From a virus (Duplodnaviria; Heunggongvirae; Uroviricota; Caudoviricetes): a stretch of DNA of 64,000 nucleotides. How positions within the stretch are numbered: position 1 is the stretch's first letter; the number at the start of each line of letters is the position of its first letter. Below the pieces are notes generated by a model that did no database searches, was not told the origin of the DNA, and saw only the letters and a list, made by a program, of their open reading frames with translations. The translations under genes were made by a program, and so were the position numbers. Location: IMG/VR virus record IMGVR_UViG_3300031413_000001, one strand, 5' to 3'. Below, one piece after another: positions 1 through 64,000 of the stretch.

Positions 1-11
1 GCTCGCTATTC

Positions 12-233
12 ATGGGCGTGAGCTCCATTCCCGATTGGTCGCAGGAAGATGAACGCTATGTGTTGGTGTTCTCCAACAAGGGTGGACATGAAGCCAAGGT
101 TCATCGTGACGAGAATGGTATCTCGGCAGAAGTGGACAACAGTTGGGACAAGGGCTTTTCCGACGAGGCCTCCGCTGAAGCATGGCTTAAGGGAGAAGGC
201 TACACCAACTTTGTTGGCGTGGACGACGAATAA
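12..233 (+). CDS. hypothetical protein (may be 5'-truncated by window edge)
   Basis: 73-aa ORF with coding-like codon usage; frame open to window start. Confidence 0.55.
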   Translation: MGVSSIPDWSQEDERYVLVFSNKGGHEAKVHRDENGISAEVDNSWDKGFSDEASAEAWLKGEGYTNFVGVDDE

Positions 234-384
234 CGCTTGACAGTGGTGCTGCCCGGCAGTAATTGGATGGTACGAGGTGCAATCCCGCTTGTAAAGCATC
301 GCAGAGGGTGGTTTATCCATTCCAAGTGTGGGAGTGAGTCACAGGGGTCAGTTTTACAATTGACCCCTGTGCATGGTTACAGAT

Positions 385-463
385 GGCCGCTTAGTTCAAG
401 CTGGCAGAACCGGGCACTCTAAATGCCTGTGCGTTGTGGGTTCGAGCCCCACAGTGGCCACCA
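385..463 (+). tRNA. amber suppressor tRNA (anticodon CUA)
   Basis: Acceptor GGCCGCT/AGTGGCC+A+CCA; D-stem GTTC/GAAC; anticodon stem GGGCA/TGCCT with loop CT-CTA-AA (419-421); T-arm GTGGG-TTCGAGC-CCCAC. Confidence 0.85.
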
Positions 464-535
464 ACTTTCAAGGAACGTATCATGCAGGAACTCATACGAG
501 GCTAACGCCCTCCTAGAACCGCCAATAAATAGTTG

Positions 536-850
536 ATGGCGAAGATTCTAGAGTTCCAGCAGCCGGCCCCCAGGCCCCAGACCCCACAGGAGCGCGCAGC
601 AGAGATCCTGACTGCAAAGCAAGCGGTTGACCTGATCATCATCGACATGGTTACCGCGATGTTGCCTCGCTGGGTGGAAGCTGAGTGGCCCTTTCAACAA
701 CTTGAGTTGATGGCAAACGATATGCGTTACAATCTAGAAGAGACCTTTCCCATCATGGGAACCCGCGGCGATGTGGAAGCACTCGTTGAAAAGCTCAGGC
801 CAACCTGGGAAGAACTGATACGTGAGATAGATCCCTCACTGTTTTGGTAA
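536..850 (+). CDS. hypothetical protein
   Basis: 104-aa ORF between two tRNAs, TAAATA directly upstream. Confidence 0.7.
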   Translation: MAKILEFQQPAPRPQTPQERAAEILTAKQAVDLIIIDMVTAMLPRWVEAEWPFQQLELMANDMRYNLEETFPIMGTRGDVEALVEKLRPTWEELIREIDPSLFW

Positions 851-857
851 ACTTCCT

Positions 858-960
858 GGGCCTATAGTTTAATGGTAGAACAGGGGCCTTATACACCCCC
901 TCCGAAAGGACGCCGCCAGATTAGCGGATGGTCAGGGTTCAATTCCCTGTGGGCCTACCA
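858..960 (+). tRNA. tRNA-Ile(UAU)-like with enlarged two-hairpin variable region
   Basis: Acceptor GGGCCTA/TGGGCCT+A+CCA; D-arm GTTT-AATGGTA-GAAC; anticodon loop CT-TAT-AC (890-892); T-arm CAGGG-TTCAATT-CCCTG; ~33-nt insert. Confidence 0.7.
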
Positions 961-966
961 ACTGTA

Positions 967-995
967 TTGACACGCTGGCTTCTTTTCAATAGAGC
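967..995 (+). promoter_or_regulatory. sigma70-type promoter, leaderless aspS transcript
   Basis: TTGACA-N17-TAGAGC ending 6 nt before ATG 1002; no SD. Confidence 0.6.
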
Positions 996-1001
996 TGGCA
1001 A

Positions 1002-2786
1002 ATGAGCAAAATATATCGCACCCACACCTGCAATGATCTCTCGCAGGCAGAGCGTGGCGAGCAGGTTAGGCTTGCTGGCTGGATCCACAAAAAGCGCAAC
1101 CACGGTGGACTGATGTTCATCGATCTGCGTGACAACTACGGCATCACCCAGCTGGTCCTAGATCCCTCGATGAGCAAGGCTCTTGATGGTGATGAGCTGC
1201 GACTGGAGAGTGTGGTAAGCGTTGATGGTGAGGTTCGTCTTCGCCCCGATGGCACACGAAATGCCAAGCTGGCAACCGGCGATATTGAGCTAGCCGTCAA
1301 GGCCGTCTGGGTTATCAACCACGCGCAGGAACTTCCCGTTCCCGTCAGTGCCTTTGACAATACGTATCCCGAGGACATGCGGCTCAAGTATCGCTTCCTC
1401 GACCTTCGTCGTCCAGAGCTGCACCGCAACATTCACCTCCGTAGCGATGTCATTGACACACTCCGAACGGAGATGAAGCGCAATGGGATCAAGGAGTTTC
1501 AGACTCCAATCCTGACCGCCAGCAGCCCAGAAGGCGCCAGGGACTTTCTCGTTCCCTCGCGCTTGCATCCGGGCAAGTTCTATGCTCTGCCACAGGCTCC
1601 CCAGCAGTTCAAGCAACTCTTGATGGTTGCCGGTTTTGACAGCTATTTTCAGATTGCCCCTTGCTTCCGCGATGAAGCAAGCCGGAGCGATCGCAGTCCC
1701 GGTGAGTTTTATCAGCTGGACTTGGAGATGAGTTTTGTTGAGCAAAAGGATGTGTTCAACCTAACCAGCGATGTGATCTATCGGACGTTCTCCAAGCACG
1801 CCGATGGTGCCAAGGTCTGGCATCCCAGTGAGTGGCCGCAGATTCCCTACCGGGAGGCCATTCAGCGGTTTGGTTCCGATAAGCCCGACCTTCGCAACCC
1901 CTTGGAATTCCGAGACGTAACGGACGAGTTCCGGAACAGCAACTTCAAGATCTTTGCCAACATGATCGCAGATGATCCTGAGGTTCGCATCTGGGGTATC
2001 CAGGCTCCCAACTTCACTGGTGGCAAGTTTGCCAAGCAAATGAGCGACTGGGCTATTGGTCAGGGTCAGCCAGGATTGGCGATGATCTACCCCACGGTGG
2101 AGAACGGTCACTCGGGGCCGGTGGTCAAGGCGCTCGGCAATCCAAGCGGAACGCTCAGTGACCTTCAGAGGATCATTGGTATGAACCCCGAGGACGGTGC
2201 CGCATTCGTAGCCGGCAAGCCCGATGAGTTCTACAAGTTCGCTGGTCTGTTGCGGACCAAGCTGGCCGAGGAACTGTTGCCCGAGGTCTTCAAGGACCCC
2301 GAGTTCAAGTTCTGCTGGATCGTGGACTTTCCCATGTATGAACTGGATGAGCAGGGCAAGGTTGCTTTCTCGCACAACCCGTTCAGCATGCCACAGGGTG
2401 GTATCACGGCTCTGAAGACCAAGAACCCACTGGACATTCTCGCGTACCAGTACGATCTGGTCTGCAATGGCATCGAGCTCAGCAGCGGGGCAATCCGCAA
2501 TCATGAGCCGGACACCATGCTGAAGGCCTTTGAACTGGCCGGATACAGCAATGAGAGCGTGGAAAAGAACTTTGGCGGCATGTTGAACGCATTCCGTTAT
2601 GGTGCTCCGCCCCACGGCGGTATCGCTCCGGGTGTTGACCGGATCGTCATGCTGCTGGCAGGTGCGACGAACATTCGTGAGGTCATCGCATTTCCCCTTG
2701 ACAGTCAGGGCAGGGACTTGATGATGAACGCTCCCAATGAAGTAACGCCTTTGCAGCTCAAAGAGCTAGGTATCAAGCACACCTAA
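1002..2786 (+). CDS. aspS: aspartate--tRNA ligase (likely non-discriminating Asp/Asn type)
   Basis: YRTHTC, FIDLRD, PEGARDF, ALPQAPQQFKQLLM, motif 2 FRDE, GAPPHGG motif 3. Confidence 0.97.
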   Translation: MSKIYRTHTCNDLSQAERGEQVRLAGWIHKKRNHGGLMFIDLRDNYGITQLVLDPSMSKALDGDELRLESVVSVDGEVRLRPDGTRNAKLATGDIELAVKAVWVINHAQELPVPVSAFDNTYPEDMRLKYRFLDLRRPELHRNIHLRSDVIDTLRTEMKRNGIKEFQTPILTASSPEGARDFLVPSRLHPGKFYALPQAPQQFKQLLMVAGFDSYFQIAPCFRDEASRSDRSPGEFYQLDLEMSFVEQKDVFNLTSDVIYRTFSKHADGAKVWHPSEWPQIPYREAIQRFGSDKPDLRNPLEFRDVTDEFRNSNFKIFANMIADDPEVRIWGIQAPNFTGGKFAKQMSDWAIGQGQPGLAMIYPTVENGHSGPVVKALGNPSGTLSDLQRIIGMNPEDGAAFVAGKPDEFYKFAGLLRTKLAEELLPEVFKDPEFKFCWIVDFPMYELDEQGKVAFSHNPFSMPQGGITALKTKNPLDILAYQYDLVCNGIELSSGAIRNHEPDTMLKAFELAGYSNESVEKNFGGMLNAFRYGAPPHGGIAPGVDRIVMLLAGATNIREVIAFPLDSQGRDLMMNAPNEVTPLQLKELGIKHT

Positions 2787-2851
2787 AAAACAGGTTGAAC
2801 AAGTTTCCGTATCTGCTATCCAGAGTGGGTAGCAGATACAGGAGACAGACC

Positions 2852-3013
2852 GTGGTGATGATGGACCCCAAGCACGTAGCGATCCTCCAGAAGGAGATCG
2901 ACGAAGCTAATGAGGCGCTTGGTGAAGCGGTCTCGGACAACAACTACGCCGAGGCAGCACGCCAGCAGATTCGCCTGGAGGTCCTCGAGGATCTGAACGA
3001 GAAGTTCGTATGA
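2852..3013 (+). CDS. small helical hypothetical protein
   Basis: SD AGGAG; stop overlaps next start. Confidence 0.55.
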   Translation: MVMMDPKHVAILQKEIDEANEALGEAVSDNNYAEAARQQIRLEVLEDLNEKFV

Positions 3014-3540
3014 GCAAGGAAGTCAGCAAGCTGATGTCCTATGCGCTCCGGCACAAGCCGGAAGAGCTGGGCATTACCCTGGACGCGCAGGGCTGGACGG
3101 ACACTTACGAACTGCTGGTCGCCATTCAGCACCGGTTTCCGCAGACCACCATGGACGATCTGATCAAGGTCGTCTCGGACTCCGACAAGCAACGCTTTCA
3201 GATTCTGGGCAGCAATATTCGGGCCAATCAGGGTCACAGTGTTGCGGTCGATCTGGCTCTTCAGTCCAGCAGCCCGCCGGCCACGCTTTATCATGGCACC
3301 AAGCGGGAATTTCTGAGCAGCATCATGGCGAACGGTCTCAACAAGGGCTCGCGTCATCATGTGCATCTGAGCGCCACCACGGACACCGCAGAGATTGTGG
3401 CACGTCGGCGCAAGGGTGAGAGCGTTATCCTGTCCATCAACGCTGCGGCGATGGAAGGCCAGCATGAGTTCTATGTCAGCGAAAATGGCGTATGGCTCAC
3501 CGATCATGTTCCGGCAGTCTTTATCGACGTCCTGAATTAA
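3010..3540 (+). CDS. kptA: RNA 2'-phosphotransferase (Tpt1/KptA)
   Basis: SKLMSYALRH, KQRF, IRANQGHS, LYHGT, RHHVHLS, NGVWL motifs. Confidence 0.95.
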   Translation: MSKEVSKLMSYALRHKPEELGITLDAQGWTDTYELLVAIQHRFPQTTMDDLIKVVSDSDKQRFQILGSNIRANQGHSVAVDLALQSSSPPATLYHGTKREFLSSIMANGLNKGSRHHVHLSATTDTAEIVARRRKGESVILSINAAAMEGQHEFYVSENGVWLTDHVPAVFIDVLN

Positions 3541-3614
3541 TTTCACCTAAGGTGTTGACGCGGTGTGTCACACCTTTTAATGCGGTGTAAGCAAGCAAAA
3601 GGGTACAGGACAAG

Positions 3615-5330
3615 ATGACGGCAGCGAACCCAACAGCGATCAAGGTGAAGAAGGTGGCAAAGGAAAAAGCCCCGGCGATCGCCAAGTTCGAGAAGAACGG
3701 CGAAACCTATATTTCGGTGAAGTCGGCTCCCGAGGACGTGAAGAACACGGTTCAGAATGTCCTTCAGGATGTCCTGGGCTTTCACAAGGCTCGCGGCTAC
3801 GATTACATCTATCCGGTCGACGATCTCCTGGGCTTCCGCGACACGATCGTGGAAGAGTTCGACAACTACAGCGAGAACGCCACCGACCCCAAGAGCAAGT
3901 TCTTCCAGTTCATCGCGATCCTGGATGAGTTCGCCAAGGTGGTCAAGGCCCAGCTGGCCGACAAGATTGCCCGCGGCTCCATCGAGTTCGGTGACATTCC
4001 CTACCTGCTGGAAAAGGGCGCAGAGGTCTCCACTTCGCGTGATGGCGAGAAGATCGCCGGCGTGGTCGACACCGTGCAGCTGAAGCAGACTTTTTTCGGA
4101 ACCTACTATGAGGTCCGGATGAAGGTCATCAACAACGTGTATGGTCACGTTGCTGATTTGCCCTACAAGGCAACCATCGGCTATTACAGCGGCCTCAAGG
4201 AAATCGAGCAGTTGGCCGTGGCGCCGATCGCTGCCGAGGAAAAGGCAGAACTGCAGGAGCGTGGCGAACGCTTCCGCAAGTACAGCACGGGCGCGCACTA
4301 TATCCACTACAAGGGTCAGCTGACCCGGAGCAGCTGGTATGGTACCCGAGCATTCCGCGCAGACGGTCGAGCAATGATCGACGTCAGCAGCTTCTCGCAG
4401 GTGGACAACAACCAGTTCTCCAGCGAGGGCTACCAGAGCGGCATCGAGGAAGCCCGTGAGGACCGGACCAACAAGGTCAACATGGAAATCCCGGACGCGG
4501 ATCTGTGGCGCACGTATCCGTTCGTCTATGGCTTCTCGCTTTCCTCGAAGCAGTGGGGCCGGTTCAGCCTCGATGGTGTCAAGCCCATCGCTTTCCGTGA
4601 GGATGCGTTCGAGAAGCTGGTTCTCCCCGACGAAGACAAGGAACTGATCAAGGCCATCGTCCAGGATGACGGCAGTGACTTCAGCGACCTCATTGACGGC
4701 AAGGGCGGCGGTAGCATCTTCCTGCTGCATGGTCCTCCCGGACAGGGCAAGACGCTGACCGCGGAAGCGATCGCAGAGGAGCTCAAGCGTCCCCTCTACA
4801 GCATCTCGGTCGGCGAGCTGGGCACCAGCCCGGACAGCCTGGAGGAAACCCTCCGCGAGATCCTGGACGTCGCAACGGTCTGGAATTCGGTTCTCCTGCT
4901 CGACGAGGCAGACATCTTCCTCGAGGAGCGCGACGAAAAGGATATCGTCCGCAACGCAATGGTCGGCGTGTTCCTCCGACTGCTGGAATATCACCAGGGC
5001 GTTCTGTTCCTCACCACCAACCGGGTGAAGAACATCGATCAGGCGTTCTACTCGCGTATCTCCATCGGTCTCCGGTTCGGCGACGCAACGGTCGAGAAGC
5101 GGAAGCAGATCTGGGTCAACCTGAGCACCGCTGCTGGCGTGCAGGGGCTGGACCTGGACGTCCTGGCCGAGCATGATCTGAACGGTCGTCAGATCAAGAA
5201 CGTGATCAAGCTGGCCATGAAGCTGGCACGTGCGAAGAACGAAGCGGTGAGCAACGAGCTCATCGACAGCGTGATCGCCCGGACGGGTAACTTCTCCGAC
5301 AAGGAGAAGGAAGGTGACAACGACCGGTAA
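3615..5330 (+). CDS. AAA+ ATPase
   Basis: Walker A GPPGQGKT, Walker B LLLDEAD, LTTNR sensor, AFYSRI arginine finger; strong codon bias. Confidence 0.92.
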   Translation: MTAANPTAIKVKKVAKEKAPAIAKFEKNGETYISVKSAPEDVKNTVQNVLQDVLGFHKARGYDYIYPVDDLLGFRDTIVEEFDNYSENATDPKSKFFQFIAILDEFAKVVKAQLADKIARGSIEFGDIPYLLEKGAEVSTSRDGEKIAGVVDTVQLKQTFFGTYYEVRMKVINNVYGHVADLPYKATIGYYSGLKEIEQLAVAPIAAEEKAELQERGERFRKYSTGAHYIHYKGQLTRSSWYGTRAFRADGRAMIDVSSFSQVDNNQFSSEGYQSGIEEAREDRTNKVNMEIPDADLWRTYPFVYGFSLSSKQWGRFSLDGVKPIAFREDAFEKLVLPDEDKELIKAIVQDDGSDFSDLIDGKGGGSIFLLHGPPGQGKTLTAEAIAEELKRPLYSISVGELGTSPDSLEETLREILDVATVWNSVLLLDEADIFLEERDEKDIVRNAMVGVFLRLLEYHQGVLFLTTNRVKNIDQAFYSRISIGLRFGDATVEKRKQIWVNLSTAAGVQGLDLDVLAEHDLNGRQIKNVIKLAMKLARAKNEAVSNELIDSVIARTGNFSDKEKEGDNDR

Positions 5331-5354
5331 GAGGGTTGTTGAGTAGCGCGTAAA

Positions 5355-5389
5355 ATGGAGCAGCGGGAGGCAACTTCCGCTGTTTCCAT
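5355..5389 (+). terminator. hairpin terminator
   Basis: CAGCGGGAG-GCAA-CTTCCGCTG followed by TTTCC. Confidence 0.6.
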
Positions 5390-5399
5390 GACTCCTTGG

Positions 5400-5405
5400 T
5401 AAATA
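5400..5405 (+). promoter_or_regulatory. putative late promoter TAAATA
   Basis: Same hexamer precedes several structural-type genes. Confidence 0.45.
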
Positions 5406-5438
5406 GGGTAAGGAATAACCCCTATCTAGGAGAGCACC

Positions 5439-5972
5439 ATGGGATTTCTATTGGGCATTGGCTCATCTATTCTGGGATTTGGTAAACTTTTGTTTGGCTG
5501 GATCCTCAACATCCTGCTGGCAATCTTCAAGTTCGCGCTTGCAAAGCCATTCCAGTTTATGACCATCCTCCTAGCACTCACGTTGCTTTGGGTGGGGTGG
5601 TACTGTGTTCAGACCAAGCAAGAGTTGGTCGAGAGCCAGAAGATCGTCGAGGAAAAGGTAACGTTCATCAAGGGACAGGACCAGGTTCTCAAGCAATACG
5701 TGGCAGCACTCAACGTGGAAAAGACCAACCACGTCAATGACATCAAGCGCGGCAACGATGCCGTGGCAAGTGTCAAGCGAACTGCTGATGCCGCGTTGGC
5801 TCGCGCACAAGCTGCGGGCCGTGAAGCGAAGAAGGATCAGGTAAAGTTTGATCAGCTGGGCGCCGACTATGGTCGTGTCAATCCCAGCACGGGTAAGCCA
5901 GAGGTGCGCATCAAGCGTGAAGAGGCAACCAACGACAGCTTTATCACTGAGTGGAAGAAGGTGATCAAGTGA
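5439..5972 (+). CDS. putative i-spanin (Rz-like)
   Basis: N-terminal hydrophobic/TM segment then coiled coil; overlaps a lipoprotein gene. Confidence 0.65.
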   Translation: MGFLLGIGSSILGFGKLLFGWILNILLAIFKFALAKPFQFMTILLALTLLWVGWYCVQTKQELVESQKIVEEKVTFIKGQDQVLKQYVAALNVEKTNHVNDIKRGNDAVASVKRTADAALARAQAAGREAKKDQVKFDQLGADYGRVNPSTGKPEVRIKREEATNDSFITEWKKVIK

Positions 5973-6265
5973 AGAAAACTCTAGCAATCGCAGGTCTCTT
6001 ATTGCTCGCAGCGTGTGGTCAGAAAAAGGCCATCACGCTTCCCCCGCCCCCAAAGAACACCGAAGTGGTCCAGCAGGACATCGCAATTCCTGTTCTTTGC
6101 AAAGTGGAAATCCAGAGGGCTCAGGTAAAGCTGGACACAATGGAAACAGGTCGTCCACTGGAAGAGCAGAATGCTGCATTCCGCGCTTCAATTGCAGAGC
6201 TGAAAAGCTACATTGTGGCCCTGGAAGCTGGCATCATCGGTTGCGGTGGCAAGGTAACCAAGTAA
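5969..6265 (+). CDS. putative o-spanin lipoprotein (Rz1-like)
   Basis: MKKTLAIAGLLLLAAC lipobox, Pro-rich linker, GTGA overlap. Confidence 0.7.
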   Translation: MKKTLAIAGLLLLAACGQKKAITLPPPPKNTEVVQQDIAIPVLCKVEIQRAQVKLDTMETGRPLEEQNAAFRASIAELKSYIVALEAGIIGCGGKVTK

Positions 6266-6323
6266 CCACTATTGACATGTGGAATTCTCCCTTGTAGGCT
6301 TGAGTGTCAACAAGGGAGTTTCT

Positions 6324-6917
6324 ATGAAGATCAAGTTTGAACTGACCGACGAAACCACGATCACCAACACGACCGTGAAGATCAGCGCCTGGATCCAGGG
6401 CGTAATCGATGGCCAGGAGCGTCCTGCGCTCGAAGGTCGGGCCCTTGAGATGGCCAAGAAGCTGTTTCCCGACGCCAGCTGGGCGTTCAGCAACTTCACA
6501 TACATGCCGGATCGTTTTACGTGGCGGGTTCGTGCCACGACCCGTATCGACGCCACGCAGAATGATCAGCTGGACGAGCGTGCTGATCAGGCCAACGAGC
6601 CGGGCAAGATCACGATCAGCTTTGAGGCTCCCGATGCCTCGATCCCACTTCATCAGCGTCGTGACGAAGAGAGCAAGCTGCGGGTTGCTCTGATCACCAA
6701 GGCCAAGGAAGAGGCAGCCAAGCTGGCCGGCACGTTGACGCGTGTGGAGTTCACCGAGTCGCAGCGCCGCGATATCACGAGCAACTCCATGCGGATGGCC
6801 AGCGCAACCTACGGCCTCGAGAGCGTTGCCAAGGGTGGTGGCGCAGATGGTGTCTCGCTGGGTCACAGTGAGAAAATCTACATCTCGGCCATCCTGACTG
6901 TTGACACGGACAAGTAA
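6324..6917 (+). CDS. hypothetical protein, weak SIMPL/DUF541-like C-terminus
   Basis: SD GGAG; biased codons; KAKEEAAKLA...V..TES pattern. Confidence 0.6.
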   Translation: MKIKFELTDETTITNTTVKISAWIQGVIDGQERPALEGRALEMAKKLFPDASWAFSNFTYMPDRFTWRVRATTRIDATQNDQLDERADQANEPGKITISFEAPDASIPLHQRRDEESKLRVALITKAKEEAAKLAGTLTRVEFTESQRRDITSNSMRMASATYGLESVAKGGGADGVSLGHSEKIYISAILTVDTDK

Positions 6918-6935
6918 GTCCGCTAGGCAGTTTAT

Positions 6936-7197
6936 CTGGAGGGACGAACTACCACTGTATGTCGGGGCCGCAAGCTACGGTCCGCAATTCATGTAGTCGT
7001 TGATCCCCTGAGAACAACAGGAGTTGCTACCTAAAGTTCAAAGGCCCATAAGGAATCCTGCGGAGAACTCTTCCCCCAACTACCCCAGCTACGGCACGGG
7101 TTATACAAGGTTGGGTCCGTATGGCGAGGATCGTGGGACGTCTAATAGGCACCCACATTGGAAGAGACAAGCGGGCGGGAGGAAACTCCCGCTCGTT
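6936..7197 (+). ncRNA. putative structured noncoding RNA A
   Basis: TTGACA-N17-TAGGCA promoter at 6901; nested stems (GGGCCG/CGGTCC, CTCTTCC/GGAAGAG, CCCAAC/GTTGGG); ends in GGAG-GAAA-CTCC hairpin; no credible ORF. Confidence 0.5.
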
Positions 7198-7200
7198 CTG

Positions 7201-7323
7201 TGAGTGTTAGCCTGGGGTTCAATTCCCCTAGTGGGGAACTGATCACCCTCGCGCAACAGGGCTGGAGCGGTGGGCGGTCTGGATTGACTGGCCGGTGCGG
7301 GGTGTGGATACCCGCGGCACTCA
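7201..7323 (+). ncRNA. putative structured noncoding RNA B
   Basis: Closing stem TGAGTGTT/GGCACTCA; internal hairpins TTCCCC-TAGT-GGGGAA and GCGGG-GTGTGGATA-CCCGC. Confidence 0.45.
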
Positions 7324-7565
7324 ATTGGTAGACAAGTCGTTTGAGCGGAGAGAAAAGACTTGTCGCGCCGCCTTTGATGTTATTGAAAACTGGACATTTC
7401 CATGTTATTCCGGTTCAGCCCGCTGGAAGGGGCTATCCCGAAAACCTGCAAAGTTCTGTTCTCACTAGCACCAAGGTGTAGCTATTATAATGGGATCGAG
7501 AACATTCAGAGAGAACCCACACAAAGCTGTTGACACACCAAGGCCACCCCGCTTATACACCAATA

Positions 7566-7845
7566 GTCTACTAAACGGATACGAGCGACCGCGTAATACC
7601 CCAAAGCCTTTTTAAGGTATGGTTTATTAATTAGAACGCTGTCATGGTTGTTGGTTCGAAACAACTCCATGTCTTCTCGTTGAACTTGGTGCTACAGAGC
7701 GTTGAAACAATCGTCGGACAAACTGCGGCCGCGGTCCCGGTGAAGCAATACATAGCTTGGTGTGGGGTGTGGAAACCCACAGTAGATGATGGGAGGGCTA
7801 ACTACTCTCCCATCCGATCGAGAAAACATTCAGGGGTTCAACTCT
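7566..7845 (+). ncRNA. putative structured noncoding RNA C
   Basis: TTGACA (7530) with TATACA promoter; hairpins GTGGG-GTGTGGAAA-CCCAC and GATGGGAG.../...CTCCCATC; no credible ORF. Confidence 0.45.
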
Positions 7846-7914
7846 GTTGTTGACGCGCTGGTACTCTGAGCATAAACAGAGTACAAGAAGATCGGCACTA
7901 CGGAGTATTACAGC

Positions 7915-9468
7915 ATGTTCATCCTGGAAGCATTTCAGCGCAAAGCTGTTGTTAGCATTGCTACGCGCTTTGCAACTTGCAAGCGTGTGTTGCTACAAAG
8001 CGCAACAGGGTCGGGCAAAACGGTAATGGCCGTGGAGTTCATCCGGGAGTGGCTGGAAGCGAATCCGGGCAAGAACGTGCTTTGCTTGTTCAATCTTCAG
8101 TGTTTGCTGCCGCAGTTTGAGGCAAGCTTCAAGCGGCATGGTCTGCGGAACGAGGTCGCAGTATTCCACGATCAGATCAGCCGGGCAAAGGATGGCAGTC
8201 GGCTGGTTGACCATCAGAACGATCGCGATCGTCGGATCATGTTGACGATGCCAGAGACGCTGGCTGGTTCGATGCGCGGTGCAGGTTCGGTTGATCTTCA
8301 GCTGGACGAGGATTGGCTTGGTCATGTTGGCCTGATCCTGATCGACGAAGCCCACAAGGGCACAAGCGAAAATTATCAGTATATTCGCAACGAGCTAGAC
8401 GTACAGGTTCTTGGCCTTACGGCGACTCCGATGCGCGTACAGAACAAGGACGGTGAGTGCCTGGCAAACGATTGGGAGTATGCGCTGGTCACAACGACCA
8501 GCATTCGCGAACTCATCGACATGGGCAAGTTGGTCGCTCCACTGTATTATGATCTGGACGAAGATGCCCACTTGTTCCGGGAATGGCAGGCCGCAGTGGC
8601 CATCCACAGTGCAGAGGACGGCAACAAACAGACGATTTGGTTCTGCCGGAACACCAAGCATGCCAAGGACTGGGAAACAAAGCTGTTGGAGGTCGGCGAA
8701 ACTTGCGCGATCATCACCAGCGTTGCAGACGAGGAACTGGGAACGACTTCGCAGACGCCAAATCAGCGCGAGGCAATTTACAAGGACTTCGACGCAGGCA
8801 AGATCACCCACTTGATCAGCATCCAGGCGCTTTGTGAGGGCTTCGACGCCCCGATCGCCAAGTATTGCGTCATCGATCGCGGCATCGGAAACAAGGCGCT
8901 GTATCAGCAGATCTTGGGCCGGGTGCTCCGCCCCTACGAGGGCAAGATCAACGGTCACATCATCGATCGCTGCGGCAATCATCAGAAGCATGGCGACATC
9001 GAGGACTACGTTTGGGACTTGGAAGCTGAAGCAGCAGAGGCTGTGGTCGTAAAGCTGGGCGACAAGCGGACGATCACCCCGGAGCAGATGGAGCGCGCAA
9101 CGTATGTTGAGGTAAAGTGCGAGACGCACGGCTGCCCCAGCGTTTACAATGCCAAGCGGCACTTGAGCTGCCCTCACTGCAATACGGCTCACAAGGTGGA
9201 AGTGGAAGTGTCGGTGTCCACTTGGTTCGCTGCAAAGCTGCCACAGGTCCAGAAGGCCATCATTGCTAACTTTACAGCAACGATCGCCAAGGCACTCAAC
9301 GGGGACTTCCAAGCGGCCATTGCGCTGATGAACAAGTATCCCGAATTGTTCGACGACGATGCAGAGGGCTTGGAGTTCAAGGCCGAATATAGTGCGCTGC
9401 CACAGATTTGCGCCCTTCGCCCCAAGACCGAAAAGGACATGAAGAAGACGTTCCGCTACGCCGCATAA
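7915..9468 (+). CDS. superfamily 2 DEAH helicase with C-terminal Zn finger
   Basis: ATGSGKT, IDEAH, GLTATP, EGFD, QILGRVLR; Cys pairs near C-terminus. Confidence 0.92.
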   Translation: MFILEAFQRKAVVSIATRFATCKRVLLQSATGSGKTVMAVEFIREWLEANPGKNVLCLFNLQCLLPQFEASFKRHGLRNEVAVFHDQISRAKDGSRLVDHQNDRDRRIMLTMPETLAGSMRGAGSVDLQLDEDWLGHVGLILIDEAHKGTSENYQYIRNELDVQVLGLTATPMRVQNKDGECLANDWEYALVTTTSIRELIDMGKLVAPLYYDLDEDAHLFREWQAAVAIHSAEDGNKQTIWFCRNTKHAKDWETKLLEVGETCAIITSVADEELGTTSQTPNQREAIYKDFDAGKITHLISIQALCEGFDAPIAKYCVIDRGIGNKALYQQILGRVLRPYEGKINGHIIDRCGNHQKHGDIEDYVWDLEAEAAEAVVVKLGDKRTITPEQMERATYVEVKCETHGCPSVYNAKRHLSCPHCNTAHKVEVEVSVSTWFAAKLPQVQKAIIANFTATIAKALNGDFQAAIALMNKYPELFDDDAEGLEFKAEYSALPQICALRPKTEKDMKKTFRYAA

Positions 9469-9590
9469 AACACTCCTGAATCTCACCTTTGTTGAAACTT
9501 AGGTGAGATTCTGGTTGACGGCTTCCGCTGTGGCGCTACATCCGAGACATCGGAAACGCACAGCAAAGCTGGCAAACAGGAGTTTACAAC

Positions 9591-10091
9591 ATGGATCGTC
9601 GCAACGCACTCAAGGCTCTCCTCAAGGCAGCGATCACGGGCACGGCCCTCGCAGCATCGAGCATGGCGCAGGCCCAGGGCTTTGGTCTGAACAAGTATGC
9701 GGAGATGGTCCGGCTTCAGCAGGACACCATCGCATTCCATCTTGCGATCAAGGATCGGATGGACATGCAGGGTGGTTCGCTTCGCACCAATGATTCCTAT
9801 GGCAACGCGATTGCCGGCAAGATCGACAACGTGCTGGGCTACAGCATGGACAACTTCACCGGCGACACCAAGTCGGCCGCTGCTCTCGAGGAGTGCAGCA
9901 AGCTGTTCAACGATCGGAACTACATCGACACGCTGAGCGAAGATGGTCTCAAGCGTTGCATGGAAGTGATCGTCCCCGTTGCAGTCGCCCGGACGCTCCT
10001 GGCAAAGTATCGGATCTCCTTCGACCCCAAGAAGGTCAACAACTGGGGCCGGTTCTCGGACTTGTATCAGGACATGATCCTCGCAGCATGA
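9591..10091 (+). CDS. Tat-signal exported protein
   Basis: MDRRNALK twin-arginine motif, hydrophobic stretch, AQA cleavage site. Confidence 0.75.
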   Translation: MDRRNALKALLKAAITGTALAASSMAQAQGFGLNKYAEMVRLQQDTIAFHLAIKDRMDMQGGSLRTNDSYGNAIAGKIDNVLGYSMDNFTGDTKSAAALEECSKLFNDRNYIDTLSEDGLKRCMEVIVPVAVARTLLAKYRISFDPKKVNNWGRFSDLYQDMILAA

Positions 10092-10139
10092 GGTCAGGTG
10101 GTAAGTAGGAGGGAACAACCCCTCCTACTTGGAGCCACT

Positions 10140-10439
10140 ATGCATCTAGATTGTCGAGAGTATCCAGTGGGATACACATTTGCCGAGGTCGCTGGAAAAG
10201 GCCTCGGCCTCTACGTCAGTGTTGCGGACTTTACGATGGCAGGCGACCGCCGCATCTTCCGCATGATCGTTGATGGAGAGCTCTCGAGGGAACAACTGAG
10301 CGCATTGATGGACAGCACGATCCGGGACGCCCATGGATCCTATGAGTTCCTGCAGATCGAAGCCATCACAGGCCCAGCAGTCGACCAGGGCCCGCGTACC
10401 GCTCCCACAAGTCATTACATGCGGGTAACATTCATGTAG
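10140..10439 (+). CDS. hypothetical protein
   Basis: SD GGAG before ATG 10140. Confidence 0.6.
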   Translation: MHLDCREYPVGYTFAEVAGKGLGLYVSVADFTMAGDRRIFRMIVDGELSREQLSALMDSTIRDAHGSYEFLQIEAITGPAVDQGPRTAPTSHYMRVTFM

Positions 10440-10489
10440 GTTGACGGATCTCCAGCATCTGCTATACCAGGGCAATAGGGAGATCGAAC

Positions 10490-10957
10490 GTGGGACTGAT
10501 TGTGATGCCAAATGGAAGCGGTGGGACAATGATCATTCCCACAGCCGATCCAACCCCCACTCCTCCCCAGCAGTTTTATGGACGCTATCTAGCTGATGGT
10601 GGGGTCCGCGTGGATATCACGTATCATACGGACAATCAACAACTGGCCGACCACTTTGAGGTCGACCTCCTGGAAAAGATGAACTGGACTGTTGCTCCCG
10701 AGGAGCCGGCCGTGGAGTCGAAGCCAACCCTGCTGGGAACAATCGGTGGCATCTGGGCATGGGCATTCTTGGCCGCATTTTTGTTGGCCATCCTAACGTT
10801 CTTCCTCGCCATGATCCTCAACATCGCCGGCCTGATCCAGTTCCGTACCATCGACAACATGGTCGCACTGGCAATCAAGGCGGACTTGTTTGTGATCCCA
10901 ACCATTGCCCTGATGTTAACGGGGCTGGCAATCTTCCAGGATTCATCGCAAAAATAG
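10490..10957 (+). CDS. membrane protein (2 TM)
   Basis: GGAGATCG RBS; two hydrophobic helices. Confidence 0.7.
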   Translation: MGLIVMPNGSGGTMIIPTADPTPTPPQQFYGRYLADGGVRVDITYHTDNQQLADHFEVDLLEKMNWTVAPEEPAVESKPTLLGTIGGIWAWAFLAAFLLAILTFFLAMILNIAGLIQFRTIDNMVALAIKADLFVIPTIALMLTGLAIFQDSSQK

Positions 10958-11044
10958 CACGGCGCATCGCGGATTTGTAAAAAATAGCTCTCAAAACAAA
11001 TCTATCGTGCTTGATAATTTTGGTATCTAGTTTATGCCTTAGCA

Positions 11045-11216
11045 GTGGTCTGCCAAGGGGATGCGGAAACCACATAGTGTGGTCACGTAGACAGTCCAGC
11101 ATTGGGGCTTTAGAGTTTCTGGTACTGGCAGGGAAGGCGAGGTAAGTTTACTTAGAAGCCCGAGTTGATTGCGACCCGGCCCGGGGTAATTCTAGTAGAC
11201 TTGGTAGGCAGACTAC
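11045..11216 (+). ncRNA. putative rod-shaped noncoding RNA (6S-like geometry)
   Basis: Terminal stem GTGGTCTGCC/GGCAGACTAC, inner GGGCTT/AAGCCC; TTGATA..TATGCC promoter upstream. Confidence 0.45.
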
Positions 11217-11273
11217 CGATGGGAAGGGCAGGTTTAGGCTTGTCCTTCCCATTGTCTCATATAAGCTGGCTGC

Positions 11274-11708
11274 ATGAGCAAGCTGGTTCCCAATATCGTT
11301 GATACCGCAAGGGTGTTCCGTGGTCAGCCATTGTGCGGCAAGATACGCGAGCAGCGAGCCCACATTTGTCTTGAAAGCAAAGCGTTGGTCTTTGAGATAA
11401 GCAAGCGAGAGCCCAAGGCCCGCTTCTTTGCCGACAAGAGCATGATCGAGTGGGCGGGCGGTCCCTGGTTTATTCAAAGCTTCAAGGACTTTCTGCTTCC
11501 GCAGCTCTCACGTCTTGGAGCCTTGCACCTCCTAGTCCGTGTTGGTGACGTGGAGGCCAAGGACTTGTTCAGTTATCGTACGTGCAATGTGGAACTTGAG
11601 TTCAATCATTCCACGCTGCCCAATCCAATCGCACTGCAACTCGTACAGAAAGCACAACTTCTCGCGATTGTTGATGACGTACTGGAGCGCCAACTGAGTA
11701 CGCTCTGA
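11274..11708 (+). CDS. hypothetical protein
   Basis: 144-aa ORF, apparently leaderless. Confidence 0.6.
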   Translation: MSKLVPNIVDTARVFRGQPLCGKIREQRAHICLESKALVFEISKREPKARFFADKSMIEWAGGPWFIQSFKDFLLPQLSRLGALHLLVRVGDVEAKDLFSYRTCNVELEFNHSTLPNPIALQLVQKAQLLAIVDDVLERQLSTL

Positions 11709-11822
11709 GCGATCTAGTGGTGATTTATAGCTTGACACTTGACATCCTATAGGTAATCTATAGCTTGGTCTGTGGTTGTTAACCATAGATCGGACGCCAA
11801 TGCTATTTCCCGCGAGGTGCCC

Positions 11823-12065
11823 ATGAACACCACAAGCGTGGGGATCACCAAAGAAGCAAGTTCCGTCTTGGACTCTGTTGCAAAACAGACTGGAATGAGC
11901 AAGCTGTATTTGGCCAGCACAGTCATCAAGCTGTTCTTTGACCCCCTGACCAACCCCAACCTACCCCAAGCCCTTAGCGCATTTGAAACGGACCGACGGA
12001 CTGCCGAGCAGGTTTTCGTCGACCGCATCATCGCCACTATGAGATCGGAGAATGTCAATGGATGA
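11823..12065 (+). CDS. small DNA-binding protein, ribbon-helix-helix-like
   Basis: TTSVGIT strand followed by LDSVAKQTGMSK helices; SD GAGG. Confidence 0.55.
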   Translation: MNTTSVGITKEASSVLDSVAKQTGMSKLYLASTVIKLFFDPLTNPNLPQALSAFETDRRTAEQVFVDRIIATMRSENVNG

Positions 12066-13374
12066 GATCAACCTGGATCTCAAGCTGTCCAGCGTTCGCG
12101 TTGGAACAAAGGCCAACAGTCGCCTAGTCTGGAGCATGGGTGTCGAGAAGGAGTTTCTCGATCAGATCCCCGAAGAATACAGAAAGGTTCGCCTTCAGCA
12201 GCAGGGCGGCAAGATGATTGCCCAGCTGGGCGACAGCGGTGTCAAACTCAGCCACAGCGTCAAGGGAAACTTTGCCTGGGCCGGCAGCATTGGCGCCAAT
12301 CACCTGATGGGATTGAGCCTTCCCGAGGATGAGATGCCCGCGCAAAAGCTCAAGGGCCGCTACGTTCACGGCGACCAGCAGATCGTCTTTCTCGCAGATC
12401 TTCCACAGATTGTCCTCAACAGTTTCCTGAATATCAAGGCAGCTCGTGAGGAAGCGGATCCCGAGACACACTTTCCGGCCACGCACTTTCAGGAGGATAT
12501 TCGAGAGGAGATCCAGGCCGACGAGGGTGACCTCAATGATCCCGAGGTTGCCCTGGCGTGGTTCAACAATCGAGTCAAGATGGGTGCTGTCAGTATCCAT
12601 ACTGAGCAGGCAACCCTGACACCCGCACTGGCAGATGTCCTGATCGATCACAACTCGGGCAATCGTCCCATCCGTATTGCCAAGCTGGCCCAGTATGTCG
12701 ATGATATGCGGAATGGTCGCTGGGAGTTCAACGGCGAGACCATCATTATCAGCAAGGAAGGGCTGATGAACAATGGTCAGCACAGAAGCCACGCGGTCAT
12801 TGAAACACAGATTGGCATTCCAGTCTTGTTCGTCTTTGGCGTTGAACGCGAGAGCCGGAAGACCGTTGACACGGGGGCCAATCGTGGGCCGCATGACCAG
12901 CTGAGTGCAGATGGTTTCGCGCAGCCAACAACAATGGCGGCCGTGGCACGTTTTCTCCTCTCCTACGAGGGCAACGCGGGCAAGGGATTTGCCAACTTGA
13001 ATCGCATCAGTGGCCCGGACGTCTACGATCGAGCGAAGAGCGATGCGTTGGTTGAAGAGGCTTCCAACTATCCATACAAGCATGGAAACAAGGCCAAGCG
13101 TCTTGCTCCACCGAGTGTGATCGGCTTCTGCTATTATGCGTTCATGAAGGCGGATCGCCAGGACGCGCAGGACTTTCTTGACCAGGTTGTAACGGGCATC
13201 AACCTGTCCGCCGACAGCGCCGCATACATCACAAGGGAAAAGCTCATGGACTTGAGCGGCCTCCACCGGGAACAGAAGATCGAGCTCTTGTTCCGGGGCT
13301 TTGTGGCGCACAGGAAAAAGAAGCCGGCTCGCGGCTCACAGATCAAAGTCAAGTGGGAATTGCCCCAGCTTTAA
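12052..13374 (+). CDS. ParB/DGQHR-like protein with N-terminal extension
   Basis: NRPI..KL.QY..DM..GRW..NGE..NNGQHR; paralogue of 21006. Confidence 0.75.
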   Translation: MSMDEINLDLKLSSVRVGTKANSRLVWSMGVEKEFLDQIPEEYRKVRLQQQGGKMIAQLGDSGVKLSHSVKGNFAWAGSIGANHLMGLSLPEDEMPAQKLKGRYVHGDQQIVFLADLPQIVLNSFLNIKAAREEADPETHFPATHFQEDIREEIQADEGDLNDPEVALAWFNNRVKMGAVSIHTEQATLTPALADVLIDHNSGNRPIRIAKLAQYVDDMRNGRWEFNGETIIISKEGLMNNGQHRSHAVIETQIGIPVLFVFGVERESRKTVDTGANRGPHDQLSADGFAQPTTMAAVARFLLSYEGNAGKGFANLNRISGPDVYDRAKSDALVEEASNYPYKHGNKAKRLAPPSVIGFCYYAFMKADRQDAQDFLDQVVTGINLSADSAAYITREKLMDLSGLHREQKIELLFRGFVAHRKKKPARGSQIKVKWELPQL

Positions 13375-13385
13375 GGAGATCGAAG

Positions 13386-13826
13386 ATGGCACGTAAGACA
13401 CCAATGAAGCGAGAGCCACTGACCAGCCTGGAAGATATCCGGGACGATTGTGTGGCAGTGGTCATTAACAGTGGACAAAGCTTCAAGCGCGTTCACGAGA
13501 ACGGCGGGCCCACCCCGCAGACCACAAGCAAGTGGCTTCACAGGGAAACGATGTTTCCGCAGCTGGCAACAGTTCGTGCAATGCTCAACGCCTGCGGGCA
13601 TGAGCTGACTATTGCCCCACACGGCAGTGCTCGTATTGAGCGTATAAATCCAGAGGGTGAGGGTCAGGTCGTGATGCCGGCCAAACAGGCGCCCAGCAAG
13701 AGCCGGCTACGCCTTGCAACCCGTCCCAGCGCAATGATTCGTGGTGCAGGAGCCAAGAAGGCCACAGGGCCCAACAAGGTCCTGAATCGCATCGCGGATC
13801 GACGGGAGGCAAGAAAGTCAAAATAG
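13386..13826 (+). CDS. XRE-type HTH protein with basic tail
   Basis: PQTTSKWLHRETMFPQLATVRAML pattern; AGGAGATCG RBS. Confidence 0.6.
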   Translation: MARKTPMKREPLTSLEDIRDDCVAVVINSGQSFKRVHENGGPTPQTTSKWLHRETMFPQLATVRAMLNACGHELTIAPHGSARIERINPEGEGQVVMPAKQAPSKSRLRLATRPSAMIRGAGAKKATGPNKVLNRIADRREARKSK

Positions 13827-13888
13827 TCGGTTGACAGCTTTTGGTTTCCACGCTATTGATATGTATCAATTAAGCATGGAGATCGTAA

Positions 13889-14251
13889 GTGACAAAAGCG
13901 CAGCTGACTCTGGAGCAGTTCATCGAAGCGACCAACAGCGGTCAGATCTTCTCCATCGACTTCGTCAAGCGGACTGACAACTCTCTTCGCACCATGTCGG
14001 CACGGCGTGGTGTGAAGAAGGGAGTCAAGGGCGTGGGGCAGGCATATGACCCCAAGGCCAAGAACCTCCTGACCGTCTACGACATGCAGAAGCTGGACCC
14101 CAGCCGGGAAAGCAACAAGGGCAAGAGCGTTGATGAAATGGAAAAGGGCGCTTTCCGTAACATCAACCTGGAGGCCCTGGTTGCGCTCCGTATGGGCGGC
14201 AAGGCTTACGATTGGAACCACTCCAAGGGCCTGTTCGTCGAAGCAGCATAA
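13889..14251 (+). CDS. phage SH3-barrel-like hypothetical protein
   Basis: FSIDFVKR.D.SLR.M.AR.GV...LTVYDM...FRNINLE pattern. Confidence 0.65.
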   Translation: MTKAQLTLEQFIEATNSGQIFSIDFVKRTDNSLRTMSARRGVKKGVKGVGQAYDPKAKNLLTVYDMQKLDPSRESNKGKSVDEMEKGAFRNINLEALVALRMGGKAYDWNHSKGLFVEAA

Positions 14252-14258
14252 AGTGGTT

Positions 14259-14290
14259 GGAGCGGGAGGAAACTTCCGCTCTTTCCATGT
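14259..14290 (+). terminator. GGAG-GAAA hairpin terminator
   Basis: AGCGGGAG-GAAA-CTTCCGCT followed by CTTTCC. Confidence 0.6.
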
Positions 14291-14330
14291 CTGGTGTTGA
14301 CAAGAGGAACACTGGTGTTATCCATAGTGC

Positions 14331-15077
14331 ATGACGAAGCGCACCACTCTTTTGGCCCGGCCAGCAGGAACCCTCGTGGGACGAGGCACGATCCACTATG
14401 AGCCCAACCGCAACGCCGCACTGGCAAAGCGTGAGGATCGGGTGGCCAGTGAGTTCCACAACTTTGCTGTAAACCAGCTGGACGTCGACAAGTTCACGTT
14501 GCGCGGCAACGATGGATTTGTGCTCGACGATGCGCTCCGTGCTATCAAGGACGCTTATACGGAAGCCGACGTGGTCGAGGCACAGCTTGCGGGTCGAAAG
14601 CTCGCAAAGGTGCTCCTCAATGCCAAGGGTGGGCAGGAGTATCGTTCCACGCTGGAGCGCATGGCGCGCTACCGCAATCAGTATCACTACTGGGCGGTTG
14701 CCAACGTGGATCCTGAGATCGCACGGTACTATCGCTGGTGGGTCAACCGGGAGTTGATGAACATCACGATGGAGCCGGGCTTTGGTCTGCAGGCTCCCAG
14801 CCACACTCCGCACATCACGATCACTCGTGGCGTCAACGACATGCTGGATGTTCCCAAGGCGGAGCGTAACGCACTGTGGGGCAAGTATGAGAATGAGGTG
14901 GTTGAGTTCACCTATACTCCTGAGGTTCGCTACACCGGTGACACCACGGGGGATCGGAAGGCAACTCACTGGTTCATTGTCGTGAACGCTCCCAAGCTGC
15001 GTCAGATCCGTGAGGAGTTTGATATCCCCACGAACTGGAACCTGCACTTGACGTTTGGCAAGGACTATTTTGTTTGA
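14331..15077 (+). CDS. 2H phosphoesterase-domain protein
   Basis: Two HxT motifs (PHITI, LHLTF) in C-terminal half. Confidence 0.7.
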   Translation: MTKRTTLLARPAGTLVGRGTIHYEPNRNAALAKREDRVASEFHNFAVNQLDVDKFTLRGNDGFVLDDALRAIKDAYTEADVVEAQLAGRKLAKVLLNAKGGQEYRSTLERMARYRNQYHYWAVANVDPEIARYYRWWVNRELMNITMEPGFGLQAPSHTPHITITRGVNDMLDVPKAERNALWGKYENEVVEFTYTPEVRYTGDTTGDRKATHWFIVVNAPKLRQIREEFDIPTNWNLHLTFGKDYFV

Positions 15078-15388
15078 TCCCCTGGACGTTTAGTGATGGG
15101 CCGGCCCCTGTGAAGACCTACAAGGACTTCCAGGGGTTTTCCCTAGTATGTCGCGAAAGCGCACTCAAGTGGCTCCGTGGTCGAACCAACCAGCAAGACA
15201 TTGTCATGGACATGATCACCATGAACCGTGCGGCCAACGATCAGTGGCCCGAGGATATTGGGCCACTGGTTGCCTATTACGAATACGTGATGATGCTCTA
15301 CTGCTGGGTGGAGAACAATCGCGATGATGTTCAGACAAAGCTGGCTTATGTTGAGGGACGCCAGTATCAACCGTTGACTGTAGAGTAA
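15074..15388 (+). CDS. hypothetical protein
   Basis: Overlaps previous stop. Confidence 0.6.
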   Translation: MIPWTFSDGPAPVKTYKDFQGFSLVCRESALKWLRGRTNQQDIVMDMITMNRAANDQWPEDIGPLVAYYEYVMMLYCWVENNRDDVQTKLAYVEGRQYQPLTVE

Positions 15389-15431
15389 CAAATCTGTAAG
15401 AAGTATTGAAATAGGAAGAGGTCGCACTCTA

Positions 15432-15662
15432 ATGTCACTGATGCAGGCAATCGTCATTTTTGAGATTGCATTCACTACTGGTATCTTTCTCTTGGGGTGG
15501 GCCTATCAGTCCAGCAAGACTTCCGAGCAGCGGCATCTTGATTGGCTACGGGACACCAACGATCCCCGTCTAGCTGAGTATCTTGCACAACATGGCGATC
15601 CCACGGAAACCCTCTGGGACGTGATGGTTGATATATGGGATGCTCGCACTAACACTTATTGA
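15432..15662 (+). CDS. small membrane protein
   Basis: N-terminal TM helix. Confidence 0.6.
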   Translation: MSLMQAIVIFEIAFTTGIFLLGWAYQSSKTSEQRHLDWLRDTNDPRLAEYLAQHGDPTETLWDVMVDIWDARTNTY

Positions 15663-15693
15663 CAAGCTGGACTCCAGAGCCCATAATGTCGCT

Positions 15694-15984
15694 ATGATAG
15701 AGGAATCCGAAAGCAGCGGTCAGGTTTTGGGTGTGGGGAAAATCTCCCGAATCCAAGACGGTGTCGCGTGGGGCCAGTTTGAAGACGGCTTCACGTTTGA
15801 CCTGCCAGTCAGCGACGCCCACAAGGTTGGCGACGACGTGCAGTTTTCCTCATGCGACGATCCAGAGGACATTGGATCCACTCACACCTTTCTAGTGATG
15901 GGTGACCGCTTTGCCACAATCCTCTGGTGCGATGAAGGCCCAGAGGGCTTTGAGATTGTCAACAGCGAAACGCTGACACGATGA
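15694..15984 (+). CDS. acidic hypothetical protein
   Basis: ORF in tightly packed operon. Confidence 0.55.
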   Translation: MIEESESSGQVLGVGKISRIQDGVAWGQFEDGFTFDLPVSDAHKVGDDVQFSSCDDPEDIGSTHTFLVMGDRFATILWCDEGPEGFEIVNSETLTR

Positions 15985-16463
15985 AGCCCGGCGACCTCAA
16001 AGCCAGTGAGAAGCTGCCCCGAGGTTCCTACTTTTACATTAAGGTGGGCTCACGCTTCTACGGCGGACAGCAGATTGAGCAAGTGGAAGTTCTCAGCGAT
16101 CCACGCGACGAGCGTCCACTGACTTACTTTGAAAAAGATGGTCGAAAGACCGAAGGCTATCGCCAATATCAAGTTCGTCAATACTGGTGGAGCTCGCGTA
16201 GTCGCGGTCCACGAGGATCTCGTCTTGAGCGCGATCAGCAAAAGGGCTCTCTTCCCAAGTATGCTGAGCCACGAAAGCGCGTTGAGAAGGTTGTCAAACA
16301 GGAGTTTACGGGACGTTCCCTTCCCATGCTGGTCGATAGTGCAGATCAGGCCAAGCAATTCAGGAAGAAAGAACAGGTAGAATCCGCTTGCTCTATGCTC
16401 CAAAGCCTGTATGGTACAGTTGGCGCTAACGTAAGCGTCCACTACAAAGGAGACACCCGGTGA
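15981..16463 (+). CDS. hypothetical protein
   Basis: ATGA/GTGA overlaps on both sides. Confidence 0.65.
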   Translation: MKPGDLKASEKLPRGSYFYIKVGSRFYGGQQIEQVEVLSDPRDERPLTYFEKDGRKTEGYRQYQVRQYWWSSRSRGPRGSRLERDQQKGSLPKYAEPRKRVEKVVKQEFTGRSLPMLVDSADQAKQFRKKEQVESACSMLQSLYGTVGANVSVHYKGDTR

Positions 16464-16939
16464 GCATTCTCGTGGCGCTGAACGCCAAAACCCTCGAACT
16501 GCGAAAGGCTCGTGATCCACTGGCCGGTTCGTTTCAGGGCATCCAGGCTCTGGCGACGGCGAATGCCAAGGATCGCCTGATCAAGGAACAGGCAAAGCTG
16601 CCGGAAGATCAGCGCAGTGTGGACTTCTCGACGGTCAAGGCCGATGAGCAGGACGCCATCGCGGCTGTTCAAAAGGGCATCAAGCAAGTCCGGGACACCC
16701 TGGCACTCGTGCCCACGGACGCCAAGAGCCTTCGTGAGCTGGAGATCCTGGAGGCGCTGATGCCGAAGCAGCCCAGCGAGGACGAGATCCGTGGCGAAAT
16801 CGAAGCCGCACTCAACACGATGGACGAGCGTCCCAAGGGCGTGGTGGGTATGCTGATGAAGCACCTGGTCGCCGTGTTCGGTCCCACACTGGACAAGGGC
16901 AAGGCCAGCGCAACCATCAGTAAGGTTCTGGCCGCCTAA
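16460..16939 (+). CDS. GatB/YqeY-domain protein
   Basis: ELEILEALMPKQ.SEDEI...GMLMKHL...G..LD...AS pattern. Confidence 0.75.
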   Translation: MSILVALNAKTLELRKARDPLAGSFQGIQALATANAKDRLIKEQAKLPEDQRSVDFSTVKADEQDAIAAVQKGIKQVRDTLALVPTDAKSLRELEILEALMPKQPSEDEIRGEIEAALNTMDERPKGVVGMLMKHLVAVFGPTLDKGKASATISKVLAA

Positions 16940-17268
16940 AGTAGCCGGCGCTTAAAGCGAAACTCCAAGGCAGGTTCGTCTTCCCAACGGATAAAGGCGA
17001 ACTTGACCTCGGAGATCGCTTCGTCGAGTGTGACGTTAAACCACTCCCCACGTATCCGCTTGTGCCCCAGTTGCCGGTGGATCAGCTTTTCGATCACTTT
17101 GGCCTTGGACGTTTCTGTTTCCTCCCTGTAGTGGAGGTGCAGAAAGTCCGTGGTTCCCACTTGCAAGGTGGACAAACGGTGGCTGGGGTTGCCGCTGTAG
17201 CCAATCTTATAAGGTCCCTCTGCTGGGCCGATGACGTAAATACTGGTGAGACTGGTTTCGCTTGACAT
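16936..17268 (-). CDS. GIY-YIG (T5orf172/MUG113-like) nuclease
   Basis: IYVIG...YKIGYS.NP..RL..LQ...EK.IH...RGEWF. Confidence 0.85.
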   Translation of the reverse strand: MSSETSLTSIYVIGPAEGPYKIGYSGNPSHRLSTLQVGTTDFLHLHYREETETSKAKVIEKLIHRQLGHKRIRGEWFNVTLDEAISEVKFAFIRWEDEPALEFRFKRRLL

Positions 17269-17316
17269 ACTGTCAGTTTACTTCCAGAGTACCCCAGAGG
17301 TCAATTTAGGTGAACG

Positions 17317-17685
17317 ATGGCAAAGAACGTTGACGACCACATCTTTATCATCATCGGCGGAGTGGCACTGACCCTGCAGGATATTGGTCCTGCGGCTGAT
17401 ATGAAGATGTGCGACGGCTTTCAGCATATTATTGATGCAGGACTCCTTGGGGAACACCTCAAGGGACAGCCCTGGCATGAGATCATCAAGAGCTCTGGCA
17501 TGCGACTTGAGGGTGAACCCAACGAGGAAGACACCCTGGTCCACACGCTCTACATTCGCTACCAGACTGCAATGGTAAATTGCAAGAGCCTAAGTGAGCA
17601 AGGTCTCCTAACGCAGGCTCACAAGGACGAAATGATGAAACTCCGCCGAGAGTGGCGTGCGGCTGAGAAGCTCAGCAAGAGCTAA
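17317..17685 (+). CDS. hypothetical protein
   Basis: 122-aa ORF, SD AGGTG. Confidence 0.6.
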   Translation: MAKNVDDHIFIIIGGVALTLQDIGPAADMKMCDGFQHIIDAGLLGEHLKGQPWHEIIKSSGMRLEGEPNEEDTLVHTLYIRYQTAMVNCKSLSEQGLLTQAHKDEMMKLRREWRAAEKLSKS

Positions 17686-18197
17686 TCGTCGGTGATGTAA
17701 GCTAGGGCAGTGTCGGCGTCCCAAAAGCCCTCTTGAAGTGTTTCCGGCGCTTCAGCTACCTTTTTAGTAGGCTTTGCAGGTTTCAGTGCAGCCTTGGCTT
17801 CTCGGGCCTTTTCCCTAGCAGCCGCGCGCTCAGCTTTGGCAATCTTCTCACGATCACCGCGCGTCACGTATTCCTTTTTGGGAAAGAACTCTACGGGGCG
17901 ACTAAAGCCATGCGCTCCAATGAAATCCGCCACGGCATAGATGATCACTGAATTGGCGGGTTCCTCTGCTCTCAAGACACCCGCTAGCTCACGAGCCTCT
18001 TCCAGTGTTGGTCTCTCGTGGCGTTCGTGGTTACTTCTACCAATACGATAACCGCCCCTCACGTAACGGATGATCGTAAAATACTTGGCATGCTTAATGG
18101 TCTTGGCAGTGAATTCCTCATCGTTTGAGGCGTCCATTAATGTGGGGAGGCTCTGCTCTACCATATCTTTACCTGCTTTTAACCTGCTCTTTTGCAT
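17682..18197 (-). CDS. hypothetical protein
   Basis: 171-aa ORF converging with previous gene. Confidence 0.65.
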   Translation of the reverse strand: MQKSRLKAGKDMVEQSLPTLMDASNDEEFTAKTIKHAKYFTIIRYVRGGYRIGRSNHERHERPTLEEARELAGVLRAEEPANSVIIYAVADFIGAHGFSRPVEFFPKKEYVTRGDREKIAKAERAAAREKAREAKAALKPAKPTKKVAEAPETLQEGFWDADTALAYITDD

Positions 18198-18457
18198 GGA
18201 TAACGTACAACATCTGTAGTAAGGAGCAAGAAATTTTTAGAAAAAGTCAACAGCATAAACCGCAGAGATCTGCGAAAAAAGTCATTGACTTGTAAGAATG
18301 GTGCCTGTAAATCCGCAAGACATACAAATTATAGGTTGACGTTAGGTTTTGCCCTACTATGTTCTGGCTGTGAACAGGGCACTCACTGTTCACAACAGGG
18401 CTCCAGCATCCTGCTGTAGTCAATGAAGTGTGAACAGATAGGAAGGTAGATCGAATT

Positions 18458-18751
18458 ATGACCACAATCACTCTCAACGCTGCGGCCCGTTCGCAGGACA
18501 AGTTCTCGACCAACGGCAAGATCCGCGCCAAGCTGGTCGACGGCGTGATGTTCATCCGCCCCACGGGCCGCGCCAAGCCGGTCAATCTCCCCAAGACCGA
18601 GCGTCTGGTCGAGATGTCGAGCGCCGGCAAGGTCGAGCTCGAGGGCATGGAACTGACGGCCGGCAACTACGGGCTGCGCGCCGACAAGTACGGCTGGTTC
18701 GCCCTGACCCCGGGTCACCAGGGCCGTGGGCCGACCGCCAAGGTCGCCTAA
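18458..18751 (+). CDS. KYGW-family small protein (paralogue 1)
   Basis: Extreme codon bias; similar to 22629 and 59501. Confidence 0.8.
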   Translation: MTTITLNAAARSQDKFSTNGKIRAKLVDGVMFIRPTGRAKPVNLPKTERLVEMSSAGKVELEGMELTAGNYGLRADKYGWFALTPGHQGRGPTAKVA

Positions 18752-18768
18752 GCGTTCAACGCTGGATT

Positions 18769-18803
18769 AAAGGGTGGGAGGAAACTCCCACCCTTTTCTA
18801 TGT
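18769..18803 (+). terminator. GGAG-GAAA-CTCC terminator
   Basis: AGGGTGGGAG-GAAA-CTCCCACCCT followed by TTT. Confidence 0.75.
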
Positions 18804-18876
18804 CTGACTGAAATAACTGGTTGAACAACACTGGTTTGCAGTCTAAAAGGAGAGAAGAAGAACAGGAGTGCAGTGT

Positions 18877-19158
18877 ATGTCGAGGGGGCGTAGAGATTCA
18901 GATCACAAGCGACCAACAAAGGTAACGCTGTATCTGAAGGGGAATGAAGTAGGATCCTTCCAGCTTCCCTGGTCTGATCCGCGCTTTGTCAAGCCCGATG
19001 ACCTGATGAAATCCGCGCGGGAAATGGCTGCAACCCGTCCAAGCCGTCGCGAAGACGATCGTCCAATCCCTCAGGAATGGGATCGTATCCGGTTTCACTG
19101 GGGCTTTGGGACCTTTACAACCGACCGCGCAGGCAACAACATTTGGGATGAAGCTTGA
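18877..19158 (+). CDS. hypothetical protein
   Basis: SD AGGAG. Confidence 0.6.
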   Translation: MSRGRRDSDHKRPTKVTLYLKGNEVGSFQLPWSDPRFVKPDDLMKSAREMAATRPSRREDDRPIPQEWDRIRFHWGFGTFTTDRAGNNIWDEA

Positions 19159-19189
19159 CAGCTAGGGGAACTTCAATATGCTGAATACT

Positions 19190-19387
19190 ATGAACACGCA
19201 GATCGCAAGCTATACGCCAACCAATCAGGCCCAATTCCAACAGGGTCGCCTCGATGGCCTTCGTTACTTTGGGGAAGGTCATCTCGAGATGCTCGACGCA
19301 TACTGGGATGGTACCAAGGATTACCAGATGGGCTTTGATAGCTCGCAGGAGCTCAGCGCGGCTGTGAATCCAGGCTACGCCTCCTAA
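19190..19387 (+). CDS. hypothetical protein
   Basis: Leaderless-type promoter upstream. Confidence 0.55.
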   Translation: MNTQIASYTPTNQAQFQQGRLDGLRYFGEGHLEMLDAYWDGTKDYQMGFDSSQELSAAVNPGYAS

Positions 19388-19388
19388 C

Positions 19389-19712
19389 ATGGACAGCTAC
19401 ATCATCGTCAACTTCCGGCGGGAAAAGACCTGGCTGGAATGCAATGACGAAGTGGCCGCGCAGGAAGGCTTGGGTCGAGTCCAGCCGGAACGCTTTGTCT
19501 CCCTGGGTGCAATCCCCATGAGCCATGTTCCCGACGTGGGAAAGTTCATCTTTCTCAACGGCTACAAGTATCAGATAATGGACCAGACTTGGTCTGCCCA
19601 TCTGACTACCAGTGAGGAACCCAACTTCCACGATCCCGAGGTACTCCTGACGGTGCAGGTCTCCAGTGATCACACCAATGGCTTTGCGCCGCAGGAAGAC
19701 TTCCGCGCGTGA
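19389..19712 (+). CDS. hypothetical protein
   Basis: Operon packing; VP.VG motif shared with next gene. Confidence 0.6.
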   Translation: MDSYIIVNFRREKTWLECNDEVAAQEGLGRVQPERFVSLGAIPMSHVPDVGKFIFLNGYKYQIMDQTWSAHLTTSEEPNFHDPEVLLTVQVSSDHTNGFAPQEDFRA

Positions 19713-19930
19713 TCAAAGTGGTGCTGGTTTCCGGGTGGGGATCCAGATCTGAACTGCTTCTCCCACAGGTTCCAAAGGTGGGAGAAGAGTTCGTCATGGT
19801 TGATGCTGTTGACGAGTACACATCAATTTACAGGGTGACCCGCGTTCGGTGGTTTGCTCCCAGCGGGTTCATCGACGATCAGCGCATTTTCAATGGCGAC
19901 GTCTGGGCCGAGGTTTACCTCTCGACATAA
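19709..19930 (+). CDS. hypothetical protein
   Basis: GTGA overlap; QVPKVGE motif. Confidence 0.6.
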   Translation: MIKVVLVSGWGSRSELLLPQVPKVGEEFVMVDAVDEYTSIYRVTRVRWFAPSGFIDDQRIFNGDVWAEVYLST

Positions 19931-19932
19931 AG

Positions 19933-20025
19933 TGGAGGGACGGGGATTCGAACCCCGCTTCACTCTCTCGCTGGTTACGCCTGCCCAATATGCGAGAGCG
20001 CCCCTACCAATAAGGCGGCTCCTCC
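19933..20025 (-). ncRNA. tRNA-like element lacking a canonical anticodon loop
   Basis: Acceptor GGAGGAG/TCCCTCC-A, D-arm GCCTT-ATTGGT-AGGGGC, T-arm CGGGG-TTCGAAT-CCCCG; anticodon arm replaced by CTCTCGC/GCGAGAG stem with 20-nt interior. Confidence 0.65.
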
Positions 20026-20029
20026 AATA

Positions 20030-20320
20030 ATCTGGGGAGAGCGTTTGGTTGACTAGACCAGTGCTCTCCCCTCGGGGCTATGACACCCCAGCGGATTTCC
20101 CCGCGTTGGTTTACAGTTTTAGAGTGGTCCAACAACCACTGCGACATTTGGAGTGTCGCCAACTCGCGGACCAAACAGTAACGGCCCGCTGACCCAGGAT
20201 TGATCGGTAGATCCTGACCACCCGGCTTGTTATCGTACGCCTTCCAACGCTGCCTCGTAAGCCCGGCAGTCGGTGCCCACTTAGTAGGGCGTCTCTAGTC
20301 TGCAAGCATTTCTGCCTACT
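20030..20320 (-). ncRNA. putative structured noncoding RNA upstream of tRNA-like element
   Basis: Minus-strand promoter TTGAAG-N17-TATAAG (20354-20326); many hairpins; long-range GACTAGA/TCTAGTC complementarity. Confidence 0.5.
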
Positions 20321-20416
20321 CCTCCCTTATACAGAACAACGCTTTCCGCTTCAATATTCTTATTTCCATGAAAAAGATTGCTCTAAATGTCTCTTTTTCT
20401 TGTGTTTTGCACCAGG

Positions 20417-20433
20417 GTTAATTTCTGGTTAAG
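20417..20433. promoter_or_regulatory. CtrA-type binding box
   Basis: TTAA-N7-TTAA (TTAA-CCAGAAA-TTAAC on minus strand). Confidence 0.5.
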
Positions 20434-20485
20434 GATCAAAAGTGTATAAGAAAGCTAAGTAATTTGAGAAAAAGGAGTAATTCTT

Positions 20486-20905
20486 ATGAAGAAACTGATT
20501 ATGGCTATCGCCGCAATCGCAACCCTGGGTATGCCAGTTGCCGCTTCGGCACAGCATTACAACCAGTGGGGTTGGAACGGTTCGCGTTATGACCAGCGTT
20601 ATGACAGCCGTTACAATAATGGCCGTTATGACAATCGCTACGACCGTCACGACCGTCGCTACAATGATCGTCGCTATTACGATCAGCGCGGTTGGAACAG
20701 CCGCACCAATCGTTACGACCGCCGTTACGACAACCGCTTCAACCAGCGTTGCAACAATGGTACCACGGGTACTGTTGTTGGTGCAATCGCCGGTGGTCTG
20801 CTGGGACGTACTGTTGACAGCAGGGGCGACCGCACTCTTGGTACCGTCGTTGGTGCCGGTGGTGGCGCACTTGCCGGACGCGCTCTGACTCGCGACTGCC
20901 GCTAA
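20486..20905 (+). CDS. exported glycine-zipper 2TM protein with RYD repeats
   Basis: Signal peptide, R/Y/D repeats, C..GTTG.VVGA.AGGLLG...RTLGTVVGAGGGALAGR. Confidence 0.85.
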   Translation: MKKLIMAIAAIATLGMPVAASAQHYNQWGWNGSRYDQRYDSRYNNGRYDNRYDRHDRRYNDRRYYDQRGWNSRTNRYDRRYDNRFNQRCNNGTTGTVVGAIAGGLLGRTVDSRGDRTLGTVVGAGGGALAGRALTRDCR

Positions 20906-20911
20906 AACGAG

Positions 20912-20953
20912 GAGGCCGGAGGAAACTCCGGCCTTTTCTATGACTGGTTGACA
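20912..20953 (+). terminator. terminator abutting next promoter
   Basis: AGGCCGGAG-GAAA-CTCCGGCCT-TTTCTATGACTGGTTGAC. Confidence 0.7.
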
Positions 20954-21005
20954 TGTTGGATACAGAGTGTAGATCGCGAGTACCAATAATAAGATCGGAA
21001 CTCTC

Positions 21006-21929
21006 ATGAATTACATGGACAATCCCAAGGTCAGTCGCACATCGGCAGAATACGTGGCCGCGGAAAACTATTTCCGTTCGCTGGTGCAACAGGCCAACCA
21101 ACTCGACGATGTGATGCCAGTTGTCCTGGACATCGACAATGCAATGGCGCAGGTTCTTCTCGACTACAATGAGGGCAACCGAAACATCAAGCCCAGCAAG
21201 CTGGACCAGTACAAGCGCGACATGGTGGAAGGTCGGTACAAGACCAATGGCGAAAGTCTGATCGTCGCCAAGAGCGGTCGTCTCAATGATGGTCAGCATC
21301 GCCTCCACGCAATGCTCGACACTGGGCTGACCTTTCGTTCTGTTGTTAGTTTTGGTGTTTCGCCAGACGCCATCGAGACCATCGATCTAGGATCGGCTCG
21401 AAGTGCCGGTGACGCGCTGAGCATCGACGATGTTCCCAACGCTGCTACCACCAGCTCGTTGCTGAAGCTGATGGTCAGCTACGAACGAACCATGAAGGAA
21501 GGCAAAGTACCGGCCGGCACCATTCAGCTGGGAAGTAACAGTCGAGTAACTGTTCCGGAAATTCGGCAGCGTTTCATCAATAGTGAGAACGCCGACCGCG
21601 CGCTGATCACCGACGCAGCAACCTACGCCAACAGTCACAGCAAGAGCTTTCAGGGCTTGCTGACGCCACAGCAGGTTGCATTCACTTTTTGGTTGCTTGG
21701 GTCGATCAATCAGCAGGCAGCCGTTGGGGTGCTGGATAAGATTCGCACCCAGATGGGCTTTACGCCGGGCGATCCGGTGTTCGCAGCTTATACGCATCTG
21801 AAGAAGATGAAGCCGGGTAAGAATACCAACGATCGCATTTCGGTTGTTATTTACGGGTGGAATCTGATGCGCCGCGGAAAGACGGTAAACCGGTTCAGTC
21901 TGCCGGACGTTATCCAGAAGCCACGCTAA
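21006..21929 (+). CDS. ParB/DGQHR-like protein
   Basis: NRNI...KL.QY..DM..GRY..NGE...LNDGQHR. Confidence 0.78.
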   Translation: MNYMDNPKVSRTSAEYVAAENYFRSLVQQANQLDDVMPVVLDIDNAMAQVLLDYNEGNRNIKPSKLDQYKRDMVEGRYKTNGESLIVAKSGRLNDGQHRLHAMLDTGLTFRSVVSFGVSPDAIETIDLGSARSAGDALSIDDVPNAATTSSLLKLMVSYERTMKEGKVPAGTIQLGSNSRVTVPEIRQRFINSENADRALITDAATYANSHSKSFQGLLTPQQVAFTFWLLGSINQQAAVGVLDKIRTQMGFTPGDPVFAAYTHLKKMKPGKNTNDRISVVIYGWNLMRRGKTVNRFSLPDVIQKPR

Positions 21930-21930
21930 T

Positions 21931-21975
21931 AGAAAAGCGGGAGGAGACTCCCGCTTTTTCTATGACTGGTTGACA
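21931..21975 (+). terminator. terminator abutting next promoter
   Basis: AAAAGCGGGAG-GAGA-CTCCCGCTTTT-TCTATGACTGGTTGAC. Confidence 0.7.
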
Positions 21976-22022
21976 TGCTGTCCAAAGCTGCTATCCAGAG
22001 TTGAACAACAAGGAGATCGAGC

Positions 22023-22382
22023 ATGTGGTTGGTGGAACGAGTGCGTGATGATGGCTACGAGGGTGAGACGAAAGTTCCGCTGTTCGTATCCAACGATGAA
22101 ACTTTTGCCAAGGACTGGGCCGAGGCAGCAGAGATCGAAATCAGCGCCGTACGGCTTATGGAAAAGCCCAAGCACTACCGCTTTTTCTTGGGCATGAAAA
22201 AGGAAGGCGGCGGCACGTATGGCAAAGAGGACTACGACGCTGAGATGGCTGTTTACTTTGAGAACGCTCGCAAGGTGATGGTTCTCGACACGTATGCTGA
22301 AAACAACATACTGGAATATCCCAACAATCACAGCTATGAGGTAACGGAAGTGCCGGTCCAAAACCCTCCGGCAACCGGGTAA
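22023..22382 (+). CDS. hypothetical protein
   Basis: AGGAGATCG RBS. Confidence 0.65.
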   Translation: MWLVERVRDDGYEGETKVPLFVSNDETFAKDWAEAAEIEISAVRLMEKPKHYRFFLGMKKEGGGTYGKEDYDAEMAVYFENARKVMVLDTYAENNILEYPNNHSYEVTEVPVQNPPATG

Positions 22383-22628
22383 CTACATAATCTGCGTACT
22401 AGCTGGTGTAAAAGTTCCACACCAGCTTCAACTTTGTTAGCCAAAGGTTACCGTGGGATTCCTGCATAAGTGTATGGAATTCTGCGGTTTTTCCTTGGCT
22501 GCCAATTACCAGTTGTAAAAAGAATGCAAGAACAGTGACATTGACTGTTGACGTTTAGGAAGCATCCGCTAAGTTGACATAACAACGCGCCGGGCGGTGA
22601 GTTGAAACAACATGGAGATCGAATAGTC

Positions 22629-22994
22629 ATGCGTATCGTACAGTTCAACAAGGAAGCAACCGACGCGATCCAGGGCCGCAAGGGTGGCAAGCTGCGTCTC
22701 GAGATCAAGGACAACACGCTGTTCATGCGTCCGACCGATCGGAAGGCCGGCCCCCACGTGCTCAGCGAGCTCAAGGGCACCAAGGCCAAGGGCGTCAACA
22801 TCGAGGTCTCCGACAAGGAGCTCGAGAAGCTGGGTGCATCGGCAATCCTCGCAGACGCCAGCGAGTTCGGCCTCAAGGCCGACAAGTACGGCTGGTACGC
22901 GCTGACCGCCGCAGGCACCGAGGGCAACGTCGAGGGCGCTTCGGCAACGGTCGCCCACAAGGACGAGCCGGCTGCAGAGCCCGCCGCGGCGTAA
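22629..22994 (+). CDS. KYGW-family small protein (paralogue 2)
   Basis: LFMRPTDR...GLKADKYGWY; extreme codon bias. Confidence 0.8.
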   Translation: MRIVQFNKEATDAIQGRKGGKLRLEIKDNTLFMRPTDRKAGPHVLSELKGTKAKGVNIEVSDKELEKLGASAILADASEFGLKADKYGWYALTAAGTEGNVEGASATVAHKDEPAAEPAAA

Positions 22995-23010
22995 GCCAAG
23001 GTCCTAACAG

Positions 23011-23042
23011 AAAAGCGCGCTGGGAAACCGGTGCGCTTTTTT
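23011..23042 (+). terminator. terminator
   Basis: AAAAGCGCGCTGG-GAAA-CCGGTGCGCTTTT. Confidence 0.7.
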
Positions 23043-23049
23043 GTGACTG

Positions 23050-23086
23050 AACTGGTTGACAACTCACCAGAACCTGCTAACTCTGG
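23050..23086 (+). promoter_or_regulatory. conserved phage promoter
   Basis: AACTGGTTGAC-N14-TGCTAACTCTGG. Confidence 0.7.
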
Positions 23087-23113
23087 ATAACGGAAACAGT
23101 AGGAGATCGGAAG

Positions 23114-23674
23114 ATGGCACACAGAGGATCACACAACGGCGTCGTCGTAGGCGCAATCGTTGGTCTGCTGCTCAGCTTTCGGATCGTGGTGGTGATCGTC
23201 CTCGGCATCGTCGCTTACTTCTGCTTTGCCATTGTCTACGATGGAGTGATCTCCAAGGCCAAGGCGCCCGAGGGCAGTTGGTCCTTTCAAGTAGTTGGTG
23301 AGACCACTCCTGACTTCCACTTCAGCCGAGAGAATCCCAGCTGGACGATCCAGACGGAGATGACCAACAAGGGCTCGATTAAGATTTCGGGCTGGACGCT
23401 TCGTGGCAAGCTGTATGAGTGTCCCCGTGCATTTGCGCCCCTGGACACTTGCACGAAGGTTGGCGAAACTGCCAAGCGGGTCGGCGGCATTGTGGTCCCC
23501 GGCGAGACGCATGGCTTTCAGACCGTGATGGACTTCTGGGACAACGATGACACGGTTGGTCAGGTCCGTGCAATTTGGTCCGTTGAGGATGTGACCACTG
23601 ACAACGACACGCAGGCTGATAAAAGTCAGCGTTTGATGGAAGAGCAGCTTGCACGTCTCAACAGTTACAAGTAA
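23114..23674 (+). CDS. membrane-anchored protein with beta-rich extracytoplasmic domain
   Basis: N-terminal TM, Cys pair, beta-strand pattern. Confidence 0.7.
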   Translation: MAHRGSHNGVVVGAIVGLLLSFRIVVVIVLGIVAYFCFAIVYDGVISKAKAPEGSWSFQVVGETTPDFHFSRENPSWTIQTEMTNKGSIKISGWTLRGKLYECPRAFAPLDTCTKVGETAKRVGGIVVPGETHGFQTVMDFWDNDDTVGQVRAIWSVEDVTTDNDTQADKSQRLMEEQLARLNSYK

Positions 23675-23683
23675 GGATGTGGG

Positions 23684-23839
23684 ATGATTAGACTTATCCA
23701 GCTGCTGATCTGGGGCCACATCCACAAGTGGTCCATTATCGATGATTACAATTTGAACGGTGGTCCCGGAATGGTGGGCCACCGTTACCACCTACAGTGC
23801 GAAAAGTGCGGCGACATAAAGAAGCGAGACCTCATTTAA
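23684..23839 (+). CDS. small Zn-finger protein (not in ORF track)
   Basis: 51 aa: GHIHKW...CEKCG. Confidence 0.55.
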   Translation: MIRLIQLLIWGHIHKWSIIDDYNLNGGPGMVGHRYHLQCEKCGDIKKRDLI

Positions 23840-23875
23840 CTGGTTGACACTGGATGCACTGGTGCTAACTCTGGT
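23838..23875 (+). promoter_or_regulatory. conserved phage promoter
   Basis: AACTGGTTGAC-N14-TGCTAACTCTGGT. Confidence 0.7.
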
Positions 23876-23899
23876 TTAACGGAAACAAAGGAGAACATC

Positions 23900-24541
23900 A
23901 TGCACCTAGTGGATGCAACGGGTTACGTGGGTGGCGAACGCTTCGATCGAGTCGAAGAAGGCATCACAGGCTGGTTCTGGGATACCGAGGACACGCTTCT
24001 CGTGATCAACAAGAGCATTGCAAACGGTGTCGTCGATGCAGTCGAGAAGACGCTCCGAAGCTGCTTTCCGCATGAGCTGGAATGGTCGCGCTACAATTTG
24101 GGCGTTCTGGACCCCAGCATCGAAGCAATCCGCGAGGCTGCACTCAAGTGCGATGTGATCGTGATCGACGAAGCTGAGCTGCTGGATCGACTTCCCCAGC
24201 TGGGCGCAGAGCTCGTTGCCCTGGAGGCGACCACGCGCTTTATCTACGTGGTCAGCGTGAAGATGACCCCAGAGCAGCTGGAGATCGAAAACGCCAAAGA
24301 GGACGCCCTGGAAGCAATCGGCAGCGAGCGAGTGATCGCTTCCTCCTACAGCGCCGAGGACGTCCTAATTCCTCAGGATGTTCACGTGATCGCGTCGGGT
24401 ATGATTCCACTGGAATCCATTGAGGTTCCCCAGTCCCTGAAGGATCGTTTCATCCACATGGAACTGACGATGGAAGGACCGGCCGAGGGGCAGACCTATC
24501 GTGCATGGGTACAGGAGCAGAACGATCTACTCCGCGGCTGA
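23900..24541 (+). CDS. hypothetical protein, degenerate P-loop-like
   Basis: Walker-B-like VIVIDEAE but no Walker A. Confidence 0.6.
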   Translation: MHLVDATGYVGGERFDRVEEGITGWFWDTEDTLLVINKSIANGVVDAVEKTLRSCFPHELEWSRYNLGVLDPSIEAIREAALKCDVIVIDEAELLDRLPQLGAELVALEATTRFIYVVSVKMTPEQLEIENAKEDALEAIGSERVIASSYSAEDVLIPQDVHVIASGMIPLESIEVPQSLKDRFIHMELTMEGPAEGQTYRAWVQEQNDLLRG

Positions 24542-24544
24542 TAA

Positions 24545-24582
24545 AACTGGTTGACGTTGTCCTGATTCCTGCTAGTTCTGGT
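24545..24582 (+). promoter_or_regulatory. conserved phage promoter
   Basis: AACTGGTTGAC-N14-TGCTAGTTCTGGT. Confidence 0.65.
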
Positions 24583-24608
24583 TTATCGGAACAAACAGGA
24601 GTCAGGCA

Positions 24609-24896
24609 ATGAACGACTACGTGATCATCGATCTCAACACCAAGGAAGTCTACAACAAGCGGACGGGCCTGTTCCAGTCCACGCTTACCAAGGACTGCCT
24701 CTACAAGAGTGTTCGTGGTCGCGCTGGTCTGGTGCCCTCTAAGCATTGCAATGCCCGCCACCTGCAGATCTGGTCCAACGACCACTATGAAGTGCGGAAC
24801 CCCGAGATTCACATCATGCGTAAGGTTCGCGAGGACAGCGCCTTTGACAGCGCAGCAGGTCGCCCCCACGTTGTAATCGACGCGGGGGTACTCTGA
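24609..24896 (+). CDS. hypothetical protein
   Basis: SD AGGAG after conserved promoter. Confidence 0.65.
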   Translation: MNDYVIIDLNTKEVYNKRTGLFQSTLTKDCLYKSVRGRAGLVPSKHCNARHLQIWSNDHYEVRNPEIHIMRKVREDSAFDSAAGRPHVVIDAGVL

Positions 24897-24976
24897 TATA
24901 TTGCGGCATTGATGGGTTTCCGTTATGCTCTGATTAACTAAGTATTATATCAGAAACAGCAGGAAATGTCTGCCGC

Positions 24977-25291
24977 ATGTCAAACCTCAGGATCAAACAG
25001 ATCAGCAATACCGGTGCTTCTGGCGGATCCGTTATCGCGTTCGATGGTAGCGCGAACGTTTGGCAAAAGATCAATCACACCGAGGGCTTCAATCGTGACG
25101 ATCTGGATGCCAATGGTTTTCTACTGGTCACCCATGAGATTGGCCGAAAGTACGTCAACGTTGTAGTCTATGACTCCGATGACGAAATGGTAATCCCCGA
25201 CAGTGTCAAGGCTATAAGTGAAAGCCAAGTGAGAGTAGGACTCAAATCCTTCTCCATTGGTTTCCTGGAATGGATCGTTGTGGTCTCTTAA
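24977..25291 (+). CDS. putative virion protein
   Basis: THxxG...V.VYD....PD domain shared with C-terminus of 25363. Confidence 0.65.
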   Translation: MSNLRIKQISNTGASGGSVIAFDGSANVWQKINHTEGFNRDDLDANGFLLVTHEIGRKYVNVVVYDSDDEMVIPDSVKAISESQVRVGLKSFSIGFLEWIVVVS

Positions 25292-25362
25292 CCTATTGTT
25301 TTGTTATACATAAAATGCGGTAAATATCCGACTGCCATACTGGCTTTGATCGGAGGTCTTCA

Positions 25363-26301
25363 ATGCGTTTTGGTAATGTAATTCAAGAAGGTGGTTTCGC
25401 CACTAGAGCTGGTGGTGCTTCCGGTGTAGCTGGTAAAAACCTTCCTTTTATCGCCGGTGATGGCAACTCGGCTGGTAACTCGGTCGGTGGTATTTTGTCG
25501 CTTAAGGCTGGTGCCGGTTATGGTACTGCGGCTGCTGGTAACATCACGCTTCTCCCAGGTCTTGGTGCATCAGCCGCCACAACTGGCGTGGTTCAGATTC
25601 TCCCAACGAAGAGCACCGCTGGTGGTACAACTGCCTTGCAGTTTATGGCCATCAACAGCACGAGCTTTGTAGCATTCAAGGCCGCTGATACGATCTCGGC
25701 CAACGTTACTTGGACCCTTCCTGCAACTGATGGCTCGGCAAACCAGGTTCTTCAAACCAACGGTTCGGGCGTACTCAGCTGGAACAGTCCAAGCGTTCCC
25801 AATGTCTTTGTTAATATCGCTGGTAACACTGGCTCTGCAGTCGCGGACGCTGCATCTGACACTCTGACGTTCACAGGTACGCTGGGTATCAACACTGTCG
25901 TATCGGACGTTTCCAACAACGATCTAGTCACTCTTAGTCTCACGAAGACTGGATTGTCCGTCAAGGCAACTCCTGTGGCTGCTGACAGCTTTCTCATGTT
26001 CAACAGTGCATCGAGTGATACGCCCGTTTATGCGACAGCTAACACGGTCGCAACTGCAATTGGTGCATTGACTGCGGCTCGTATCGTTCGTGGTACCTTT
26101 ACTAACGCAACACTTTCCAGTGGTTCGTTGACTGCAACCCACAACCTGGCGGTCGCTGGTGTGTTGGTTCAGGTCTATGACGAAAACTCTCAGCTGGTAC
26201 AGCCCGACAATATCACTCTAACTTCCAACAACGTAACGACTGTTGATCTTTCCAGCTTTGGTACCATCAGTGGTAACTGGTCTTACGTTATCTTTGGTTA
26301 A
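25363..26301 (+). CDS. tail-fibre-like virion protein
   Basis: G/S/T/A-rich; TWTLPATDGSANQVLQTNGSG.LSW fibre motif; TAAATA upstream. Confidence 0.75.
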   Translation: MRFGNVIQEGGFATRAGGASGVAGKNLPFIAGDGNSAGNSVGGILSLKAGAGYGTAAAGNITLLPGLGASAATTGVVQILPTKSTAGGTTALQFMAINSTSFVAFKAADTISANVTWTLPATDGSANQVLQTNGSGVLSWNSPSVPNVFVNIAGNTGSAVADAASDTLTFTGTLGINTVVSDVSNNDLVTLSLTKTGLSVKATPVAADSFLMFNSASSDTPVYATANTVATAIGALTAARIVRGTFTNATLSSGSLTATHNLAVAGVLVQVYDENSQLVQPDNITLTSNNVTTVDLSSFGTISGNWSYVIFG

Positions 26302-26348
26302 TAGAAAGGGGGAGGAGGGAAACTTCCTCCCCACAATAAGGAGGATTC

Positions 26349-27410
26349 ATGAGGGCTGGTAAAGAAAATGGCCTGTACTTTCCCAACACTGTGGGAAGTA
26401 CGGGTCAAACCTTGATTAGTAATGGTTCGGGTGGATTCACTTGGGCCACGCCGCCTACGGTTGGTGGAACCAATGGACAGGTTCAGTTCAATAATTCAGG
26501 CACACTTTCCGGTGAAACTGGATTGACTTGGGATCCTGCAACCAGTACCCTGGGACTAACTGATGTGGACACCGGAATCATGTTCTCTGGTGTTACCAAT
26601 GAACCCACGGCACCAGCATCGGGTATGCGACTTTACGCAAAGTCAATTGCCAACAAGATGTTTCCCAAGTTTATTGGACCAAGTGGTCTTGATATTCCCG
26701 TAGCTAGTGCTCCTTGGGCCAATGGCTTTTCGCTTATCAGCGCCGGTGCATCAACAACTATCAACGTTATTGGTTGTACGGTAACCGCAGTGGGTACGGT
26801 TTCCACACCAACCATTGCATCCACTTCCATGCGAAACCAGACTCGTCGTTTTCAGATTACTTCTTCGACCACTGCTGGTACGCTGGGTTCTCTCCGAGTC
26901 AATGCCACTGAATGTTGGCGCGGAAACTCCTCTGGAATGGGTGGCTTCTTTGTGGTGTGTAGATTTTCTCTGGTAACATTGCAGTCCGGCATGAGAGCTT
27001 TTGTGGGATTGACCGATGCGCCAACAACTGCCGCTACCAACATTGACCCCACGACAAGTACCACACCGGGAAAGTTGGGTATGGCCATCAATAGCAACAG
27101 TGGTACTTGGTCGATCGTCAGCAATGTAAGTGGTACAACCCCCACGGTTATTACTTTGAATTCGACCACTTTTGCCATCAATACAACTGATATGTATGAG
27201 TTGATTATGTTTACACCACCTTTTGGTTCAACGATAACATATCGTGTTTCCAATCTTACCACTGGTACTGCGCCAACAACTGGAACCTTTGGATCCAACG
27301 TTCCAGGAACTACCACGTTTCTTGGCCGAGTTCTTTGGACTTCCAATAATGCCACCGCTGCATCAACGGCAATGGATTGCTCGCGCTTTTATCTGGAAAC
27401 TGACTATTGA
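26349..27410 (+). CDS. tail-fibre-like virion protein
   Basis: GQTL.SNGSG..TW and GQVQFNNSG motifs; T/S/G-rich. Confidence 0.75.
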   Translation: MRAGKENGLYFPNTVGSTGQTLISNGSGGFTWATPPTVGGTNGQVQFNNSGTLSGETGLTWDPATSTLGLTDVDTGIMFSGVTNEPTAPASGMRLYAKSIANKMFPKFIGPSGLDIPVASAPWANGFSLISAGASTTINVIGCTVTAVGTVSTPTIASTSMRNQTRRFQITSSTTAGTLGSLRVNATECWRGNSSGMGGFFVVCRFSLVTLQSGMRAFVGLTDAPTTAATNIDPTTSTTPGKLGMAINSNSGTWSIVSNVSGTTPTVITLNSTTFAINTTDMYELIMFTPPFGSTITYRVSNLTTGTAPTTGTFGSNVPGTTTFLGRVLWTSNNATAASTAMDCSRFYLETDY

Positions 27411-27441
27411 CATGTTGGCCCAGCTCTACTAGATTGGCTAG

Positions 27442-27738
27442 ATGAGTTGGGCCACACATATCATCCAAGAACTCCTTGAGGGAAAGACCATTCAATGCAG
27501 ACCCCGCGGCAACAGCATGACGGGCAAGATCTCCAGCGGTCAGCTCTGCACAATCACTCCCTTAGATCGAGACCCCCAGAAGGGTGACATCGTGCTCTGC
27601 AAGGTGCGCGGAAGTCAGTACCTTCATATCGTGACCGCTGTTCGTCCAGATCAGTTTCAGATCAGCAACAACCACGGTCACATCAATGGGTGGACTCCCA
27701 GGAAGAATGTCTTCGGACTACTGACGAAGGTTGAGTAA
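27442..27738 (+). CDS. S24/S26 peptidase-like protein
   Basis: GNSM...GDIVLCKV.G..YLH.V.A. Confidence 0.65.
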   Translation: MSWATHIIQELLEGKTIQCRPRGNSMTGKISSGQLCTITPLDRDPQKGDIVLCKVRGSQYLHIVTAVRPDQFQISNNHGHINGWTPRKNVFGLLTKVE

Positions 27739-28181
27739 TGCACCCCACGCCCATGCAGGTTTTCTGCAATGTTGAATTCTTCACCCAGGCATTAACCGAT
27801 GCAGGAGTGGAAGCTGCTCACGCCAAGCTGGTATCACTGACCCGTCATATTGGTGACCTGAGGGCCCTACAGGGCTGGCTGGACTTGTTTCAGCGCGAAC
27901 TGCGGGGAACCCAGCAATCGCCACATCGCTGGCCATCCAAGCGAAACACGCCCACAAAGGAAAACACCCAGATGCTCAAGCGCGCTGGGCCGCAGAAAAA
28001 GACTGTTCTTCACTATCGGCAAAAGTGCAATGAACTGGAAACAAAGATCTTGAAGAAGATCGCCCAGTGGCCCTCGCTGGAGTATGATCCCGAGGAGCTC
28101 AGCAGCACGTTTGACAAGCATACGGTCAAAAAACGGATGAAGAAGCGAGCCAGCAGGCTGCGGTTTACGTTCCAACTATAA
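27738..28181 (+). CDS. hypothetical protein
   Basis: TAATG coupling with upstream gene. Confidence 0.55.
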   Translation: MHPTPMQVFCNVEFFTQALTDAGVEAAHAKLVSLTRHIGDLRALQGWLDLFQRELRGTQQSPHRWPSKRNTPTKENTQMLKRAGPQKKTVLHYRQKCNELETKILKKIAQWPSLEYDPEELSSTFDKHTVKKRMKKRASRLRFTFQL

Positions 28182-28182
28182 A

Positions 28183-28218
28183 GCGGTTGACGCGATATAT
28201 TCTGGTGCTAACTCTGGT
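28183..28218 (+). promoter_or_regulatory. conserved phage promoter
   Basis: GCGGTTGAC-N14-TGCTAACTCTGGT. Confidence 0.65.
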
Positions 28219-28246
28219 GCATAGACAGCTAGAGGAGACACCAAGT

Positions 28247-28651
28247 ATGTCGCAGATCGAACAAGACGCAGAGAAGTTTGCCAAGATTCTCGTGGCACTG
28301 GCTCCCATTCTCCTTCACGTCCCCAATGAAGTCTCCTACGATGGACAGCAGGGCTACGCGCTCAAGCTGGGCGGCTTCTACAAGGACGGGCAGATCGTTA
28401 TTCGTAGCGTCCTCGGTGGTGGCACAATGGGGCAGGGCCTCTACACGATCACCGGTCGATATGAGCAGCTTTCGGAAATCTATCCCGGTGAGGATCTCCT
28501 GGACGAGGTCGTCAAGCTCAACGCTGATCGCTTTCGTTACTGGAATGAAGTCAAGCCCGAGTTCAAGGACATTGACCCCTCGTGGCTTCCCATTCTGCTG
28601 GAGCGCGGTCTGGTCGAGCCGGTCGTGACGACCACTTACAAGATCCGCTAA
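28247..28651 (+). CDS. hypothetical protein
   Basis: SD GAGGAG; GGFYK.G motif. Confidence 0.7.
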   Translation: MSQIEQDAEKFAKILVALAPILLHVPNEVSYDGQQGYALKLGGFYKDGQIVIRSVLGGGTMGQGLYTITGRYEQLSEIYPGEDLLDEVVKLNADRFRYWNEVKPEFKDIDPSWLPILLERGLVEPVVTTTYKIR

Positions 28652-28689
28652 ACTGGTTGACTGGCGCCCACGTGGCGCTAGTCTGCTGA

Positions 28690-30348
28690 ATGATAGAAAG
28701 GACCAATATGTTTGAGCAAGCCAAGAGCTGGCCGTTTCAAGAGGCACGGAAGCTGATCGATCACATTGCCCGCAAGGGAAAGGTGGCCGGCGACACTGTG
28801 ACTTTTCAGACCGGCTATGGTCCCTCGGGCGCTCCGCATATTGGAACGTTCGCAGAGGTCGTCCGCACCCTGTGGGTCATGAAGGCATTTGATGCACTCA
28901 CGGACAATGCCTACAACACTCGACTGATCATGTTCAGCGATGACTATGATGCGATGCGGAAGGTTCCCGATGGTCTGCCGGAATGGATGAACGATCATCT
29001 GGGTAAGCCGCTGAGCACCATCCCCAGCCCCTATCAGGAAAACGCTGGCGCCACGCAGATGATGGTCGATCAGGTCAGCTTTGCGGAGGCCAACAACGAT
29101 CGTCTGATCGCTTTCGTGGACAACATCCTGAAGACCTATGATGGATCGGTGGTTGGTGCCAGTTCCGATCGCAGCCGGGTTTCCTTTGTGAGCTCGTCGC
29201 GCTATTACCGGAGCGGCAGGTTCAACGCCATGCTGACTCACGTGGCGGAAAACTTCAATGCCATTCAGGACGTGATGCTTCCCACCTTGGGTGAAGAGCG
29301 CCGTGCAACCTACAGTCCATTCCTTCCTCTTCGTGAGGGCCGGCTAACTCAGGATTACTGCTACCCAGTGACTCCCGAGAATCAGCCAACGTGCCTGGTT
29401 GTCCACAACAATGGAAAGGACTTTGACACCGGGATCGTCCAGATGGGCAACGGTGGCAGCAAGCTTCAGTGGAAGGTGGACTGGGCAATGCGCTGGCTCT
29501 ACTTTGATGTTGATTATGAGATGAGTGGAAAGGACTTGATCGACAGCGTAAAGGCGTCGAGCAAGATCTGTCGTATCCTCGGCGGCACTCCCCCGCTGAA
29601 TATGACCTACGAACTCTTCCTCGACAAGGGTGGTGCCAAGATCAGCAAGAGCAAGGGCAACGGCTTCACAATCGAGGAGTGGTTGACTTATGGAACCACG
29701 GGCTCGCTTCAGTTGTTCATGTTCCAGAACCCCAAGGCTGCCAAGCCCCTTCACGCAGAGCTCGTCCCCAAGTTCGAGGATGAGTACATCAAGCTACGCC
29801 AGAAGGAACTGGGCTTCAACGATGGTCCCTGGTTCTTCAAGGCCGATGGCTATACCAGTGAGGTTCCGGACATTCCCTTTACGCTTCTCTTGAATCTGGC
29901 GATCGTCGCACAGAGCACCAACGCGGAAGAGATTGTCCGTTACTTGGATGCCCAGCGGCCGCTCAGCATTGCTGACAAGACATGGGTGCATCTGATGGCC
30001 CATCGTGTGACCGCATACGCAACCGCTCAGGGACTTTACAGTCAGAACCTGAGGACTCCAACGTACCAGGAGCAAGCGGCGTTCATGGATCTGGCGGATC
30101 GTCTGGTCCTCATGGAGCCGGGCTTGGACGCTGAAGCATATCAGTTCCAAGTCTACGAGGTGGGTAAGGCACATGGCTTTGATCCTCTTCGAAGCTGGTT
30201 CCAAGCCCTCTACGAGTGCTTTTTGGGTTCCAGCGATGGTCCCCGGTTTGGTGCGTTCACGGCCGCCTATGGTCTGATGAACACTGTCAAGCTGCTCCGT
30301 CGTTATGAAGTTGACGCACAGGCAACTGATGTTACGATAGAGCGATGA
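28690..30348 (+). CDS. lysS: class I lysine--tRNA ligase
   Basis: KSWPF, TGYGPSG.PHIGTF.EV.RT, KLQWKVDWAMRW, KISKSKGNG, GPRFG; alternative start 28708. Confidence 0.96.
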   Translation: MIERTNMFEQAKSWPFQEARKLIDHIARKGKVAGDTVTFQTGYGPSGAPHIGTFAEVVRTLWVMKAFDALTDNAYNTRLIMFSDDYDAMRKVPDGLPEWMNDHLGKPLSTIPSPYQENAGATQMMVDQVSFAEANNDRLIAFVDNILKTYDGSVVGASSDRSRVSFVSSSRYYRSGRFNAMLTHVAENFNAIQDVMLPTLGEERRATYSPFLPLREGRLTQDYCYPVTPENQPTCLVVHNNGKDFDTGIVQMGNGGSKLQWKVDWAMRWLYFDVDYEMSGKDLIDSVKASSKICRILGGTPPLNMTYELFLDKGGAKISKSKGNGFTIEEWLTYGTTGSLQLFMFQNPKAAKPLHAELVPKFEDEYIKLRQKELGFNDGPWFFKADGYTSEVPDIPFTLLLNLAIVAQSTNAEEIVRYLDAQRPLSIADKTWVHLMAHRVTAYATAQGLYSQNLRTPTYQEQAAFMDLADRLVLMEPGLDAEAYQFQVYEVGKAHGFDPLRSWFQALYECFLGSSDGPRFGAFTAAYGLMNTVKLLRRYEVDAQATDVTIER

Positions 30349-31007
30349 AAGTAAGACAGGATCTCTATCTCGCGTGGGCTTGGAATGAGGCCCACAAGGA
30401 GTTTGGGCTAAAACCGGATTGGCGGGAGTATCTCGCCATCCGTGCGGCCTATCAGGGATCACCTGCTGGACGACACTACCATACGTGGCAGCACATTCTG
30501 GAGACCATCCAGTTTGTGTTCCGCCACTATGGCTACCAGCCACTCGTTATCTTCGCACTCTTTTACCACGATGTGGTCTATGAGGTTGGTCGAAAGGACA
30601 ACGAGGAAGCAAGCGCGGCCAGGTGGGTTGAATACGCCCGACGACGGGACATTCATCGTCACGCGCTGCTGAAGCAGAACACTGTCACGGACTTGATCAT
30701 GACCACCAAGTACCACAAGGTGGCTCCCAGACAGGCGCTGATCTTTTCAATTATCAACGATGCCGACATGAGCATCTTTCTCGCTCCCACTTGCAAGTAC
30801 CTGGAGTACGCTCGTGATGTCTGGCGGGAGTTTCAAAGCTATGGTCGCGAGGGTTACCTGAAGGGACGGCTTGATTTCCTGGAAAAGCTGGACCCCGAGA
30901 CAATGTTCAGCACACATCAGGCCAAAGCGTTGAGTGCGGTGGTCCGCAGCAACATTGAAATGGAGCGGGACATTCTGCTTACCAACCCCGATAGGTTGCT
31001 CAACTGA
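30345..31007 (+). CDS. HD-superfamily metal-dependent phosphohydrolase
   Basis: RHYHT..HI, FYHDVVY, NEE.SA, DAD. Confidence 0.85.
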   Translation: MKVRQDLYLAWAWNEAHKEFGLKPDWREYLAIRAAYQGSPAGRHYHTWQHILETIQFVFRHYGYQPLVIFALFYHDVVYEVGRKDNEEASAARWVEYARRRDIHRHALLKQNTVTDLIMTTKYHKVAPRQALIFSIINDADMSIFLAPTCKYLEYARDVWREFQSYGREGYLKGRLDFLEKLDPETMFSTHQAKALSAVVRSNIEMERDILLTNPDRLLN

Positions 31008-31264
31008 TGACCGAGCTCAACAAAGCCCAGGCAGCATTCAAGGAAGTGCAGCGCAAGTATCCTATGTACCTGGCGCAAGCCGACTGGACCCCTGCTATCT
31101 TTGATAGCTTGGAGAAGATCGACGAGCTAAAGGAATGGCTGGACAGTCAGGGCTACAAACGTGGTGATAAGAACGCTAGGAATGATTACCTAGCGCCCAT
31201 AACGGGTCTGATCATTTTTAAGGATAGCAAGCTGGCAGTGGAGGCCAAGCTGCGTTTTGGCTAA
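31007..31264 (+). CDS. small protein with C-terminal AxxxKL motif
   Basis: Ends FKDSKLAVEAKLRFG. Confidence 0.65.
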   Translation: MTELNKAQAAFKEVQRKYPMYLAQADWTPAIFDSLEKIDELKEWLDSQGYKRGDKNARNDYLAPITGLIIFKDSKLAVEAKLRFG

Positions 31265-31439
31265 GGATGTCTGGTCCCGACCGTTAACCCAACAGGACAG
31301 CAATGAAGCTACCCAGTGGGTTCACGATCAGGGAGGAGAACACCATGTTTACGTTGACATGGATGCTGACTTGAACACCGTTTGGGCTAGGAATCTAAAA
31401 CCCAAAGATGCCGTGTGGTTCAAGCTGCGATACAGTTAG
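31257..31439 (+). CDS. small protein with C-terminal DAxxFKL motif
   Basis: Ends KDAVWFKLRYS. Confidence 0.6.
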   Translation: MAKDVWSRPLTQQDSNEATQWVHDQGGEHHVYVDMDADLNTVWARNLKPKDAVWFKLRYS

Positions 31440-31996
31440 GGCTTGATAACCACTGATGGTGGAACCAAGTTGGTGTTGGAACGACCACGGCGACTGTAAC
31501 CAACAACGGGCTCCGCTACTGCTAGGAGCGTTCCACTCTTTTTGTCATAGGCAAAGGCGCTGAACTTTGCGATGCCCTCGTCCAGCTTTCGTGCAAGCTG
31601 ACTGGAGTTGAACGTTGGCACGATGCCGCCGGTCATGTTTCCAAGATTGATGCCTGGAACTGTGATGGTCTTTCCCTTGCTGTTGATGGAAAGCGCGCCA
31701 GCACGAACCTCAATGATCGTGTCAGCGTTGTCCCGGTTGTCAACGATCGCATGGCCATTCATCATCAACCTCTGACGGATAGCGGACACCGCATACTTGG
31801 CATCCACCCCCTCAAAGTTGGTTGTATCTAGGTAGCAGACGCGAGTCAGTGGGATAGCCAGCTTCAACTGTCCAACGGCATTCTCGGAAGCTTCGCTGAT
31901 CAGCATCTGCTCCGTGGCAGTACGGCTGGGATAGGATTCACGGACGGTTGTGCAACCGGCCAAAAGTGCAAAAGCTGCGATTAGGCAATGCTTCAT
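31436..31996 (-). CDS. lipoprotein, DUF6655-like
   Basis: LAGC lipobox, RTATEQML.S.A; AGGAGATCG RBS and TAAATA upstream. Confidence 0.7.
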   Translation of the reverse strand: MKHCLIAAFALLAGCTTVRESYPSRTATEQMLISEASENAVGQLKLAIPLTRVCYLDTTNFEGVDAKYAVSAIRQRLMMNGHAIVDNRDNADTIIEVRAGALSINSKGKTITVPGINLGNMTGGIVPTFNSSQLARKLDEGIAKFSAFAYDKKSGTLLAVAEPVVGYSRRGRSNTNLVPPSVVIKP

Positions 31997-32101
31997 AAGA
32001 CCGATCTCCTCAAGTGCGTGTTCATTATTTAAGAGCGGTTTTCACTCTCGAAAAAGCACGGTTAAGCCGCTTGACAAAAGAATGTCTGGTGTTAGACAGA
32101 C

Positions 32102-32737
32102 ATGATGACCGAAGAAACAACCACCGATGTGATGCAGCACCCCATAGTCGTGAAGGCTATGGCGTTCATGATCAACGCTCACCGCAACCACGCGCTGAAG
32201 CCTGATCCTGAGCTGGGTGGCCAGCGTCGCAAGTACAGCAAGGCTCACTACGAGGTTCATCCCATCCAGGTGGCCAAGATGATCGCAAAGTCGCGGGACA
32301 ATGATCCGGTGACCGTCGCGGTCGCGCTGCTCCACGATGTGGTTGAGGATACGACCACGACCGGCCAGCATATCGGTGAGGCGTTCAAGGAGTTTGGCAG
32401 CGAGGTTTGCGCCTCGATCATCGCCGGGGTCTATGAGTGCAGCGACGTTTCCAAGTTGGAGGATGGCAACCGGGCGTTCCGGCGCAATCTCGACAAGGAG
32501 CATGCCTGGCTTGCAACGGCGGAGCGGAAGTCGGTCAAGCTCGCAGACATCAAGAGCAACTTGCCCAGCATCGTCGCTCATGATCCGGGCTTTGCTCGGA
32601 AGTGGGTGCAGGAAAAGGCAGATGTGTTGCCCGGGTTGACCGAGGGTGATCCCCAGTTGTTCCAGGATGTCAAGGCGATGATCGAGAAGTTCTTCGCCCG
32701 ACAGCCGGTCAAGGATCCCGCGTGGGAGTTGGTCTGA
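32102..32737 (+). CDS. RelA/SpoT-type HD hydrolase (small alarmone hydrolase-like)
   Basis: AH...Q.RK...Y..HP..VA, ALLHDVVED, VKLAD..SN. Confidence 0.85.
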   Translation: MMTEETTTDVMQHPIVVKAMAFMINAHRNHALKPDPELGGQRRKYSKAHYEVHPIQVAKMIAKSRDNDPVTVAVALLHDVVEDTTTTGQHIGEAFKEFGSEVCASIIAGVYECSDVSKLEDGNRAFRRNLDKEHAWLATAERKSVKLADIKSNLPSIVAHDPGFARKWVQEKADVLPGLTEGDPQLFQDVKAMIEKFFARQPVKDPAWELV

Positions 32738-33006
32738 TGGCCAGTCGTCGTTACAGTGAGCAGGAAGAGAATCTCACCGAGTACCGTGGCTTCCAGGCCA
32801 GCTACTCTTGCCCTTGGATGGTAATCTATCCCCGAGGCAACCGGAAGCGCCTCGATATCGCGCAGGTGCGTGACTACGAGAAGAGTGAATGGGACCTGGC
32901 TTCGAGCGAGACATTCATCTACGAAGAGGATGCCCGCGAGTACATGCAGGATCTTGCCAACGAGAATGGTCTCCGCGGCGAAGGCACCAGGGCCTATCTG
33001 GACTAG
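32737..33006 (+). CDS. hypothetical protein
   Basis: TGATG coupling. Confidence 0.6.
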   Translation: MASRRYSEQEENLTEYRGFQASYSCPWMVIYPRGNRKRLDIAQVRDYEKSEWDLASSETFIYEEDAREYMQDLANENGLRGEGTRAYLD

Positions 33007-33016
33007 GAGAGATCGA

Positions 33017-33280
33017 ATGATTAGCCTGAGCTATCCCCTGACGGGTGATGAAGAGCCCAACGAGGAACTGGAAGATGAACTCGATCGTCTGATGGGCGAC
33101 AGCGACTACGGCCGCTGCGGCGATGGCGGAGTCTCGGGAGAGGTTCGCGAAGTCGAGTACGAGGGCGATACCGGTCAGGACGATCGGGACTTCAAGGACC
33201 TGACATTCCTCCACCAGCAGATCCTGGATCTGGATCCTCGCATCAAGTGGGAAATCTACGCCGACGAGGAAGACGATTGA
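33017..33280 (+). CDS. highly acidic hypothetical protein
   Basis: D/E-rich 87 aa; SD AGGAG. Confidence 0.6.
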   Translation: MISLSYPLTGDEEPNEELEDELDRLMGDSDYGRCGDGGVSGEVREVEYEGDTGQDDRDFKDLTFLHQQILDLDPRIKWEIYADEEDD

Positions 33281-33555
33281 TGGTGATCGAGGATCTTTAC
33301 CGTAAGTTCAACGAACTGATGAACAAGCGGAACTATCCTCGGGTTGCCTACGTTGATCGCGTTCCGCCCCAGCGAGTCCTAGACAGTTGGTGTGAGGACA
33401 TGAACATGTACAAGCCATTCAAAGACGAGCAGTGGACGCTGGTTGGCGAGGACCCCAAACTCTGCCGCCAACTTTGTGTAATGGCCATGTGTATCAAGAT
33501 CGCAAAAGAGCAGGGCATGGCCGCCGCAACCCTCTACAAGCTTCAGCAAGGATAA
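33280..33555 (+). CDS. small protein with C-terminal AxxYKL motif
   Basis: Ends GMAAATLYKLQQG. Confidence 0.6.
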   Translation: MVIEDLYRKFNELMNKRNYPRVAYVDRVPPQRVLDSWCEDMNMYKPFKDEQWTLVGEDPKLCRQLCVMAMCIKIAKEQGMAAATLYKLQQG

Positions 33556-33558
33556 GAG

Positions 33559-33780
33559 ATGGCTGGTTGGTATCTTCTGATTGCCCTCTTGGCCTTTATG
33601 TTCCTAATGGGGGTTCGTCCCAATTTTGGGCGACTGCTGGGAACCCAGAGAAAATGGTACACCCATCCCGATTACGTGATGGTCCATGGCGCGCAATACA
33701 ATGGGCTGATAACCTATTACGTGTTCTTCGTACCCGTGTGGAAACGTGGCTTCCATCATTCAACCGGATGGTATGATTAA
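33559..33780 (+). CDS. small membrane protein
   Basis: N-terminal TM. Confidence 0.55.
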   Translation: MAGWYLLIALLAFMFLMGVRPNFGRLLGTQRKWYTHPDYVMVHGAQYNGLITYYVFFVPVWKRGFHHSTGWYD

Positions 33781-33817
33781 ACTGGTTGACGTAGGGATCG
33801 TTGGTGCTAACTCTGGT
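33780..33817 (+). promoter_or_regulatory. conserved phage promoter
   Basis: AACTGGTTGAC-N14-TGCTAACTCTGGT. Confidence 0.7.
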
Positions 33818-33841
33818 GTATAGGCAAACACGGAGTAGAAA

Positions 33842-34066
33842 ATGTTCTCGATGATCCTGATGGCAGCAGCGGCAACGATGACCCCTGGTGCAGTGGCCCG
33901 CCACAACGCTGGTGCAGCCCAGATGGACAAGCTGATCGACCAGATCGAGACGCTCTACGAGGACGCAGATGCAACCGGGAATACGGCGCGCAGCCGAGTG
34001 GTCGAGAAGAAGACCCGGAAGCCGCTAAAGATGAGCTTTGGTCCTCAGGGCCCCAACGTCCTCTAA
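33842..34066 (+). CDS. small exported hypothetical protein
   Basis: Short signal-like N-terminus; SD GGAG. Confidence 0.6.
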   Translation: MFSMILMAAAATMTPGAVARHNAGAAQMDKLIDQIETLYEDADATGNTARSRVVEKKTRKPLKMSFGPQGPNVL

Positions 34067-34080
34067 AGGGAGAGTCCATC

Positions 34081-34314
34081 ATGAACGCACGGCCCGAAGT
34101 CGATAAACTGGAACGACTTTCCAATGAGCTAAAGGCTCTCCGTCGTGAAGGTTACGACACCACCAATGATTCCCGCTACACCGAGATCCGTCGAGCCGGC
34201 GGATTGCTGGAGCAAAAGAGTCGTGAAGTGGATCGCGCCAAGGCTCGCGTTCGCCAGCTGGTCTCGCAGGAATTCGGTGTTGATCTTCTCAAGCTCTACA
34301 GCTTGGTGCACTGA
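34081..34314 (+). CDS. hypothetical protein
   Basis: SD GGAG; coiled coil. Confidence 0.6.
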   Translation: MNARPEVDKLERLSNELKALRREGYDTTNDSRYTEIRRAGGLLEQKSREVDRAKARVRQLVSQEFGVDLLKLYSLVH

Positions 34315-34688
34315 TGCTGGATCTTTCGCCTGAGGGCATCGCCGCCGCGGAGCAGGCGCAGATCGACCGGCTGGACCCCACGCTCAAGGGCACAACGGTA
34401 GAGCAGCTTGCCCGGGCCATCGTGGGGGCCTTTGACATGACCGACTACTGTAACGCCGGGGGCAAGGAGCCGCGTCGTACCGCACGCCGTAGGGCCGTGA
34501 TCGAAACGCGAGCCAAGCTGGTCGAGGACTTGCAAGATCCAAGGTATCCGCGTATCATGATCGAAGCAATCTTCCACGAAGCAACGCGGAAGATGGTTGA
34601 GGCCAGCGCGGCCCTCAAGGAGAGAAGTGAAAATGGCCAAGCTCTTGCAATTCCCCACTCCCAAAGGGTATCACGTCGTAAGTCTTGA
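34314..34688 (+). CDS. hypothetical protein
   Basis: TGATG coupling. Confidence 0.6.
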   Translation: MLDLSPEGIAAAEQAQIDRLDPTLKGTTVEQLARAIVGAFDMTDYCNAGGKEPRRTARRRAVIETRAKLVEDLQDPRYPRIMIEAIFHEATRKMVEASAALKERSENGQALAIPHSQRVSRRKS

Positions 34689-34881
34689 CCTCTTCCTAGA
34701 GCCCGATGGCTCGGTGCTGGCAAGGGTATCGGACATGAGCCCCAATGTGATCGAAAAGATGGGTGGGGAGGTCGCAGACAAGATGCTGAAGATCGCCACG
34801 TGGACTCAGCAAGGAGCCGAGAATCTCGCCGAACAAGCAACCGCGTTGCGTATGCCCGACGAGACTCCCGGCCCCATTTAA
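34633..34881 (+). CDS. hypothetical protein
   Basis: SD AGGAG before ATG 34633. Confidence 0.55.
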   Translation: MAKLLQFPTPKGYHVVSLDLFLEPDGSVLARVSDMSPNVIEKMGGEVADKMLKIATWTQQGAENLAEQATALRMPDETPGPI

Positions 34882-34896
34882 CACTAGATTGTGGGT

Positions 34897-36114
34897 TTAG
34901 GGTTCCAAGCCAACAACGGTCCAGCTGAACTGGTTATTAGTACGGTCAAGACCAAACCAGACAACCTTTCCATCAATGAACTCAGGATAGGTCTGATGGA
35001 AGTTCGCGTAAGTTGTTGGCGTTCCATTTAGACTGAAGCCTGTGTTGCTGTTCTGAGAACTGGCAGCACTCTGCTCACTCATGTTCTGATCCACTCGACG
35101 GATAACCTTGAACCTGTGAGGAAAGTTCACTGGATTGCTCAGGGAGTTGCGAGTCATCTTCAACACATAGTCAGTGGTCAGTGGCAACAAGTAGTGACCC
35201 GCAGTATCAATAGCGGTCACGTTGGTAAAGCCACTGGAACCTAGGCTGATAAAGCTGCCAGCCGTGTAATCAATGGAAACCCACGCGATGCTGTAATTGC
35301 TGGTCAAGTATGCCATGCGGTCACCAGGAAGGGGTACCATGTCGCCTAGACCAATATTAGCAGTTGTCACGGGTAGTTTGTTCCATGGAACTTGAACGGC
35401 ACCAGTTTGGTTGTTGATTACCACACCAGTTGCACCGCGAAGTTCGCCCACACCACTACTGAAGTAGCGATGCTGAATTAGTGTTAGATCACGTCCAGGA
35501 ATGGGCCTAGCGGTGATCTCGCAGTTGTTGATCAGGTTGGAAAACAAGATCGTGGGAGCAACGTCCCACGTCATTGTCTTGGTCGTGGTGTTGTAGGTTC
35601 CCTTGACACCCTGTGTTGTGCTGCTTGAAGAACCATTGGTACCCTGTGCAACATACATCACAAGGTTGTCTTTGAGCTCAACAATCTTAAAATTGGTTTG
35701 AGCAAACGTTGACAACGCGGCAGACGTGGTAGTGGTTCCAAAGCCAAACTGACCCATGTCAACGCGAGTGAATACTCCCTGCGGATCAACCTCAAAGACG
35801 TACCAGCTCATGTTGCCAGTGTAGACACCGGTCATCATCATAAACGTGGTCTGATTGATTCGAGCGCAGGTCATGTAATTGCTCTGCGTCAAAGGCATCA
35901 GTAGCTGCTGATTGGTTAGCGTGGCAGTGCCCTGACTGGTGATACCACCCGAGACGTCGATGACACTGGCCGCCAGCCAGTTGGGAGAAGTTTGATAGTA
36001 AAGCCAGACCATACGCGATGTGGACAGGCGAACCATTCCATGACCGGTCTTGTCGGTGTTGAATGAACCACCCTGAAAGGGCATTGCACCAATTGAGCGA
36101 ACTGTAGTTGCCAT
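34897..36114 (-). CDS. beta-rich putative virion protein (paralogue A)
   Basis: VRLS..RMV..Y and K..RR.D.N motifs shared with 36922 and 38247. Confidence 0.75.
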   Translation of the reverse strand: MATTVRSIGAMPFQGGSFNTDKTGHGMVRLSTSRMVWLYYQTSPNWLAASVIDVSGGITSQGTATLTNQQLLMPLTQSNYMTCARINQTTFMMMTGVYTGNMSWYVFEVDPQGVFTRVDMGQFGFGTTTTSAALSTFAQTNFKIVELKDNLVMYVAQGTNGSSSSTTQGVKGTYNTTTKTMTWDVAPTILFSNLINNCEITARPIPGRDLTLIQHRYFSSGVGELRGATGVVINNQTGAVQVPWNKLPVTTANIGLGDMVPLPGDRMAYLTSNYSIAWVSIDYTAGSFISLGSSGFTNVTAIDTAGHYLLPLTTDYVLKMTRNSLSNPVNFPHRFKVIRRVDQNMSEQSAASSQNSNTGFSLNGTPTTYANFHQTYPEFIDGKVVWFGLDRTNNQFSWTVVGLEP

Positions 36115-36117
36115 CTT

Positions 36118-36825
36118 TTATCCTCCTTGATAGGTCATCCAATCGTTTGGAGCCGGCGCTGGCTGATCATAGGCATAATCAGCACTGACTGGTCGCGATG
36201 TGGATGGTGGAGCAACCGAGGTCGCCGTTGTTTCATCCCACCAGGTATTGTCCTCTGGTGTTGTTTGGTCTTGGGCATATTGAGCACTTGTGGGTGCCCC
36301 AATGTTCGTTGGTACCATTGTACCACTTGTCTCATCCCACCAGTTGTTGTTCTCTGGCGTAACCTGATCTTGTGCATACTGAGCATTGGTTGGTCGAGCA
36401 GAGTTGGTTCCAACGACCGTTCCCGTAGTCTCATCCCACCAGTTGTTATCAGTGGGTGTGGATTGACTTTGGGCATAGCGGGCACTTGTTGGTGCTGGAA
36501 CGCCGGGCGCGCTGCGAACAACCGCCGAAGTCTCGTCCCACCAAGCGTTATCGGCCGGCGGAGTGCTCTCATAGTTGTAATTACCAGCGACAAGTCTCTG
36601 GATATCGGTTGCCTGCTGGGTAGCACCGGTGATGCCCCACTGATTGATGTCTGCGGGTTGATCGGTTGCCACGTAGTTTCCAGTTGCAGGACGAACTCCC
36701 GTACCATTGACCACTCGGCCGGTGTTGTTCCAAGCCATGATATCAGCGGGTTGATCGGTTGCCGCATAGTTGCCGGTGTCGGGTCGAGAGGCTGGAGTAC
36801 TCTTGACAAAGAGGTTTGTTGCCAT
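36118..36825 (-). CDS. repeat protein (about 7 units of 31-34 aa, RP...YA.DQ..P.D..WW)
   Basis: Tandem repeats visible in protein and DNA (period ~93-102 nt). Confidence 0.75.
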   Translation of the reverse strand: MATNLFVKSTPASRPDTGNYAATDQPADIMAWNNTGRVVNGTGVRPATGNYVATDQPADINQWGITGATQQATDIQRLVAGNYNYESTPPADNAWWDETSAVVRSAPGVPAPTSARYAQSQSTPTDNNWWDETTGTVVGTNSARPTNAQYAQDQVTPENNNWWDETSGTMVPTNIGAPTSAQYAQDQTTPEDNTWWDETTATSVAPPSTSRPVSADYAYDQPAPAPNDWMTYQGG

Positions 36826-36869
36826 CCACCATTCCTGGGGACGAACAGGCTTCTTCATCGATCTGATCT

Positions 36870-36899
36870 TTAGGAGTGGGGGTTTCCACCCACTCCTAA
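36870..36899 (-). terminator. hairpin
   Basis: TTAGGAGTGGG...CCCACTCCTAA inverted repeat. Confidence 0.55.
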
Positions 36900-36921
36900 C
36901 ACTTATCCTAACGCTCATATC

Positions 36922-38202
36922 TTACGATGCATTCTTCAAAATGTTCCAGGCCAGTTTGCCCGAAGCATCAAGTCCCCACCAAAACACATCGCCGTTTGGC
37001 AACATGCGGGGGCGACTGTCATTGTACCAAGTCTGGATCCAGGGAGCCGTTACTTCAAAGCCAGTTGCACTGATGGCGCTTCCTGGGCTCTGACTTGCCA
37101 TGTTGGCATCATCACGACGGGTGATCTTGATCTTGATATTGCCGCTGGTTGCGCTGGCAAAGTGGGTACGATCCCACAGCATCACATAGTTGGGGTCCAT
37201 TGGAAACGCCAATTGTGGATTGGGAGATTGCGTTGAAGTAAAGCTACCAAAGCCATCATTGGTCGAGGTACCCACTGTGTTAGTGGTGCCACCGCTCAAT
37301 CCATAGTAATAGTTCCAAGTCCAGGACGTGCGAGCCATACGAGTGTCGGACATCATAGCCATGTCCTGCGCCTGCGTGACAAGCGAGTTACCCAGCGAGT
37401 TCTCAAAACGTGGATAATTGGCTGCAATCGTGCCATCGGCATTGACTACCAGTGTTTGAAACTGCATCGCAGTACCATTCCAAGCAGCCAAGGTACTGGC
37501 AGTCTTAAACGTGATAGCCTTCTTGGTGCTGTTGGGAATCGCACGCCAGTAAACTTCCGCGGAGTTAGCAGATCCCGCGTTGTTGAAACCTCCTTGGGAG
37601 GTCAAGTTGCTGCTATTGAATGTTACAACCTTGGTCGTGGTGTTGTAGGTACAGACAGCAGAGACGCTAGTCACCGAGGAATTGTTGAACCCAGCAAAGA
37701 GAAACTGATTATCGGCCAGTGGCACCAGTGTCGCGATGTTGGTGAACTTTGCATTGGAAAGCTGCTGAGGGGTCAAGTAGCCGGTGGAGTTGGGAATAGA
37801 AGTCTGCACAACATCGTAGGCATCCAGATTGGTTGCCGTTCTGGTGAACACATTATCGGCGTTGATCTCAAATACTTCATAGGACCAGCTAACGCTGGTT
37901 ACGGCCTGAAGATCCATGATCATAAAGGCGTTGTCGTTTAGCCGTACCATCTGAAGACTCAAGCCCCTGTAGGTCTTCTGATCCTGCATACGCGAGACAG
38001 TGACTGTTGGTGTACCGCCATTGGCCCAGCCCTCTGGGGTATCAACAACCACAAAGTAACGCCAATCAGGTGCACTCTGACAGTAAGTCCAGATCATGCG
38101 AGTTGGGGTTAGCTGGACGGCTGCCGAATAGGGCTGCGCGGTCCTAAGTGTTCCACCATTGTAGGGAATGGCAGGAATGCTTCGTGTAATTACCTCAGCC
38201 AT
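36922..38202 (-). CDS. beta-rich putative virion protein (paralogue B)
   Basis: VQLTPTRMIW.Y; KITRRDDAN; TAAATA upstream. Confidence 0.75.
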   Translation of the reverse strand: MAEVITRSIPAIPYNGGTLRTAQPYSAAVQLTPTRMIWTYCQSAPDWRYFVVVDTPEGWANGGTPTVTVSRMQDQKTYRGLSLQMVRLNDNAFMIMDLQAVTSVSWSYEVFEINADNVFTRTATNLDAYDVVQTSIPNSTGYLTPQQLSNAKFTNIATLVPLADNQFLFAGFNNSSVTSVSAVCTYNTTTKVVTFNSSNLTSQGGFNNAGSANSAEVYWRAIPNSTKKAITFKTASTLAAWNGTAMQFQTLVVNADGTIAANYPRFENSLGNSLVTQAQDMAMMSDTRMARTSWTWNYYYGLSGGTTNTVGTSTNDGFGSFTSTQSPNPQLAFPMDPNYVMLWDRTHFASATSGNIKIKITRRDDANMASQSPGSAISATGFEVTAPWIQTWYNDSRPRMLPNGDVFWWGLDASGKLAWNILKNAS

Positions 38203-38246
38203 ATTTTGCTCCTATTGCTTGACGTATTTATCTGCGTTGTTGGATA

Positions 38247-39914
38247 TTAGACTGGACGGAATTCCACCATGGAAACATAGATTCCGCCAATACCTCCCTG
38301 AACAGATCCATCGGTACTGTAACTCATTGACATGTTTATGCTGGTTCCCGAGACCGACACCTGTCTTTCCACAAAATCATTACTGAAAGATCCAGTACCT
38401 GATGCAACAGTCGATCCTCCCAGAGAGAGATTATAGGGATCATAGGTGTTTTCAGACTGAGCTAGGAAACGAATGATCGCAACACTCATTCCTGCGGGAA
38501 CCTTGAATGTGAAGCTGGTAGAATAGCTGACATTGTTTCCATGAGCGGGGGTGGCAAGTACGCCTGTTGATCCCAGCGCGGTATCGACGTAATCCAATAG
38601 CCTGAATCCTGAACCTGTTACTGTCATGTTTGCTGGTAGCTTGGTGGTGTCGTTGAAGAGGAAACGGGCATTCAAAACACGAGTTGGCTGTGGCAGTGGA
38701 TCAGTGGCCGGTGGGTTCACTGGTGCTACAGAAGTCGGCTCAAGCATGTTCAGACGATACGTTCCCGAAGACAATCCAGCCCACATCAAGTTGTTCTTAC
38801 TGGTTACAACAGGTCGCCTCTTGTCAAAGGGAAGTGTGAACTTGGTAGCGGCCGTGGAAGACGGCACCACCTTGCCCCACCAGTTATTAGCCGACCAAGT
38901 GCTAACTGTGTGAAAGTTCTTGTCTTCTCGACGAACAGCCTTCATGAACATTGAAGTATCAAGCTCTTGAAAGTATTCGCGTCGTAGCTGAAGATGATGA
39001 TCATTACCGAGTGGAACAATGATTGGTCGATACAACGTATTGTCATCATTGCTACCACTATAGTTCTGTGAGGCTGACCAGCTTTCGACGGTACCGTCCT
39101 TATTGTAATAGGTTTGACGCCCCCACTTGCTTACTACCATCCGATTGGGACCAAGGAACATTGGCTCACCATCAACGGTAAAGCGCGACCTGAGAGGGAC
39201 TCCGGTGTTGTCCATAAGCCAGATGCGAGTTGAGTAGGCGTAATAGTTGACCGTCACTGACCTGTTGACAATCATGGTATCGGTGGTGCCTGGAATCCTC
39301 TGCCATGAGATATCAGTGGTCAAATCTGTTTCACTGTCCACAGATTGACGAACCAGTGTTACCGATGCAGTGACTACTGGGGGACCAGCCGAAGCCGGAT
39401 TGAACTGATAGACAGCATAAGTGGACTGGTTGCTGGTGTTGTAGTAGGTTTGAATGAACCGAGTATCAGACAAGGGGATCAGAACGTGACTGGCATTGTA
39501 GCCATTATTCTTTGCGTTGGTGTTTGTCTGAACACTGGTATTCAACACGCGGGTGATGGTGGTCCCTGAAATCTCAAAGACTTCCAGCTTGATTGTTCCA
39601 GTGCTGCGCGGCTCACTTACCACAAAGCGGGTATCACTCAACCGGACAACACTGGCGCCATTTCCCTGAAAGGCTTCTCGATCCAGATAGCCAACCGTCC
39701 GAGTGATAGTTGGACTGGCAATGTTGGTGTCAAGGCCGTCGGGCATATCAACGACCAGAAAAGTCCTGGTGTAAAGGTCGGGTGAGACCCCGGTGATGTT
39801 ATAGAGGATCACCATCCTGTTGTCCGTTAGGCGAACATGGTTGGTAGATGTATAGGTTCCATTGAATGTTCCCTGGGCAACATTCAGCGCAATCTGACGC
39901 GAGACAATAGCCAT
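38247..39914 (-). CDS. beta-rich putative virion protein (paralogue C) with extra C-terminal domain
   Basis: VRLTDNRMV.LY; KAVRREDKN; Pro linker then beta-sandwich-like domain; TAAATA upstream. Confidence 0.75.
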   Translation of the reverse strand: MAIVSRQIALNVAQGTFNGTYTSTNHVRLTDNRMVILYNITGVSPDLYTRTFLVVDMPDGLDTNIASPTITRTVGYLDREAFQGNGASVVRLSDTRFVVSEPRSTGTIKLEVFEISGTTITRVLNTSVQTNTNAKNNGYNASHVLIPLSDTRFIQTYYNTSNQSTYAVYQFNPASAGPPVVTASVTLVRQSVDSETDLTTDISWQRIPGTTDTMIVNRSVTVNYYAYSTRIWLMDNTGVPLRSRFTVDGEPMFLGPNRMVVSKWGRQTYYNKDGTVESWSASQNYSGSNDDNTLYRPIIVPLGNDHHLQLRREYFQELDTSMFMKAVRREDKNFHTVSTWSANNWWGKVVPSSTAATKFTLPFDKRRPVVTSKNNLMWAGLSSGTYRLNMLEPTSVAPVNPPATDPLPQPTRVLNARFLFNDTTKLPANMTVTGSGFRLLDYVDTALGSTGVLATPAHGNNVSYSTSFTFKVPAGMSVAIIRFLAQSENTYDPYNLSLGGSTVASGTGSFSNDFVERQVSVSGTSINMSMSYSTDGSVQGGIGGIYVSMVEFRPV

Positions 39915-40026
39915 TTAGTCCTCCGGATCTTCACCCTATTTAGTCACATTCTTTTGGTCACCCTACAACAAACCTGGTTGACGGGTGTTATATAGAGTAT
40001 AGAAGATGCTTAGAAGGAGATCGAAG

Positions 40027-40317
40027 ATGAACGTTAAGCCAGAAGCAGGTGATGTATATTTCCTGGACGCAGAGCGCATTCTCGTTTATGGTCTCCAAGG
40101 CATTGCTCTAAAGCTGGGCCAGCGCAACTTGGAACGCCTTCGGACGATCTACCGAACACACGAGTGCGTAAAGGAAACTGATATGAGCGACCGACGCTTT
40201 ACGGTTGCTTATGATGAGAACTGGCAGAAGTTCCGCTTCGAAGTCGCAGGTGGCGAAACTGTCCGAGTGGAAGCATGGCAGTTGGTGCCCGATGTTTTGG
40301 AGAAGATGGCAGCGTGA
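40027..40317 (+). CDS. hypothetical protein
   Basis: AGGAGATCG RBS. Confidence 0.65.
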   Translation: MNVKPEAGDVYFLDAERILVYGLQGIALKLGQRNLERLRTIYRTHECVKETDMSDRRFTVAYDENWQKFRFEVAGGETVRVEAWQLVPDVLEKMAA

Positions 40318-40589
40318 AAGTCAACGACCTACGTGAACAGTTCAAGGCCGCGTTTGAGGAGTACGTGGCCTATCGTGCTACCATGATGACCGCCAGGGAC
40401 CCCAATCGACCCAAGGGCAACATGCGGCAATGTTACCTCCATGCCAAGGAAATGCTGGATGGCAACATGCAGCCAACGACCAAATACAAGATGGTCCTGA
40501 TCCGCTTAGTGAGAACCGGCGACGTATATCTTCATGCAAAGAAGCATGGGATTCAAAGCGCCATGATGTTCAAGCTGAGCAGAGAATAG
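40314..40589 (+). CDS. small protein with C-terminal AMMFKL motif
   Basis: Ends GIQSAMMFKLSRE. Confidence 0.6.
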   Translation: MKVNDLREQFKAAFEEYVAYRATMMTARDPNRPKGNMRQCYLHAKEMLDGNMQPTTKYKMVLIRLVRTGDVYLHAKKHGIQSAMMFKLSRE

Positions 40590-40642
40590 GTTGACGCCCT
40601 CCCCCGCTCCTCTTAAATAGAGTTGAAGCAGGGGAGGATCCA

Positions 40643-40798
40643 ATGGTCGTTTGCGTCTGTAACAACTTGAACACCGCAAAGATCACCAGCGCAAAAGCTG
40701 CTGGGATGAAGTCCCCTCATCAAGCGTACCAATGGCTTGGCTGCGCCGTCCGTTGCGGTTCCTGCTGCAAGGACGCTTGCAAAATCCTAAAGAATTGA
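40643..40798 (+). CDS. bfd: bacterioferritin-associated ferredoxin (2Fe-2S; not in ORF track)
   Basis: 51 aa MVVCVCN...CGSC; SD GGAGG. Confidence 0.8.
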   Translation: MVVCVCNNLNTAKITSAKAAGMKSPHQAYQWLGCAVRCGSCCKDACKILKN

Positions 40799-40829
40799 CA
40801 TAAAGGGTCCTCTTCGCTACTAGGGCGGG

Positions 40830-41198
40830 ATGACTGATATGAAAATGTACGCCATTGTGAGCAATGAGGCCGTGAAGGCCAGTGGGGGCAACCGCGGAAA
40901 AATGGGTGCCCAGATTGGTCACGCATTCGTCCACAGCATGATGGACTCCCTGATGCGCTTTCCCGCGGATGCTCAGGCTTATCTGGCAAGCGGCACGGTG
41001 GGCAAGGTTTGCCTAAAGGCCGACGAAGCGGATCTCCATGCCCTCTCGGTTCTCTACAAGAACAAGTGCGGGGTCTTTTTGGTCAAGGATGCAGGCCTCA
41101 CGGTCTTTCCCAGGCCAATGATCACTGCGGTTGGAATTGGCCCCATTCGTGTGAGCGATCGCGATCCTGTGTTGGCAGCTTTGAAGGTGTGGATATGA
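40830..41198 (+). CDS. pth2: peptidyl-tRNA hydrolase, Pth2 type
   Basis: GK..AQ.GHA, KVCLK, V.DAGLT, TAVGIGP. Confidence 0.9.
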   Translation: MTDMKMYAIVSNEAVKASGGNRGKMGAQIGHAFVHSMMDSLMRFPADAQAYLASGTVGKVCLKADEADLHALSVLYKNKCGVFLVKDAGLTVFPRPMITAVGIGPIRVSDRDPVLAALKVWI

Positions 41199-41413
41199 AG
41201 ATTCCCAAAGATGGCTTGTTTGGAACGCTGAGCCAGCGTGAGATGCGATTGGTCATGCTGGGAAGCTGCCTGAACACCCTGCTTCTTGCAGTCTTGCCCC
41301 GAGGCATGACCCTGATCCTTTTGCCATTTGCCATCCTGCTCCTGGCTGTGATCACTATCAATCAGTACAATCGCGTGAAAAGCGGACAGGATCCCGAAGA
41401 TCGCTCTCGCTGA
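41195..41413 (+). CDS. small membrane protein
   Basis: Two hydrophobic segments; ATGA overlap. Confidence 0.55.
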   Translation: MKIPKDGLFGTLSQREMRLVMLGSCLNTLLLAVLPRGMTLILLPFAILLLAVITINQYNRVKSGQDPEDRSR

Positions 41414-41474
41414 TGCAACTTCCTGGTTGTCTGTGTGTTCTACTATTATAACAGACAGCAAGGAGCGCGGCAAC

Positions 41475-41585
41475 ATGCAGAATCTTAACGCTTTCGTCAA
41501 GACCAACAAGCAGATCGCCAAGGGTGTGCAGACTCCCAACTCGGTCCTCGATGCACTGGTCGAGCAGCTTAAGAATATCCGTTGA
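41475..41585 (+). CDS. 36-aa hypothetical peptide (not in ORF track)
   Basis: SD AAGGAG; biased codons. Confidence 0.45.
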   Translation: MQNLNAFVKTNKQIAKGVQTPNSVLDALVEQLKNIR

Positions 41586-41616
41586 CACGGTGGTGCTCTA
41601 TGTTTAGAGCTGGCAT

Positions 41617-42156
41617 ATGAGCACCACAATTGGCTTCGGCTGCGGACAGATCTACAACTTCCCAGAGATAAAGAACTTTGTGCGTCTTTATCGTGAGGAG
41701 ATGATCCGTCGAAAAATGCCCAGCACATGGCCTGACAGCGAGCACATCCATCAGGCCCATCTTTCCTACAACGACGAACCCATCACGATGATCATGTTCG
41801 CTCCGCTAAAGCTGAGCCATGACGCTGACAGTGTGGGCAAGAACGTCTACGTCGCGGGTGCCTATACGCGACCTAGTTGGCGTCGAACCGGCCTCTACAG
41901 TGATCTGGTCAACCTGATGGTTGATGAGTGGAGGCTGGAAGACTCCTATGATTGGCTTCGTGGTGGCTTTCACCTCAACAATGAAGCAAGTCGGGCCATG
42001 CAGTTAAGTCAGGGTCGGGAGTTCTACGAGGTAACTCAGGACTACCAGCGGACCCGGTTGAGCCTTCGCCCACTGGGAACCGAAGAGCCAATGTCCCAGG
42101 AAAAGCTTCGTCCCATATTGGAAAAGCTGGATAGATTATCTGGAATAACTGGTTGA
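41617..42156 (+). CDS. GNAT-family acetyltransferase
   Basis: AYTRPSWRRTGLYS acetyl-CoA motif A; N.AS motif B. Confidence 0.7.
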   Translation: MSTTIGFGCGQIYNFPEIKNFVRLYREEMIRRKMPSTWPDSEHIHQAHLSYNDEPITMIMFAPLKLSHDADSVGKNVYVAGAYTRPSWRRTGLYSDLVNLMVDEWRLEDSYDWLRGGFHLNNEASRAMQLSQGREFYEVTQDYQRTRLSLRPLGTEEPMSQEKLRPILEKLDRLSGITG

Positions 42157-42205
42157 CTCCCTGTCCAGTTCTGCTAACTAGAACTGGACAAGAGGGAGAA
42201 ACAGC

Positions 42206-42514
42206 ATGGCACGGACTTATCGGCAGCGCGATCCTGGACTGATCCGGGCAATCCGTCGCAATCGCCACAACGACACCACCGTGCAGGCATGGCGTCCCCT
42301 TGACAGCCGGTATGGTCGCCACGATCTCGCCATCCTTCGTGGACAGGATGGCGCCATCAAGATGGACAAGTGCCAGGACGCCAACATCGACAACGATGGC
42401 GGGTTCAAGCTCAACGGTCACGACTGGACCTACTTTAAGAACAACACCCGCGAGGTTCGCCGTAAGCGCCGTGAGGCAGGCAAAAAGGCTATCAGCCGCG
42501 CACTTGAGTGTTGA
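42206..42514 (+). CDS. basic hypothetical protein
   Basis: Conserved promoter at 42147 and SD upstream. Confidence 0.65.
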   Translation: MARTYRQRDPGLIRAIRRNRHNDTTVQAWRPLDSRYGRHDLAILRGQDGAIKMDKCQDANIDNDGGFKLNGHDWTYFKNNTREVRRKRREAGKKAISRALEC

Positions 42515-42558
42515 ACTGCTGATCTCCACAAACTATGGTGTGCCCATAGGAGAACAGC

Positions 42559-42939
42559 ATGATCAATTTTGCAGCCTTTGAAGCACTGATCGGATTTATC
42601 ACTGGTGAGCGAAAGCGCCAGACACAGCTTCACGAGGAATTCCTCGCATTCTTCCAGGATCTGGTCAAGATCCTCCCCGATGATCTGGCACGTGAGTTCG
42701 GCAAGGTAACGGCCCCCACGATGCACCATGGGCAAAAGCGCGACTATCTGATCGAGCTCACTGTCACTGATCTTCTGTGGTGGCGCACCATCGTGGACGA
42801 GGGTGGTCGCTTTATCGCAGGCACCGTGGCGGTTCAGCGGGATATCTGGGATCATCTGAATCGTCAGCTGCTCACAGGTTCGCTGACCGATGAGCAGCGC
42901 CTCCATCTTCTGAATCTGATGAACCAGCCCGACGACTAA
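42559..42939 (+). CDS. hypothetical protein
   Basis: SD AGGAG. Confidence 0.65.
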   Translation: MINFAAFEALIGFITGERKRQTQLHEEFLAFFQDLVKILPDDLAREFGKVTAPTMHHGQKRDYLIELTVTDLLWWRTIVDEGGRFIAGTVAVQRDIWDHLNRQLLTGSLTDEQRLHLLNLMNQPDD

Positions 42940-42978
42940 GCGGTTGACGATCAGCCAGTCTGGGCATAGGAACTGGTT

Positions 42979-43572
42979 ATGAAAGTTACTTCCCATCTAG
43001 GCCAGCATATCAGCCCAGGCTTCCATTTGTTTGAGACGGTGCGAACCGAGATCAAGCAAGTTTGGTTCTGTGGTTTCTTGGTCTCCCATGAGGAGATCGA
43101 GATTCCAGAGGAGCATGGGCTGCATATTCCCGACCCGGGTCTTGATGGTCCGCCTGAGGATGACAACTCCTGGCCGGTTCGTGGAACGTTTACGTTTGCG
43201 GATCGGACCTGGATTGTGGTTCGAGACGATGACATCGGCTTTTGGGGATGGAATGGGCGCGAGCCCCACACCCGTCAGTCCATGCTGGAGGCCCTGGATT
43301 TCAGGCATCGCGCAGCAATGCAGGAGGGGCAGATCAAGGGGTGGTGGGACTTGGATGCAACGGGAACTGTTCCACTCCAGAAAGCAATCCAGGTCAGCAT
43401 CCAGGACATGGAAGCGCAGAACAAGCCGCTGATGGCCCACCTGATGGTGGACTTGAAGTTCTTTTCCAGCGTCAGTCAAGCAAAGAAGAATGGCTGGGAT
43501 AAGCCTCTTGAGCTTGGCCGACATGAACTCGGCCCCAAAAAGAAACGTGCCTTTGTGGAGATCATTCCCTGA
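42979..43572 (+). CDS. hypothetical protein with C-terminal S4-like segment
   Basis: MAHLMVDLKFFSSVSQAKKNGW...LG.KK. Confidence 0.6.
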   Translation: MKVTSHLGQHISPGFHLFETVRTEIKQVWFCGFLVSHEEIEIPEEHGLHIPDPGLDGPPEDDNSWPVRGTFTFADRTWIVVRDDDIGFWGWNGREPHTRQSMLEALDFRHRAAMQEGQIKGWWDLDATGTVPLQKAIQVSIQDMEAQNKPLMAHLMVDLKFFSSVSQAKKNGWDKPLELGRHELGPKKKRAFVEIIP

Positions 43573-44060
43573 TGGTCAAGGAAACAATAGGCGGCAGAGG
43601 AGATCCCAATATGGCCAGCAAACCACCCGAGAACCCGGAGTATCGCTACTATGGTGAGAACCCTCGCCGTCGTGCGCTAACAACGGGACAGGTTCGTTTC
43701 CGTCTCCAGCACCGGGGAAGCCGCGAACCACTTCTCATCCTCCAGATCGAGGAAAACCACGAGGAGCAGAAAAGTAACCGTGGGGGAACCTACTGGCGTC
43801 CCATCGAGGGCACTGCGTGGCGCGATGCCAAGCTGGAAGACCTCTCGGTCATGGATATCACCAAGCTGAACATCATCCGCGATGGTGGCGAGATGCCGGT
43901 GTGTTTCCGTCCCTTCAAGAGCTGGTTTGGCACTGAGCGGCTGATCCTTCAGATCATGCAGGGAAGTGTGGGAAGCCCCAGCTGGGTGGACGCCAAGATG
44001 CAGGATCTGCTGTTTAAGGATGGCAAGATCCTGGGCGGCATTGGGCTGGTTGCACGATGA
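43572..44060 (+). CDS. protein with two WRDA-type domains
   Basis: FR...LILQ...WRDAK.EDL twice. Confidence 0.65.
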   Translation: MVKETIGGRGDPNMASKPPENPEYRYYGENPRRRALTTGQVRFRLQHRGSREPLLILQIEENHEEQKSNRGGTYWRPIEGTAWRDAKLEDLSVMDITKLNIIRDGGEMPVCFRPFKSWFGTERLILQIMQGSVGSPSWVDAKMQDLLFKDGKILGGIGLVAR

Positions 44061-44422
44061 GCGCCAAGTGGGTACGTACCGGCAAGACTCGCCTGTTCAT
44101 GGTGTCCAGGTGGTTTCGTCGACCACTGGTTGGCCTGCAGGTTGAGTTCGTGGACGAGTCCTATTATGACAACGGCCGACGCCCAACAACTTGGGAATCA
44201 GCTGGTCTTTCGGACTTGACAGCCACCAAGGGAATAGATCCCAGGGGTCCGCAGAGCTCAATCCGCTACCGGGCTCACAAGACAGGCGTCTGGCGAAACC
44301 TCTGGCTGGTCATGCAGGTCTGTGACGATCCCGATTCCAACAAGTGGCGGGATGCGCGTGTTGAAGACCTGGGAGACTTCGCGCAAGTTTCCTGCGAAAG
44401 CTACAAGTCAGCGAAGAATTAG
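44057..44422 (+). CDS. protein with two WRDA-type domains
   Basis: LQV...WESAGLSDL and YR...VMQV...WRDARVEDL. Confidence 0.65.
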   Translation: MSAKWVRTGKTRLFMVSRWFRRPLVGLQVEFVDESYYDNGRRPTTWESAGLSDLTATKGIDPRGPQSSIRYRAHKTGVWRNLWLVMQVCDDPDSNKWRDARVEDLGDFAQVSCESYKSAKN

Positions 44423-44955
44423 CCCTCTAGAAGAGGTGGCTGAAGGGCCTGACGGTACTCAGTAAGCATTGTCCACTTGGGTGGAAGCGTGTCGCCGTGA
44501 CGGGCTTCCATCAGTGCCCACAGTGCTAGGAAGACTTGCAGGTTCAAGTCCACGTCTCGCTCACAGTAGGGAACCATCCGGGGATCAAAGCGGTAGAAAG
44601 AAAAGGGAGTGTTGAGCTTGGGAAGTCCAAGTATCTCACCCCAACTGTCCAGCTTGTGATCGCTCATCTTGGTCAGGGCTTTGCTCAGATACAGGGTGTC
44701 TAGGACTCGATCACGATCAAACGTTACTGTGCCCTCCATGATCTTTTCAATTACCCTGATGTCAAAGCTCTTGATATTGTGACCAACCAGCAATTTTGCG
44801 GCTTGCAAACGCATGATAGCCACTGCAATGCGTTCCGGACCCACAAAGCTCTCGCGCTCATAGGTGATCAAGTCGATCATGCAGATACACCAGATACGCT
44901 TGGGCTTGAAGCCGTCGCACTCCAGATCGAACAAGATGTATTCCCAGTTTGACAT
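44419..44955 (-). CDS. stand-alone DEDDy 3'-5' exonuclease (PolA exo-like)
   Basis: ExoI FDLECDG, ExoII GHNIKSFD, ExoIII YCERDV. Confidence 0.88.
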   Translation of the reverse strand: MSNWEYILFDLECDGFKPKRIWCICMIDLITYERESFVGPERIAVAIMRLQAAKLLVGHNIKSFDIRVIEKIMEGTVTFDRDRVLDTLYLSKALTKMSDHKLDSWGEILGLPKLNTPFSFYRFDPRMVPYCERDVDLNLQVFLALWALMEARHGDTLPPKWTMLTEYRQALQPPLLEG

Positions 44956-45003
44956 GTGTTCAGTTTACACTATGTTGCCCAGAGTGTCACTTTAGGAGTT
45001 GCA

Positions 45004-45354
45004 ATGTCGTATCCTGATTATCTGGAAGAGAAGATTCCACGTAGTGGTCGACCCTGCACCTGCGGGGCAACCTACCACAACGCGATGATTGGACGGGCCG
45101 AGACGCCTTTTGCCGACTATGCGGCTCTTCTAAGACGTCAGGGTCCCAAAAATTACCAGCTGGCATCGTCGATCGAAAAGTTCTACGGCGAGCAACAAAG
45201 TCATGTGTTCTTTGACTTCTTCCCAGCGGCCGCTGCAACCTATCGGATCGATCAGAGAACCAGTGCACCAATATCTGGGTGGCAACTCGACCAAGACCGT
45301 CGATGCCGGGATGGTCAGATCTACGACAAATGGGGCTATGTTCTCCGTGAGTAG
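45004..45354 (+). CDS. hypothetical protein
   Basis: SD AGGAG; CTCG. Confidence 0.55.
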   Translation: MSYPDYLEEKIPRSGRPCTCGATYHNAMIGRAETPFADYAALLRRQGPKNYQLASSIEKFYGEQQSHVFFDFFPAAAATYRIDQRTSAPISGWQLDQDRRCRDGQIYDKWGYVLRE

Positions 45355-45889
45355 AAACTACACCACAAAGGGTGGATGGCGCCATTTTCGTGAGCGACTT
45401 CAGGAACGCTATGAGCTGCAGATTCCCTATGAGGAGTGGAAGCTTCTAGGCCATCAGATGCAAAATGGTGCCGGCTACGTCAGTAGGAACAGCTTGACCA
45501 AAAGCTGGTGGATACTTCAAACAAGCGCAGGACAAATCTTTGCGCTCCACGACAGCAAGACCAAATGCTTTATCAGCGTGATGCCCCTGGAGATGCTCCG
45601 GAGTGCCATAGACGGTTCGCCACGTGCCCGAAAGTATCTGGGCTTGACAGAAGTCAATGGCAAGCATAGGAAATGGTATGCAAGACACACCGGACAAGCC
45701 TATGAAGAGCGACCCTGGGTCCCCAAAGGAGCCAGAAAGCTGGAGCCAGTATTGCTCGAGGATGTACCGGGAGGATCCTCACGGGATCAGTCCACAAAGC
45801 GTGGAAGTGGACGAGGCAACCCGTGGCTACTGGTCGGCGGGCTTACGCTGGCCGGATGGTTCCTCGGTCGAAGGTATCGTCTATTTTAA
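45347..45889 (+). CDS. hypothetical protein
   Basis: HF.ERL.ERY motif; GTG start overlapping previous gene. Confidence 0.55.
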   Translation: MSRNYTTKGGWRHFRERLQERYELQIPYEEWKLLGHQMQNGAGYVSRNSLTKSWWILQTSAGQIFALHDSKTKCFISVMPLEMLRSAIDGSPRARKYLGLTEVNGKHRKWYARHTGQAYEERPWVPKGARKLEPVLLEDVPGGSSRDQSTKRGSGRGNPWLLVGGLTLAGWFLGRRYRLF

Positions 45890-46040
45890 CTTTGGCGCAG
45901 CTATCAAGGCTGCCCGTCGTTATGGCTTCCTGCTGCCGGAGGTCAACGTTGCCAATCACGCTCGACTGAAGGCAATCCGTGAAGCTGGCGAGCCCGAGCC
46001 TTTTGTGGAGCCCAGTAAGCGAAAGAAGTCCAGTGACTGA
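45657..46040 (+). CDS. hypothetical protein (start uncertain, overlaps previous ORF)
   Basis: Fills gap to 46033. Confidence 0.4.
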   Translation: MASIGNGMQDTPDKPMKSDPGSPKEPESWSQYCSRMYREDPHGISPQSVEVDEATRGYWSAGLRWPDGSSVEGIVYFNFGAAIKAARRYGFLLPEVNVANHARLKAIREAGEPEPFVEPSKRKKSSD

Positions 46041-46269
46041 GAGGCCAGTAGCTGAACAGCCTGGCTTTCACAGGATAGAGACAAGATCACTGGATCGTTG
46101 GGAGATCGAAGAACTCTTTGAGTTCTTGACAGGACTGCCCAATACCAAGTGGACGCAAACGGACATTGCGATCTCCAAGGATCGAATGATGACCTCGCGG
46201 AAGGGAACCATTGTTCTCTACGAAGACCAGCGTGACGAAGCAATCTACGCCAAATTGAAATGGGGATAA
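46033..46269 (+). CDS. small protein with C-terminal AxxAKLKWG motif
   Basis: Ends DEAIYAKLKWG. Confidence 0.6.
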   Translation: MTERPVAEQPGFHRIETRSLDRWEIEELFEFLTGLPNTKWTQTDIAISKDRMMTSRKGTIVLYEDQRDEAIYAKLKWG

Positions 46270-46272
46270 GCG

Positions 46273-46608
46273 ATGGTGATGACAGCCCGCGACAAGGAAC
46301 TGGCCCTCAAGTTTATCGAGAACAGTGATCCACCCAACCCCACTGAGTACCAAGAGCCAATGGGATGGACTGGCAGCTTCAACTGGTACAATGGCTATGA
46401 TGGAAGCCAGTTCCACAAGATCACTGCGTCCTATGGTGATCTTGTTTACCGGGAGGACGAGGGTCTCAAGTACAATGGCATCTACTTGGATCTCTCCTGG
46501 TGGATGAGGTGCCGTGTCTATTGGGCAGCCAAGCGTTACGCGGAGTTTGGCCGTGCGATTGAGCACGACATTTTCGAAGCAGCTCGTCAGGCCGCGATCG
46601 CCGAATAA
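46273..46608 (+). CDS. hypothetical protein
   Basis: Operon packing. Confidence 0.6.
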   Translation: MVMTARDKELALKFIENSDPPNPTEYQEPMGWTGSFNWYNGYDGSQFHKITASYGDLVYREDEGLKYNGIYLDLSWWMRCRVYWAAKRYAEFGRAIEHDIFEAARQAAIAE

Positions 46609-46658
46609 TTGGTTGACTGGCTGGATCCTGGCACTACGTTGAAACAAAGGAGATCGAC

Positions 46659-47021
46659 ATGAGCACTGAGTTCGATATCAAACAGTTTCTGTGGTTCAAG
46701 GACGAGGCCAAGAACTCGGACAAGATCTGGGGCTACGTGGAAGTCGCGGGCAAGATCTACAACTTCTGGGGTCGGCGCGCCGATCTCGATGGCAAGAAGA
46801 AGCTGACCTTCAAGCGGTGGCCGGGTGTCTGGGGCGCATATGATGCGAGCTCCAAGGCCAGCGAGAAGAAGCGGAAGGGCTACCGTGAGGTCGACATCTC
46901 GAAGACCGACGACGGCGACTATCCGGGCATCGAGGCTTGCTATGCGGGCTTCACGAAGAGCTTCAAGAACCAGCTGACGTTTGCGCGTCTGGCCGGCACG
47001 GTCTTCGGCGAGGAAGTCTAA
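46659..47021 (+). CDS. WGR-domain protein
   Basis: SDKIW...FWGRR...K..EK..KGY. Confidence 0.7.
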   Translation: MSTEFDIKQFLWFKDEAKNSDKIWGYVEVAGKIYNFWGRRADLDGKKKLTFKRWPGVWGAYDASSKASEKKRKGYREVDISKTDDGDYPGIEACYAGFTKSFKNQLTFARLAGTVFGEEV

Positions 47022-47207
47022 ATGGCCGAGGAGATCACTGCGGCTCGCTTTCGCGCTGCGGTTGGTCGCGAGCCAGAAAACGATGACCTGTCCCGCAGTA
47101 ATTGCTCAGAGCGAGGTGATGATGGTCACTGGTGTTGCGGCTGGGATCATGCGGCCAATCTTCCGGTGTTCATGACTGGAACAACCATCTACCGACTGGA
47201 AAAGTAA
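47022..47207 (+). CDS. small Cys/His protein
   Basis: DDL.R.NC...G..GH..CGW. Confidence 0.65.
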   Translation: MAEEITAARFRAAVGREPENDDLSRSNCSERGDDGHWCCGWDHAANLPVFMTGTTIYRLEK

Positions 47208-47392
47208 TGCTTTGGGGACTGACATACCATACTATTCAAATGGTATTGGCTTTTCTGTTCGTGTTTCTCGCCGGCGCCCAAATGGAGCGCGGACGAGTGG
47301 CAACCAGCTTGTTACTCTTAGTTGTGGGAATCTTGACCTTTCTGGCCGAGGTTTCCACCTTTCTAGTCTTCATTGGACCACTGATAGCCTGA
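47207..47392 (+). CDS. small membrane protein
   Basis: Two TM segments; TAATG coupling. Confidence 0.55.
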   Translation: MLWGLTYHTIQMVLAFLFVFLAGAQMERGRVATSLLLLVVGILTFLAEVSTFLVFIGPLIA

Positions 47393-47598
47393 TGAAACGA
47401 TCAACCATAGAAACAATCAGTCAGAGTCTCAAGGTCGTAGGAACCATAGTGGTTGCCCTCATGGCTATTTGGTTACTGACAGACGATGTTCAGCCCAACT
47501 ATGTCCAGGGACGGATGATCATGGGCTTTCTAATGATCATCCTGGGCTACTTGATAGATATCAAGTACCTATTGGAAGATCGAAACAACACGAGGTAA
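47392..47598 (+). CDS. small membrane protein
   Basis: Two TM segments; TGATG coupling. Confidence 0.55.
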   Translation: MKRSTIETISQSLKVVGTIVVALMAIWLLTDDVQPNYVQGRMIMGFLMIILGYLIDIKYLLEDRNNTR

Positions 47599-47602
47599 CC
47601 CA

Positions 47603-47992
47603 GTGAGCGATCCAATCAACAATTCGGAGCGGCGACCAGTCCGCATCTTGACCGCGATGCCCAGCGACACCAACCCAGATGGTGACATCTTTGGTGGATG
47701 GCTGATGAGCCAGATGGATCTCGCGGCCGCTGCGGTTACCAAGCGCCGCGCTGGTGGTCGGACTGTAACGGTGGCCGTTGAGGGATTCAAGTTCATGGCT
47801 CCCGTGAAGGTTGGCGACGAGGTTGTCATCTACGCGGACATCAAACAGACTGGTCGTTCCTCGATGCACTGCATGGTCTGCACCTATGCACTCGCAGGCT
47901 GCACCGGAGTGGCCACCAAGGTCTGCGAAGCCATGTATGTTTTCGTCCACATCGACGAGAATGGCAAGAGCAAGAGGCTTCCTGAGGAATGA
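47603..47992 (+). CDS. yciA: acyl-CoA thioesterase (hotdog fold)
   Basis: AMPSDTNPDGDIFGGWLMSQMD, F..PVKVGD, GRSSM. Confidence 0.9.
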   Translation: MSDPINNSERRPVRILTAMPSDTNPDGDIFGGWLMSQMDLAAAAVTKRRAGGRTVTVAVEGFKFMAPVKVGDEVVIYADIKQTGRSSMHCMVCTYALAGCTGVATKVCEAMYVFVHIDENGKSKRLPEE

Positions 47993-48222
47993 CGCACAAG
48001 ACCATCTGGGTACTGGAGCATCTTCTCTTTGGGGCATTTGTTCTCTTCGTCACCCTCTTGCCAGCGATCGTCAGTCAGATTTACAAAGCATGGGCGTTGG
48101 GTGGTCGAAGTGCCCTTCATCCTGCGGAATACAAGAAGATTGAGAACCGTGAGTTCCTGATCTTTGTTGTTGGCTACCTGCTGCTGGTGATCATCTTTCT
48201 CTACACGGCAGCACCCAACTAA
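47989..48222 (+). CDS. small membrane protein
   Basis: Two TM segments. Confidence 0.6.
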   Translation: MTHKTIWVLEHLLFGAFVLFVTLLPAIVSQIYKAWALGGRSALHPAEYKKIENREFLIFVVGYLLLVIIFLYTAAPN

Positions 48223-48261
48223 AGGCTAGACAGGCAGGCACTTTGGTGCAACTACTGGACT

Positions 48262-49542
48262 ATGACAGTAGTGACACGCTTTGCGCCAAGTCCAACTGGC
48301 TACCTTCATATCGGAGGAGCCCGTACGGCACTCTTCAACTGGCTCTATGCTCGGCATATGGGTGGAAAGTTCCTGATCCGCATTGAGGACACCGACAAGG
48401 AACGGAACACTCCCGATGCCATCGAGGCAATCTTCACCGGGCTGGCCTGGCTGGGTCTAGATCCCGACGAGGATATCGTGCTGCAGAGCAGGAATGCCGC
48501 CCGTCACGTCGAGGTAGCCAATCAGCTGATCGACCAGGGCATGGCCTATTATGATCCCAACAACGTCAATGAAGAGGGACAGGGGGCTGTCCGGATTCGT
48601 GGTATCAAGGGCGAGCAGACCATCGAGGACTTGGTACAAGGCACGGTAACGTGGCGCCAGGATATCGATGACTTTGTGATTCTCCGAAGCGATGGAACGC
48701 CAACCTACATGCTGGCAGTGGTTGTGGATGATCACGACATGGGTGTCACTCATGTGATTCGCGGTGACGACCATCTGAACAATGCCTTCCGTCAGCTGAG
48801 CATCTACAAGGCAATGGGCTGGCCCATTCCCCAGTATGGTCACATTCCCCTGATTCACGGCGAGGATGGCAAAAAACTCAGCAAGCGAACCGGCGCGGCA
48901 TCGGTTGACGAGTACCGGATGGACATGGGCATCCTGGCACCCGCGATGGTCAACTACCTGGCACGACTGGGCTGGGGACATGGCAACGATGAGCTGTTCA
49001 CGATGGATCAAGCCATTGAGTGGTTTGACATCAAGGACGTGGGCAAGGGTGCAGCTCGTCTGGACAGGAAAAAGCTGGCCAGCATCAATGGCCACTACAT
49101 CAGGAACACGGAGCCCGAAATCCTTGCAAGGAACTGGGTTGGACCGCTTCTGCATGAGCAGGGCATTGACTGGGACGATGCCATGCTCGTTGGGGCAATG
49201 GCGGCGCTCCGTGAGCGTTCCACGGACCTCAACGCTTTAGCGAAGGGAACCCAGTTTCTCTGGGACCTGCGACCCATCTTCATCGAGGAAAAGGCTCGCG
49301 AAAAGCTAGACGGCAAGATCCTCGAGGAACTGGATGAGCTGCTGGTTAGTGTGCCCTGGGACAAGGATCACCTGGAGCATCGTGTCAAGGCCTACGCGGA
49401 CGTGATGGGTCACAAGCTGGGAGTGGTAGCCGGTGTCCTCAGGGCAGCACTGACTGGTAGCACAATCAGTCCGCCGATCTTTGATGTAATGGTCCTCCTG
49501 GGAATGGAGCAGACCCTGGGTCGCATGAGGGATGCCAAGTAA
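48262..49542 (+). CDS. gltX: glutamate--tRNA ligase (shortened)
   Basis: TRFAPSPTGYLHIGGART, RIEDTD, VIRGDDH, KKLSKR, R.ALTG...SP. Confidence 0.96.
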   Translation: MTVVTRFAPSPTGYLHIGGARTALFNWLYARHMGGKFLIRIEDTDKERNTPDAIEAIFTGLAWLGLDPDEDIVLQSRNAARHVEVANQLIDQGMAYYDPNNVNEEGQGAVRIRGIKGEQTIEDLVQGTVTWRQDIDDFVILRSDGTPTYMLAVVVDDHDMGVTHVIRGDDHLNNAFRQLSIYKAMGWPIPQYGHIPLIHGEDGKKLSKRTGAASVDEYRMDMGILAPAMVNYLARLGWGHGNDELFTMDQAIEWFDIKDVGKGAARLDRKKLASINGHYIRNTEPEILARNWVGPLLHEQGIDWDDAMLVGAMAALRERSTDLNALAKGTQFLWDLRPIFIEEKAREKLDGKILEELDELLVSVPWDKDHLEHRVKAYADVMGHKLGVVAGVLRAALTGSTISPPIFDVMVLLGMEQTLGRMRDAK

Positions 49543-49886
49543 TGGACGTCTTTGATACAAACAAAAAGTGGATCACGATTGGTCTGGAGGTTTCCTACAG
49601 ATACGGGGACAAGATGCGCTTTGCCACTGTCACCGATATCACAACGGATGGTCGTCTTTATTGTGATGACAACTTGCTGGAACTTCTCCCCGATGAAGTC
49701 ACCATTGTGGAAGAGGATCCAGTGGAGCGCCTGGAAGCTGACATGCGCCGATATATCTATGACAAAACGCCCGACCGTCGCATCGCTTGCTTGACAGCAT
49801 TCCAGGAGCGAATGGGCTTGAAGCCCTGGTCGGAACGTGAAGAAGAAAAAGCTGCTGCTCGTCGAAAGGAACTGGGTTTTGATTGA
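49542..49886 (+). CDS. hypothetical protein
   Basis: TAATG coupling. Confidence 0.6.
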   Translation: MDVFDTNKKWITIGLEVSYRYGDKMRFATVTDITTDGRLYCDDNLLELLPDEVTIVEEDPVERLEADMRRYIYDKTPDRRIACLTAFQERMGLKPWSEREEEKAAARRKELGFD

Positions 49887-50409
49887 GACAACTTCGGGCT
49901 ATCAGATGATCGTGGAACACTATGGTGACCGGACAACCCGGCGGTCCCTGGTTCCATTGATCAATCACATCCACGAGGGGCTGGAGATCCTAGACCGGCT
50001 AGAGGCTGACCTGACAACCAAGGAAGCCTACGCCGTTCATCCACTGTTTCAGGCCGACGATGACCTACGGGCCAACTTCACCAAGATTGACCGCCTGGAC
50101 AACATGGTCGCTGCCTATGCGATGGAATACCGCAACGTTGCCAATGACTTCCTGAGCAATCAGGTCGCAACTGGTCCAAATGCCTGGGGACGTGAGGAAA
50201 CCTATCCTCTGAAGCCTCTTCGTCTGTCACCCATCCCAGCAGTCAACAACATGCTGATTGCCGACAAGGTGCAGAACCGGAAGGACTTTATTGCCTTTCA
50301 TCAGCCCACCCACCCGCGGTCTCGAGAGCTTACGTTCTACTTTGAGCACTGGCTCAAGCGACTGGGCGTCAGTGAGGAACGCTATCAGGAACTAATCGAC
50401 GGTTTATAA
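49879..50409 (+). CDS. HD-like helical hypothetical protein
   Basis: NHIHEG, HPL.Q.D, ADKVQN motifs. Confidence 0.65.
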   Translation: MIETTSGYQMIVEHYGDRTTRRSLVPLINHIHEGLEILDRLEADLTTKEAYAVHPLFQADDDLRANFTKIDRLDNMVAAYAMEYRNVANDFLSNQVATGPNAWGREETYPLKPLRLSPIPAVNNMLIADKVQNRKDFIAFHQPTHPRSRELTFYFEHWLKRLGVSEERYQELIDGL

Positions 50410-50426
50410 GAATTTGAGGAATATTC

Positions 50427-51047
50427 ATGCGTAACTGGCGAGTACGAACACGAGCGCAGCACAAGGCGCGCTTTCATGCTTGGAAGAACAGTGATAGCGA
50501 TCATTTCAGCTGGGAAGCGCCCTGGTCTCCCATCTGGCGATCTCAATATACTCGCCGGTGGAAGCGGGACATCAAGCATGTCAAGGAAGGCTTGGCCAAG
50601 TTCGCTGAGTTCCCCTACTATGAGGACTGCAGGTATCATGTCTGCCGTCAGACCAATATCGAGGCTGATCACAACTATGGTCGCATTGACATTGAGGGCG
50701 AGAGCCTGATCAACGGTACGCCATCCAATTGCTCCTATGAGCATTGTGGGATCGTTCACCTGACCAAGGAAGATGGCGAGGAGCGCGCAGCTTTCGTGAA
50801 GGCAATGGGCATGATGCCCTACCAGCTCAAGTATGTCTATGGCATTCCTGAGGACAGGGAAAAGCTGATGCAGAGTCTCCGCTACTCGCTGGGTCTGGAG
50901 CGCGTCTGGAACTTCAACGAGAATGGCGGAACGCAAGAGATCACTGACGAGGGCAAAGCCTGGCTGTTTGACGAGACTGGCGTCACCTATGATGACTTGA
51001 AGCCCATGGAGCAGGAAGAGATGCAAAAGGCCCTGGCTGAATCGTGA
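50427..51047 (+). CDS. hypothetical protein
   Basis: YEDC.YH...SLI.G....CS..HCG pattern. Confidence 0.65.
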   Translation: MRNWRVRTRAQHKARFHAWKNSDSDHFSWEAPWSPIWRSQYTRRWKRDIKHVKEGLAKFAEFPYYEDCRYHVCRQTNIEADHNYGRIDIEGESLINGTPSNCSYEHCGIVHLTKEDGEERAAFVKAMGMMPYQLKYVYGIPEDREKLMQSLRYSLGLERVWNFNENGGTQEITDEGKAWLFDETGVTYDDLKPMEQEEMQKALAES

Positions 51048-51235
51048 GGGACCTGGTCAAGAGCTTTCTGGTAACGCTGGTCATCCTAGCGTTGACAGCT
51101 TGCGTCTGTGGTCTTGCGTGGTATGCCAGCCAGCATCCCCTGTGGGCTACCAGTACGCTGATGCCCATCTTGGGCGTTTTGTTCGTGCTGGGCATCTGGG
51201 GAATGGTCCACACAACAATCAAGCTGGACAAATAA
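51044..51235 (+). CDS. small membrane protein
   Basis: Two TM segments. Confidence 0.6.
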   Translation: MRDLVKSFLVTLVILALTACVCGLAWYASQHPLWATSTLMPILGVLFVLGIWGMVHTTIKLDK

Positions 51236-51237
51236 TC

Positions 51238-51570
51238 GTGTTCTACTATCTGGACAAGGACAAGAAAGTCCAGCAAGTCAAGGGAAACTTTCTAAAACAC
51301 ATCATTGAGAACGGTAACAACTCTCGGATAGTTGGTCGCACGGAAACCATTCTAGGCGTCCATGTGTCAACGGTTTTCCTGGGATCAAATGTTGGAATAT
51401 ACGATGAAAGTCCCAAGTATTTTGAAACCATGATCACCAGTGAGCGAACCGAAGTCTTGTACAGAGACGTTGTGGAGCGGTATGCGACTTGGGATGACGC
51501 CCTTGCAGGACATGCAAAATGGTGCAATGAAGTGGTAGCTATCGTGTTATCGGAGGACACCAATGATTGA
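51238..51570 (+). CDS. phage hypothetical protein
   Basis: VSTVFLG...FETMI...RY.TW..A..GH pattern. Confidence 0.65.
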   Translation: MFYYLDKDKKVQQVKGNFLKHIIENGNNSRIVGRTETILGVHVSTVFLGSNVGIYDESPKYFETMITSERTEVLYRDVVERYATWDDALAGHAKWCNEVVAIVLSEDTND

Positions 51571-51904
51571 ACTGTGGAGTGCGGAGCAACTCAAGGATGA
51601 GATCTCCGATTTTATCGCCAAGGACATGGGCCTCTACATCAAGAATCTGCAGGGGCAGGGTGCTGATGTGGTTGGCCTGGATCTGGGCGGCTTCGTGGTC
51701 ATCGAGTACCACTACATTCCCGCAGAGAGCATCCGAATGGTTCTCCAAGTCAAGGGCAAGAGCCTGATCATGGAGGTCTATCAGGATCAGGACGGTGTCC
51801 GGCGGACTCAGCTGTTCAAGCGAAAGCGTATGATCCCAGTGATCGATTACGTGGATCTCAAGACCAAGCAAGCCGATCCCGGCGAATCAACGATGTTTGG
51901 TTGA
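51563..51904 (+). CDS. hypothetical protein
   Basis: SD GGAGG. Confidence 0.6.
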   Translation: MIELWSAEQLKDEISDFIAKDMGLYIKNLQGQGADVVGLDLGGFVVIEYHYIPAESIRMVLQVKGKSLIMEVYQDQDGVRRTQLFKRKRMIPVIDYVDLKTKQADPGESTMFG

Positions 51905-51956
51905 CACACAGGATCCTGGCGCTACACCAGCTGGGAATCAACAGGAGATCGGCACT

Positions 51957-53861
51957 ATGAGTGCAAGCGACGATATCAAGGATGCAATCGTCAATTATTT
52001 CGATTGCACGGACGTCAAGGGAAACAAGGCAGCCGACTGGAAGCGCCGCGACAAGCGGACTCTGGCAAGTGGGCATGATTTCCGGGAGTTCCACAACGCC
52101 AAGCTGAATCGCACTGTCTATACGCTGGGCGACGACGAAGACTGTCAGATCCTGGAAAAGGATCAGTGGATCTATGGGTTCAGCGACGCAGCGGATCTGG
52201 GCGAAGACGGCAGCTTCGTGCTTTCGTTCGAACCACTCGATCGCTTTCTCCGGTGCGCTCGACTATACGACCAGCATCAGCAGGATGGTCTGGTTGCCCT
52301 GATGGGACTTCCAGCGAACCTCGACGAGGTGTGCGAGAATCAGTTCATCGCCAGTCACAACGACTACAATGAGCTCACGATCCATATGACGCTGAAGAAG
52401 GCCGGCTTCAAGTTCTCGCGTGAGCTGACCGACTGGCTGATGGCACACAAGGCGCCAACCACGCCGGCCCCCGGTCCTGATCTCTCGATCGTTCCCGCGG
52501 TCCTCGACCCCAACTACAGCGCACCACTTCAGCCGGCTTCGAGCAGTCCTGCTCCGGCGGCAAGCGGTGTGATCACCAAGTTCGCCAACAAGAATCCCGG
52601 TCAGGTAGCAGCGGCAGCCCAGGCAACGCATCAGGCACAACAGGCCTCGATGATGGCAGCAATCGGTCAGATGGCTGGTCAGCTGGGCGCAACCGGTGGC
52701 GTGCAGATTGGCAGCACCCATATCCCGGCCACGCCGGCTGCGAATCCAATGGCACAGCTCAACAAGATCCTGGCAGCACAGGGAACCAAGGTGGTCGGCG
52801 TTGGCCCCGGTGGCACGATGACGCCGTTGAATGGTATCCCTCCGCTTCCGCCCAGCGGTCTCTTCAACAGCCCTGGGATGCAGGCCGCGATGCCCATCAT
52901 GAGCGGTGGCTACCCCGAGTTGGTGAACCTTCAGCCTGCAGTCCAGGCAGCGTTCATCAGCCAGCGGATCATGGGTCACATGGGTCTCGACCAGGCCAAC
53001 ACTGCATGGGACGATGACGCGGCGATCAACGCGCAATTCCAGTCCGGTGTCGACGAAATCGAAATCGAGCGCAGCCACGCAATCTGGTTGCTCTATGAGA
53101 TCTACGACGATGGGTCGAGCAATCCCCTAATCGACTTTTTCCTCTCCGACGATGAGGAACTGAGCGAGCATTTGGGCGCCGTACTGGACATGGACGAGGA
53201 TGACCAGTACATCAGCATCCGCGATGATGATCAGGCATATCCCGCGCCCTATGATCTTCCCGTTCCCCAGCCGGCTCCCTATGTTGCTCCTCCAATGCCA
53301 CCGGGCTTTGGTGGCGGCGGTCGGGCAGCCCCAATGGTTGGCCCAGCGTCCATGAATGCAAGGGCGGGCAGCTTTGCCCCACTGCCAGCAGCACCGCCGG
53401 CCGTTGTTCCACCGGCTCCTCCGGTGGGTGCAGCCAGTGCCTACATCAACAGCGATAGCGGCGACAAGTGGGCGGAGTTCTGCGGCGAGGTCTGGAACAC
53501 GTTCAGTGCCAACAAGGCCAACCTTCCCCTCGACCTCACGTGGTCGGATCGCTATCGTCCCCGCGATGCACAGATCACCGGACTGGGCTACAAGTTTGTC
53601 CGCCGGGAGTTCACGGGCATCGTGATGCAGATGGGCTATCTGGATCGTGAAGGCAACTTGCTGGAGACCATCGACCTCCCCGGTGATGTCTTGAGCGAGG
53701 TGCTCAAGGAGTGGGGCGGCGACTGGAACATCGACGACATCACGCAGATGATCCACAAGCGGAAGGGTGAGAATCCCGAGACGGGCTTCAGCTACTCCAG
53801 CGAGGGCTTGTTCGACGAGGTCAAGGCATACCTGGACGGCGAAGGTTGGAAGGAAGCATAA
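51957..53861 (+). CDS. large protein with P/A/Q/G/M-rich low-complexity linkers
   Basis: AGGAGATCG RBS; 634 aa. Confidence 0.75.
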   Translation: MSASDDIKDAIVNYFDCTDVKGNKAADWKRRDKRTLASGHDFREFHNAKLNRTVYTLGDDEDCQILEKDQWIYGFSDAADLGEDGSFVLSFEPLDRFLRCARLYDQHQQDGLVALMGLPANLDEVCENQFIASHNDYNELTIHMTLKKAGFKFSRELTDWLMAHKAPTTPAPGPDLSIVPAVLDPNYSAPLQPASSSPAPAASGVITKFANKNPGQVAAAAQATHQAQQASMMAAIGQMAGQLGATGGVQIGSTHIPATPAANPMAQLNKILAAQGTKVVGVGPGGTMTPLNGIPPLPPSGLFNSPGMQAAMPIMSGGYPELVNLQPAVQAAFISQRIMGHMGLDQANTAWDDDAAINAQFQSGVDEIEIERSHAIWLLYEIYDDGSSNPLIDFFLSDDEELSEHLGAVLDMDEDDQYISIRDDDQAYPAPYDLPVPQPAPYVAPPMPPGFGGGGRAAPMVGPASMNARAGSFAPLPAAPPAVVPPAPPVGAASAYINSDSGDKWAEFCGEVWNTFSANKANLPLDLTWSDRYRPRDAQITGLGYKFVRREFTGIVMQMGYLDREGNLLETIDLPGDVLSEVLKEWGGDWNIDDITQMIHKRKGENPETGFSYSSEGLFDEVKAYLDGEGWKEA

Positions 53862-54127
53862 TGGGCAAGAAGAAAAAGGCCGAACGGCAACCGCTCAAGG
53901 TCTATGGTCAGCTGGTCGGCGACGGCGATGTTGAGGAGGGTGTCAAGCCCGTTCTGCTGGAGGAGGTTTGCTTTCTCGCTGACCCCAAGATGCTCCGCAA
54001 GATTGCCAAGCATTTGAAGGAATCTGCGAAGATTCTGGAAAAATGGGATCATCACCATATGAACAACCACAAGCATGGTGTGGAGATCATCGTTCTCCGT
54101 CCCGAGCATATGGCACCCCTTGACTGA
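53861..54127 (+). CDS. hypothetical protein
   Basis: TAATG coupling; WDHHH. Confidence 0.6.
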   Translation: MGKKKKAERQPLKVYGQLVGDGDVEEGVKPVLLEEVCFLADPKMLRKIAKHLKESAKILEKWDHHHMNNHKHGVEIIVLRPEHMAPLD

Positions 54128-54354
54128 TGGAAATTGCCCACTATTTTGAGAACCCACCGGACTACGTTTTCAAGGTCCGTGGCTCGCGGGAGGAACTAGA
54201 GGAGTTGGAACAACGCTTCTGGAAGATCTCGGTGAGCATGATAGCGGGCAATCCATTGTTAGCCATTCTCAAAGATGGCGTGCCGACCTTCCAGACCAGC
54301 TACAGTTTCAGTGATCCCAAGGAAGCGATGATGTTTCGGCTAGCCGTCATCTAA
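54127..54354 (+). CDS. small protein with C-terminal EAMMFRL motif
   Basis: Ends FSDPKEAMMFRLAVI. Confidence 0.6.
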   Translation: MEIAHYFENPPDYVFKVRGSREELEELEQRFWKISVSMIAGNPLLAILKDGVPTFQTSYSFSDPKEAMMFRLAVI

Positions 54355-54416
54355 GCGGTTGATTTGCGGAACCCTGGTGCTAATGCTGGTTACAGTTAGG
54401 CAACCAGGAGACCACT

Positions 54417-55676
54417 ATGAAGCGGATTCTACTTGCAATGGCCGCGCTCGCGCTGACGACGCCGGCCTTTGCTGCAATCCCCAATCCCCCGCCCCTTGAT
54501 CCCACCAAAAGTGTGGTCGATGGAGCCAACATCCTCGATGACGCGCAGGAAGCTGCTCTCGAGGCGCAGACGCGGCAGATCTACGATGCCACGCATCACC
54601 ACATCGTCGTTCTGACCACTCCCACGATGAAGGGTTACAGTGGCGTTGAGTACGGCAACAATGCCTTCCGCTACTATAAGATCGGCAACCGGACGCGAAA
54701 CGATGGCGTCCTGCTTCTGGTCAGCATGAGCAACCCACGGCGGCTCCAGATCGTTCCCGGCTATGGTCTGGAAGGTGAGCTCACGGATGCGCGGTCTGTG
54801 GAGATCACCGAGGCGATGAAGCCGGTGATGAAGTCCGGTGATTATGGGGCGGCAATCAGCCAGGGCGTCGATCAAATCGGCACGACGATCACCAAGGAAG
54901 TGGTCACGCCCCAGCAACTGGCGGCCACGGCTCCTGGTACGCAGACGGCTGTGGAAAAGGCCGAGAGCAGCGACACGTGGCTTACCATTCTGGCGATCTT
55001 CCTGGTCCTCGGTCTGGCCTGGCTGGCCTTCTACTTGTTCATCCAGCGTCCCAAGCATCTAAAGGCCAAGGCGCTTCTGCTCCGCATCAACGGTCTGATC
55101 AGCGATGGCAAGACTTATGAATACAGGGACGACCTGATCAACGCACAACTCAAGTACCAGCAGGCGCTGGAACTCGATCCCAGCAATGAGACGATCCAGT
55201 ACAAGCTCTCTTCCGTAGCGCGGGACATTCAGCGCAAAAAGGATGAGGCAATCGCGGCGGCCGCTCGTGCAGTCGAGGCAGCAAAGCCCAAGCCCAAGCC
55301 AATGGTCGTGGAGCGAGTTCGGGAAACGTTCACCAAGCCTTCGCCATCGGTTGGCAGGACGCCAACGGCAGCGCGCAACTACAGCCCGCCACCCGCTCCT
55401 CCCAAGCGCGATACTGGGCCATCAGCGGCAGCACTGGCAGCGGCTGCCGAGGAACAGCGGCGACGCGACCGAAAGCGCCAGCAGGATCGTGATGACGAGG
55501 ATCGCCGTCAGCGCCAGCGCGAGGATGATGATCGCCGGTCGCGTGATAGCTGGTCGTCCAGCAGCTCGTCGAGCAGCAGCTCAAGCTCATCGTCCAGCAA
55601 CGATTACTCCAGCCCTTCGCCCAGCTTCGACAGCGGTGGCTCCTCGGGCGGAGGTGGTGGTGGCTCCGACTGGTAA
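54417..55676 (+). CDS. TPM-domain membrane protein with TPR-like and Ser/Gly tail
   Basis: Signal peptide, VVD.ANIL, IG....NDGVLLLV, GYGLEG.LTD, TM, GGSSGGGGGGSDW end. Confidence 0.88.
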   Translation: MKRILLAMAALALTTPAFAAIPNPPPLDPTKSVVDGANILDDAQEAALEAQTRQIYDATHHHIVVLTTPTMKGYSGVEYGNNAFRYYKIGNRTRNDGVLLLVSMSNPRRLQIVPGYGLEGELTDARSVEITEAMKPVMKSGDYGAAISQGVDQIGTTITKEVVTPQQLAATAPGTQTAVEKAESSDTWLTILAIFLVLGLAWLAFYLFIQRPKHLKAKALLLRINGLISDGKTYEYRDDLINAQLKYQQALELDPSNETIQYKLSSVARDIQRKKDEAIAAAARAVEAAKPKPKPMVVERVRETFTKPSPSVGRTPTAARNYSPPPAPPKRDTGPSAAALAAAAEEQRRRDRKRQQDRDDEDRRQRQREDDDRRSRDSWSSSSSSSSSSSSSSSNDYSSPSPSFDSGGSSGGGGGGSDW

Positions 55677-55753
55677 ACAGTCAAGGAAACGTCAAGACCA
55701 AGGGGAGCAGCGAGGGTTGCTCCCCACCCATTTGAGTAACGGAAGAAGCATCT

Positions 55754-56014
55754 GTGGTCACTTTCAAAAGCACAATGAGCAACTGGTCCAACGACGGATC
55801 CACTTGGGTATGGTGCGAGGGCACGATGCGCGATCTGGAATCCGTAAAGGAACAAGTCCTTGGGCGCCAGTGGTCCGAGAAGGTGGAAGTGGGTCTAGCA
55901 GAGCCCAGCAGTGGTCGCCACGACTACGCGGGACCATTTGCTGATCGTCCCCACTACATGGCATTCGTCTTTTACTGCAAACAGGACGCCACTCTCTTCA
56001 AGCTGAGTTACTGA
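55754..56014 (+). CDS. small protein with C-terminal DATLFKL motif
   Basis: Ends QDATLFKLSY. Confidence 0.6.
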   Translation: MVTFKSTMSNWSNDGSTWVWCEGTMRDLESVKEQVLGRQWSEKVEVGLAEPSSGRHDYAGPFADRPHYMAFVFYCKQDATLFKLSY

Positions 56015-56325
56015 TGCGCTTTACCCGGATGCAAAAGGTGGACGAGCTCACGTGGATCCACATCGAAGGATCCGCGGAAGAGATCGCTAGGGCTGAGCAG
56101 TGGGTCAAGACCAGTGCGACCATGTGGGTAATGGACTATCCAGTGGTCACCAAGGCATTCCTGCCCGATGGTTCTCCCGCTAGTGGCAACATGACTTCCT
56201 TTATCTTGTCCATGATCAAGCAAGGCAAGAAGTCCTCGGTTGTCAGCAACATGACGATCATCCACGAGAAGAAGTTCTGCTTCAAAGATCCCGGTGACGC
56301 GCTCCGGTTCAAACTGTCCATGTGA
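56014..56325 (+). CDS. small protein with C-terminal DALRFKL motif
   Basis: Ends FKDPGDALRFKLSM. Confidence 0.65.
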   Translation: MRFTRMQKVDELTWIHIEGSAEEIARAEQWVKTSATMWVMDYPVVTKAFLPDGSPASGNMTSFILSMIKQGKKSSVVSNMTIIHEKKFCFKDPGDALRFKLSM

Positions 56326-56364
56326 ATAGTGACGCGCAGGGTTATGCCCGCGTAATGTCACTGC

Positions 56365-56625
56365 ATGAAGATCAAGACCTATGCCGAACCTGGTAGCACC
56401 CTTGCGTTTGCATATGGCAACGAGACCGCCCACCACTGGATTATTGACGTGGACGGCGAGGAATATGTAGAGCTGATAACGAGGCTCAAAGACACCAAGT
56501 GGAACAAACAAGTAGCTTGGTATCCCAAGTTCTTTCCCAGTGATGTCTATGGGAAGACTGATCTGGAAGCCCACATCATAGCCTACGACGATCGAGACGC
56601 GACGCTTTTACGTTTGTCGCTGTAG
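56365..56625 (+). CDS. small protein with C-terminal DATLLRL motif
   Basis: Ends DRDATLLRLSL. Confidence 0.6.
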   Translation: MKIKTYAEPGSTLAFAYGNETAHHWIIDVDGEEYVELITRLKDTKWNKQVAWYPKFFPSDVYGKTDLEAHIIAYDDRDATLLRLSL

Positions 56626-56633
56626 GAGGCTCG

Positions 56634-57263
56634 ATGGAAACTCAGTTTACAAAGAAGATCTATTACAAGAAGTATGACCACCGCCTGGTCATCAATGCTA
56701 GGACTTGTGGCTACCGGGAACCAGTAATCAAGCCAACCGCTGAAACAGTGGAGTGGCTGCTGAATAAGCGTTTTCCTGACGGCGGATGGCGCACGGTAAG
56801 CACCTACAGCTATGTTCACAAGAGCCAGCAATGCTCAGTGTTCTTCAAGGATCCAGTGGTCTTTGAATACTTGAAGGAACAAGTTGGTGAGGACTTTATC
56901 AGTGTACTGGAAAAGCCACTGAGTGCAGAGCACACGCAGATGCTGGAAAGCAACGACAAGCTGATCACTCGAAAGCAACTGTTCTACAGCAAGTATAGGA
57001 TGTGCCTACGAGTAAGCCACACTCGCCTAAGCTACTGGCAGACCAGCAGCGAGAACGTTCGTGAGATGCAGGCTTGGTGCAAGGAACAGTTTGGCGACGA
57101 CCAGGAACGCTGCATGATGAGCGGCTGGTCGCGCGGTAACTTTTACTTCAAGGACCCCAAGGACGCCCTACTGTTCAAGCTGACTTGGGGTGGGCAGGAT
57201 GTCAAGACCGAACGTGTTATCACTGTTGCGGAACTTGAAGCAGCGAAGGTTTCAGAGGCCTGA
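56634..57263 (+). CDS. protein with duplicated domain and DALLFKL motif
   Basis: K..Y.KY...FKDP twice; FKDPKDALLFKLTWG. Confidence 0.7.
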   Translation: METQFTKKIYYKKYDHRLVINARTCGYREPVIKPTAETVEWLLNKRFPDGGWRTVSTYSYVHKSQQCSVFFKDPVVFEYLKEQVGEDFISVLEKPLSAEHTQMLESNDKLITRKQLFYSKYRMCLRVSHTRLSYWQTSSENVREMQAWCKEQFGDDQERCMMSGWSRGNFYFKDPKDALLFKLTWGGQDVKTERVITVAELEAAKVSEA

Positions 57264-57506
57264 CATACGCCTCATGATCACGGTGTCCTCGGGAAACAGC
57301 CCGAGGACGTCCGTCTCGACTACTTGATAACGCTCTTGCAGCCTTGCATACTCGGGCAGCTTGGCACGTTCATCGGCACGATCCTTGGCCGTGTTGACGT
57401 CCTTTAAGCTGGCATAAACGCCCTTGAACTCTGTGATGCGATCGGGTTCATTGAACGGATGGCTGTAGTCTTCTAGATAGTGGCGGAGGAGTACGAACAC
57501 CTTCAT
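57252..57506 (-). CDS. hypothetical protein
   Basis: MKVFVL...GVYAS pattern. Confidence 0.6.
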   Translation of the reverse strand: MKVFVLLRHYLEDYSHPFNEPDRITEFKGVYASLKDVNTAKDRADERAKLPEYARLQERYQVVETDVLGLFPEDTVIMRRMSGL

Positions 57507-57637
57507 GCGTTCAACTCCTCTTCCAACTGGTCAGCGGCTTCCGACCATGCACGACCAGCGCCACTGTCGCCAATGCTCCAGCTATAATCGGACTGCTCAC
57601 GCCACTTGGTGATCAGAGCTTTGATCTGCTCCTCCAT
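57503..57637 (-). CDS. 44-aa hypothetical protein (not in ORF track)
   Basis: TAATG and ATGA coupling on both sides. Confidence 0.55.
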   Translation of the reverse strand: MEEQIKALITKWREQSDYSWSIGDSGAGRAWSEAADQLEEELNA

Positions 57638-57885
57638 TAACGGCGACCCGTGAGGTTTTTGTTTGCCAGTCGGCGGAGTTCCGCGAGATCCCCGGACGCG
57701 CTTGCAGCGCGCACCTCACGGCGATGGGTGTTTTCCTTGATGGAAACTCGGCGGCGATTGTCGACCCCAACTGCTCGGGCAGCTTCGTTCATTACGCGGA
57801 TGAGACCCTCACCGTCGAGCGTGGGGTCACACATGCGATCCACCATCGACTTCATCTCTTCCATGCTGATAAGACGCGCTGCCAT
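57637..57885 (-). CDS. hypothetical protein
   Basis: AGGAGATCG RBS; conserved promoter 57918-57948. Confidence 0.65.
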   Translation of the reverse strand: MAARLISMEEMKSMVDRMCDPTLDGEGLIRVMNEAARAVGVDNRRRVSIKENTHRREVRAASASGDLAELRRLANKNLTGRR

Positions 57886-57948
57886 TTTCGATCTCCTGCT
57901 CAACTCGTATTTCTGTCCTAGCAGAACTGGACACGCTGTCAACCAGTT

Positions 57949-58659
57949 TTAGAATTCTTTGGTGACACCTAAAACGAATTCAACCGCTGGAGTCTGACGT
58001 GTTAGACCAATGTTGGCATTGATATCAAACTCCACACTTTTGGATGCCGTGTAGGCGAGAGTGAAATCTGCACTGCTCTGCGTCTCACCCCGTTGATGCT
58101 GGATCATGTATTCCACAGTACCACTAATGGGTCCGTGGAGTATCTGGTTGACACCTAGAAATGTGCCTCCCAGCAGATACTGGCCCTTGACCGCATAGGG
58201 CGTAAGATAAAACTGCGTCCGGGGAGTGATATCGTAGGTGCTCCCAAAGGCAATTCCGGGAATCAATCGACCAGCGGAAAGCTTCGAGGAGCCCGTTGGC
58301 AACTGAATACTGGGCTGGACTGCTAGGCTGAAGTCACCTTCTACAAGACGCTTCCGGTAGCTTAGGCGGAGATCACCACGGCCCTGAGCAAAGCTCTTAC
58401 GTACCATGGGGCTCATGGCCAGCTGAACTTCCGATGTGTCATCTAGACCCAGCCGGACAACCGCATCAGCAATCAAACGGGTATCATCGGCATCCTGGAA
58501 CCAGTCAAGGAGACCAATCTCAACTTGAATGTGTCCGGGATCAACGGTGCAGGGCTGAAACGCCCCACGATCGGGACAAAGTGGCTTGAGTTCCTGTGCG
58601 GCCACTGGGCTCGCAAGGAACGTGCCGGTTATGAAAAGTAGTCGCGAAATGCTTGCCAT
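57949..58659 (-). CDS. outer-membrane beta-barrel (MetA-pathway-of-phenol-degradation-like transporter)
   Basis: Signal peptide, LCPDR...PCTVDPGH.QVE.G, LPTGS, C-terminal F. Confidence 0.75.
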   Translation of the reverse strand: MASISRLLFITGTFLASPVAAQELKPLCPDRGAFQPCTVDPGHIQVEIGLLDWFQDADDTRLIADAVVRLGLDDTSEVQLAMSPMVRKSFAQGRGDLRLSYRKRLVEGDFSLAVQPSIQLPTGSSKLSAGRLIPGIAFGSTYDITPRTQFYLTPYAVKGQYLLGGTFLGVNQILHGPISGTVEYMIQHQRGETQSSADFTLAYTASKSVEFDINANIGLTRQTPAVEFVLGVTKEF

Positions 58660-58844
58660 GAACAAACCGCGATCCAGCTGACCAATGCCAGGGCGATGAA
58701 CACCACACCAAGGTAGGCCATCCAGACAATCAGCTTTCCGATGAGCATGATGATACCAATGAGGAGGGCGAGGCCTACGACTACAAAGGTACACACAATG
58801 CAGATTGCGACGAATAAGAAAGCAAGTCCCACGAAAGCGTCCAC
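58629..58844 (-). CDS. small hydrophobic membrane protein
   Basis: Almost entirely hydrophobic. Confidence 0.55.
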   Translation of the reverse strand: MDAFVGLAFLFVAICIVCTFVVVGLALLIGIIMLIGKLIVWMAYLGVVFIALALVSWIAVCSWQAFRDYFS

Positions 58845-58845
58845 A

Positions 58846-59280
58846 TCAAATCTCCGACAACTGATGCACCATTGCTACCAGTCGATCATTGCCCGGCCGG
58901 GGTCCCTGGCTTTCAGAGAACGGCTCAAAGGCTTTGAACTTACTATGCAGTATCTGACCCATGCTGTCACGTTTTATGAACGCCATGATCTTCACTGGAC
59001 CCCACTTGTTGGTCTTCATGTAGCGCATCATAGGATCCAGCGTGTAGCCTTCACCAGCGGGTTCAAAAGCGTTGTCGGTGTAGTCCTTCCGATCGTAGAA
59101 CTTTTCCAGGAACACCGTGTGGAGAAGCGTCTCTTCCTGGCGGCCCTTTTGAATTACACGACCCAGAAAGCTACGAATCTCGGGCCGCACCGGTATTACT
59201 TTGGTCCAGCACTGGATTCCTTCATTGACGCGCTCGCAATGTAGAACACCGCGATGGTCTTGGAATACAGCCCACACCAT
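58846..59280 (-). CDS. hypothetical protein
   Basis: SD GAGGA. Confidence 0.6.
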   Translation of the reverse strand: MVWAVFQDHRGVLHCERVNEGIQCWTKVIPVRPEIRSFLGRVIQKGRQEETLLHTVFLEKFYDRKDYTDNAFEPAGEGYTLDPMMRYMKTNKWGPVKIMAFIKRDSMGQILHSKFKAFEPFSESQGPRPGNDRLVAMVHQLSEI

Positions 59281-59281
59281 T

Positions 59282-59446
59282 TTATTCCTCGATCCGCCAG
59301 TTGACAACGGGGTCCAGGAGACTGGCCGTTGCAGTGCTGATTGCCGCTGCCCGTGCGATGGGATCCTGCGTGGCATCGAACTCGATGGGGAAAGTATGTT
59401 CTTTCCGATGACGACCCTTTTTGGTCACCATGATCAGCTTTGCCAT
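59282..59446 (-). CDS. hypothetical protein
   Basis: SD AGGAG. Confidence 0.55.
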   Translation of the reverse strand: MAKLIMVTKKGRHRKEHTFPIEFDATQDPIARAAAISTATASLLDPVVNWRIEE

Positions 59447-59500
59447 CACGTTTCTCCTATGCAGGGGGAGGGGAGAGGAGATCATCCCCTCCCCCGCCGA

Positions 59501-59818
59501 TCAGTTTGCGGTGACCGAAGCTGCGATGTTCTCGGTGCTCGGCACGACATCGTACCAGCCATACTTGGGGTTCGCCAGTGCGACCTTGCTGCCGGCTTCC
59601 AGGTGACCAGCGAATGCCGACCGCAGACCGAGCCGACGACCGTTGCCCTTGACCGAGAGATTGGCGACCTGCTCGTCCTTGGGGAGATTCACTAGCGAGG
59701 TGCGATCGGTGAAGCGAATCTGCAGAGTCTCACCGCGCATCCGAATCCGAGCCTTGGTAGCCGAACCGACGAGTGCCAGGGTTGCTGCTGCATTGATGTT
59801 CAGATTCTTGTAGGACAC
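59501..59818 (-). CDS. KYGW-family small protein (paralogue 3)
   Basis: IRFTDR..VNLPK.E...KYGWY; AGGAGATCG RBS. Confidence 0.75.
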   Translation of the reverse strand: MSYKNLNINAAATLALVGSATKARIRMRGETLQIRFTDRTSLVNLPKDEQVANLSVKGNGRRLGLRSAFAGHLEAGSKVALANPKYGWYDVVPSTENIAASVTAN

Positions 59819-59954
59819 GATTTCGATCTCCTCGTTATGCCCAGGACAACTGCTGCCCTGTCCTCAACACACCTAATGCCGTCCTGGTTTACGTCAACCG
59901 CTTTTTTCACACCAGGAAATTTTTGTTCACTAAATAGAGCAAGAGGAGAAACCG

Positions 59955-60485
59955 ATGGACAATCTCGAGAACACCGCAAAGGCCGTTGCAGGCTTGAGCG
60001 AAGAACTGGCCGAGACGATCCGCGCCTGTGCGGTAACCAAGATCTTGGACCGTATCGGGGAACTCCCAGACGAGCACTTCCTACATATCGCAGCCCTGGC
60101 ATCACAGATCTGCGAAACGCCCGTCGCGGCCGTCAGCTTGATTGATGACGAACGTACAATCTACAAAGCACTTCTAACGGGCAGTCCCAACCCCGATCTT
60201 CGCTATTGTCGCGAGGAAACGTTCTGCAACCTGTTGACGAGAAGCCCCGACCAGCCCGTGATCATCTATGATGCACAAGCGGACTCACAGGTCTGCGGGC
60301 TTCCATTCGTCGATGGAACCTACGATTATCTGAGATTTTATTCTGGATTGTCGCTGACGACGAGCGAGGGATACAGCGTGGGCACCATTTGCGTTGCCGA
60401 CCGTATCCCTCGTAGGTTGCGAAAAGATCAGGAAGCCGCGTTGTATCGGCTTCGTGACCTAACGCTAAAGCTGATGGGCGTTTAA
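59955..60485 (+). CDS. stand-alone GAF-domain protein
   Basis: LA..IC.TP.A.VSLID..R, REETFC, RFY.G..L....G..VGTICV.D..PR. Confidence 0.85.
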   Translation: MDNLENTAKAVAGLSEELAETIRACAVTKILDRIGELPDEHFLHIAALASQICETPVAAVSLIDDERTIYKALLTGSPNPDLRYCREETFCNLLTRSPDQPVIIYDAQADSQVCGLPFVDGTYDYLRFYSGLSLTTSEGYSVGTICVADRIPRRLRKDQEAALYRLRDLTLKLMGV

Positions 60486-60850
60486 GCCATCATCAGCAGT
60501 TCTTCGGTCTCCTGACGAATATCCGAAGTCATCATGCGGGCCAGCGCGTGAAGGTAGCCAAAGCGCGCAGCCTGGCGCCACGCATCATTGACATCCAGAC
60601 GAACCGGAAACACCTTGACCGCGTCGGCGGCCGTCAGGTCGTTATCCTCGGCGTCGAGACCATCACCGTTGAAAACCAGGAACTCCGTGGGAACAGTCGG
60701 ACCAGCCGGCTGGCAGACCGTAACGAGAATCTCGCCACCGCACTTGATCTGGAGCATGTTCTCGCAGTCGTGCGTTTCGGTCGTCAGCGCATAGTTGCGG
60801 CGTGCAATTTCGTTCTGCGTGTTCTGGTAGTCGTTTGCTGCGATGGACAT
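60482..60850 (-). CDS. hypothetical protein
   Basis: SD AGGAG. Confidence 0.65.
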   Translation of the reverse strand: MSIAANDYQNTQNEIARRNYALTTETHDCENMLQIKCGGEILVTVCQPAGPTVPTEFLVFNGDGLDAEDNDLTAADAVKVFPVRLDVNDAWRQAARFGYLHALARMMTSDIRQETEELLMMA

Positions 60851-60917
60851 TTGGTGTCTCCTGTCTGCGTTTCCAATACTTCCTATAAAGAGGAGTAATT
60901 GGTACGTCAACCAGGAT

Positions 60918-61364
60918 TTACTCTTTTCCGTCGAGAATATTCCGCACCCTCTGTGCCAGCTCTTCAACCTGATAGGGCTTAGCCAACATGCTGAAGCCAT
61001 CCTGGTTCTTGCTGCCGTCGAGCATGCCTGCTCCGTATCCGCTGCAAAGCAGGATCTTGACGTCCGGCATCACTTCCATGACTTTCCGCGCAAGTTCCAC
61101 GCCATTCATACCACCCGGCAACACAATGTCGCAGCACATGATAGCAGGCTTGAAACCGCCGACCAGCTTTTGGATGGCCTCATTGGCGTTCAGGGCGCCC
61201 TTGACCGTATAGCCATAATCCTCGAGAACGTCCATTGCGAACTCAAGGATCATGGGCTCGTCATCAACGATCATGACGTTTTCGGTGCCCGTGTTGGGCT
61301 TCTTTGTTTCTGCTTTGGCGGCAAGCTGCTGGAGCCCAGCCGCAATACTGGTTAGGTCGTCCAT
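60918..61364 (-). CDS. single-domain response regulator receiver
   Basis: IVDDE, phospho-acceptor D in CDIVLPGGMNG, SGY, KPY. Confidence 0.9.
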   Translation of the reverse strand: MDDLTSIAAGLQQLAAKAETKKPNTGTENVMIVDDEPMILEFAMDVLEDYGYTVKGALNANEAIQKLVGGFKPAIMCCDIVLPGGMNGVELARKVMEVMPDVKILLCSGYGAGMLDGSKNQDGFSMLAKPYQVEELAQRVRNILDGKE

Positions 61365-61453
61365 TCTCAATCCCCTAGGAGTTAACCCATTATGGTACAA
61401 CTCCGCTCAACAATCAATAACTGTTGTACTTAGCGGATTGAGAATGTTGCGGT

Positions 61454-61900
61454 TTACCGCTTAGAACGAGGACGAGGGGGAGTCGGAATGTATGTCGATC
61501 CCCCCATTTTGGGATGAGTATAACCATTAGGAGTGAATGGGGGGATCTTTGCAGCTTCTTGAGCAATAAAGGCCGCACGACCGGCCTGTGCCCACCCAAT
61601 GTAAGCATCCCAGACGCTTTGCACCAGGTTGTTGGTTGCCTGTCGAAGCGACACCGGCTCGTCGGAAAAGCCCAGTGCCTCGAGGACGAACTGGTCACGA
61701 ACCCTGTCGAGCATCTCGAAGAAATCGTCCTGTGTCCGGGTCGTCTTATCCGAGATCAGCTTGGCGTTGTCGTCAGCACCCTGTGCGGTTGCGCGAATCA
61801 GGTACTCGGCTTCCGGGCCCATGCCGTTGAACTGTTTGCCCGATGCAAGGATGCGGATCATGTAGTCTGCGGCGTAGATCTTCGTCTGGTCAATGTCCAC
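61454..61900 (-). CDS. hypothetical protein
   Basis: SD AGGAG after conserved promoter. Confidence 0.65.
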   Translation of the reverse strand: MDIDQTKIYAADYMIRILASGKQFNGMGPEAEYLIRATAQGADDNAKLISDKTTRTQDDFFEMLDRVRDQFVLEALGFSDEPVSLRQATNNLVQSVWDAYIGWAQAGRAAFIAQEAAKIPPFTPNGYTHPKMGGSTYIPTPPRPRSKR

Positions 61901-61924
61901 GTGCTGTCTCCTGTTTGCCTATAA

Positions 61925-61960
61925 ACCAGAGTTAGCACCATGGGACTGCACGTCAACCGC
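61925..61960 (-). promoter_or_regulatory. conserved phage promoter
   Basis: GCGGTTGAC-N14-TGCTAACTCTGGT. Confidence 0.65.
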
Positions 61961-61963
61961 TTT

Positions 61964-63211
61964 TTACCAGTCGCTGCTCGAACCGCTGCTGTCATAGCTG
62001 CTCCCGCTGTAGCTGCTATATTCGTAGCCACGATTGTCTGTGAAGTTGCTCTGTCCACGAACCTTGGCCTTGGCAGCTTGGAGCAAGCGATCCTGCGCCA
62101 ATTTTTGCTGGCGGCGATTCTCGTCAACGTATGCCTGCTGCTCAGCAAGTCGAGCGGCCTGCTTCTTTGCTGCAAGCCACAAGTTGGCTTCCTGTGCGGT
62201 TGGAAAGCCAGCGACCTCGTCGCCATACTGCACCATGACCAGATCGTGATGATCAAAGTTCTTTGCAATGGAGTACTCGTACTCTGCATAGTCCTGGGCC
62301 TGCTCGGCATCAAGACGATCAAGCTCTGCGAGTATCTCGTCAATGACCATTTCGGCATTCTTCTGCCGATGCTTGGCCGCGATCTCTTCGGCAGTTGCCT
62401 GACGAATTCCTGGGAAGCCAGTGACACCCTGGGGACCAACAGTCGGCGGAGGCAGAAGGCTCTGATCGACCAGCTCATCAGTCGAGAGGGGAATATAAAC
62501 CTTGGGCTGATAGTTCTCAGGAACAGTCCACCAGTCGGGAGCCAGCGTGGGCTCAGCGAGGATGCCACGAGGATTAAGCCAGAAGGCATCCGGGGTCATC
62601 CAATACAGATCATTGTTTTTGCGCTGCTGGGCTTCACTCCAGTAGGGGTTGACTTTGGGCTCCGGCTTTAGGACGATTGGTTCGCGAGGCTCCAGGATCT
62701 TAGTGATCGCTTCATCGATCTCCTTTTGACCATTCTGAAAGCCCTCAAGCCACTTCTTGTCCCGTGCGGCCCTGATCTCGTCACGATGCGTCCAAACGTA
62801 CCAGAACTTGCTGGCCGTGACCATCAGACCATCGCGGCCCAGGTTGATGTCCATTTGGTCCTCGACCACAACGGGGAGGTTGATCTTGGGGGCCTTGACC
62901 TCTGGGAGATTCTCAACCAGCGCCTTGCGGTACAGCTCACCCTTGCCAGTAAGCCAGTAGCGACCGTCCTCACGAACGCTCACGATGTTGAGGCGCTTCA
63001 TGTTCTTCATGGACTCAACTTCGCCACGAGGATCATAGAGATGTGCGCGGATCACGTAGCTTCGAACGTTGTCGGGCCAGGCTCCTGCGACGCCTTCTGC
63101 ATTTTGGATCAGGTCGATCTGATAGTCCGAGAGGCCAAGATCGGCCATCTGCAACCAGGTGTTCTGGTAGCGCACTGCCCTGACCGTTTCTCCTGCATCA
63201 ATATGCGACAC
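61964..63211 (-). CDS. hypothetical protein with Ser-rich SDW tail
   Basis: 415 aa; wHTH-like wing YWLTGKG near N-terminus. Confidence 0.7.
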   Translation of the reverse strand: MSHIDAGETVRAVRYQNTWLQMADLGLSDYQIDLIQNAEGVAGAWPDNVRSYVIRAHLYDPRGEVESMKNMKRLNIVSVREDGRYWLTGKGELYRKALVENLPEVKAPKINLPVVVEDQMDINLGRDGLMVTASKFWYVWTHRDEIRAARDKKWLEGFQNGQKEIDEAITKILEPREPIVLKPEPKVNPYWSEAQQRKNNDLYWMTPDAFWLNPRGILAEPTLAPDWWTVPENYQPKVYIPLSTDELVDQSLLPPPTVGPQGVTGFPGIRQATAEEIAAKHRQKNAEMVIDEILAELDRLDAEQAQDYAEYEYSIAKNFDHHDLVMVQYGDEVAGFPTAQEANLWLAAKKQAARLAEQQAYVDENRRQQKLAQDRLLQAAKAKVRGQSNFTDNRGYEYSSYSGSSYDSSGSSSDW

Positions 63212-63265
63212 CGTTGAACTCCTACTGCCCTCTATTCATCCACTTTATAACCTGGTTTCCAGTGT

Positions 63266-63928
63266 TCAACCGAAAAATACCAGTTCAAAGCGACGAACGA
63301 GGTCTTCATGGCCAGCAGCACGAATCAGCTTGATGACCTTTTCTTCAACGCCCTTGTACTTGCTATGAAGGACGCTCACAACCTTTAGACCTGTAGTGGG
63401 AGCCTCGGTCAAGCGCACGATTGCATCATCGGGGAACGGTACAACGCCAGCACGACATAGAGACCATGCCGCGCTGAGCAGCGCGCAGGTATGCTCCTCC
63501 CGATCATCCCACACGTTCTTGAGCCCGATGCGATCACCCATTGGGCTCTCAAACATCAGGACCTTTTTGTTTTCCTTTCGAATGGTCTGCCAGCTAAGAT
63601 ACTTCTGTGGAAGCTGACTTATGATCAGATCAGCCACGGGCGCCATCTTGCCCTCAAAGACCACAAAGTCAGGAGCAAGGCCACGCCGCAGAATGCAGCG
63701 GATAAACTCCGTGACGTCCAGGGTATTGGCCTTGACATGCAGCTCATCGATCAGGATAGCACTGACAACCAGCCCCGAGGGATCACTGTTCTTGTCCAGA
63801 TAGTCCTTCATGACGTCCAGGCTTTGGTGTTGCTCATCGCCAAACACCTCGTCGGCATAGATGTGCGCGAACTCCACGAACATGTCGGGGACTGGCAAGT
63901 TCCGCAGACCTGGAAGATGACTTCCCAT
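63266..63928 (-). CDS. putative nucleotidyltransferase-like enzyme
   Basis: VEFAHIY, ILIDE, PDFVVFE, CALLSAAW.L.R.G. Confidence 0.6.
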   Translation of the reverse strand: MGSHLPGLRNLPVPDMFVEFAHIYADEVFGDEQHQSLDVMKDYLDKNSDPSGLVVSAILIDELHVKANTLDVTEFIRCILRRGLAPDFVVFEGKMAPVADLIISQLPQKYLSWQTIRKENKKVLMFESPMGDRIGLKNVWDDREEHTCALLSAAWSLCRAGVVPFPDDAIVRLTEAPTTGLKVVSVLHSKYKGVEEKVIKLIRAAGHEDLVRRFELVFFG

Positions 63929-63999
63929 CAGAGACTCCACATGATCCAGAGGGGCCACAACACCACGACCAAGAAGACCAGGAACCAGATGGGGATAAA
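63928..63999 (-). CDS. 3' end of a membrane-protein gene (truncated by window)
   Basis: FIPIWFLVFLVVVLWPLWIMWSL* coupled (TGATG) to next gene. Confidence 0.45.
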   Translation of the reverse strand, partial: FIPIWFLVFLVVVLWPLWIMWSL

Positions 64000-64000
64000 C

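Follow-up and report, generated by a model that had tools for sequence, protein, structure and literature searches.

In phage T4, the RNA ligase Rnl1 and Pnkp repair tRNA-Lys that has been cleaved by PrrC, the classic target of which is the UUU isoacceptor. Giant eukaryotic viruses such as Mimivirus, Klosneuvirus and Tupanvirus have gathered aminoacyl-tRNA synthetases (aaRSs), tRNAs and translation factors piecemeal from their hosts. Huge phages are known from the literature to supply tRNAs, synthetases and RNA-repair enzymes of their own, and the locus described here opens no new category. Translation genes of huge phages were described by Al-Shayeb et al. (2020, Nature, PMC7162821), and jumbo phages were surveyed by Iyer, Anantharaman, Krishnan, Burroughs and Aravind (2021, Viruses, PMC7824862). 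The survey covers tRNA provisioning, ribosome rescue by PTH2, KptA with 2H enzymes and an HD alarmone hydrolase, reviews the T4 Rnl1/Pnkp repair, and describes ATP-dependent RNA ligases partnered by kinases and by phosphatases, the calcineurin-like type included. According to the same survey, jumbo phages are usually without a conserved aaRS complement.

Phage-encoded tRNAs allow escape from anticodon nucleases, retron effectors and PARIS (PMC10264068, PMC11555353, PMC12409363). In Caulobacter, an alphaproteobacterium, HipA1 and HipA2 phosphorylate GltX, LysS and TrpS, and Hip kinases act on the serine of the KMSKS loop (PMC7029023). PMC9241777 presents Pth as the detoxifying enzyme for the tRNA-acetylating toxin TacT. 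Small alarmone hydrolases neutralise toxSAS: they restore tRNA by reversing pyrophosphorylation of its CCA end, and they degrade (pp)pApp (Jimmy et al. 2020, PMC7229694; Kurata et al. 2021, bioRxiv 10.1101/2021.04.30.441581). Against this background, the new point of the locus analysed here is an unusual promoter design of leaderless type that is common to most of its translation and tRNA genes; such a shared design was not found in the searched parts of PMC7162821.

Source of the DNA

The stretch analysed, called the window below, is 64,000 nt long. It is ~95% identical to a 416.7-kb (416,714-bp) IMG/VR phage contig (G002), to which 57.5 kb of it aligns at 82–99% identity, and the two lysyl-tRNA synthetases (LysRSs) are 99% identical. 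The related contigs are IMG/VR phage genomes of 277–465 kb, one of which has direct terminal repeats and an estimated completeness of 100%. ORFs resembling terminase genes are present, small ORFans in a single orientation make up about half of the genes, and an Rfam search of the window found no rRNA and matched only two tRNAs. An earlier note on this DNA had named a bacterial chromosome or chromid, carrying these enzymes as its housekeeping copies, as the finding that would overturn its proposal. The aaRS genes are indeed full length and of bacterial (alphaproteobacterial) type, as they would be on a chromosome, chromid or megaplasmid. However, only five aaRS types occur, and the copies form phage-only clades with 45–57% identity to any bacterial species representative. 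With the phage contigs as relatives and the terminase-like genes, the chromosomal origin is refuted for practical purposes: the source is a phage of about 420–465 kb, and its host is probably an alphaproteobacterium.

Synthetases and tRNAs

All eight enzymes and both tRNAs named in the earlier note were found where it had placed them, with catalytic motifs intact. The eight enzyme genes are referred to here as the toolkit. The features are:

385..463, plus strand: tRNA with anticodon CUA (amber suppressor type), A73 and encoded CCA (ARAGORN; Rfam 48.6 bits)
858..960 (858-957/960), plus strand: five-arm tRNA with anticodon UAU (Rfam 52.4 bits; ARAGORN with introns allowed)
967..1001, plus strand: leaderless-type promoter of AspRS (TTGACA, 17 nt, TAGAGC, 6 nt, ATG)
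1002..2786, plus strand: aspartyl-tRNA synthetase (AspRS), bacterial type (Pfam, NCBIfam, motifs 2 (FRDE) and 3)
3010..3540, plus strand: RNA 2'-phosphotransferase Tpt1/KptA (PF01885, catalytic motifs)
14331..15077, plus strand: 2H phosphoesterase whose C-terminal domain (115-248) follows a helical N-terminal extension (motifs, model)
16460..16939, plus strand: YqeY / GatB-tail-like protein (Pfam; GTG start with a Shine-Dalgarno site)
19930..20021, minus strand: tRNA-like element with acceptor-like stem, T arm and enlarged "anticodon" loop (structure, conservation)
28690..30348, plus strand: class I LysRS (tRNA-synt_1f, HIGT and KISKS motifs)
32102..32737, plus strand: small alarmone hydrolase-type HD protein, 211 aa (RelA/SpoT hydrolase domain, HDxxED; Pfam, PDB)
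40830..41198, plus strand: peptidyl-tRNA hydrolase Pth2, archaeal/eukaryotic type (Pfam, PDB, motifs)
48262..49542, plus strand: glutamyl-tRNA synthetase (GluRS), 426 aa (HIGG, KLSKR, anticodon-binding domain)

AspRS matches tRNA-synt_2 (PF00152, 359 bits) and the OB anticodon-binding domain (PF01336, 54 bits), contains FRDE and GGIAPGVDR, and scores 744 bits with NF001750 against an equivalog cut-off of 443. The LysRS belongs to class I (PF01921, 302 bits), and its NF001968 match over residues 5-538, at 528 bits, lies below the strict cut-off of 648. GluRS shows PF00749 (266 bits) and the anticodon-binding domain PF19269, and reaches 415 bits with TIGR00464 (cut-off 290). GluQRS was considered as the identity of this last gene and rejected, since the GluQRS models stay below their cut-offs and the C-terminal anticodon-binding domain, which GluQRS lacks, is present.

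The phylogenies that the earlier note had called for place each of the three enzymes in a phage clade of its own beside alphaproteobacterial enzymes. Nine huge-phage copies of LysRS group together (SH-aLRT 100), as do six of GluRS (SH-aLRT 99) and the AspRS copies of the window, G002 and G007 (SH-aLRT 99), and the nearest alphaproteobacterial relatives are 45%, 54% and 57% identical, respectively. In a collection of 50,697 phage records, class I LysRS had one distant match only, from an archaeal virus (25% identity). CysRS and TrpRS are also encoded in G002, outside the window. CysRS is conserved across the clade, like LysRS and GluRS; aaRS sets otherwise differ widely between relatives, and TrpRS is absent from those other than G002. 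The idea that Lys, Glu and Asp had been picked as targets of anticodon nucleases or HipA finds no support in this broader and variable set.

The near-identical genome has 55 tRNAs, among them all the cognate ones that the earlier note had wished to see: Asp GUC (two), Glu UUC and CUC, and Lys CUU (three). Orthologues of the CUA tRNA occupy the syntenic position in G002-G005, and one to three CUA tRNAs occur in each relative. The UAU tRNA has G1.U72, A73 and an extra variable-region hairpin with the loop CAGAUUA, to which the window copy adds a small GNRA hairpin; the extra stem covaries in G002, G003, G005 and 40 diverse phage copies. This tRNA is a member of a widespread five-arm tRNA family. 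The tRNA-like RNA described earlier is found on the minus strand at about 19930-20021, where it closes a non-coding stretch at its 3' end; neither an Rfam family nor an ARAGORN call was obtained for it. The element is 80–82% conserved at the syntenic place in three relatives, with its T arm and acceptor-like stem.

Repair, recycling and HD enzymes

The start of Tpt1/KptA overlaps the end of a small ORF (2852-3013). Its match to PF01885 (PTS_2-RNA) is 156 bits and to NF002014 213 bits (cut-off 239), and the motifs LRH, RANQGHS and RHHVHL, with the Arg-His-Arg-Arg catalytic residues, assign it to the family with a predicted activity. Pth2 (PF01981, 45 bits, cut-off 23, residues 4-120; PDB 2zv3, E = 5e-7; motifs GK...AQ..HA and DAG.T), YqeY (32 bits, cut-off 27) and the HD protein (HD_4 PF13328, 34 bits, cut-off 27) all show modest scores against their own families. 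With NCBIfam, AspRS and GluRS exceed the equivalog cut-offs, whereas class I LysRS, Tpt1 and Pth2 give strong matches below them. The HD protein carries LLHDVVEDT and KLADIKSN and matches the hydrolase domains of Rel, SpoT and Mesh1 in the PDB (E = 2e-8 to 1e-5); as a single HD domain with no synthetase domain, it is a predicted hydrolase of the RelA/SpoT-homologue family. The 2H protein scores 23 bits with Pfam 2H-SAK, below the cut-off of 27, and is placed in the superfamily by H161-I-T and H239-L-T, which are invariant across 15 homologues. Foldseek with its AF2 model (pLDDT 85) found no structure at E <= 0.001. The modelled C-terminal domain comes closest, at a modest score, to Acb1 (7t27; Z 6.9, 103 residues, rmsd 3.2), tied with LigT, CPDase, CNPase and Usb1 (Z 6.0–6.3); the Z scores, from 6.9 to 5.8, lie within a unit or so of each other and do not separate the 2H subfamilies.

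Acb1 is an anti-CBASS nuclease, and it could be argued that 2H, the HD hydrolase and Tpt1 destroy nucleotide signals of immunity or stress, the aaRSs and Pth2 being an unrelated translation supplement. The targets would be cyclic oligonucleotides (as for the 2H enzyme Acb1), (p)ppGpp or (p)ppApp, and NAD-derived ADP-ribose phosphates. The likeness of the HD protein to (p)ppGpp hydrolase domains agrees with this, and PMC7824862 counts a jumbo-phage HD alarmone hydrolase and 2H enzymes among counter-nucleotide systems and connects KptA with the processing of ADP-ribose cyclic phosphate by 2H and Macro. However, the tied fold scores favour no 2H subfamily, Acb1 has no counterpart of the long helical extension at the N terminus of the 2H protein, and small alarmone hydrolases are capable of both jobs. 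The 2H and HD genes also share with the aaRS genes a promoter class and a conserved, syntenic part of the genome, and we consider signal destruction by these two and Tpt1 unlikely.

A search for an RNA ligase, suggested in the earlier note, was successful in G002, where a T4-type RNA ligase 1 (Rnl1; L015:16151-17341, minus strand; PF09511, 108 bits) and a Pnkp-like kinase plus metallophosphatase (L015:2920-4188, minus strand; TIGR04075 positions 4-400) are encoded. The T4-type healing-and-sealing pathway is thus present in this 95% identical genome and not in the window itself, and an Rnl1-family ligase with a 5'-kinase/phosphatase occurs in five of five relatives searched.

Conservation and promoters

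Gene order is kept in G003-G005 for 2H, YqeY, LysRS, HD, Pth2 and GluRS. In the distant G006, 11 window genes are still detectable, namely six of the toolkit and 5 of the 93 others (Fisher p = 9e-6), a contrast that is inflated because enzymes stay recognisable over larger evolutionary distances than small ORFans do. Pth2 is found in six of six relatives and YqeY in G003-G006; AspRS is patchy (copies in G002 and G007), and Tpt1 is lineage-specific (window and G002 only). Without clade-wide conservation of AspRS and Tpt1, the set is not a fixed unit. Its core comprises class I LysRS, GluRS, Pth2, the SpoT-type hydrolase, 2H and YqeY, with AspRS, Tpt1 and TrpRS as add-ons. The enzymes are intact and under long-term selection.

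A TTGACA-like hexamer lies 31–35 nt before the ATG, with no Shine-Dalgarno site, at six of the eight toolkit genes and at 5 of the 93 others (p = 9e-6), although the start codons of the latter come from a home-made caller and their leaderless count is possibly too low; a caller-independent scan finds about 9–14 leaderless-type starts within the window. The design seen at AspRS recurs before the genes at 14331, 28690, 32102, 40830 and 48262, with TA at -12/-11, and is retained at orthologues of 2H, HD and GluRS. Throughout G002, the distance from TTGACA to ATG peaks at 34–35 nt (33 sites); CysRS and the Pnkp-like gene are among these sites. Tpt1 and YqeY are the only toolkit genes that look coupled to upstream genes, so the earlier remark that the genes mostly have their own promoter is right for six of eight. 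Given the promoter spacing and the missing ribosome-binding site, the mRNAs of these six genes should be leaderless.

The genes do sit alone, as had been noticed, among neighbours mostly without a Pfam family. Unrelated ORFs separate them along a span of 48 kb, and further members are ~200 kb away. Of the "coordinated system" proposed earlier, the promoter class common to six of eight genes stands and fits common regulation; the genes form no operon or module, being dispersed, with six under their own promoter.

Proposed explanation

The reading that we prefer, with a probability of roughly 55%, is that the toolkit keeps a phage-owned pool of charged tRNAs working as host translation support declines, whether through phage-induced shut-off or host defence. 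The window would be part of the early-gene region of a phage that carries a near-complete tRNA set together with enzymes covering every stage of the tRNA cycle. Charging would fall to AspRS, class I LysRS and GluRS, joined by CysRS and TrpRS from elsewhere in the genome, with YqeY as a possible tRNA-binding helper. Pth2 would free tRNA from dropped-off or blocked peptidyl- or N-acyl-aminoacyl-tRNA, and the SpoT-type HD hydrolase may clear the tRNA 3' end or alarmones. Cut RNA would be healed and sealed by 2H and Tpt1 in the window and, outside it, by Rnl1 and the Pnkp-like enzyme. Transcription would for the most part be of single genes, from host-type promoters into mRNAs beginning at the ATG, allowing production upon DNA entry with little dependence on Shine-Dalgarno-based initiation. 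Identities, motifs, conservation, phage clades and promoter design are features of the DNA itself, from which activities, substrates, timing and benefit are inferred.

The same genes can be read more strictly, as having been selected for one purpose, the reversal of immunity directed against tRNAs or aaRSs. Extra synthetase copies would outnumber or escape Hip-type kinases, Pth2 would reverse acetylation of aminoacyl-tRNA by GNAT toxins, and the HD hydrolase would strip the 3' pyrophosphate placed on tRNA by CapRel/FaRel2-type toxSAS, while 2H, Tpt1, Pnkp and Rnl1 would mend anticodon-nuclease cuts and phage tRNAs would replace cleaved host tRNAs. Each enzyme has a published matching toxin, G002 encodes the counterparts of the Caulobacter HipA1/HipA2 targets (GluRS, LysRS, TrpRS), Rnl1 and the Pnkp-like enzyme are present, and early-type promoters suit such genes. 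Yet the serine phosphorylated by Hip kinases is retained in GluRS (KLSKR) and LysRS (KISKS), which do not look kinase-resistant, and the aaRS sets vary, TrpRS being missing from other relatives. For AspRS and CysRS we know of no kinase link. All Lys tRNAs of G002 are CUU, not the UUU isoacceptor that PrrC classically targets; the Pnkp-type phosphatase makes the 2H/Tpt1 route unnecessary for repair; and no defence gene of its host is known. Such specific selection seems possible but somewhat unlikely. The translation-rescue toolkit of the earlier note holds for the intact enzymes, cognate tRNAs, Rnl1 and Pnkp-like enzyme, and less well for AspRS and Tpt1, which are not conserved, and for the Hip-target serines, which are kept.

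A more detailed proposal, speculative and quite improbable, is that the tRNA-cycle genes are an immediate-early leaderless regulon long kept by this clade of huge alphaproteobacterial phages. Leaderless starts would permit translation even under impaired normal initiation, and the class I synthetases GluRS, LysRS and TrpRS would charge on as spares when Hip-type kinases silence those of the host; of the three, GluRS and class I LysRS are conserved, and the spare TrpRS would apply to this lineage. The tRNA(UAU) beside AspRS, with a look-alike of a GAU anticodon loop on its extra arm, would decode AUA without the host lysidine pathway.

Comparison with known systems

A well-defined clade with several complete genomes allows core and add-on parts to be told apart, the promoter design leads to the prediction that most toolkit genes yield leaderless mRNAs from host-type promoters, and a toxin-by-toxin list could decide whether phage synthetases serve counter-defence or simple capacity. 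The aaRS trees agree with the picture drawn for huge-phage translation genes in PMC7162821; what differs is the class I LysRS kept by this clade. Nearly every non-aaRS part is already covered by the jumbo-phage systems of PMC7824862; here, however, LysRS, GluRS (and CysRS) are conserved across the clade, and the parts are dispersed single-gene units instead of operons. The HD protein resembles, by sequence, the toxSAS-neutralising hydrolases in being a single-domain RelA/SpoT-type enzyme with HDxxED, but its gene stands alone with no toxin partner. With T4 repair the clade shares the Rnl1-family ligase and 5'-kinase/phosphatase. The healing enzyme here is like bacterial Pnkp (kinase plus metallophosphatase) whereas that of T4 is a kinase-HAD phosphatase, it lies ~13 kb from the ligase and outside the window, and a PrrC-like host nuclease is not known for this phage. 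Giant eukaryotic viruses belong to another realm and infect other hosts, and they carry up to twenty aaRSs against five of alphaproteobacterial type here; what they have in common with this phage is the independent, piecemeal capture of aaRSs and tRNAs by large viruses.

The genome and its tRNA-cycle enzymes

The window has a G+C content of 54% and encodes about 100 genes, most of them small; as far as ∼57 kb almost all lie on the plus strand. The earlier note had singled out eight of them as a dispersed translation-rescue system directed against host defences. They are listed here by position, with the sequence features that were checked.

1002: AspRS; FRDE and motif 3 intact
3010: Tpt1 (KptA); Arg-His-Arg-Arg set intact
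14331: 2H phosphoesterase; two invariant H-x-T motifs in 15 homologues
16460: YqeY
28690: class I LysRS; HIGT and KISKS intact
32102: HD hydrolase (HD_4), of the RelA/SpoT hydrolase type by Pfam; HDxxED intact
40830: Pth2 (PTH2); GK..AQ..HA and DAG.T intact
48262: GluRS; HIGG and KLSKR intact

Pfam recovered the enzymes at these positions under the names proposed for them, with the exception of the 2H protein, and most of the neighbouring genes have no family at all, as expected if each enzyme stands alone among phage-type ORFs. AspRS and GluRS exceed the NCBIfam equivalog cut-offs; NCBIfam also rules out that GluRS is a GluQRS. The 2H protein scores below the Pfam cut-off, but its identity is supported by the H-x-T motifs and by its AlphaFold model (pLDDT 85), whose C-terminal domain aligns with 2H enzymes with modest and tied scores. 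Foldseek matched this model to no PDB entry at E ≤ 0.001, and a wider VIA search returned only tied matches (Z 6–7). Two other genes of the window are worth noting. A YciA-like hot-dog thioesterase (4HBT; 47603–47992, +), two genes upstream of GluRS, shows the highest conservation of any window protein, with 69–83% identity in four relatives, and a 419 amino acid TPM-domain (phosphatase-like) protein with TPR repeats (54417–55676, +) is conserved in part among the relatives.

One possibility is that the contig is a bacterial chromosome and that these are its housekeeping copies. This can be rejected because the window is nearly identical to a huge-phage contig, G002 (416,714 bp, IMG/VR), and because its relatives look like phages. 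The window LysRS is 99% identical to the copy on G002, and the alignment of the window with this contig covers 57.5 kb in a single order at 82–99% identity. Relatives with the same LysRS are 277–465 kb long and carry terminase-like genes; three are estimated to be complete, and one has direct terminal repeats. Megablast of 20 kb of the window against 50,697 phage records gave no match. The whole of G002, which is 95% identical to the window, was used as a proxy for the rest of the genome.

Some parts of the window differ even from G002. Two paralogues of PHROG 5931, a family without an assigned function in PHROG (12052–13374 and 21006–21929, both +), are missing there, leaving clean alignment gaps at 11700–13372 and 20958–21940; the first has orthologues in three relatives (G003–G005). 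The pattern suggests that a mobile gene was gained or lost. Four large ORFs that form a block on the minus strand (34897–39914; 405, 266, 426 and 555 amino acids), without Pfam or PHROG family and with a different codon-position G+C, may be a recently acquired island, since the block is found only in the window and G002.

Conservation and origin

All window proteins were compared with five whole relatives. The toolkit is real and conserved: 2H, YqeY, LysRS, HD, Pth2 and GluRS are present in G003, G004 and G005 in the same relative order, at 55–72% identity except for a partial 44% match of 2H in G003. The same six are mostly found in the distant relative G006 as well (30–52% identity). Eleven window genes are detectable in G006, six of them from the toolkit against 5/93 of the others (p = 9e-6), a contrast to be read with the caveat that distant enzymes are detected more readily than ORFans. 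AspRS is restricted to G002 and G007 among the relatives, and Tpt1 to G002. The aaRS sets vary widely from one relative to the next: G006 has an Ile/Val/Leu-type enzyme, MetRS and two class IIb enzymes, while G007 has CysRS, AspRS and ArgRS, the last found only there.

In a bacterial comparison set of one genome per species, the best matches of the synthetases are in Alphaproteobacteria (LysRS 45%, GluRS 54%, AspRS 57% identity); for two of these enzymes the top match is in Sphingomonadales. Alphaproteobacteria use class I LysRS. In maximum-likelihood trees the phage copies form one clade apart from bacteria for LysRS (nine huge-phage copies, SH-aLRT 100), GluRS (six, SH-aLRT 99) and AspRS (three, SH-aLRT 99). 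A 6.5-kb 'viral' contig nested within Sphingorhabdus is probably bacterial. Together, the alphaproteobacterial best matches and the phage-only clades point to old captures followed by descent inside the phage clade, and suggest that the host is an alphaproteobacterium. The same pattern is described for huge phages generally by Al-Shayeb et al. (PMC7162821).

A putative leaderless promoter design

Six of the toolkit genes (AspRS, 2H, LysRS, HD, Pth2 and GluRS) have TTGACA, TTGACT or TAGACA starting 31–35 nt upstream of the ATG, TA at −12/−11, and no Shine-Dalgarno site. Because of this combination, transcription should start at or beside the A of the ATG, as judged from sequence. The exceptions are YqeY, which has a normal ribosome-binding site, and Tpt1, which overlaps the preceding gene. 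The design is found at 6/8 toolkit genes and 5/93 others (p = 9e-6), and a scan independent of gene calls gave 9–14 such starts in the window. TTGACA itself is over-represented fourfold on the coding strand (51 found, 13 expected). Across G002, the distance from TTGACA to ATG peaks sharply at 34–35 nt, with 33 sites against ∼1–3 at other distances, and this peak includes CysRS and a Pnkp-like gene. In relatives with no more than 55–72% protein identity, the 2H, HD and GluRS orthologues also carry the design, and the LysRS orthologues do so in part. A generic sigma-70 scan of the first 20 kb found 18 sites where 8.8 were expected; it missed most of the leaderless promoters owing to their weak −10 boxes.

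tRNAs and RNA repair

The window contains two tRNAs and one tRNA-like element, and G002 has a second translation and RNA-repair island at ∼103–117 kb:

385–463 (+): CUA tRNA
858–960 (+): five-arm tRNA(UAU), with G1.U72, A73 and an extra variable-region hairpin
19930–20021 (−): tRNA-like element; one stem resembles an acceptor stem, the T arm is perfect and the 'anticodon' loop is 20 nt long
L015:2920–17341 (in G002, local coordinates): Pnkp-like kinase-phosphatase, truncated GlyRS-like core, CUA tRNA, CysRS, R2K ATP-grasp ligase, Rnl1, ClpP

The UAU tRNA, 100 nt long, is real. Its fifth arm, in the variable region, is a covarying 3–5-bp stem with the 7-nt loop CAGAUUA, and is kept in G002, G003 (L127:13145–13240, −) and G005. 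The same five-arm design occurs on >120 IMG/VR contigs, and bacterial genomes, Acidobacteriota for the most part, contain it at 119 sites (family loci L369–L448, L489–L541 and L551–L630). Among 40 diverse copies, 21 of the 23 predicted pairs show compensatory changes. When the loop sequence was not constrained, it read CAGAUUA in half of the copies and xAGAUxx in most others. The extra arm thus presents GAU, which is also the anticodon of the major tRNA-Ile, at an anticodon-like position. This arrangement may let an AUA-reading tRNA acquire Ile identity without lysidine. A literature search for this five-arm tRNA(UAU) family found no paper.

The tRNA-like RNA holds up as a conserved minus-strand element but fits no known family, with no Rfam, tRNA or tmRNA call at 19930–20021. 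It lies within an ORF-free stretch (19933–20354) and is 99% identical in G002, where its flanks are ∼94% identical. Its syntenic counterparts in G004 and G005 are 80–82% identical over 79–92 nt, and the one in G003 is 74% identical over a longer stretch.

The CUA tRNA is likewise real, and all genomes of the clade have 1–3 such amber-reading tRNAs, which fall into an A73 and a G73 sequence type. The copy in the window is equally similar (0.67–0.70 identity) to Lys(CUU), Phe, Met and Gln tRNAs, which leaves no single candidate as its parent. TAG accounts for 9/102 gene ends tallied in the window, among which no convincing read-through gene was seen. The sole long in-frame extension with matches in relatives (16936–17268, −) is taken for an artefact because it is antisense to the conserved YqeY gene.

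G002 encodes 55 tRNAs, the majority in one array, including Asp(GUC) twice, Glu(UUC and CUC), Lys(CUU) three times and two CUA, along with TrpRS, CysRS and two truncated class II cores. The search proposed earlier for an RNA ligase and cognate Asp, Glu and Lys tRNAs was thus positive on both counts: G002 has a T4 Rnl1-family ligase, which was detected in 5/5 relatives searched, and a second ligase-family gene. RtcB was found in none of the five relatives searched. G002 also has a 422 amino acid kinase plus metallophosphatase matching the first 400 positions of bacterial Pnkp. The repair genes are ∼200 kb away from the window. No Pnkp gene adjoins Rnl1, whose neighbours are the R2K ATP-grasp gene and ClpP; the Pnkp-like gene is 13 kb away. 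Within this island the Pnkp-like, CysRS and R2K genes bear the leaderless promoter design.

Function and comparison with known phages

The most likely reading is a private tRNA pool with its own upkeep enzymes, singly expressed. The phage would maintain this pool, its enzymes would charge, recycle and mend it, and the tRNA-cycle genes would be expressed one by one from host-type promoters. For the less likely reading, a strict counter-defence role, a plausible toxin or defence partner can be proposed for each enzyme. Small alarmone hydrolases reverse tRNA pyrophosphorylation by toxSAS (bioRxiv 10.1101/2021.04.30.441581), Pth is described as the detoxifier for the tRNA-acetylating toxin TacT (PMC9241777), and anticodon nucleases are evaded by phage tRNAs (PMC10264068, PMC11555353, PMC12409363). 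Caulobacter HipA1 and HipA2 phosphorylate GltX, LysS and TrpS (PMC7029023), and the phage lineage encodes all three types. However, phage GluRS and LysRS retain the target serine, with no substitution in their KMSKS loops by which they could escape HipA, and TrpRS is confined to one lineage. Nor do CysRS and AspRS fit such a role; the aaRS sets are variable among relatives, and a genome that has a Pnkp-type phosphatase does not need the 2H/Tpt1 route for repair. Instead, 2H, HD and Tpt1 may act on nucleotide signals; Acb1 is the top match of the 2H model, though tied with others. The observation made in the earlier note is confirmed and its interpretation supported in part. The toolkit is not a module.

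A private tRNA pool with charging, recycling and mending has already been described for huge and jumbo phages (PMC7824862, PMC7162821). PMC7824862 lists PTH2 for ribosome rescue, KptA with 2H, an HD alarmone hydrolase, and ligase/kinase/phosphatase sets. The tRNA toolkit is thus of a known huge-phage type, and what is new is the regulatory detail, namely the concentration of this promoter design on tRNA-cycle genes.

Follow-up and report, generated by a model that had tools for sequence, protein, structure and literature searches.

What is encoded in the long ORF-free gap that separates an SF2 helicase gene from its upstream neighbor in this phage? Huge phages are known for their tRNAs, tRNA synthetases and translation genes, and to our knowledge their non-coding RNAs are almost unexplored. 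The window analyzed here is a 64,000-nt stretch of a genome of roughly 416 kb, and in the near-identical relative G001 (416,714 bp) the gap lies at about 323.2-324.2 kb. Comparison with related phages indicates that this is probably an island of non-coding RNA genes belonging to one huge-phage clade, with a content that varies between its members. The phage group thus appears to produce its own RNAs, two of them apparently built like rearranged tRNAs.

A non-coding island with four conserved modules

Between the stop of the upstream ORF (6917) and the helicase ATG (7915), positions 6918-7914 are free of ORFs, which bears out the ~950-bp ORF-free island of the original prediction. TAA, TAG and TGA are all present in all six frames of the gap, so that no genetic code allows it to encode protein; coding through a reassigned stop codon was ruled out. 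A 69-aa ORF at 7644-7853 was also rejected as a gene, having no Pfam match and overlapping covarying helices.

Searches for known RNAs were likewise negative. Rfam 15 covariance models gave chance-level matches alone in the gap (best E=0.19, a human lncRNA model) and no match at E<=0.1 in 56.7 kb of the relatives' loci; this search had been proposed with the original prediction, and no family matches either set. No tRNA or tmRNA was detected by ARAGORN, and no cloverleaf by ARAGORN or Rfam, in the gap or in the islands of seven relatives, and the INPHARED phage collection contains no DNA match to the region. Likenesses to tmRNA, SRP, 6S, RNase P, hammerhead and twister RNAs were dropped by eye, as the core motifs and the Rfam matches are missing.

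About ten related phage loci (L030-L033 and L036-L040 among those named) were available for comparison. The island is kept at one locus in these relatives, with a helicase identity of 69-77%. The locus is nonetheless plastic: its module content varies, and L030, L036, L038, L039 and L040 carry an insertion of one or two minus-strand genes. The comparison resolves four conserved structured modules, A1, A2, B and C (Table 1), so that the structured RNAs proposed earlier stand, as four modules rather than two or three. Compensatory changes occur at >75 pairs over A1, B and C combined, and the locus yields three or more RNA families that covary clearly and are missing from Rfam. The transcript ends are putative, placed from consensus promoters and hairpins.

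Table 1. Features of the island, with coordinates in the 64,000-nt window
Feature	Position	Strand	Description	Basis
A1 promoter	6901..6929	+	TTGACA 6901-6906, 17-nt spacer, TAGGCA 6924-6929	sequence
RNA A1	6937..7200	+	about 265 nt, multi-helix; invariant hairpin loop GUCUAAUAGGCA, about 7136-7147; 3´ end a GAAA-capped 11-bp hairpin, 7171-7196	nhmmer homologues, RNAalifold covariation
RNA A2	7201..7323	+	tRNA-like module; closing helix 5´ strand 7201-7208, 3´ strand 7316-7323; 5-nt linker 7209-7213; T arm GGGG-UUCAAUU-CCCC 7214-7228; GGUG 7294-7297; h1 7298-7314	conserved in L036, L038
Element B	7320..7510	+	one copy of a dispersed structured element; hairpin P1 7331-7364; GC-closed rod 7365-7482; cap 7417-7434; TATAAT 7486-7491	nine-sequence covariation
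Promoter P1	7530..7558	+	TTGACA 7530-7535, 17-nt spacer, TTATAC 7553-7558 preceded by GC	sequence
RNA C	7562..7790	+	about 230 nt, begins from P1; closing helix 7566-7572 with 7781-7787; T-loop-like hairpin GUUGUU-GGUUCGA-AACAAC 7647-7665; invariant block CUUGGUGCUACAGAGCGUUGAAACAA from about 7684; GGUG 7759-7762; h2 7763-7779	three-way alignment with L036, L030
Extra hairpin	7791..7811	+	GGGAG...CUCCC, window only	absent from aligned L036, L030
P2 cassette and helicase leader	7816..7914	+	GATCGAGAAAAC 7816-7827; small hairpin CAGGG..CUCUG 7831-7846, abutting −35 TTGACG 7850-7855; 17-nt spacer; −10 TAAACA 7873-7878; AGAUCGG 7889-7895; GGAG before ATG 7915	covarying hairpin by −35; relatives

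RNA A1 has its own promoter and a terminal hairpin

The TTGACA promoters predicted at 6901 and 7530 are real, and their position is conserved in relatives. The first, of the sigma-70-like host type, overlaps the final codons of the upstream ORF; a TTGACA box with a 17-18 nt spacer is found at the equivalent place in L038 and L030, upstream of a conserved start, TGGAGGGACGG. Homologues of A1 were identified by nhmmer in L038, L036, L030, L040 and L037, and the RNAalifold consensus fold comprises 62 pairs, 35 of which show compensatory changes. Pairing is maintained in 92.8% of cells compared with 32-48% when the partners were slid, a level reached by none of 500 shuffles. The 3´-terminal hairpin, overlooked in the original prediction, is followed by a T run in L030, L036, L038 and L037 and is therefore read as an intrinsic terminator; in the window the T run is degenerate.

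The sequence AGCTACGG had been pointed out as recurring at 6973 and 7087. Both copies exist, within conserved blocks of the single RNA A1, but the repeat has no significance as such, with an E of 4.8 in the gap corresponding to chance level. Motif scans for a wider distribution of A1 returned chance matches only, and no base-pairing targets within the phage were found for the A1 loop or for the apex of element B.

Element B is a dispersed structured element

The original prediction missed that the sequence at 7320-7510 is multi-copy. Four copies are present in G001 and nine distinct sequences overall; 20-mer and 16-mer scans of the IMG/VR, metagenome and genome collections gave only chance matches beyond these nine. 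When folded separately (MFE), all nine adopt one common architecture: hairpin P1, a rod of roughly 120 nt under the invariant cap AGCCC-GCUGGAAG-GGGCU, and an A/U-rich tail that carries the TATAAT hexamer and GGGATCGAGAACATTCAGAG. In a MAFFT alignment, 79% of cells are paired, compared with 31-43% for slid partners (0/500 shuffles reached this value), and 22 of the 53 pairs show compensatory change. Folding of the window's copy is modestly better than that of shuffles (z = -2.2). The plus strand folds better than the minus strand in eight of the nine copies, and G.U pairs outnumber A.C pairs (46 versus 20). Copy B1 is antisense to both neighboring genes, yet keeps the plus-strand G.U pairs; B2, B3 and B4 are each flanked by co-directional genes, with the next start codon 20-60 nt downstream. 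Element B is unrelated to the shared hairpin described below. Extra similarity between the flank of B3 and the 3´ end of A2 suggests spread through segmental duplication.

Judged from these sequence comparisons, B most likely works as an RNA read from the plus strand, through a protein that recognizes the invariant 35-nt apex, and the covarying rod would serve as a spacer or a double-strand RNase substrate. Being compact and invariant, the apex is an obvious pull-down bait. Repeated long irregular intergenic hairpins that are co-transcribed with their neighbors are familiar from phage T7, where RNase III processes them, and from ERIC-type imperfect palindromes. The rod of B may be similar, whereas the asymmetric invariant cap, the extra 5´ hairpin and the copy antisense to its neighbors set B apart.

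No promoter could be assigned to B. A sigma-54 candidate (GGCAC-N5-TTGG, in three copies) was rejected, as the −12 GC is missing, the sequence is absent from the remaining copies and the start would fall within hairpin P1. Also rejected was a sigma-70 candidate inside B (TTGAGA, 17 nt, TATTCC), which lacks the −7 T in every copy and whose start would split the rod. No reverse transcriptase or TnpB-sized ORF was seen among the ORFs listed beside the copies, and B was dropped as a retron, TnpB-type guide RNA or mobile-element end.

A shared hairpin links RNAs A2 and C

The two hairpins on which the original prediction centered, GCGGG-GTGTGGATA-CCCGC (7297-7315) and GTGGG-GTGTGGAAA-CCCAC (7762-7780), are indeed present, as h1 in A2 and h2 in C. 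Their 20-nt GGTG..ACCC match has an E of 0.011 within the gap, and GGGGTGTGGNNACCC (<=1 mismatch) occurs only twice in G001, both times in the gap. The C-G versus U-A difference between the two is maintained in orthologues, with the h1 type in L036 and L038 and the h2 type in L036. Across 17 instances the hairpin has a constant syntax: GGUG, a 4-bp stem, a GG-containing loop and, after one nucleotide, the 3´ strand of a closing helix. An abutting closing helix with a score of at least 8 was found in 10 of 18 cases compared with 3 of 36 shifted controls. A further such hairpin is contained in the tRNA array of G001. By sequence, the hairpin is the mark of a paralogous RNA family, consisting of A2 and C here and of X and C units in relatives. 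That related RNAs carry a common protein-binding or tertiary motif is supported by the invariable placement of the hairpin one nucleotide before the 3´ strand of a covarying closing helix, with the role of the motif itself putative.

From 5´ to 3´, A2 consists of the closing helix, a linker, a T arm, a middle region, the GGUG-preceded D-like arm h1, one nucleotide and the closing helix again. The T arm, which the original prediction did not pick up, is a perfect match to the consensus (G53 / UUCRAUU / C61). The closing helix covaries, to GAGUGGCA/UGCCACUU in L038 and GAGUAGCA/UGCUACUC in L036, and the X units in L031, L037, L039 and L040 are longer A2 homologues sharing the T arm and the GGUG hairpin. 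No room was seen for a separate promoter ahead of A2, downstream of the terminal hairpin of A1, and read-through from A1 therefore probably produces A2.

RNA C was aligned with its counterparts in L036 and L030 (the A2 and C alignments hold 3 to 7 sequences each), giving 81 pairs with compensatory changes in 22. The stem of the T-loop-like hairpin is wholly changed in L030 (AAAGAG/CUCUUU) with the loop unchanged. The closing stem predicted to adjoin the second hairpin is real and covaries, reading CUAUCUACAA/UUGUAGAUAG in L036. C-type units are also found downstream of P1 in L037, L039 and L040.

This closing stem with its hairpin had been likened to a T arm stacked on an acceptor stem. The tRNA geometry holds up, but a D arm beside an anticodon-stem analogue fits the position better, and we favor reading the shared hairpin as a D-arm mimic, with its identity taken from syntax only. 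One loop flavor, AAUGAGGAW, fits the D-loop positions A14, R15, G18, G19 and A21 (standard tRNA numbering); in the flavor of the window, GUGUGGAWA, the A14 position is occupied by G. The T and D-like loops may dock as a tRNA-like elbow atop the closing helix. The GG and the T-loop bases that would dock are invariant, and therefore such a tertiary contact is not readable from covariation.

Promoter cassettes and the helicase leader

The sequence GATCGAGAA(AA)CATTCAG does recur at 7494 and 7816, as originally noted, but it is a feature of promoter cassettes rather than part of the RNAs. The P1 pattern (TTGACA, 17-nt spacer, TA-rich hexamer) is found upstream of the helicase in L030, L031, L032, L033 and L036, and a third promoter, TTGACG at 7850, follows in the P2 cassette. 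The pairing of the small P2 hairpin is kept with changed sequence in L030, L031, L032, L036, L037, L039 and L040 (CCAGGU/ACCUGG and CAGAGUUG/CAACUCUG, for instance). Genome-wide in G001, GATCG is 2.5- to 3-fold enriched beside TTGAC promoters (21 and 27 sites compared with about 8.5 expected). The GATCGAGAA repeats and the small hairpins abutting TTGAC boxes may thus form promoter/attenuator cassettes that would separate the units and drive the helicase, and as a promoter-cassette word the repeat could aid the annotation of transcription units in these genomes.

Cassettes of a host-type promoter and a stem-loop, termed PeSLs, have been described in T4-type phages (Arbiol et al. 2010, PMC2839356; Comeau et al. 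2014, PMC4122927). The P2 cassette, with its sigma-70-like promoter and abutting stem-loop before a gene, has this arrangement, and P2 and the tail of B resemble PeSLs in combining a host-type promoter with a stem-loop by the −35 box, as repeated intergenic cassettes that precede accessory genes in plastic regions. The stem-loops of PeSLs, however, are short terminators, whereas B comprises two hairpins over roughly 165 nt and has an invariant apex of 35 nt. PeSLs have demonstrated promoter and terminator activity and are concentrated in hyperplastic regions, at about 50 per genome compared with only about four B copies.

Could all of the modules be cis-acting parts of mRNAs, with A1 and A2 as a structured 3´ UTR or terminator region of the upstream gene and B and C as a long helicase-operon leader, their role in processing, stability or attenuation being comparable to that of T7 RNase III sites or T4-type cassettes? 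Transcripts from P1 would cross C and P2 and reach the helicase without meeting a strong terminator. The placement of B2, B3 and B4 shortly before start codons also fits, double-strand RNases typically act on long imperfect rods, and the P2 hairpin abuts its −35 box as in PeSLs (PMC2839356). Yet A1 has a conserved promoter of its own and a canonical terminator in four relatives, and L032 and L033 keep P1, P2 and the helicase without RNA C, indicating that C is dispensable for helicase expression. Moreover, B1 retains its plus-strand G.U pairs in antisense orientation, and a mere processing hairpin needs neither an invariant 35-nt apex nor a T arm. We consider the cis-acting explanation unlikely and favor RNA genes in their own right.

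Comparison with tRNAs and Y RNAs

For A2, the layout is, by analogy, probably that of a circularly permuted tRNA, as in bacterial and phage YrlA Y RNAs. Shared with canonical tRNA (RF00005) are the T arm with G53/UUCRAUU/C61, a variable-like linker of 5 nt, a dinucleotide resembling U8-G9, a D-like stem of 4 bp whose loop contains GG, and the single nucleotide that separates it from the next helix. The order is permuted, however, and an anticodon loop, a 7-bp acceptor stem and CCA are lacking. A permuted true tRNA was rejected by inspection, as the 7-bp acceptor pairing is missing between the strand after the T arm and that before the U-G; the stretch from the T arm to the D-like arm has no one simple acceptor-like stem.

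In YrlA, the T, AS and D elements are arranged in that order within a 5´/3´ stem (Chen et al. 2014, PMC4201824). A2 and C follow this layout, with a closing helix around a permuted module, the T arm first and the D-like arm, so identified by syntax, last, and the genome also encodes a Ro60 homologue. The units here differ from YrlA in being longer, with 107-222 nt between the closing strands and large insertions, in the D-like loop GUGUGGAWA of this window and in lacking the CGAA motif and adjacency to Ro60. A2 and C are not members of the YrlA family: the YrlA model (RF02553) has no match in 6700-8000 at E<=10, and neither it nor the Rfam tRNA model matches A2 or C even at that threshold.

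A2, C and their relatives would, in one specific version of our best explanation, be the Y RNAs of the phage Ro60, working in a Ro60/Y RNA/host PNPase machine. A TROVE/Ro60 gene is present in G001 (21883-23604; PF05731, E=1.8e-38), the T and D-like arms follow one another within a 5´/3´ helix in the YrlA-type order, and phage Ro60 genes with nearby Y RNA-like genes are on record (PMC4201824; PMC12135203). In addition, the AUCGAG/AUCGAA motifs flanking the units are near misses of the CGAA motif of Y RNAs. Against this, the highest score of the YrlA model over the whole of G001 is 33.8 bits (gathering score 69), for a match in the tRNA array, and there is none at 323-324 kb. The presumed Ro60 contact GNCGAAN0-1G is absent from A2 and C, the sole G.CGAA in 6901-7920 being GACGAA at 6943, in A1, without the following G. 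Known Y RNAs are encoded beside Ro60. Here the island and the Ro60 gene are about 115 kb apart in G001, and a Y RNA would be more expected in the 677 bp of non-coding DNA that lie two genes upstream of Ro60. Finally, the closing helices covary freely and thus hold no conserved Ro-binding sequence. Taken together, these data make the Ro60 version distinctly improbable.

The genome encodes many tRNAs, including an amber-suppressor tRNA, and a class II aminoacyl-tRNA synthetase in addition to Ro60. In our best explanation, a folded A2 or C unit could bind a protein that recognizes tRNA shape, serving it as a scaffold or decoy, candidate partners being the phage Ro60, tRNA-modifying or -processing enzymes and tRNA-directed host defense nucleases. 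A more far-reaching reading, possible though short of probable, is that the clade encodes tandem arrays of new circularly permuted tRNA mimics (A2, C and X, as Y RNA-like scaffolds or as decoys against tRNA-directed host defenses) together with the new RNA classes A1 and B, the apex of B being a protein-recognition site. If A2 and C truly mimic the tRNA elbow, the YrlA idea extends to a new, far more variable family found in arrays, and which phage or host factor binds them becomes a testable question.

That the features instead act in DNA, as a replication origin, packaging site, recombination hot spot or mobile cassette with the pairing a by-product of inverted repeats, fits the plastic locus with its gene insertions and differing content, the dispersal of B in both orientations relative to its neighbors, its −35-like and −10-like hexamers and the B3 flank, but is very improbable, since more than 75 pairs persist through sequence change, the G.U excess and unequal folding of the strands point to RNA rather than duplex DNA, tRNA-like syntax is useless in DNA, and the B copies do not coincide with cumulative GC-skew turning points, for which reason B was also rejected as a replication origin.

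A second RNA locus on the minus strand of the window (19933-20354) has no sequence similarity to the island but is reminiscent of A1 followed by A2, with a structured RNA of about 265-295 nt and then a tRNA look-alike that carries a consensus T arm. In the look-alike an acceptor-like end follows the T arm; A2, by contrast, is permuted, and its last arm is the D-like hairpin.

A conserved non-coding island upstream of a helicase gene

The island of novel structured RNAs in the gap directly upstream of the SF2 helicase gene (coordinates in the table) is real and unusually dense. As originally predicted, it is free of ORFs: TAA, TAG and TGA each occur in all six frames, so that no reassignment of stop codons would make the gap coding. 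The two 19-nt hairpins, the two TTGACA boxes and the GATCGAGAA(AA)CATTCAG repeat were all found at the positions predicted; the nearest relative, with its 416-kb genome, has just two occurrences of the hairpin word, and both fall within this gap. The recurrence of AGCTACGG was at chance level. An Rfam search of the gap, as had been suggested, gave no match at either the gathering or the E-value threshold, and no tRNA was called there by ARAGORN.

The GenBank phage collection gave no DNA match to the window, whose nearest relative, G001 (an IMG/VR virus record of 416,714 bp), is 98% identical over window positions 6001-9000. The surroundings are phage-like, with many translation genes. For comparison, nine loci were fetched from among about twenty helicase orthologues (59-77% identity), and the modules were defined by BLAST and nhmmer searches using segments of the window's gap. 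The gap is conserved at the syntenic locus: in most of the nine loci a non-coding stretch of 0.3-1.4 kb, often interrupted by one or two minus-strand genes, lies upstream of the helicase, while in L032 and L033 only about 150 bp precede it, containing just two tandem promoters. The island is thus an ancestral yet plastic feature of the clade. The relatives' islands likewise gave no Rfam family match and no tRNA call. In several relatives the inserted genes (one or two, 220-274 aa), which the window lacks, lie between A1/A2 and the remaining island, one of them with a weak PF22162 match; the island is a hot spot for insertions.

Positions of features in the window (no handle), in the near-identical relative G001 and in fetched loci (L handles)
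Feature	Position	Strand	Remark
tRNA, anticodon CUA	385-463		ARAGORN (labelled Pyl; amber suppressor); absent from Rfam list at gathering score
100-nt tRNA	858-957		Rfam call; missed by ARAGORN
Class II aminoacyl-tRNA synthetase (Asp/Lys/Asn-type)	1002-2786		downstream of both tRNAs
AAA ATPase	3615-5330		
Non-coding gap	6918-7914		
RNA A1	about 6937-7200		multi-helix fold
RNA A2	7201-7323		directly after A1 hairpin
A2 closing helix	7201-7208; 7316-7323		5´ strand; 3´ strand
A2 T arm, GGGG-UUCAAUU-CCCC	7214-7228		exact tRNA consensus
Element B	7320-7510	+	folded strand
RNA C	about 7562-7790		downstream of promoter P1
SF2 helicase	7915-9468		directly after gap
Ro60/TROVE gene	G001:C1:21883-23604 (L085)	minus	
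677-bp non-coding gap	G001 23978-24654		two genes upstream of Ro60 gene
tRNA array	G001:C1:351900-360000 (L081 10000-20000)	minus	at least 21 genes
Genes just downstream of B copies (155-aa, ~158-aa proteins among them)	L003 1653-2117, L021 4217-4681; L004 1699-2175, L020 7173-7688		
Inserted minus-strand genes	L030 2084-3636; L036 2321-2983; L038 1055-1771; L039 2052-2795; L040 1807-2562	minus	
Extra conserved block	L031 3300-3540; L037 3200-3400; L039 3080-3300; L040 2850-3070		
Last unit before P2	L037 3700-3860; L039 3690-3850; L031 3745-3905; L040 3637-3795		

RNA A1

A1 has a conserved start, UGGAGGGACGG, behind a promoter (TTGACA at 6901, 17-nt spacer, TAGGCA) whose geometry is the same in L038 and L030. 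Homologues were found in L038, L036, L030, L040 and L037, and the six-sequence alignment yielded a predicted fold with 62 pairs, of which 35 are backed by compensatory double changes. Pairing held in 92.8% of cells, compared with 32-48% when partners were slid by 1-3 columns, and none of 500 column shuffles attained the observed covariation. The most conserved feature is an invariant hairpin loop, GUCUAAUAGGCA, for which no complementary site was found elsewhere in the phage genome; motif scans gave no relatives of A1 outside this clade. The word UCUAAUAGG of this loop also occurs in a terminator hairpin of an unrelated Gammaproteobacteria MAG (PLIX01000052.1; L096 1367-1400), probably by chance, since the search pattern forced that word. 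The 3´ end of A1 is a GAAA-capped hairpin (7171-7196), which together with a T run forms a canonical intrinsic terminator in L030, L036, L037 and L038. The T run is degenerate in the window. A2 is probably made by read-through from A1, and the transcript ends of the island RNAs are predicted ones.

A shared hairpin with tRNA-like geometry in A2 and C

The core of the original prediction, related structured non-coding RNAs carrying a common motif, was borne out and can be made more specific. In A2, the 5´ closing strand is followed by a 5-nt linker, the T arm, a middle region, GGUG, the first hairpin copy (h1, 7298-7314), one nucleotide and the 3´ closing strand. This whole layout is kept in L036 and L038, where the predicted closing helix shows compensatory change (GAGUGGCA/UGCCACUU versus GAGUAGCA/UGCUACUC). 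Longer versions of A2 in L031, L037, L039 and L040, which we call X units (155-200 nt or more), have the same T arm and GGUG hairpin with closing helices of their own, for example GAUUCAGUG/CGCUGAAUC. RNA C is built around the second copy, h2, again preceded by GGUG: its 5´ start, UAGUCUACU, pairs with AGUAGAU immediately 3´ of h2 to form a predicted closing helix that covaries in L036. The interior of C contains an invariant block, CUUGGUGCUACAGAGCGUUGAAACAA, and a hairpin in which the loop GGUUCGA(A) is invariant and the stem is fully swapped (GUUGUU/AACAAC in the window, AAAGAG/CUCUUU in L030). Among three sequences only, 22 of the 81 predicted pairs of C show compensatory change. Units of the C design, with the hairpin loop flavour AAUGAGGAW, also lie behind promoter P1 in L037, L039 and L040.

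We detected 17 real instances of the shared hairpin across the islands and one more inside the G001 tRNA array. The syntax is fixed: (Y)GGUG, a 4-bp stem, an 8-11-nt loop containing GG, and the complementary strand, with stems free in sequence (CGGG, UGGG, CUGG, UAGG, CAGG, UCAG). After exactly one nucleotide a helical 3´ strand begins, with its partner strand 107-222 nt upstream; an abutting helix with a score of at least 8 was found in 10 of 18 cases, versus 3 of 36 when the test was shifted by 12 or 20 nt. In tRNA numbering, we take these elements to be U8, N9, D stem 10-13, a D loop with G18 and G19, stem 22-25, N26 and the next helix. The AAUGAGGAA loop flavour additionally has A14, R15 and A21; the window's flavour, GUGUGGAWA, has G at position 14. 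The earlier comparison to a T-arm/acceptor stack was therefore near the mark, although a D arm agrees better with the single-nucleotide spacer and the preceding U-G. With the 5-nt linker and T arm after the 5´ closing strand added, A2 resembles the body of a tRNA that has been cut open in its anticodon loop and joined across its acceptor end, and in it the T loop would dock with the D-like loop.

The G001 array instance lies between tRNA-Gly and tRNA-Cys, where a GGUG-UCAG-GUGUGGAUA-CUGA hairpin is followed by CUUGGUG blocks resembling RNA C, indicating that the array, too, contains a member of this RNA family.

Relationship to YrlA RNAs and Ro60

In YrlA Y RNAs, a 5´/3´ helix encloses T, middle and D in that order (Chen et al.; PMC4201824), exactly the order found in A2. 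As YrlA members, however, A2 and C were rejected: the Rfam YrlA model has no match at the island, the GNCGAAN0-1G motif was not found in A2 or C, and their closing helices lack conserved sequence. The best YrlA score in G001 was 33.8 bits (gathering score 69) and fell in the tRNA array; tandem tRNAs are a known false positive for this model. Along with its large tRNA set, G001 does encode a Ro60/TROVE protein (573 aa, PF05731, E=1.8e-38), 115 kb from the island. Given this distance and the differences above, the likeness is one of architecture, not of family membership, and a Ro60 partnership of the island RNAs is unlikely. The 677-bp gap near the Ro60 gene contains a AGATCGAG...GTTGACA cassette and gave no YrlA match in Rfam. 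It would be a more expected home of Ro60-associated Y RNAs than the island and could hold them; Thermus phage phiLo provides a precedent for Y RNAs near a Ro60 gene (PMC12135203). Any protein partner and biological role of the island RNAs are putative.

Element B, a multi-copy structured element

Element B, overlooked in the original prediction, is a 170-200-bp stretch with four copies in G001 (at 31.2, 162.9, 239.2 and 323.7 kb). It also occurs on several further contigs, both viral and metagenomic, and together with the L036 copy there are nine distinct sequences; more permissive scans for further copies yielded only chance matches. All nine fold individually into one shape. A variable hairpin (P1) with a YGGAAG-type loop and a conserved linker, GYCGCGCC, precede an irregular, GC/GC-closed rod of roughly 120 nt, capped by invariant AGCCC-GCUGGAAG-GGGCU within about 35 invariant nt. 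The predicted helices vary in sequence with pairing kept (CUCUGGGCAG/CUGUCCGGAG and CACUUAG/CUAGGUG; CUUUG..UUGC/GCAA..CAAAG; UAUU/AAUA versus UAAA/UUUA). In a plain MAFFT alignment, 79% of cells were paired, versus 31-43% when slid, and 22 pairs showed double changes, versus 10-12, a level matched by none of 500 shuffles. The folded strand is +, which was more stable than the reverse complement in eight of nine copies (summed -581 versus -477 kcal/mol) and had 46 G.U against 20 A.C pairs. The tail after the rod is rich in A/U and contains both a TATAAT-like box and GGGAUC(G)AGA; no promoter could be assigned to B.

In G001, three copies have co-directional genes on either side and stand a short distance upstream of unrelated small genes, and one copy is antisense to both neighbours, so B is not tied to one gene or orientation. 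None of the ORFs listed next to the copies is of reverse-transcriptase or TnpB size, and GC-skew turning points do not coincide with the copies. The favoured reading of B is an RNA with an invariant apex that a putative protein partner would recognise, the main alternative being an intergenic processing or stability element. By eye, the genes just downstream of B copies include one for a protein of 155 aa whose N-terminus is of the HAD type (DxDGVL) and one for a protein of roughly 158 aa that contains two H-x-T-L motifs like those of 2H phosphoesterases.

Promoter cassettes and additional units in relatives

Promoter P1 (TTGACA at 7530, 17-nt spacer, GC-TTATAC) is kept in all relatives, and P2 precedes the helicase in every one. 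P2 consists of a small hairpin with a covarying stem directly against the -35 TTGAC, a 17-nt spacer and a TA-rich -10, with AGAUCGG close to the start. Immediately 5´ of the hairpin is GAUCGAGAAAAC, and the hairpin's own 5´ arm is CAUUCAG. The GATCGAGAA copy at 7494 is the same cassette, degenerate, before P1. Given this association with P2 in relatives and the 2.5- to 3-fold genome-wide enrichment of GATCG adjoining TTGAC boxes, the repeat is real but represents a promoter/attenuator cassette rather than an RNA motif, and in concept it resembles the PeSLs found in T4-type phages (PMC2839356).

Between the X unit and promoter P1, L031, L037, L039 and L040 contain an extra conserved non-coding block with the common words CAAGGUCGCA and GGCGGUGCCAG..AGGGGAAAC.GGCCU.GCAA; the window lacks it, and element B occupies that place. 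In the same four loci, a covarying helix of 10 bp (GAAUUCACCG/CGGUGAAUUC, GAAUUCGUUG/CAACGAAUUC, GAGUUUGUUG/CAGCAAACUC) closes the final unit ahead of P2, with the palindromic word GAUC on both sides. The window lacks this unit, and a single GAUCGAG junction is left.
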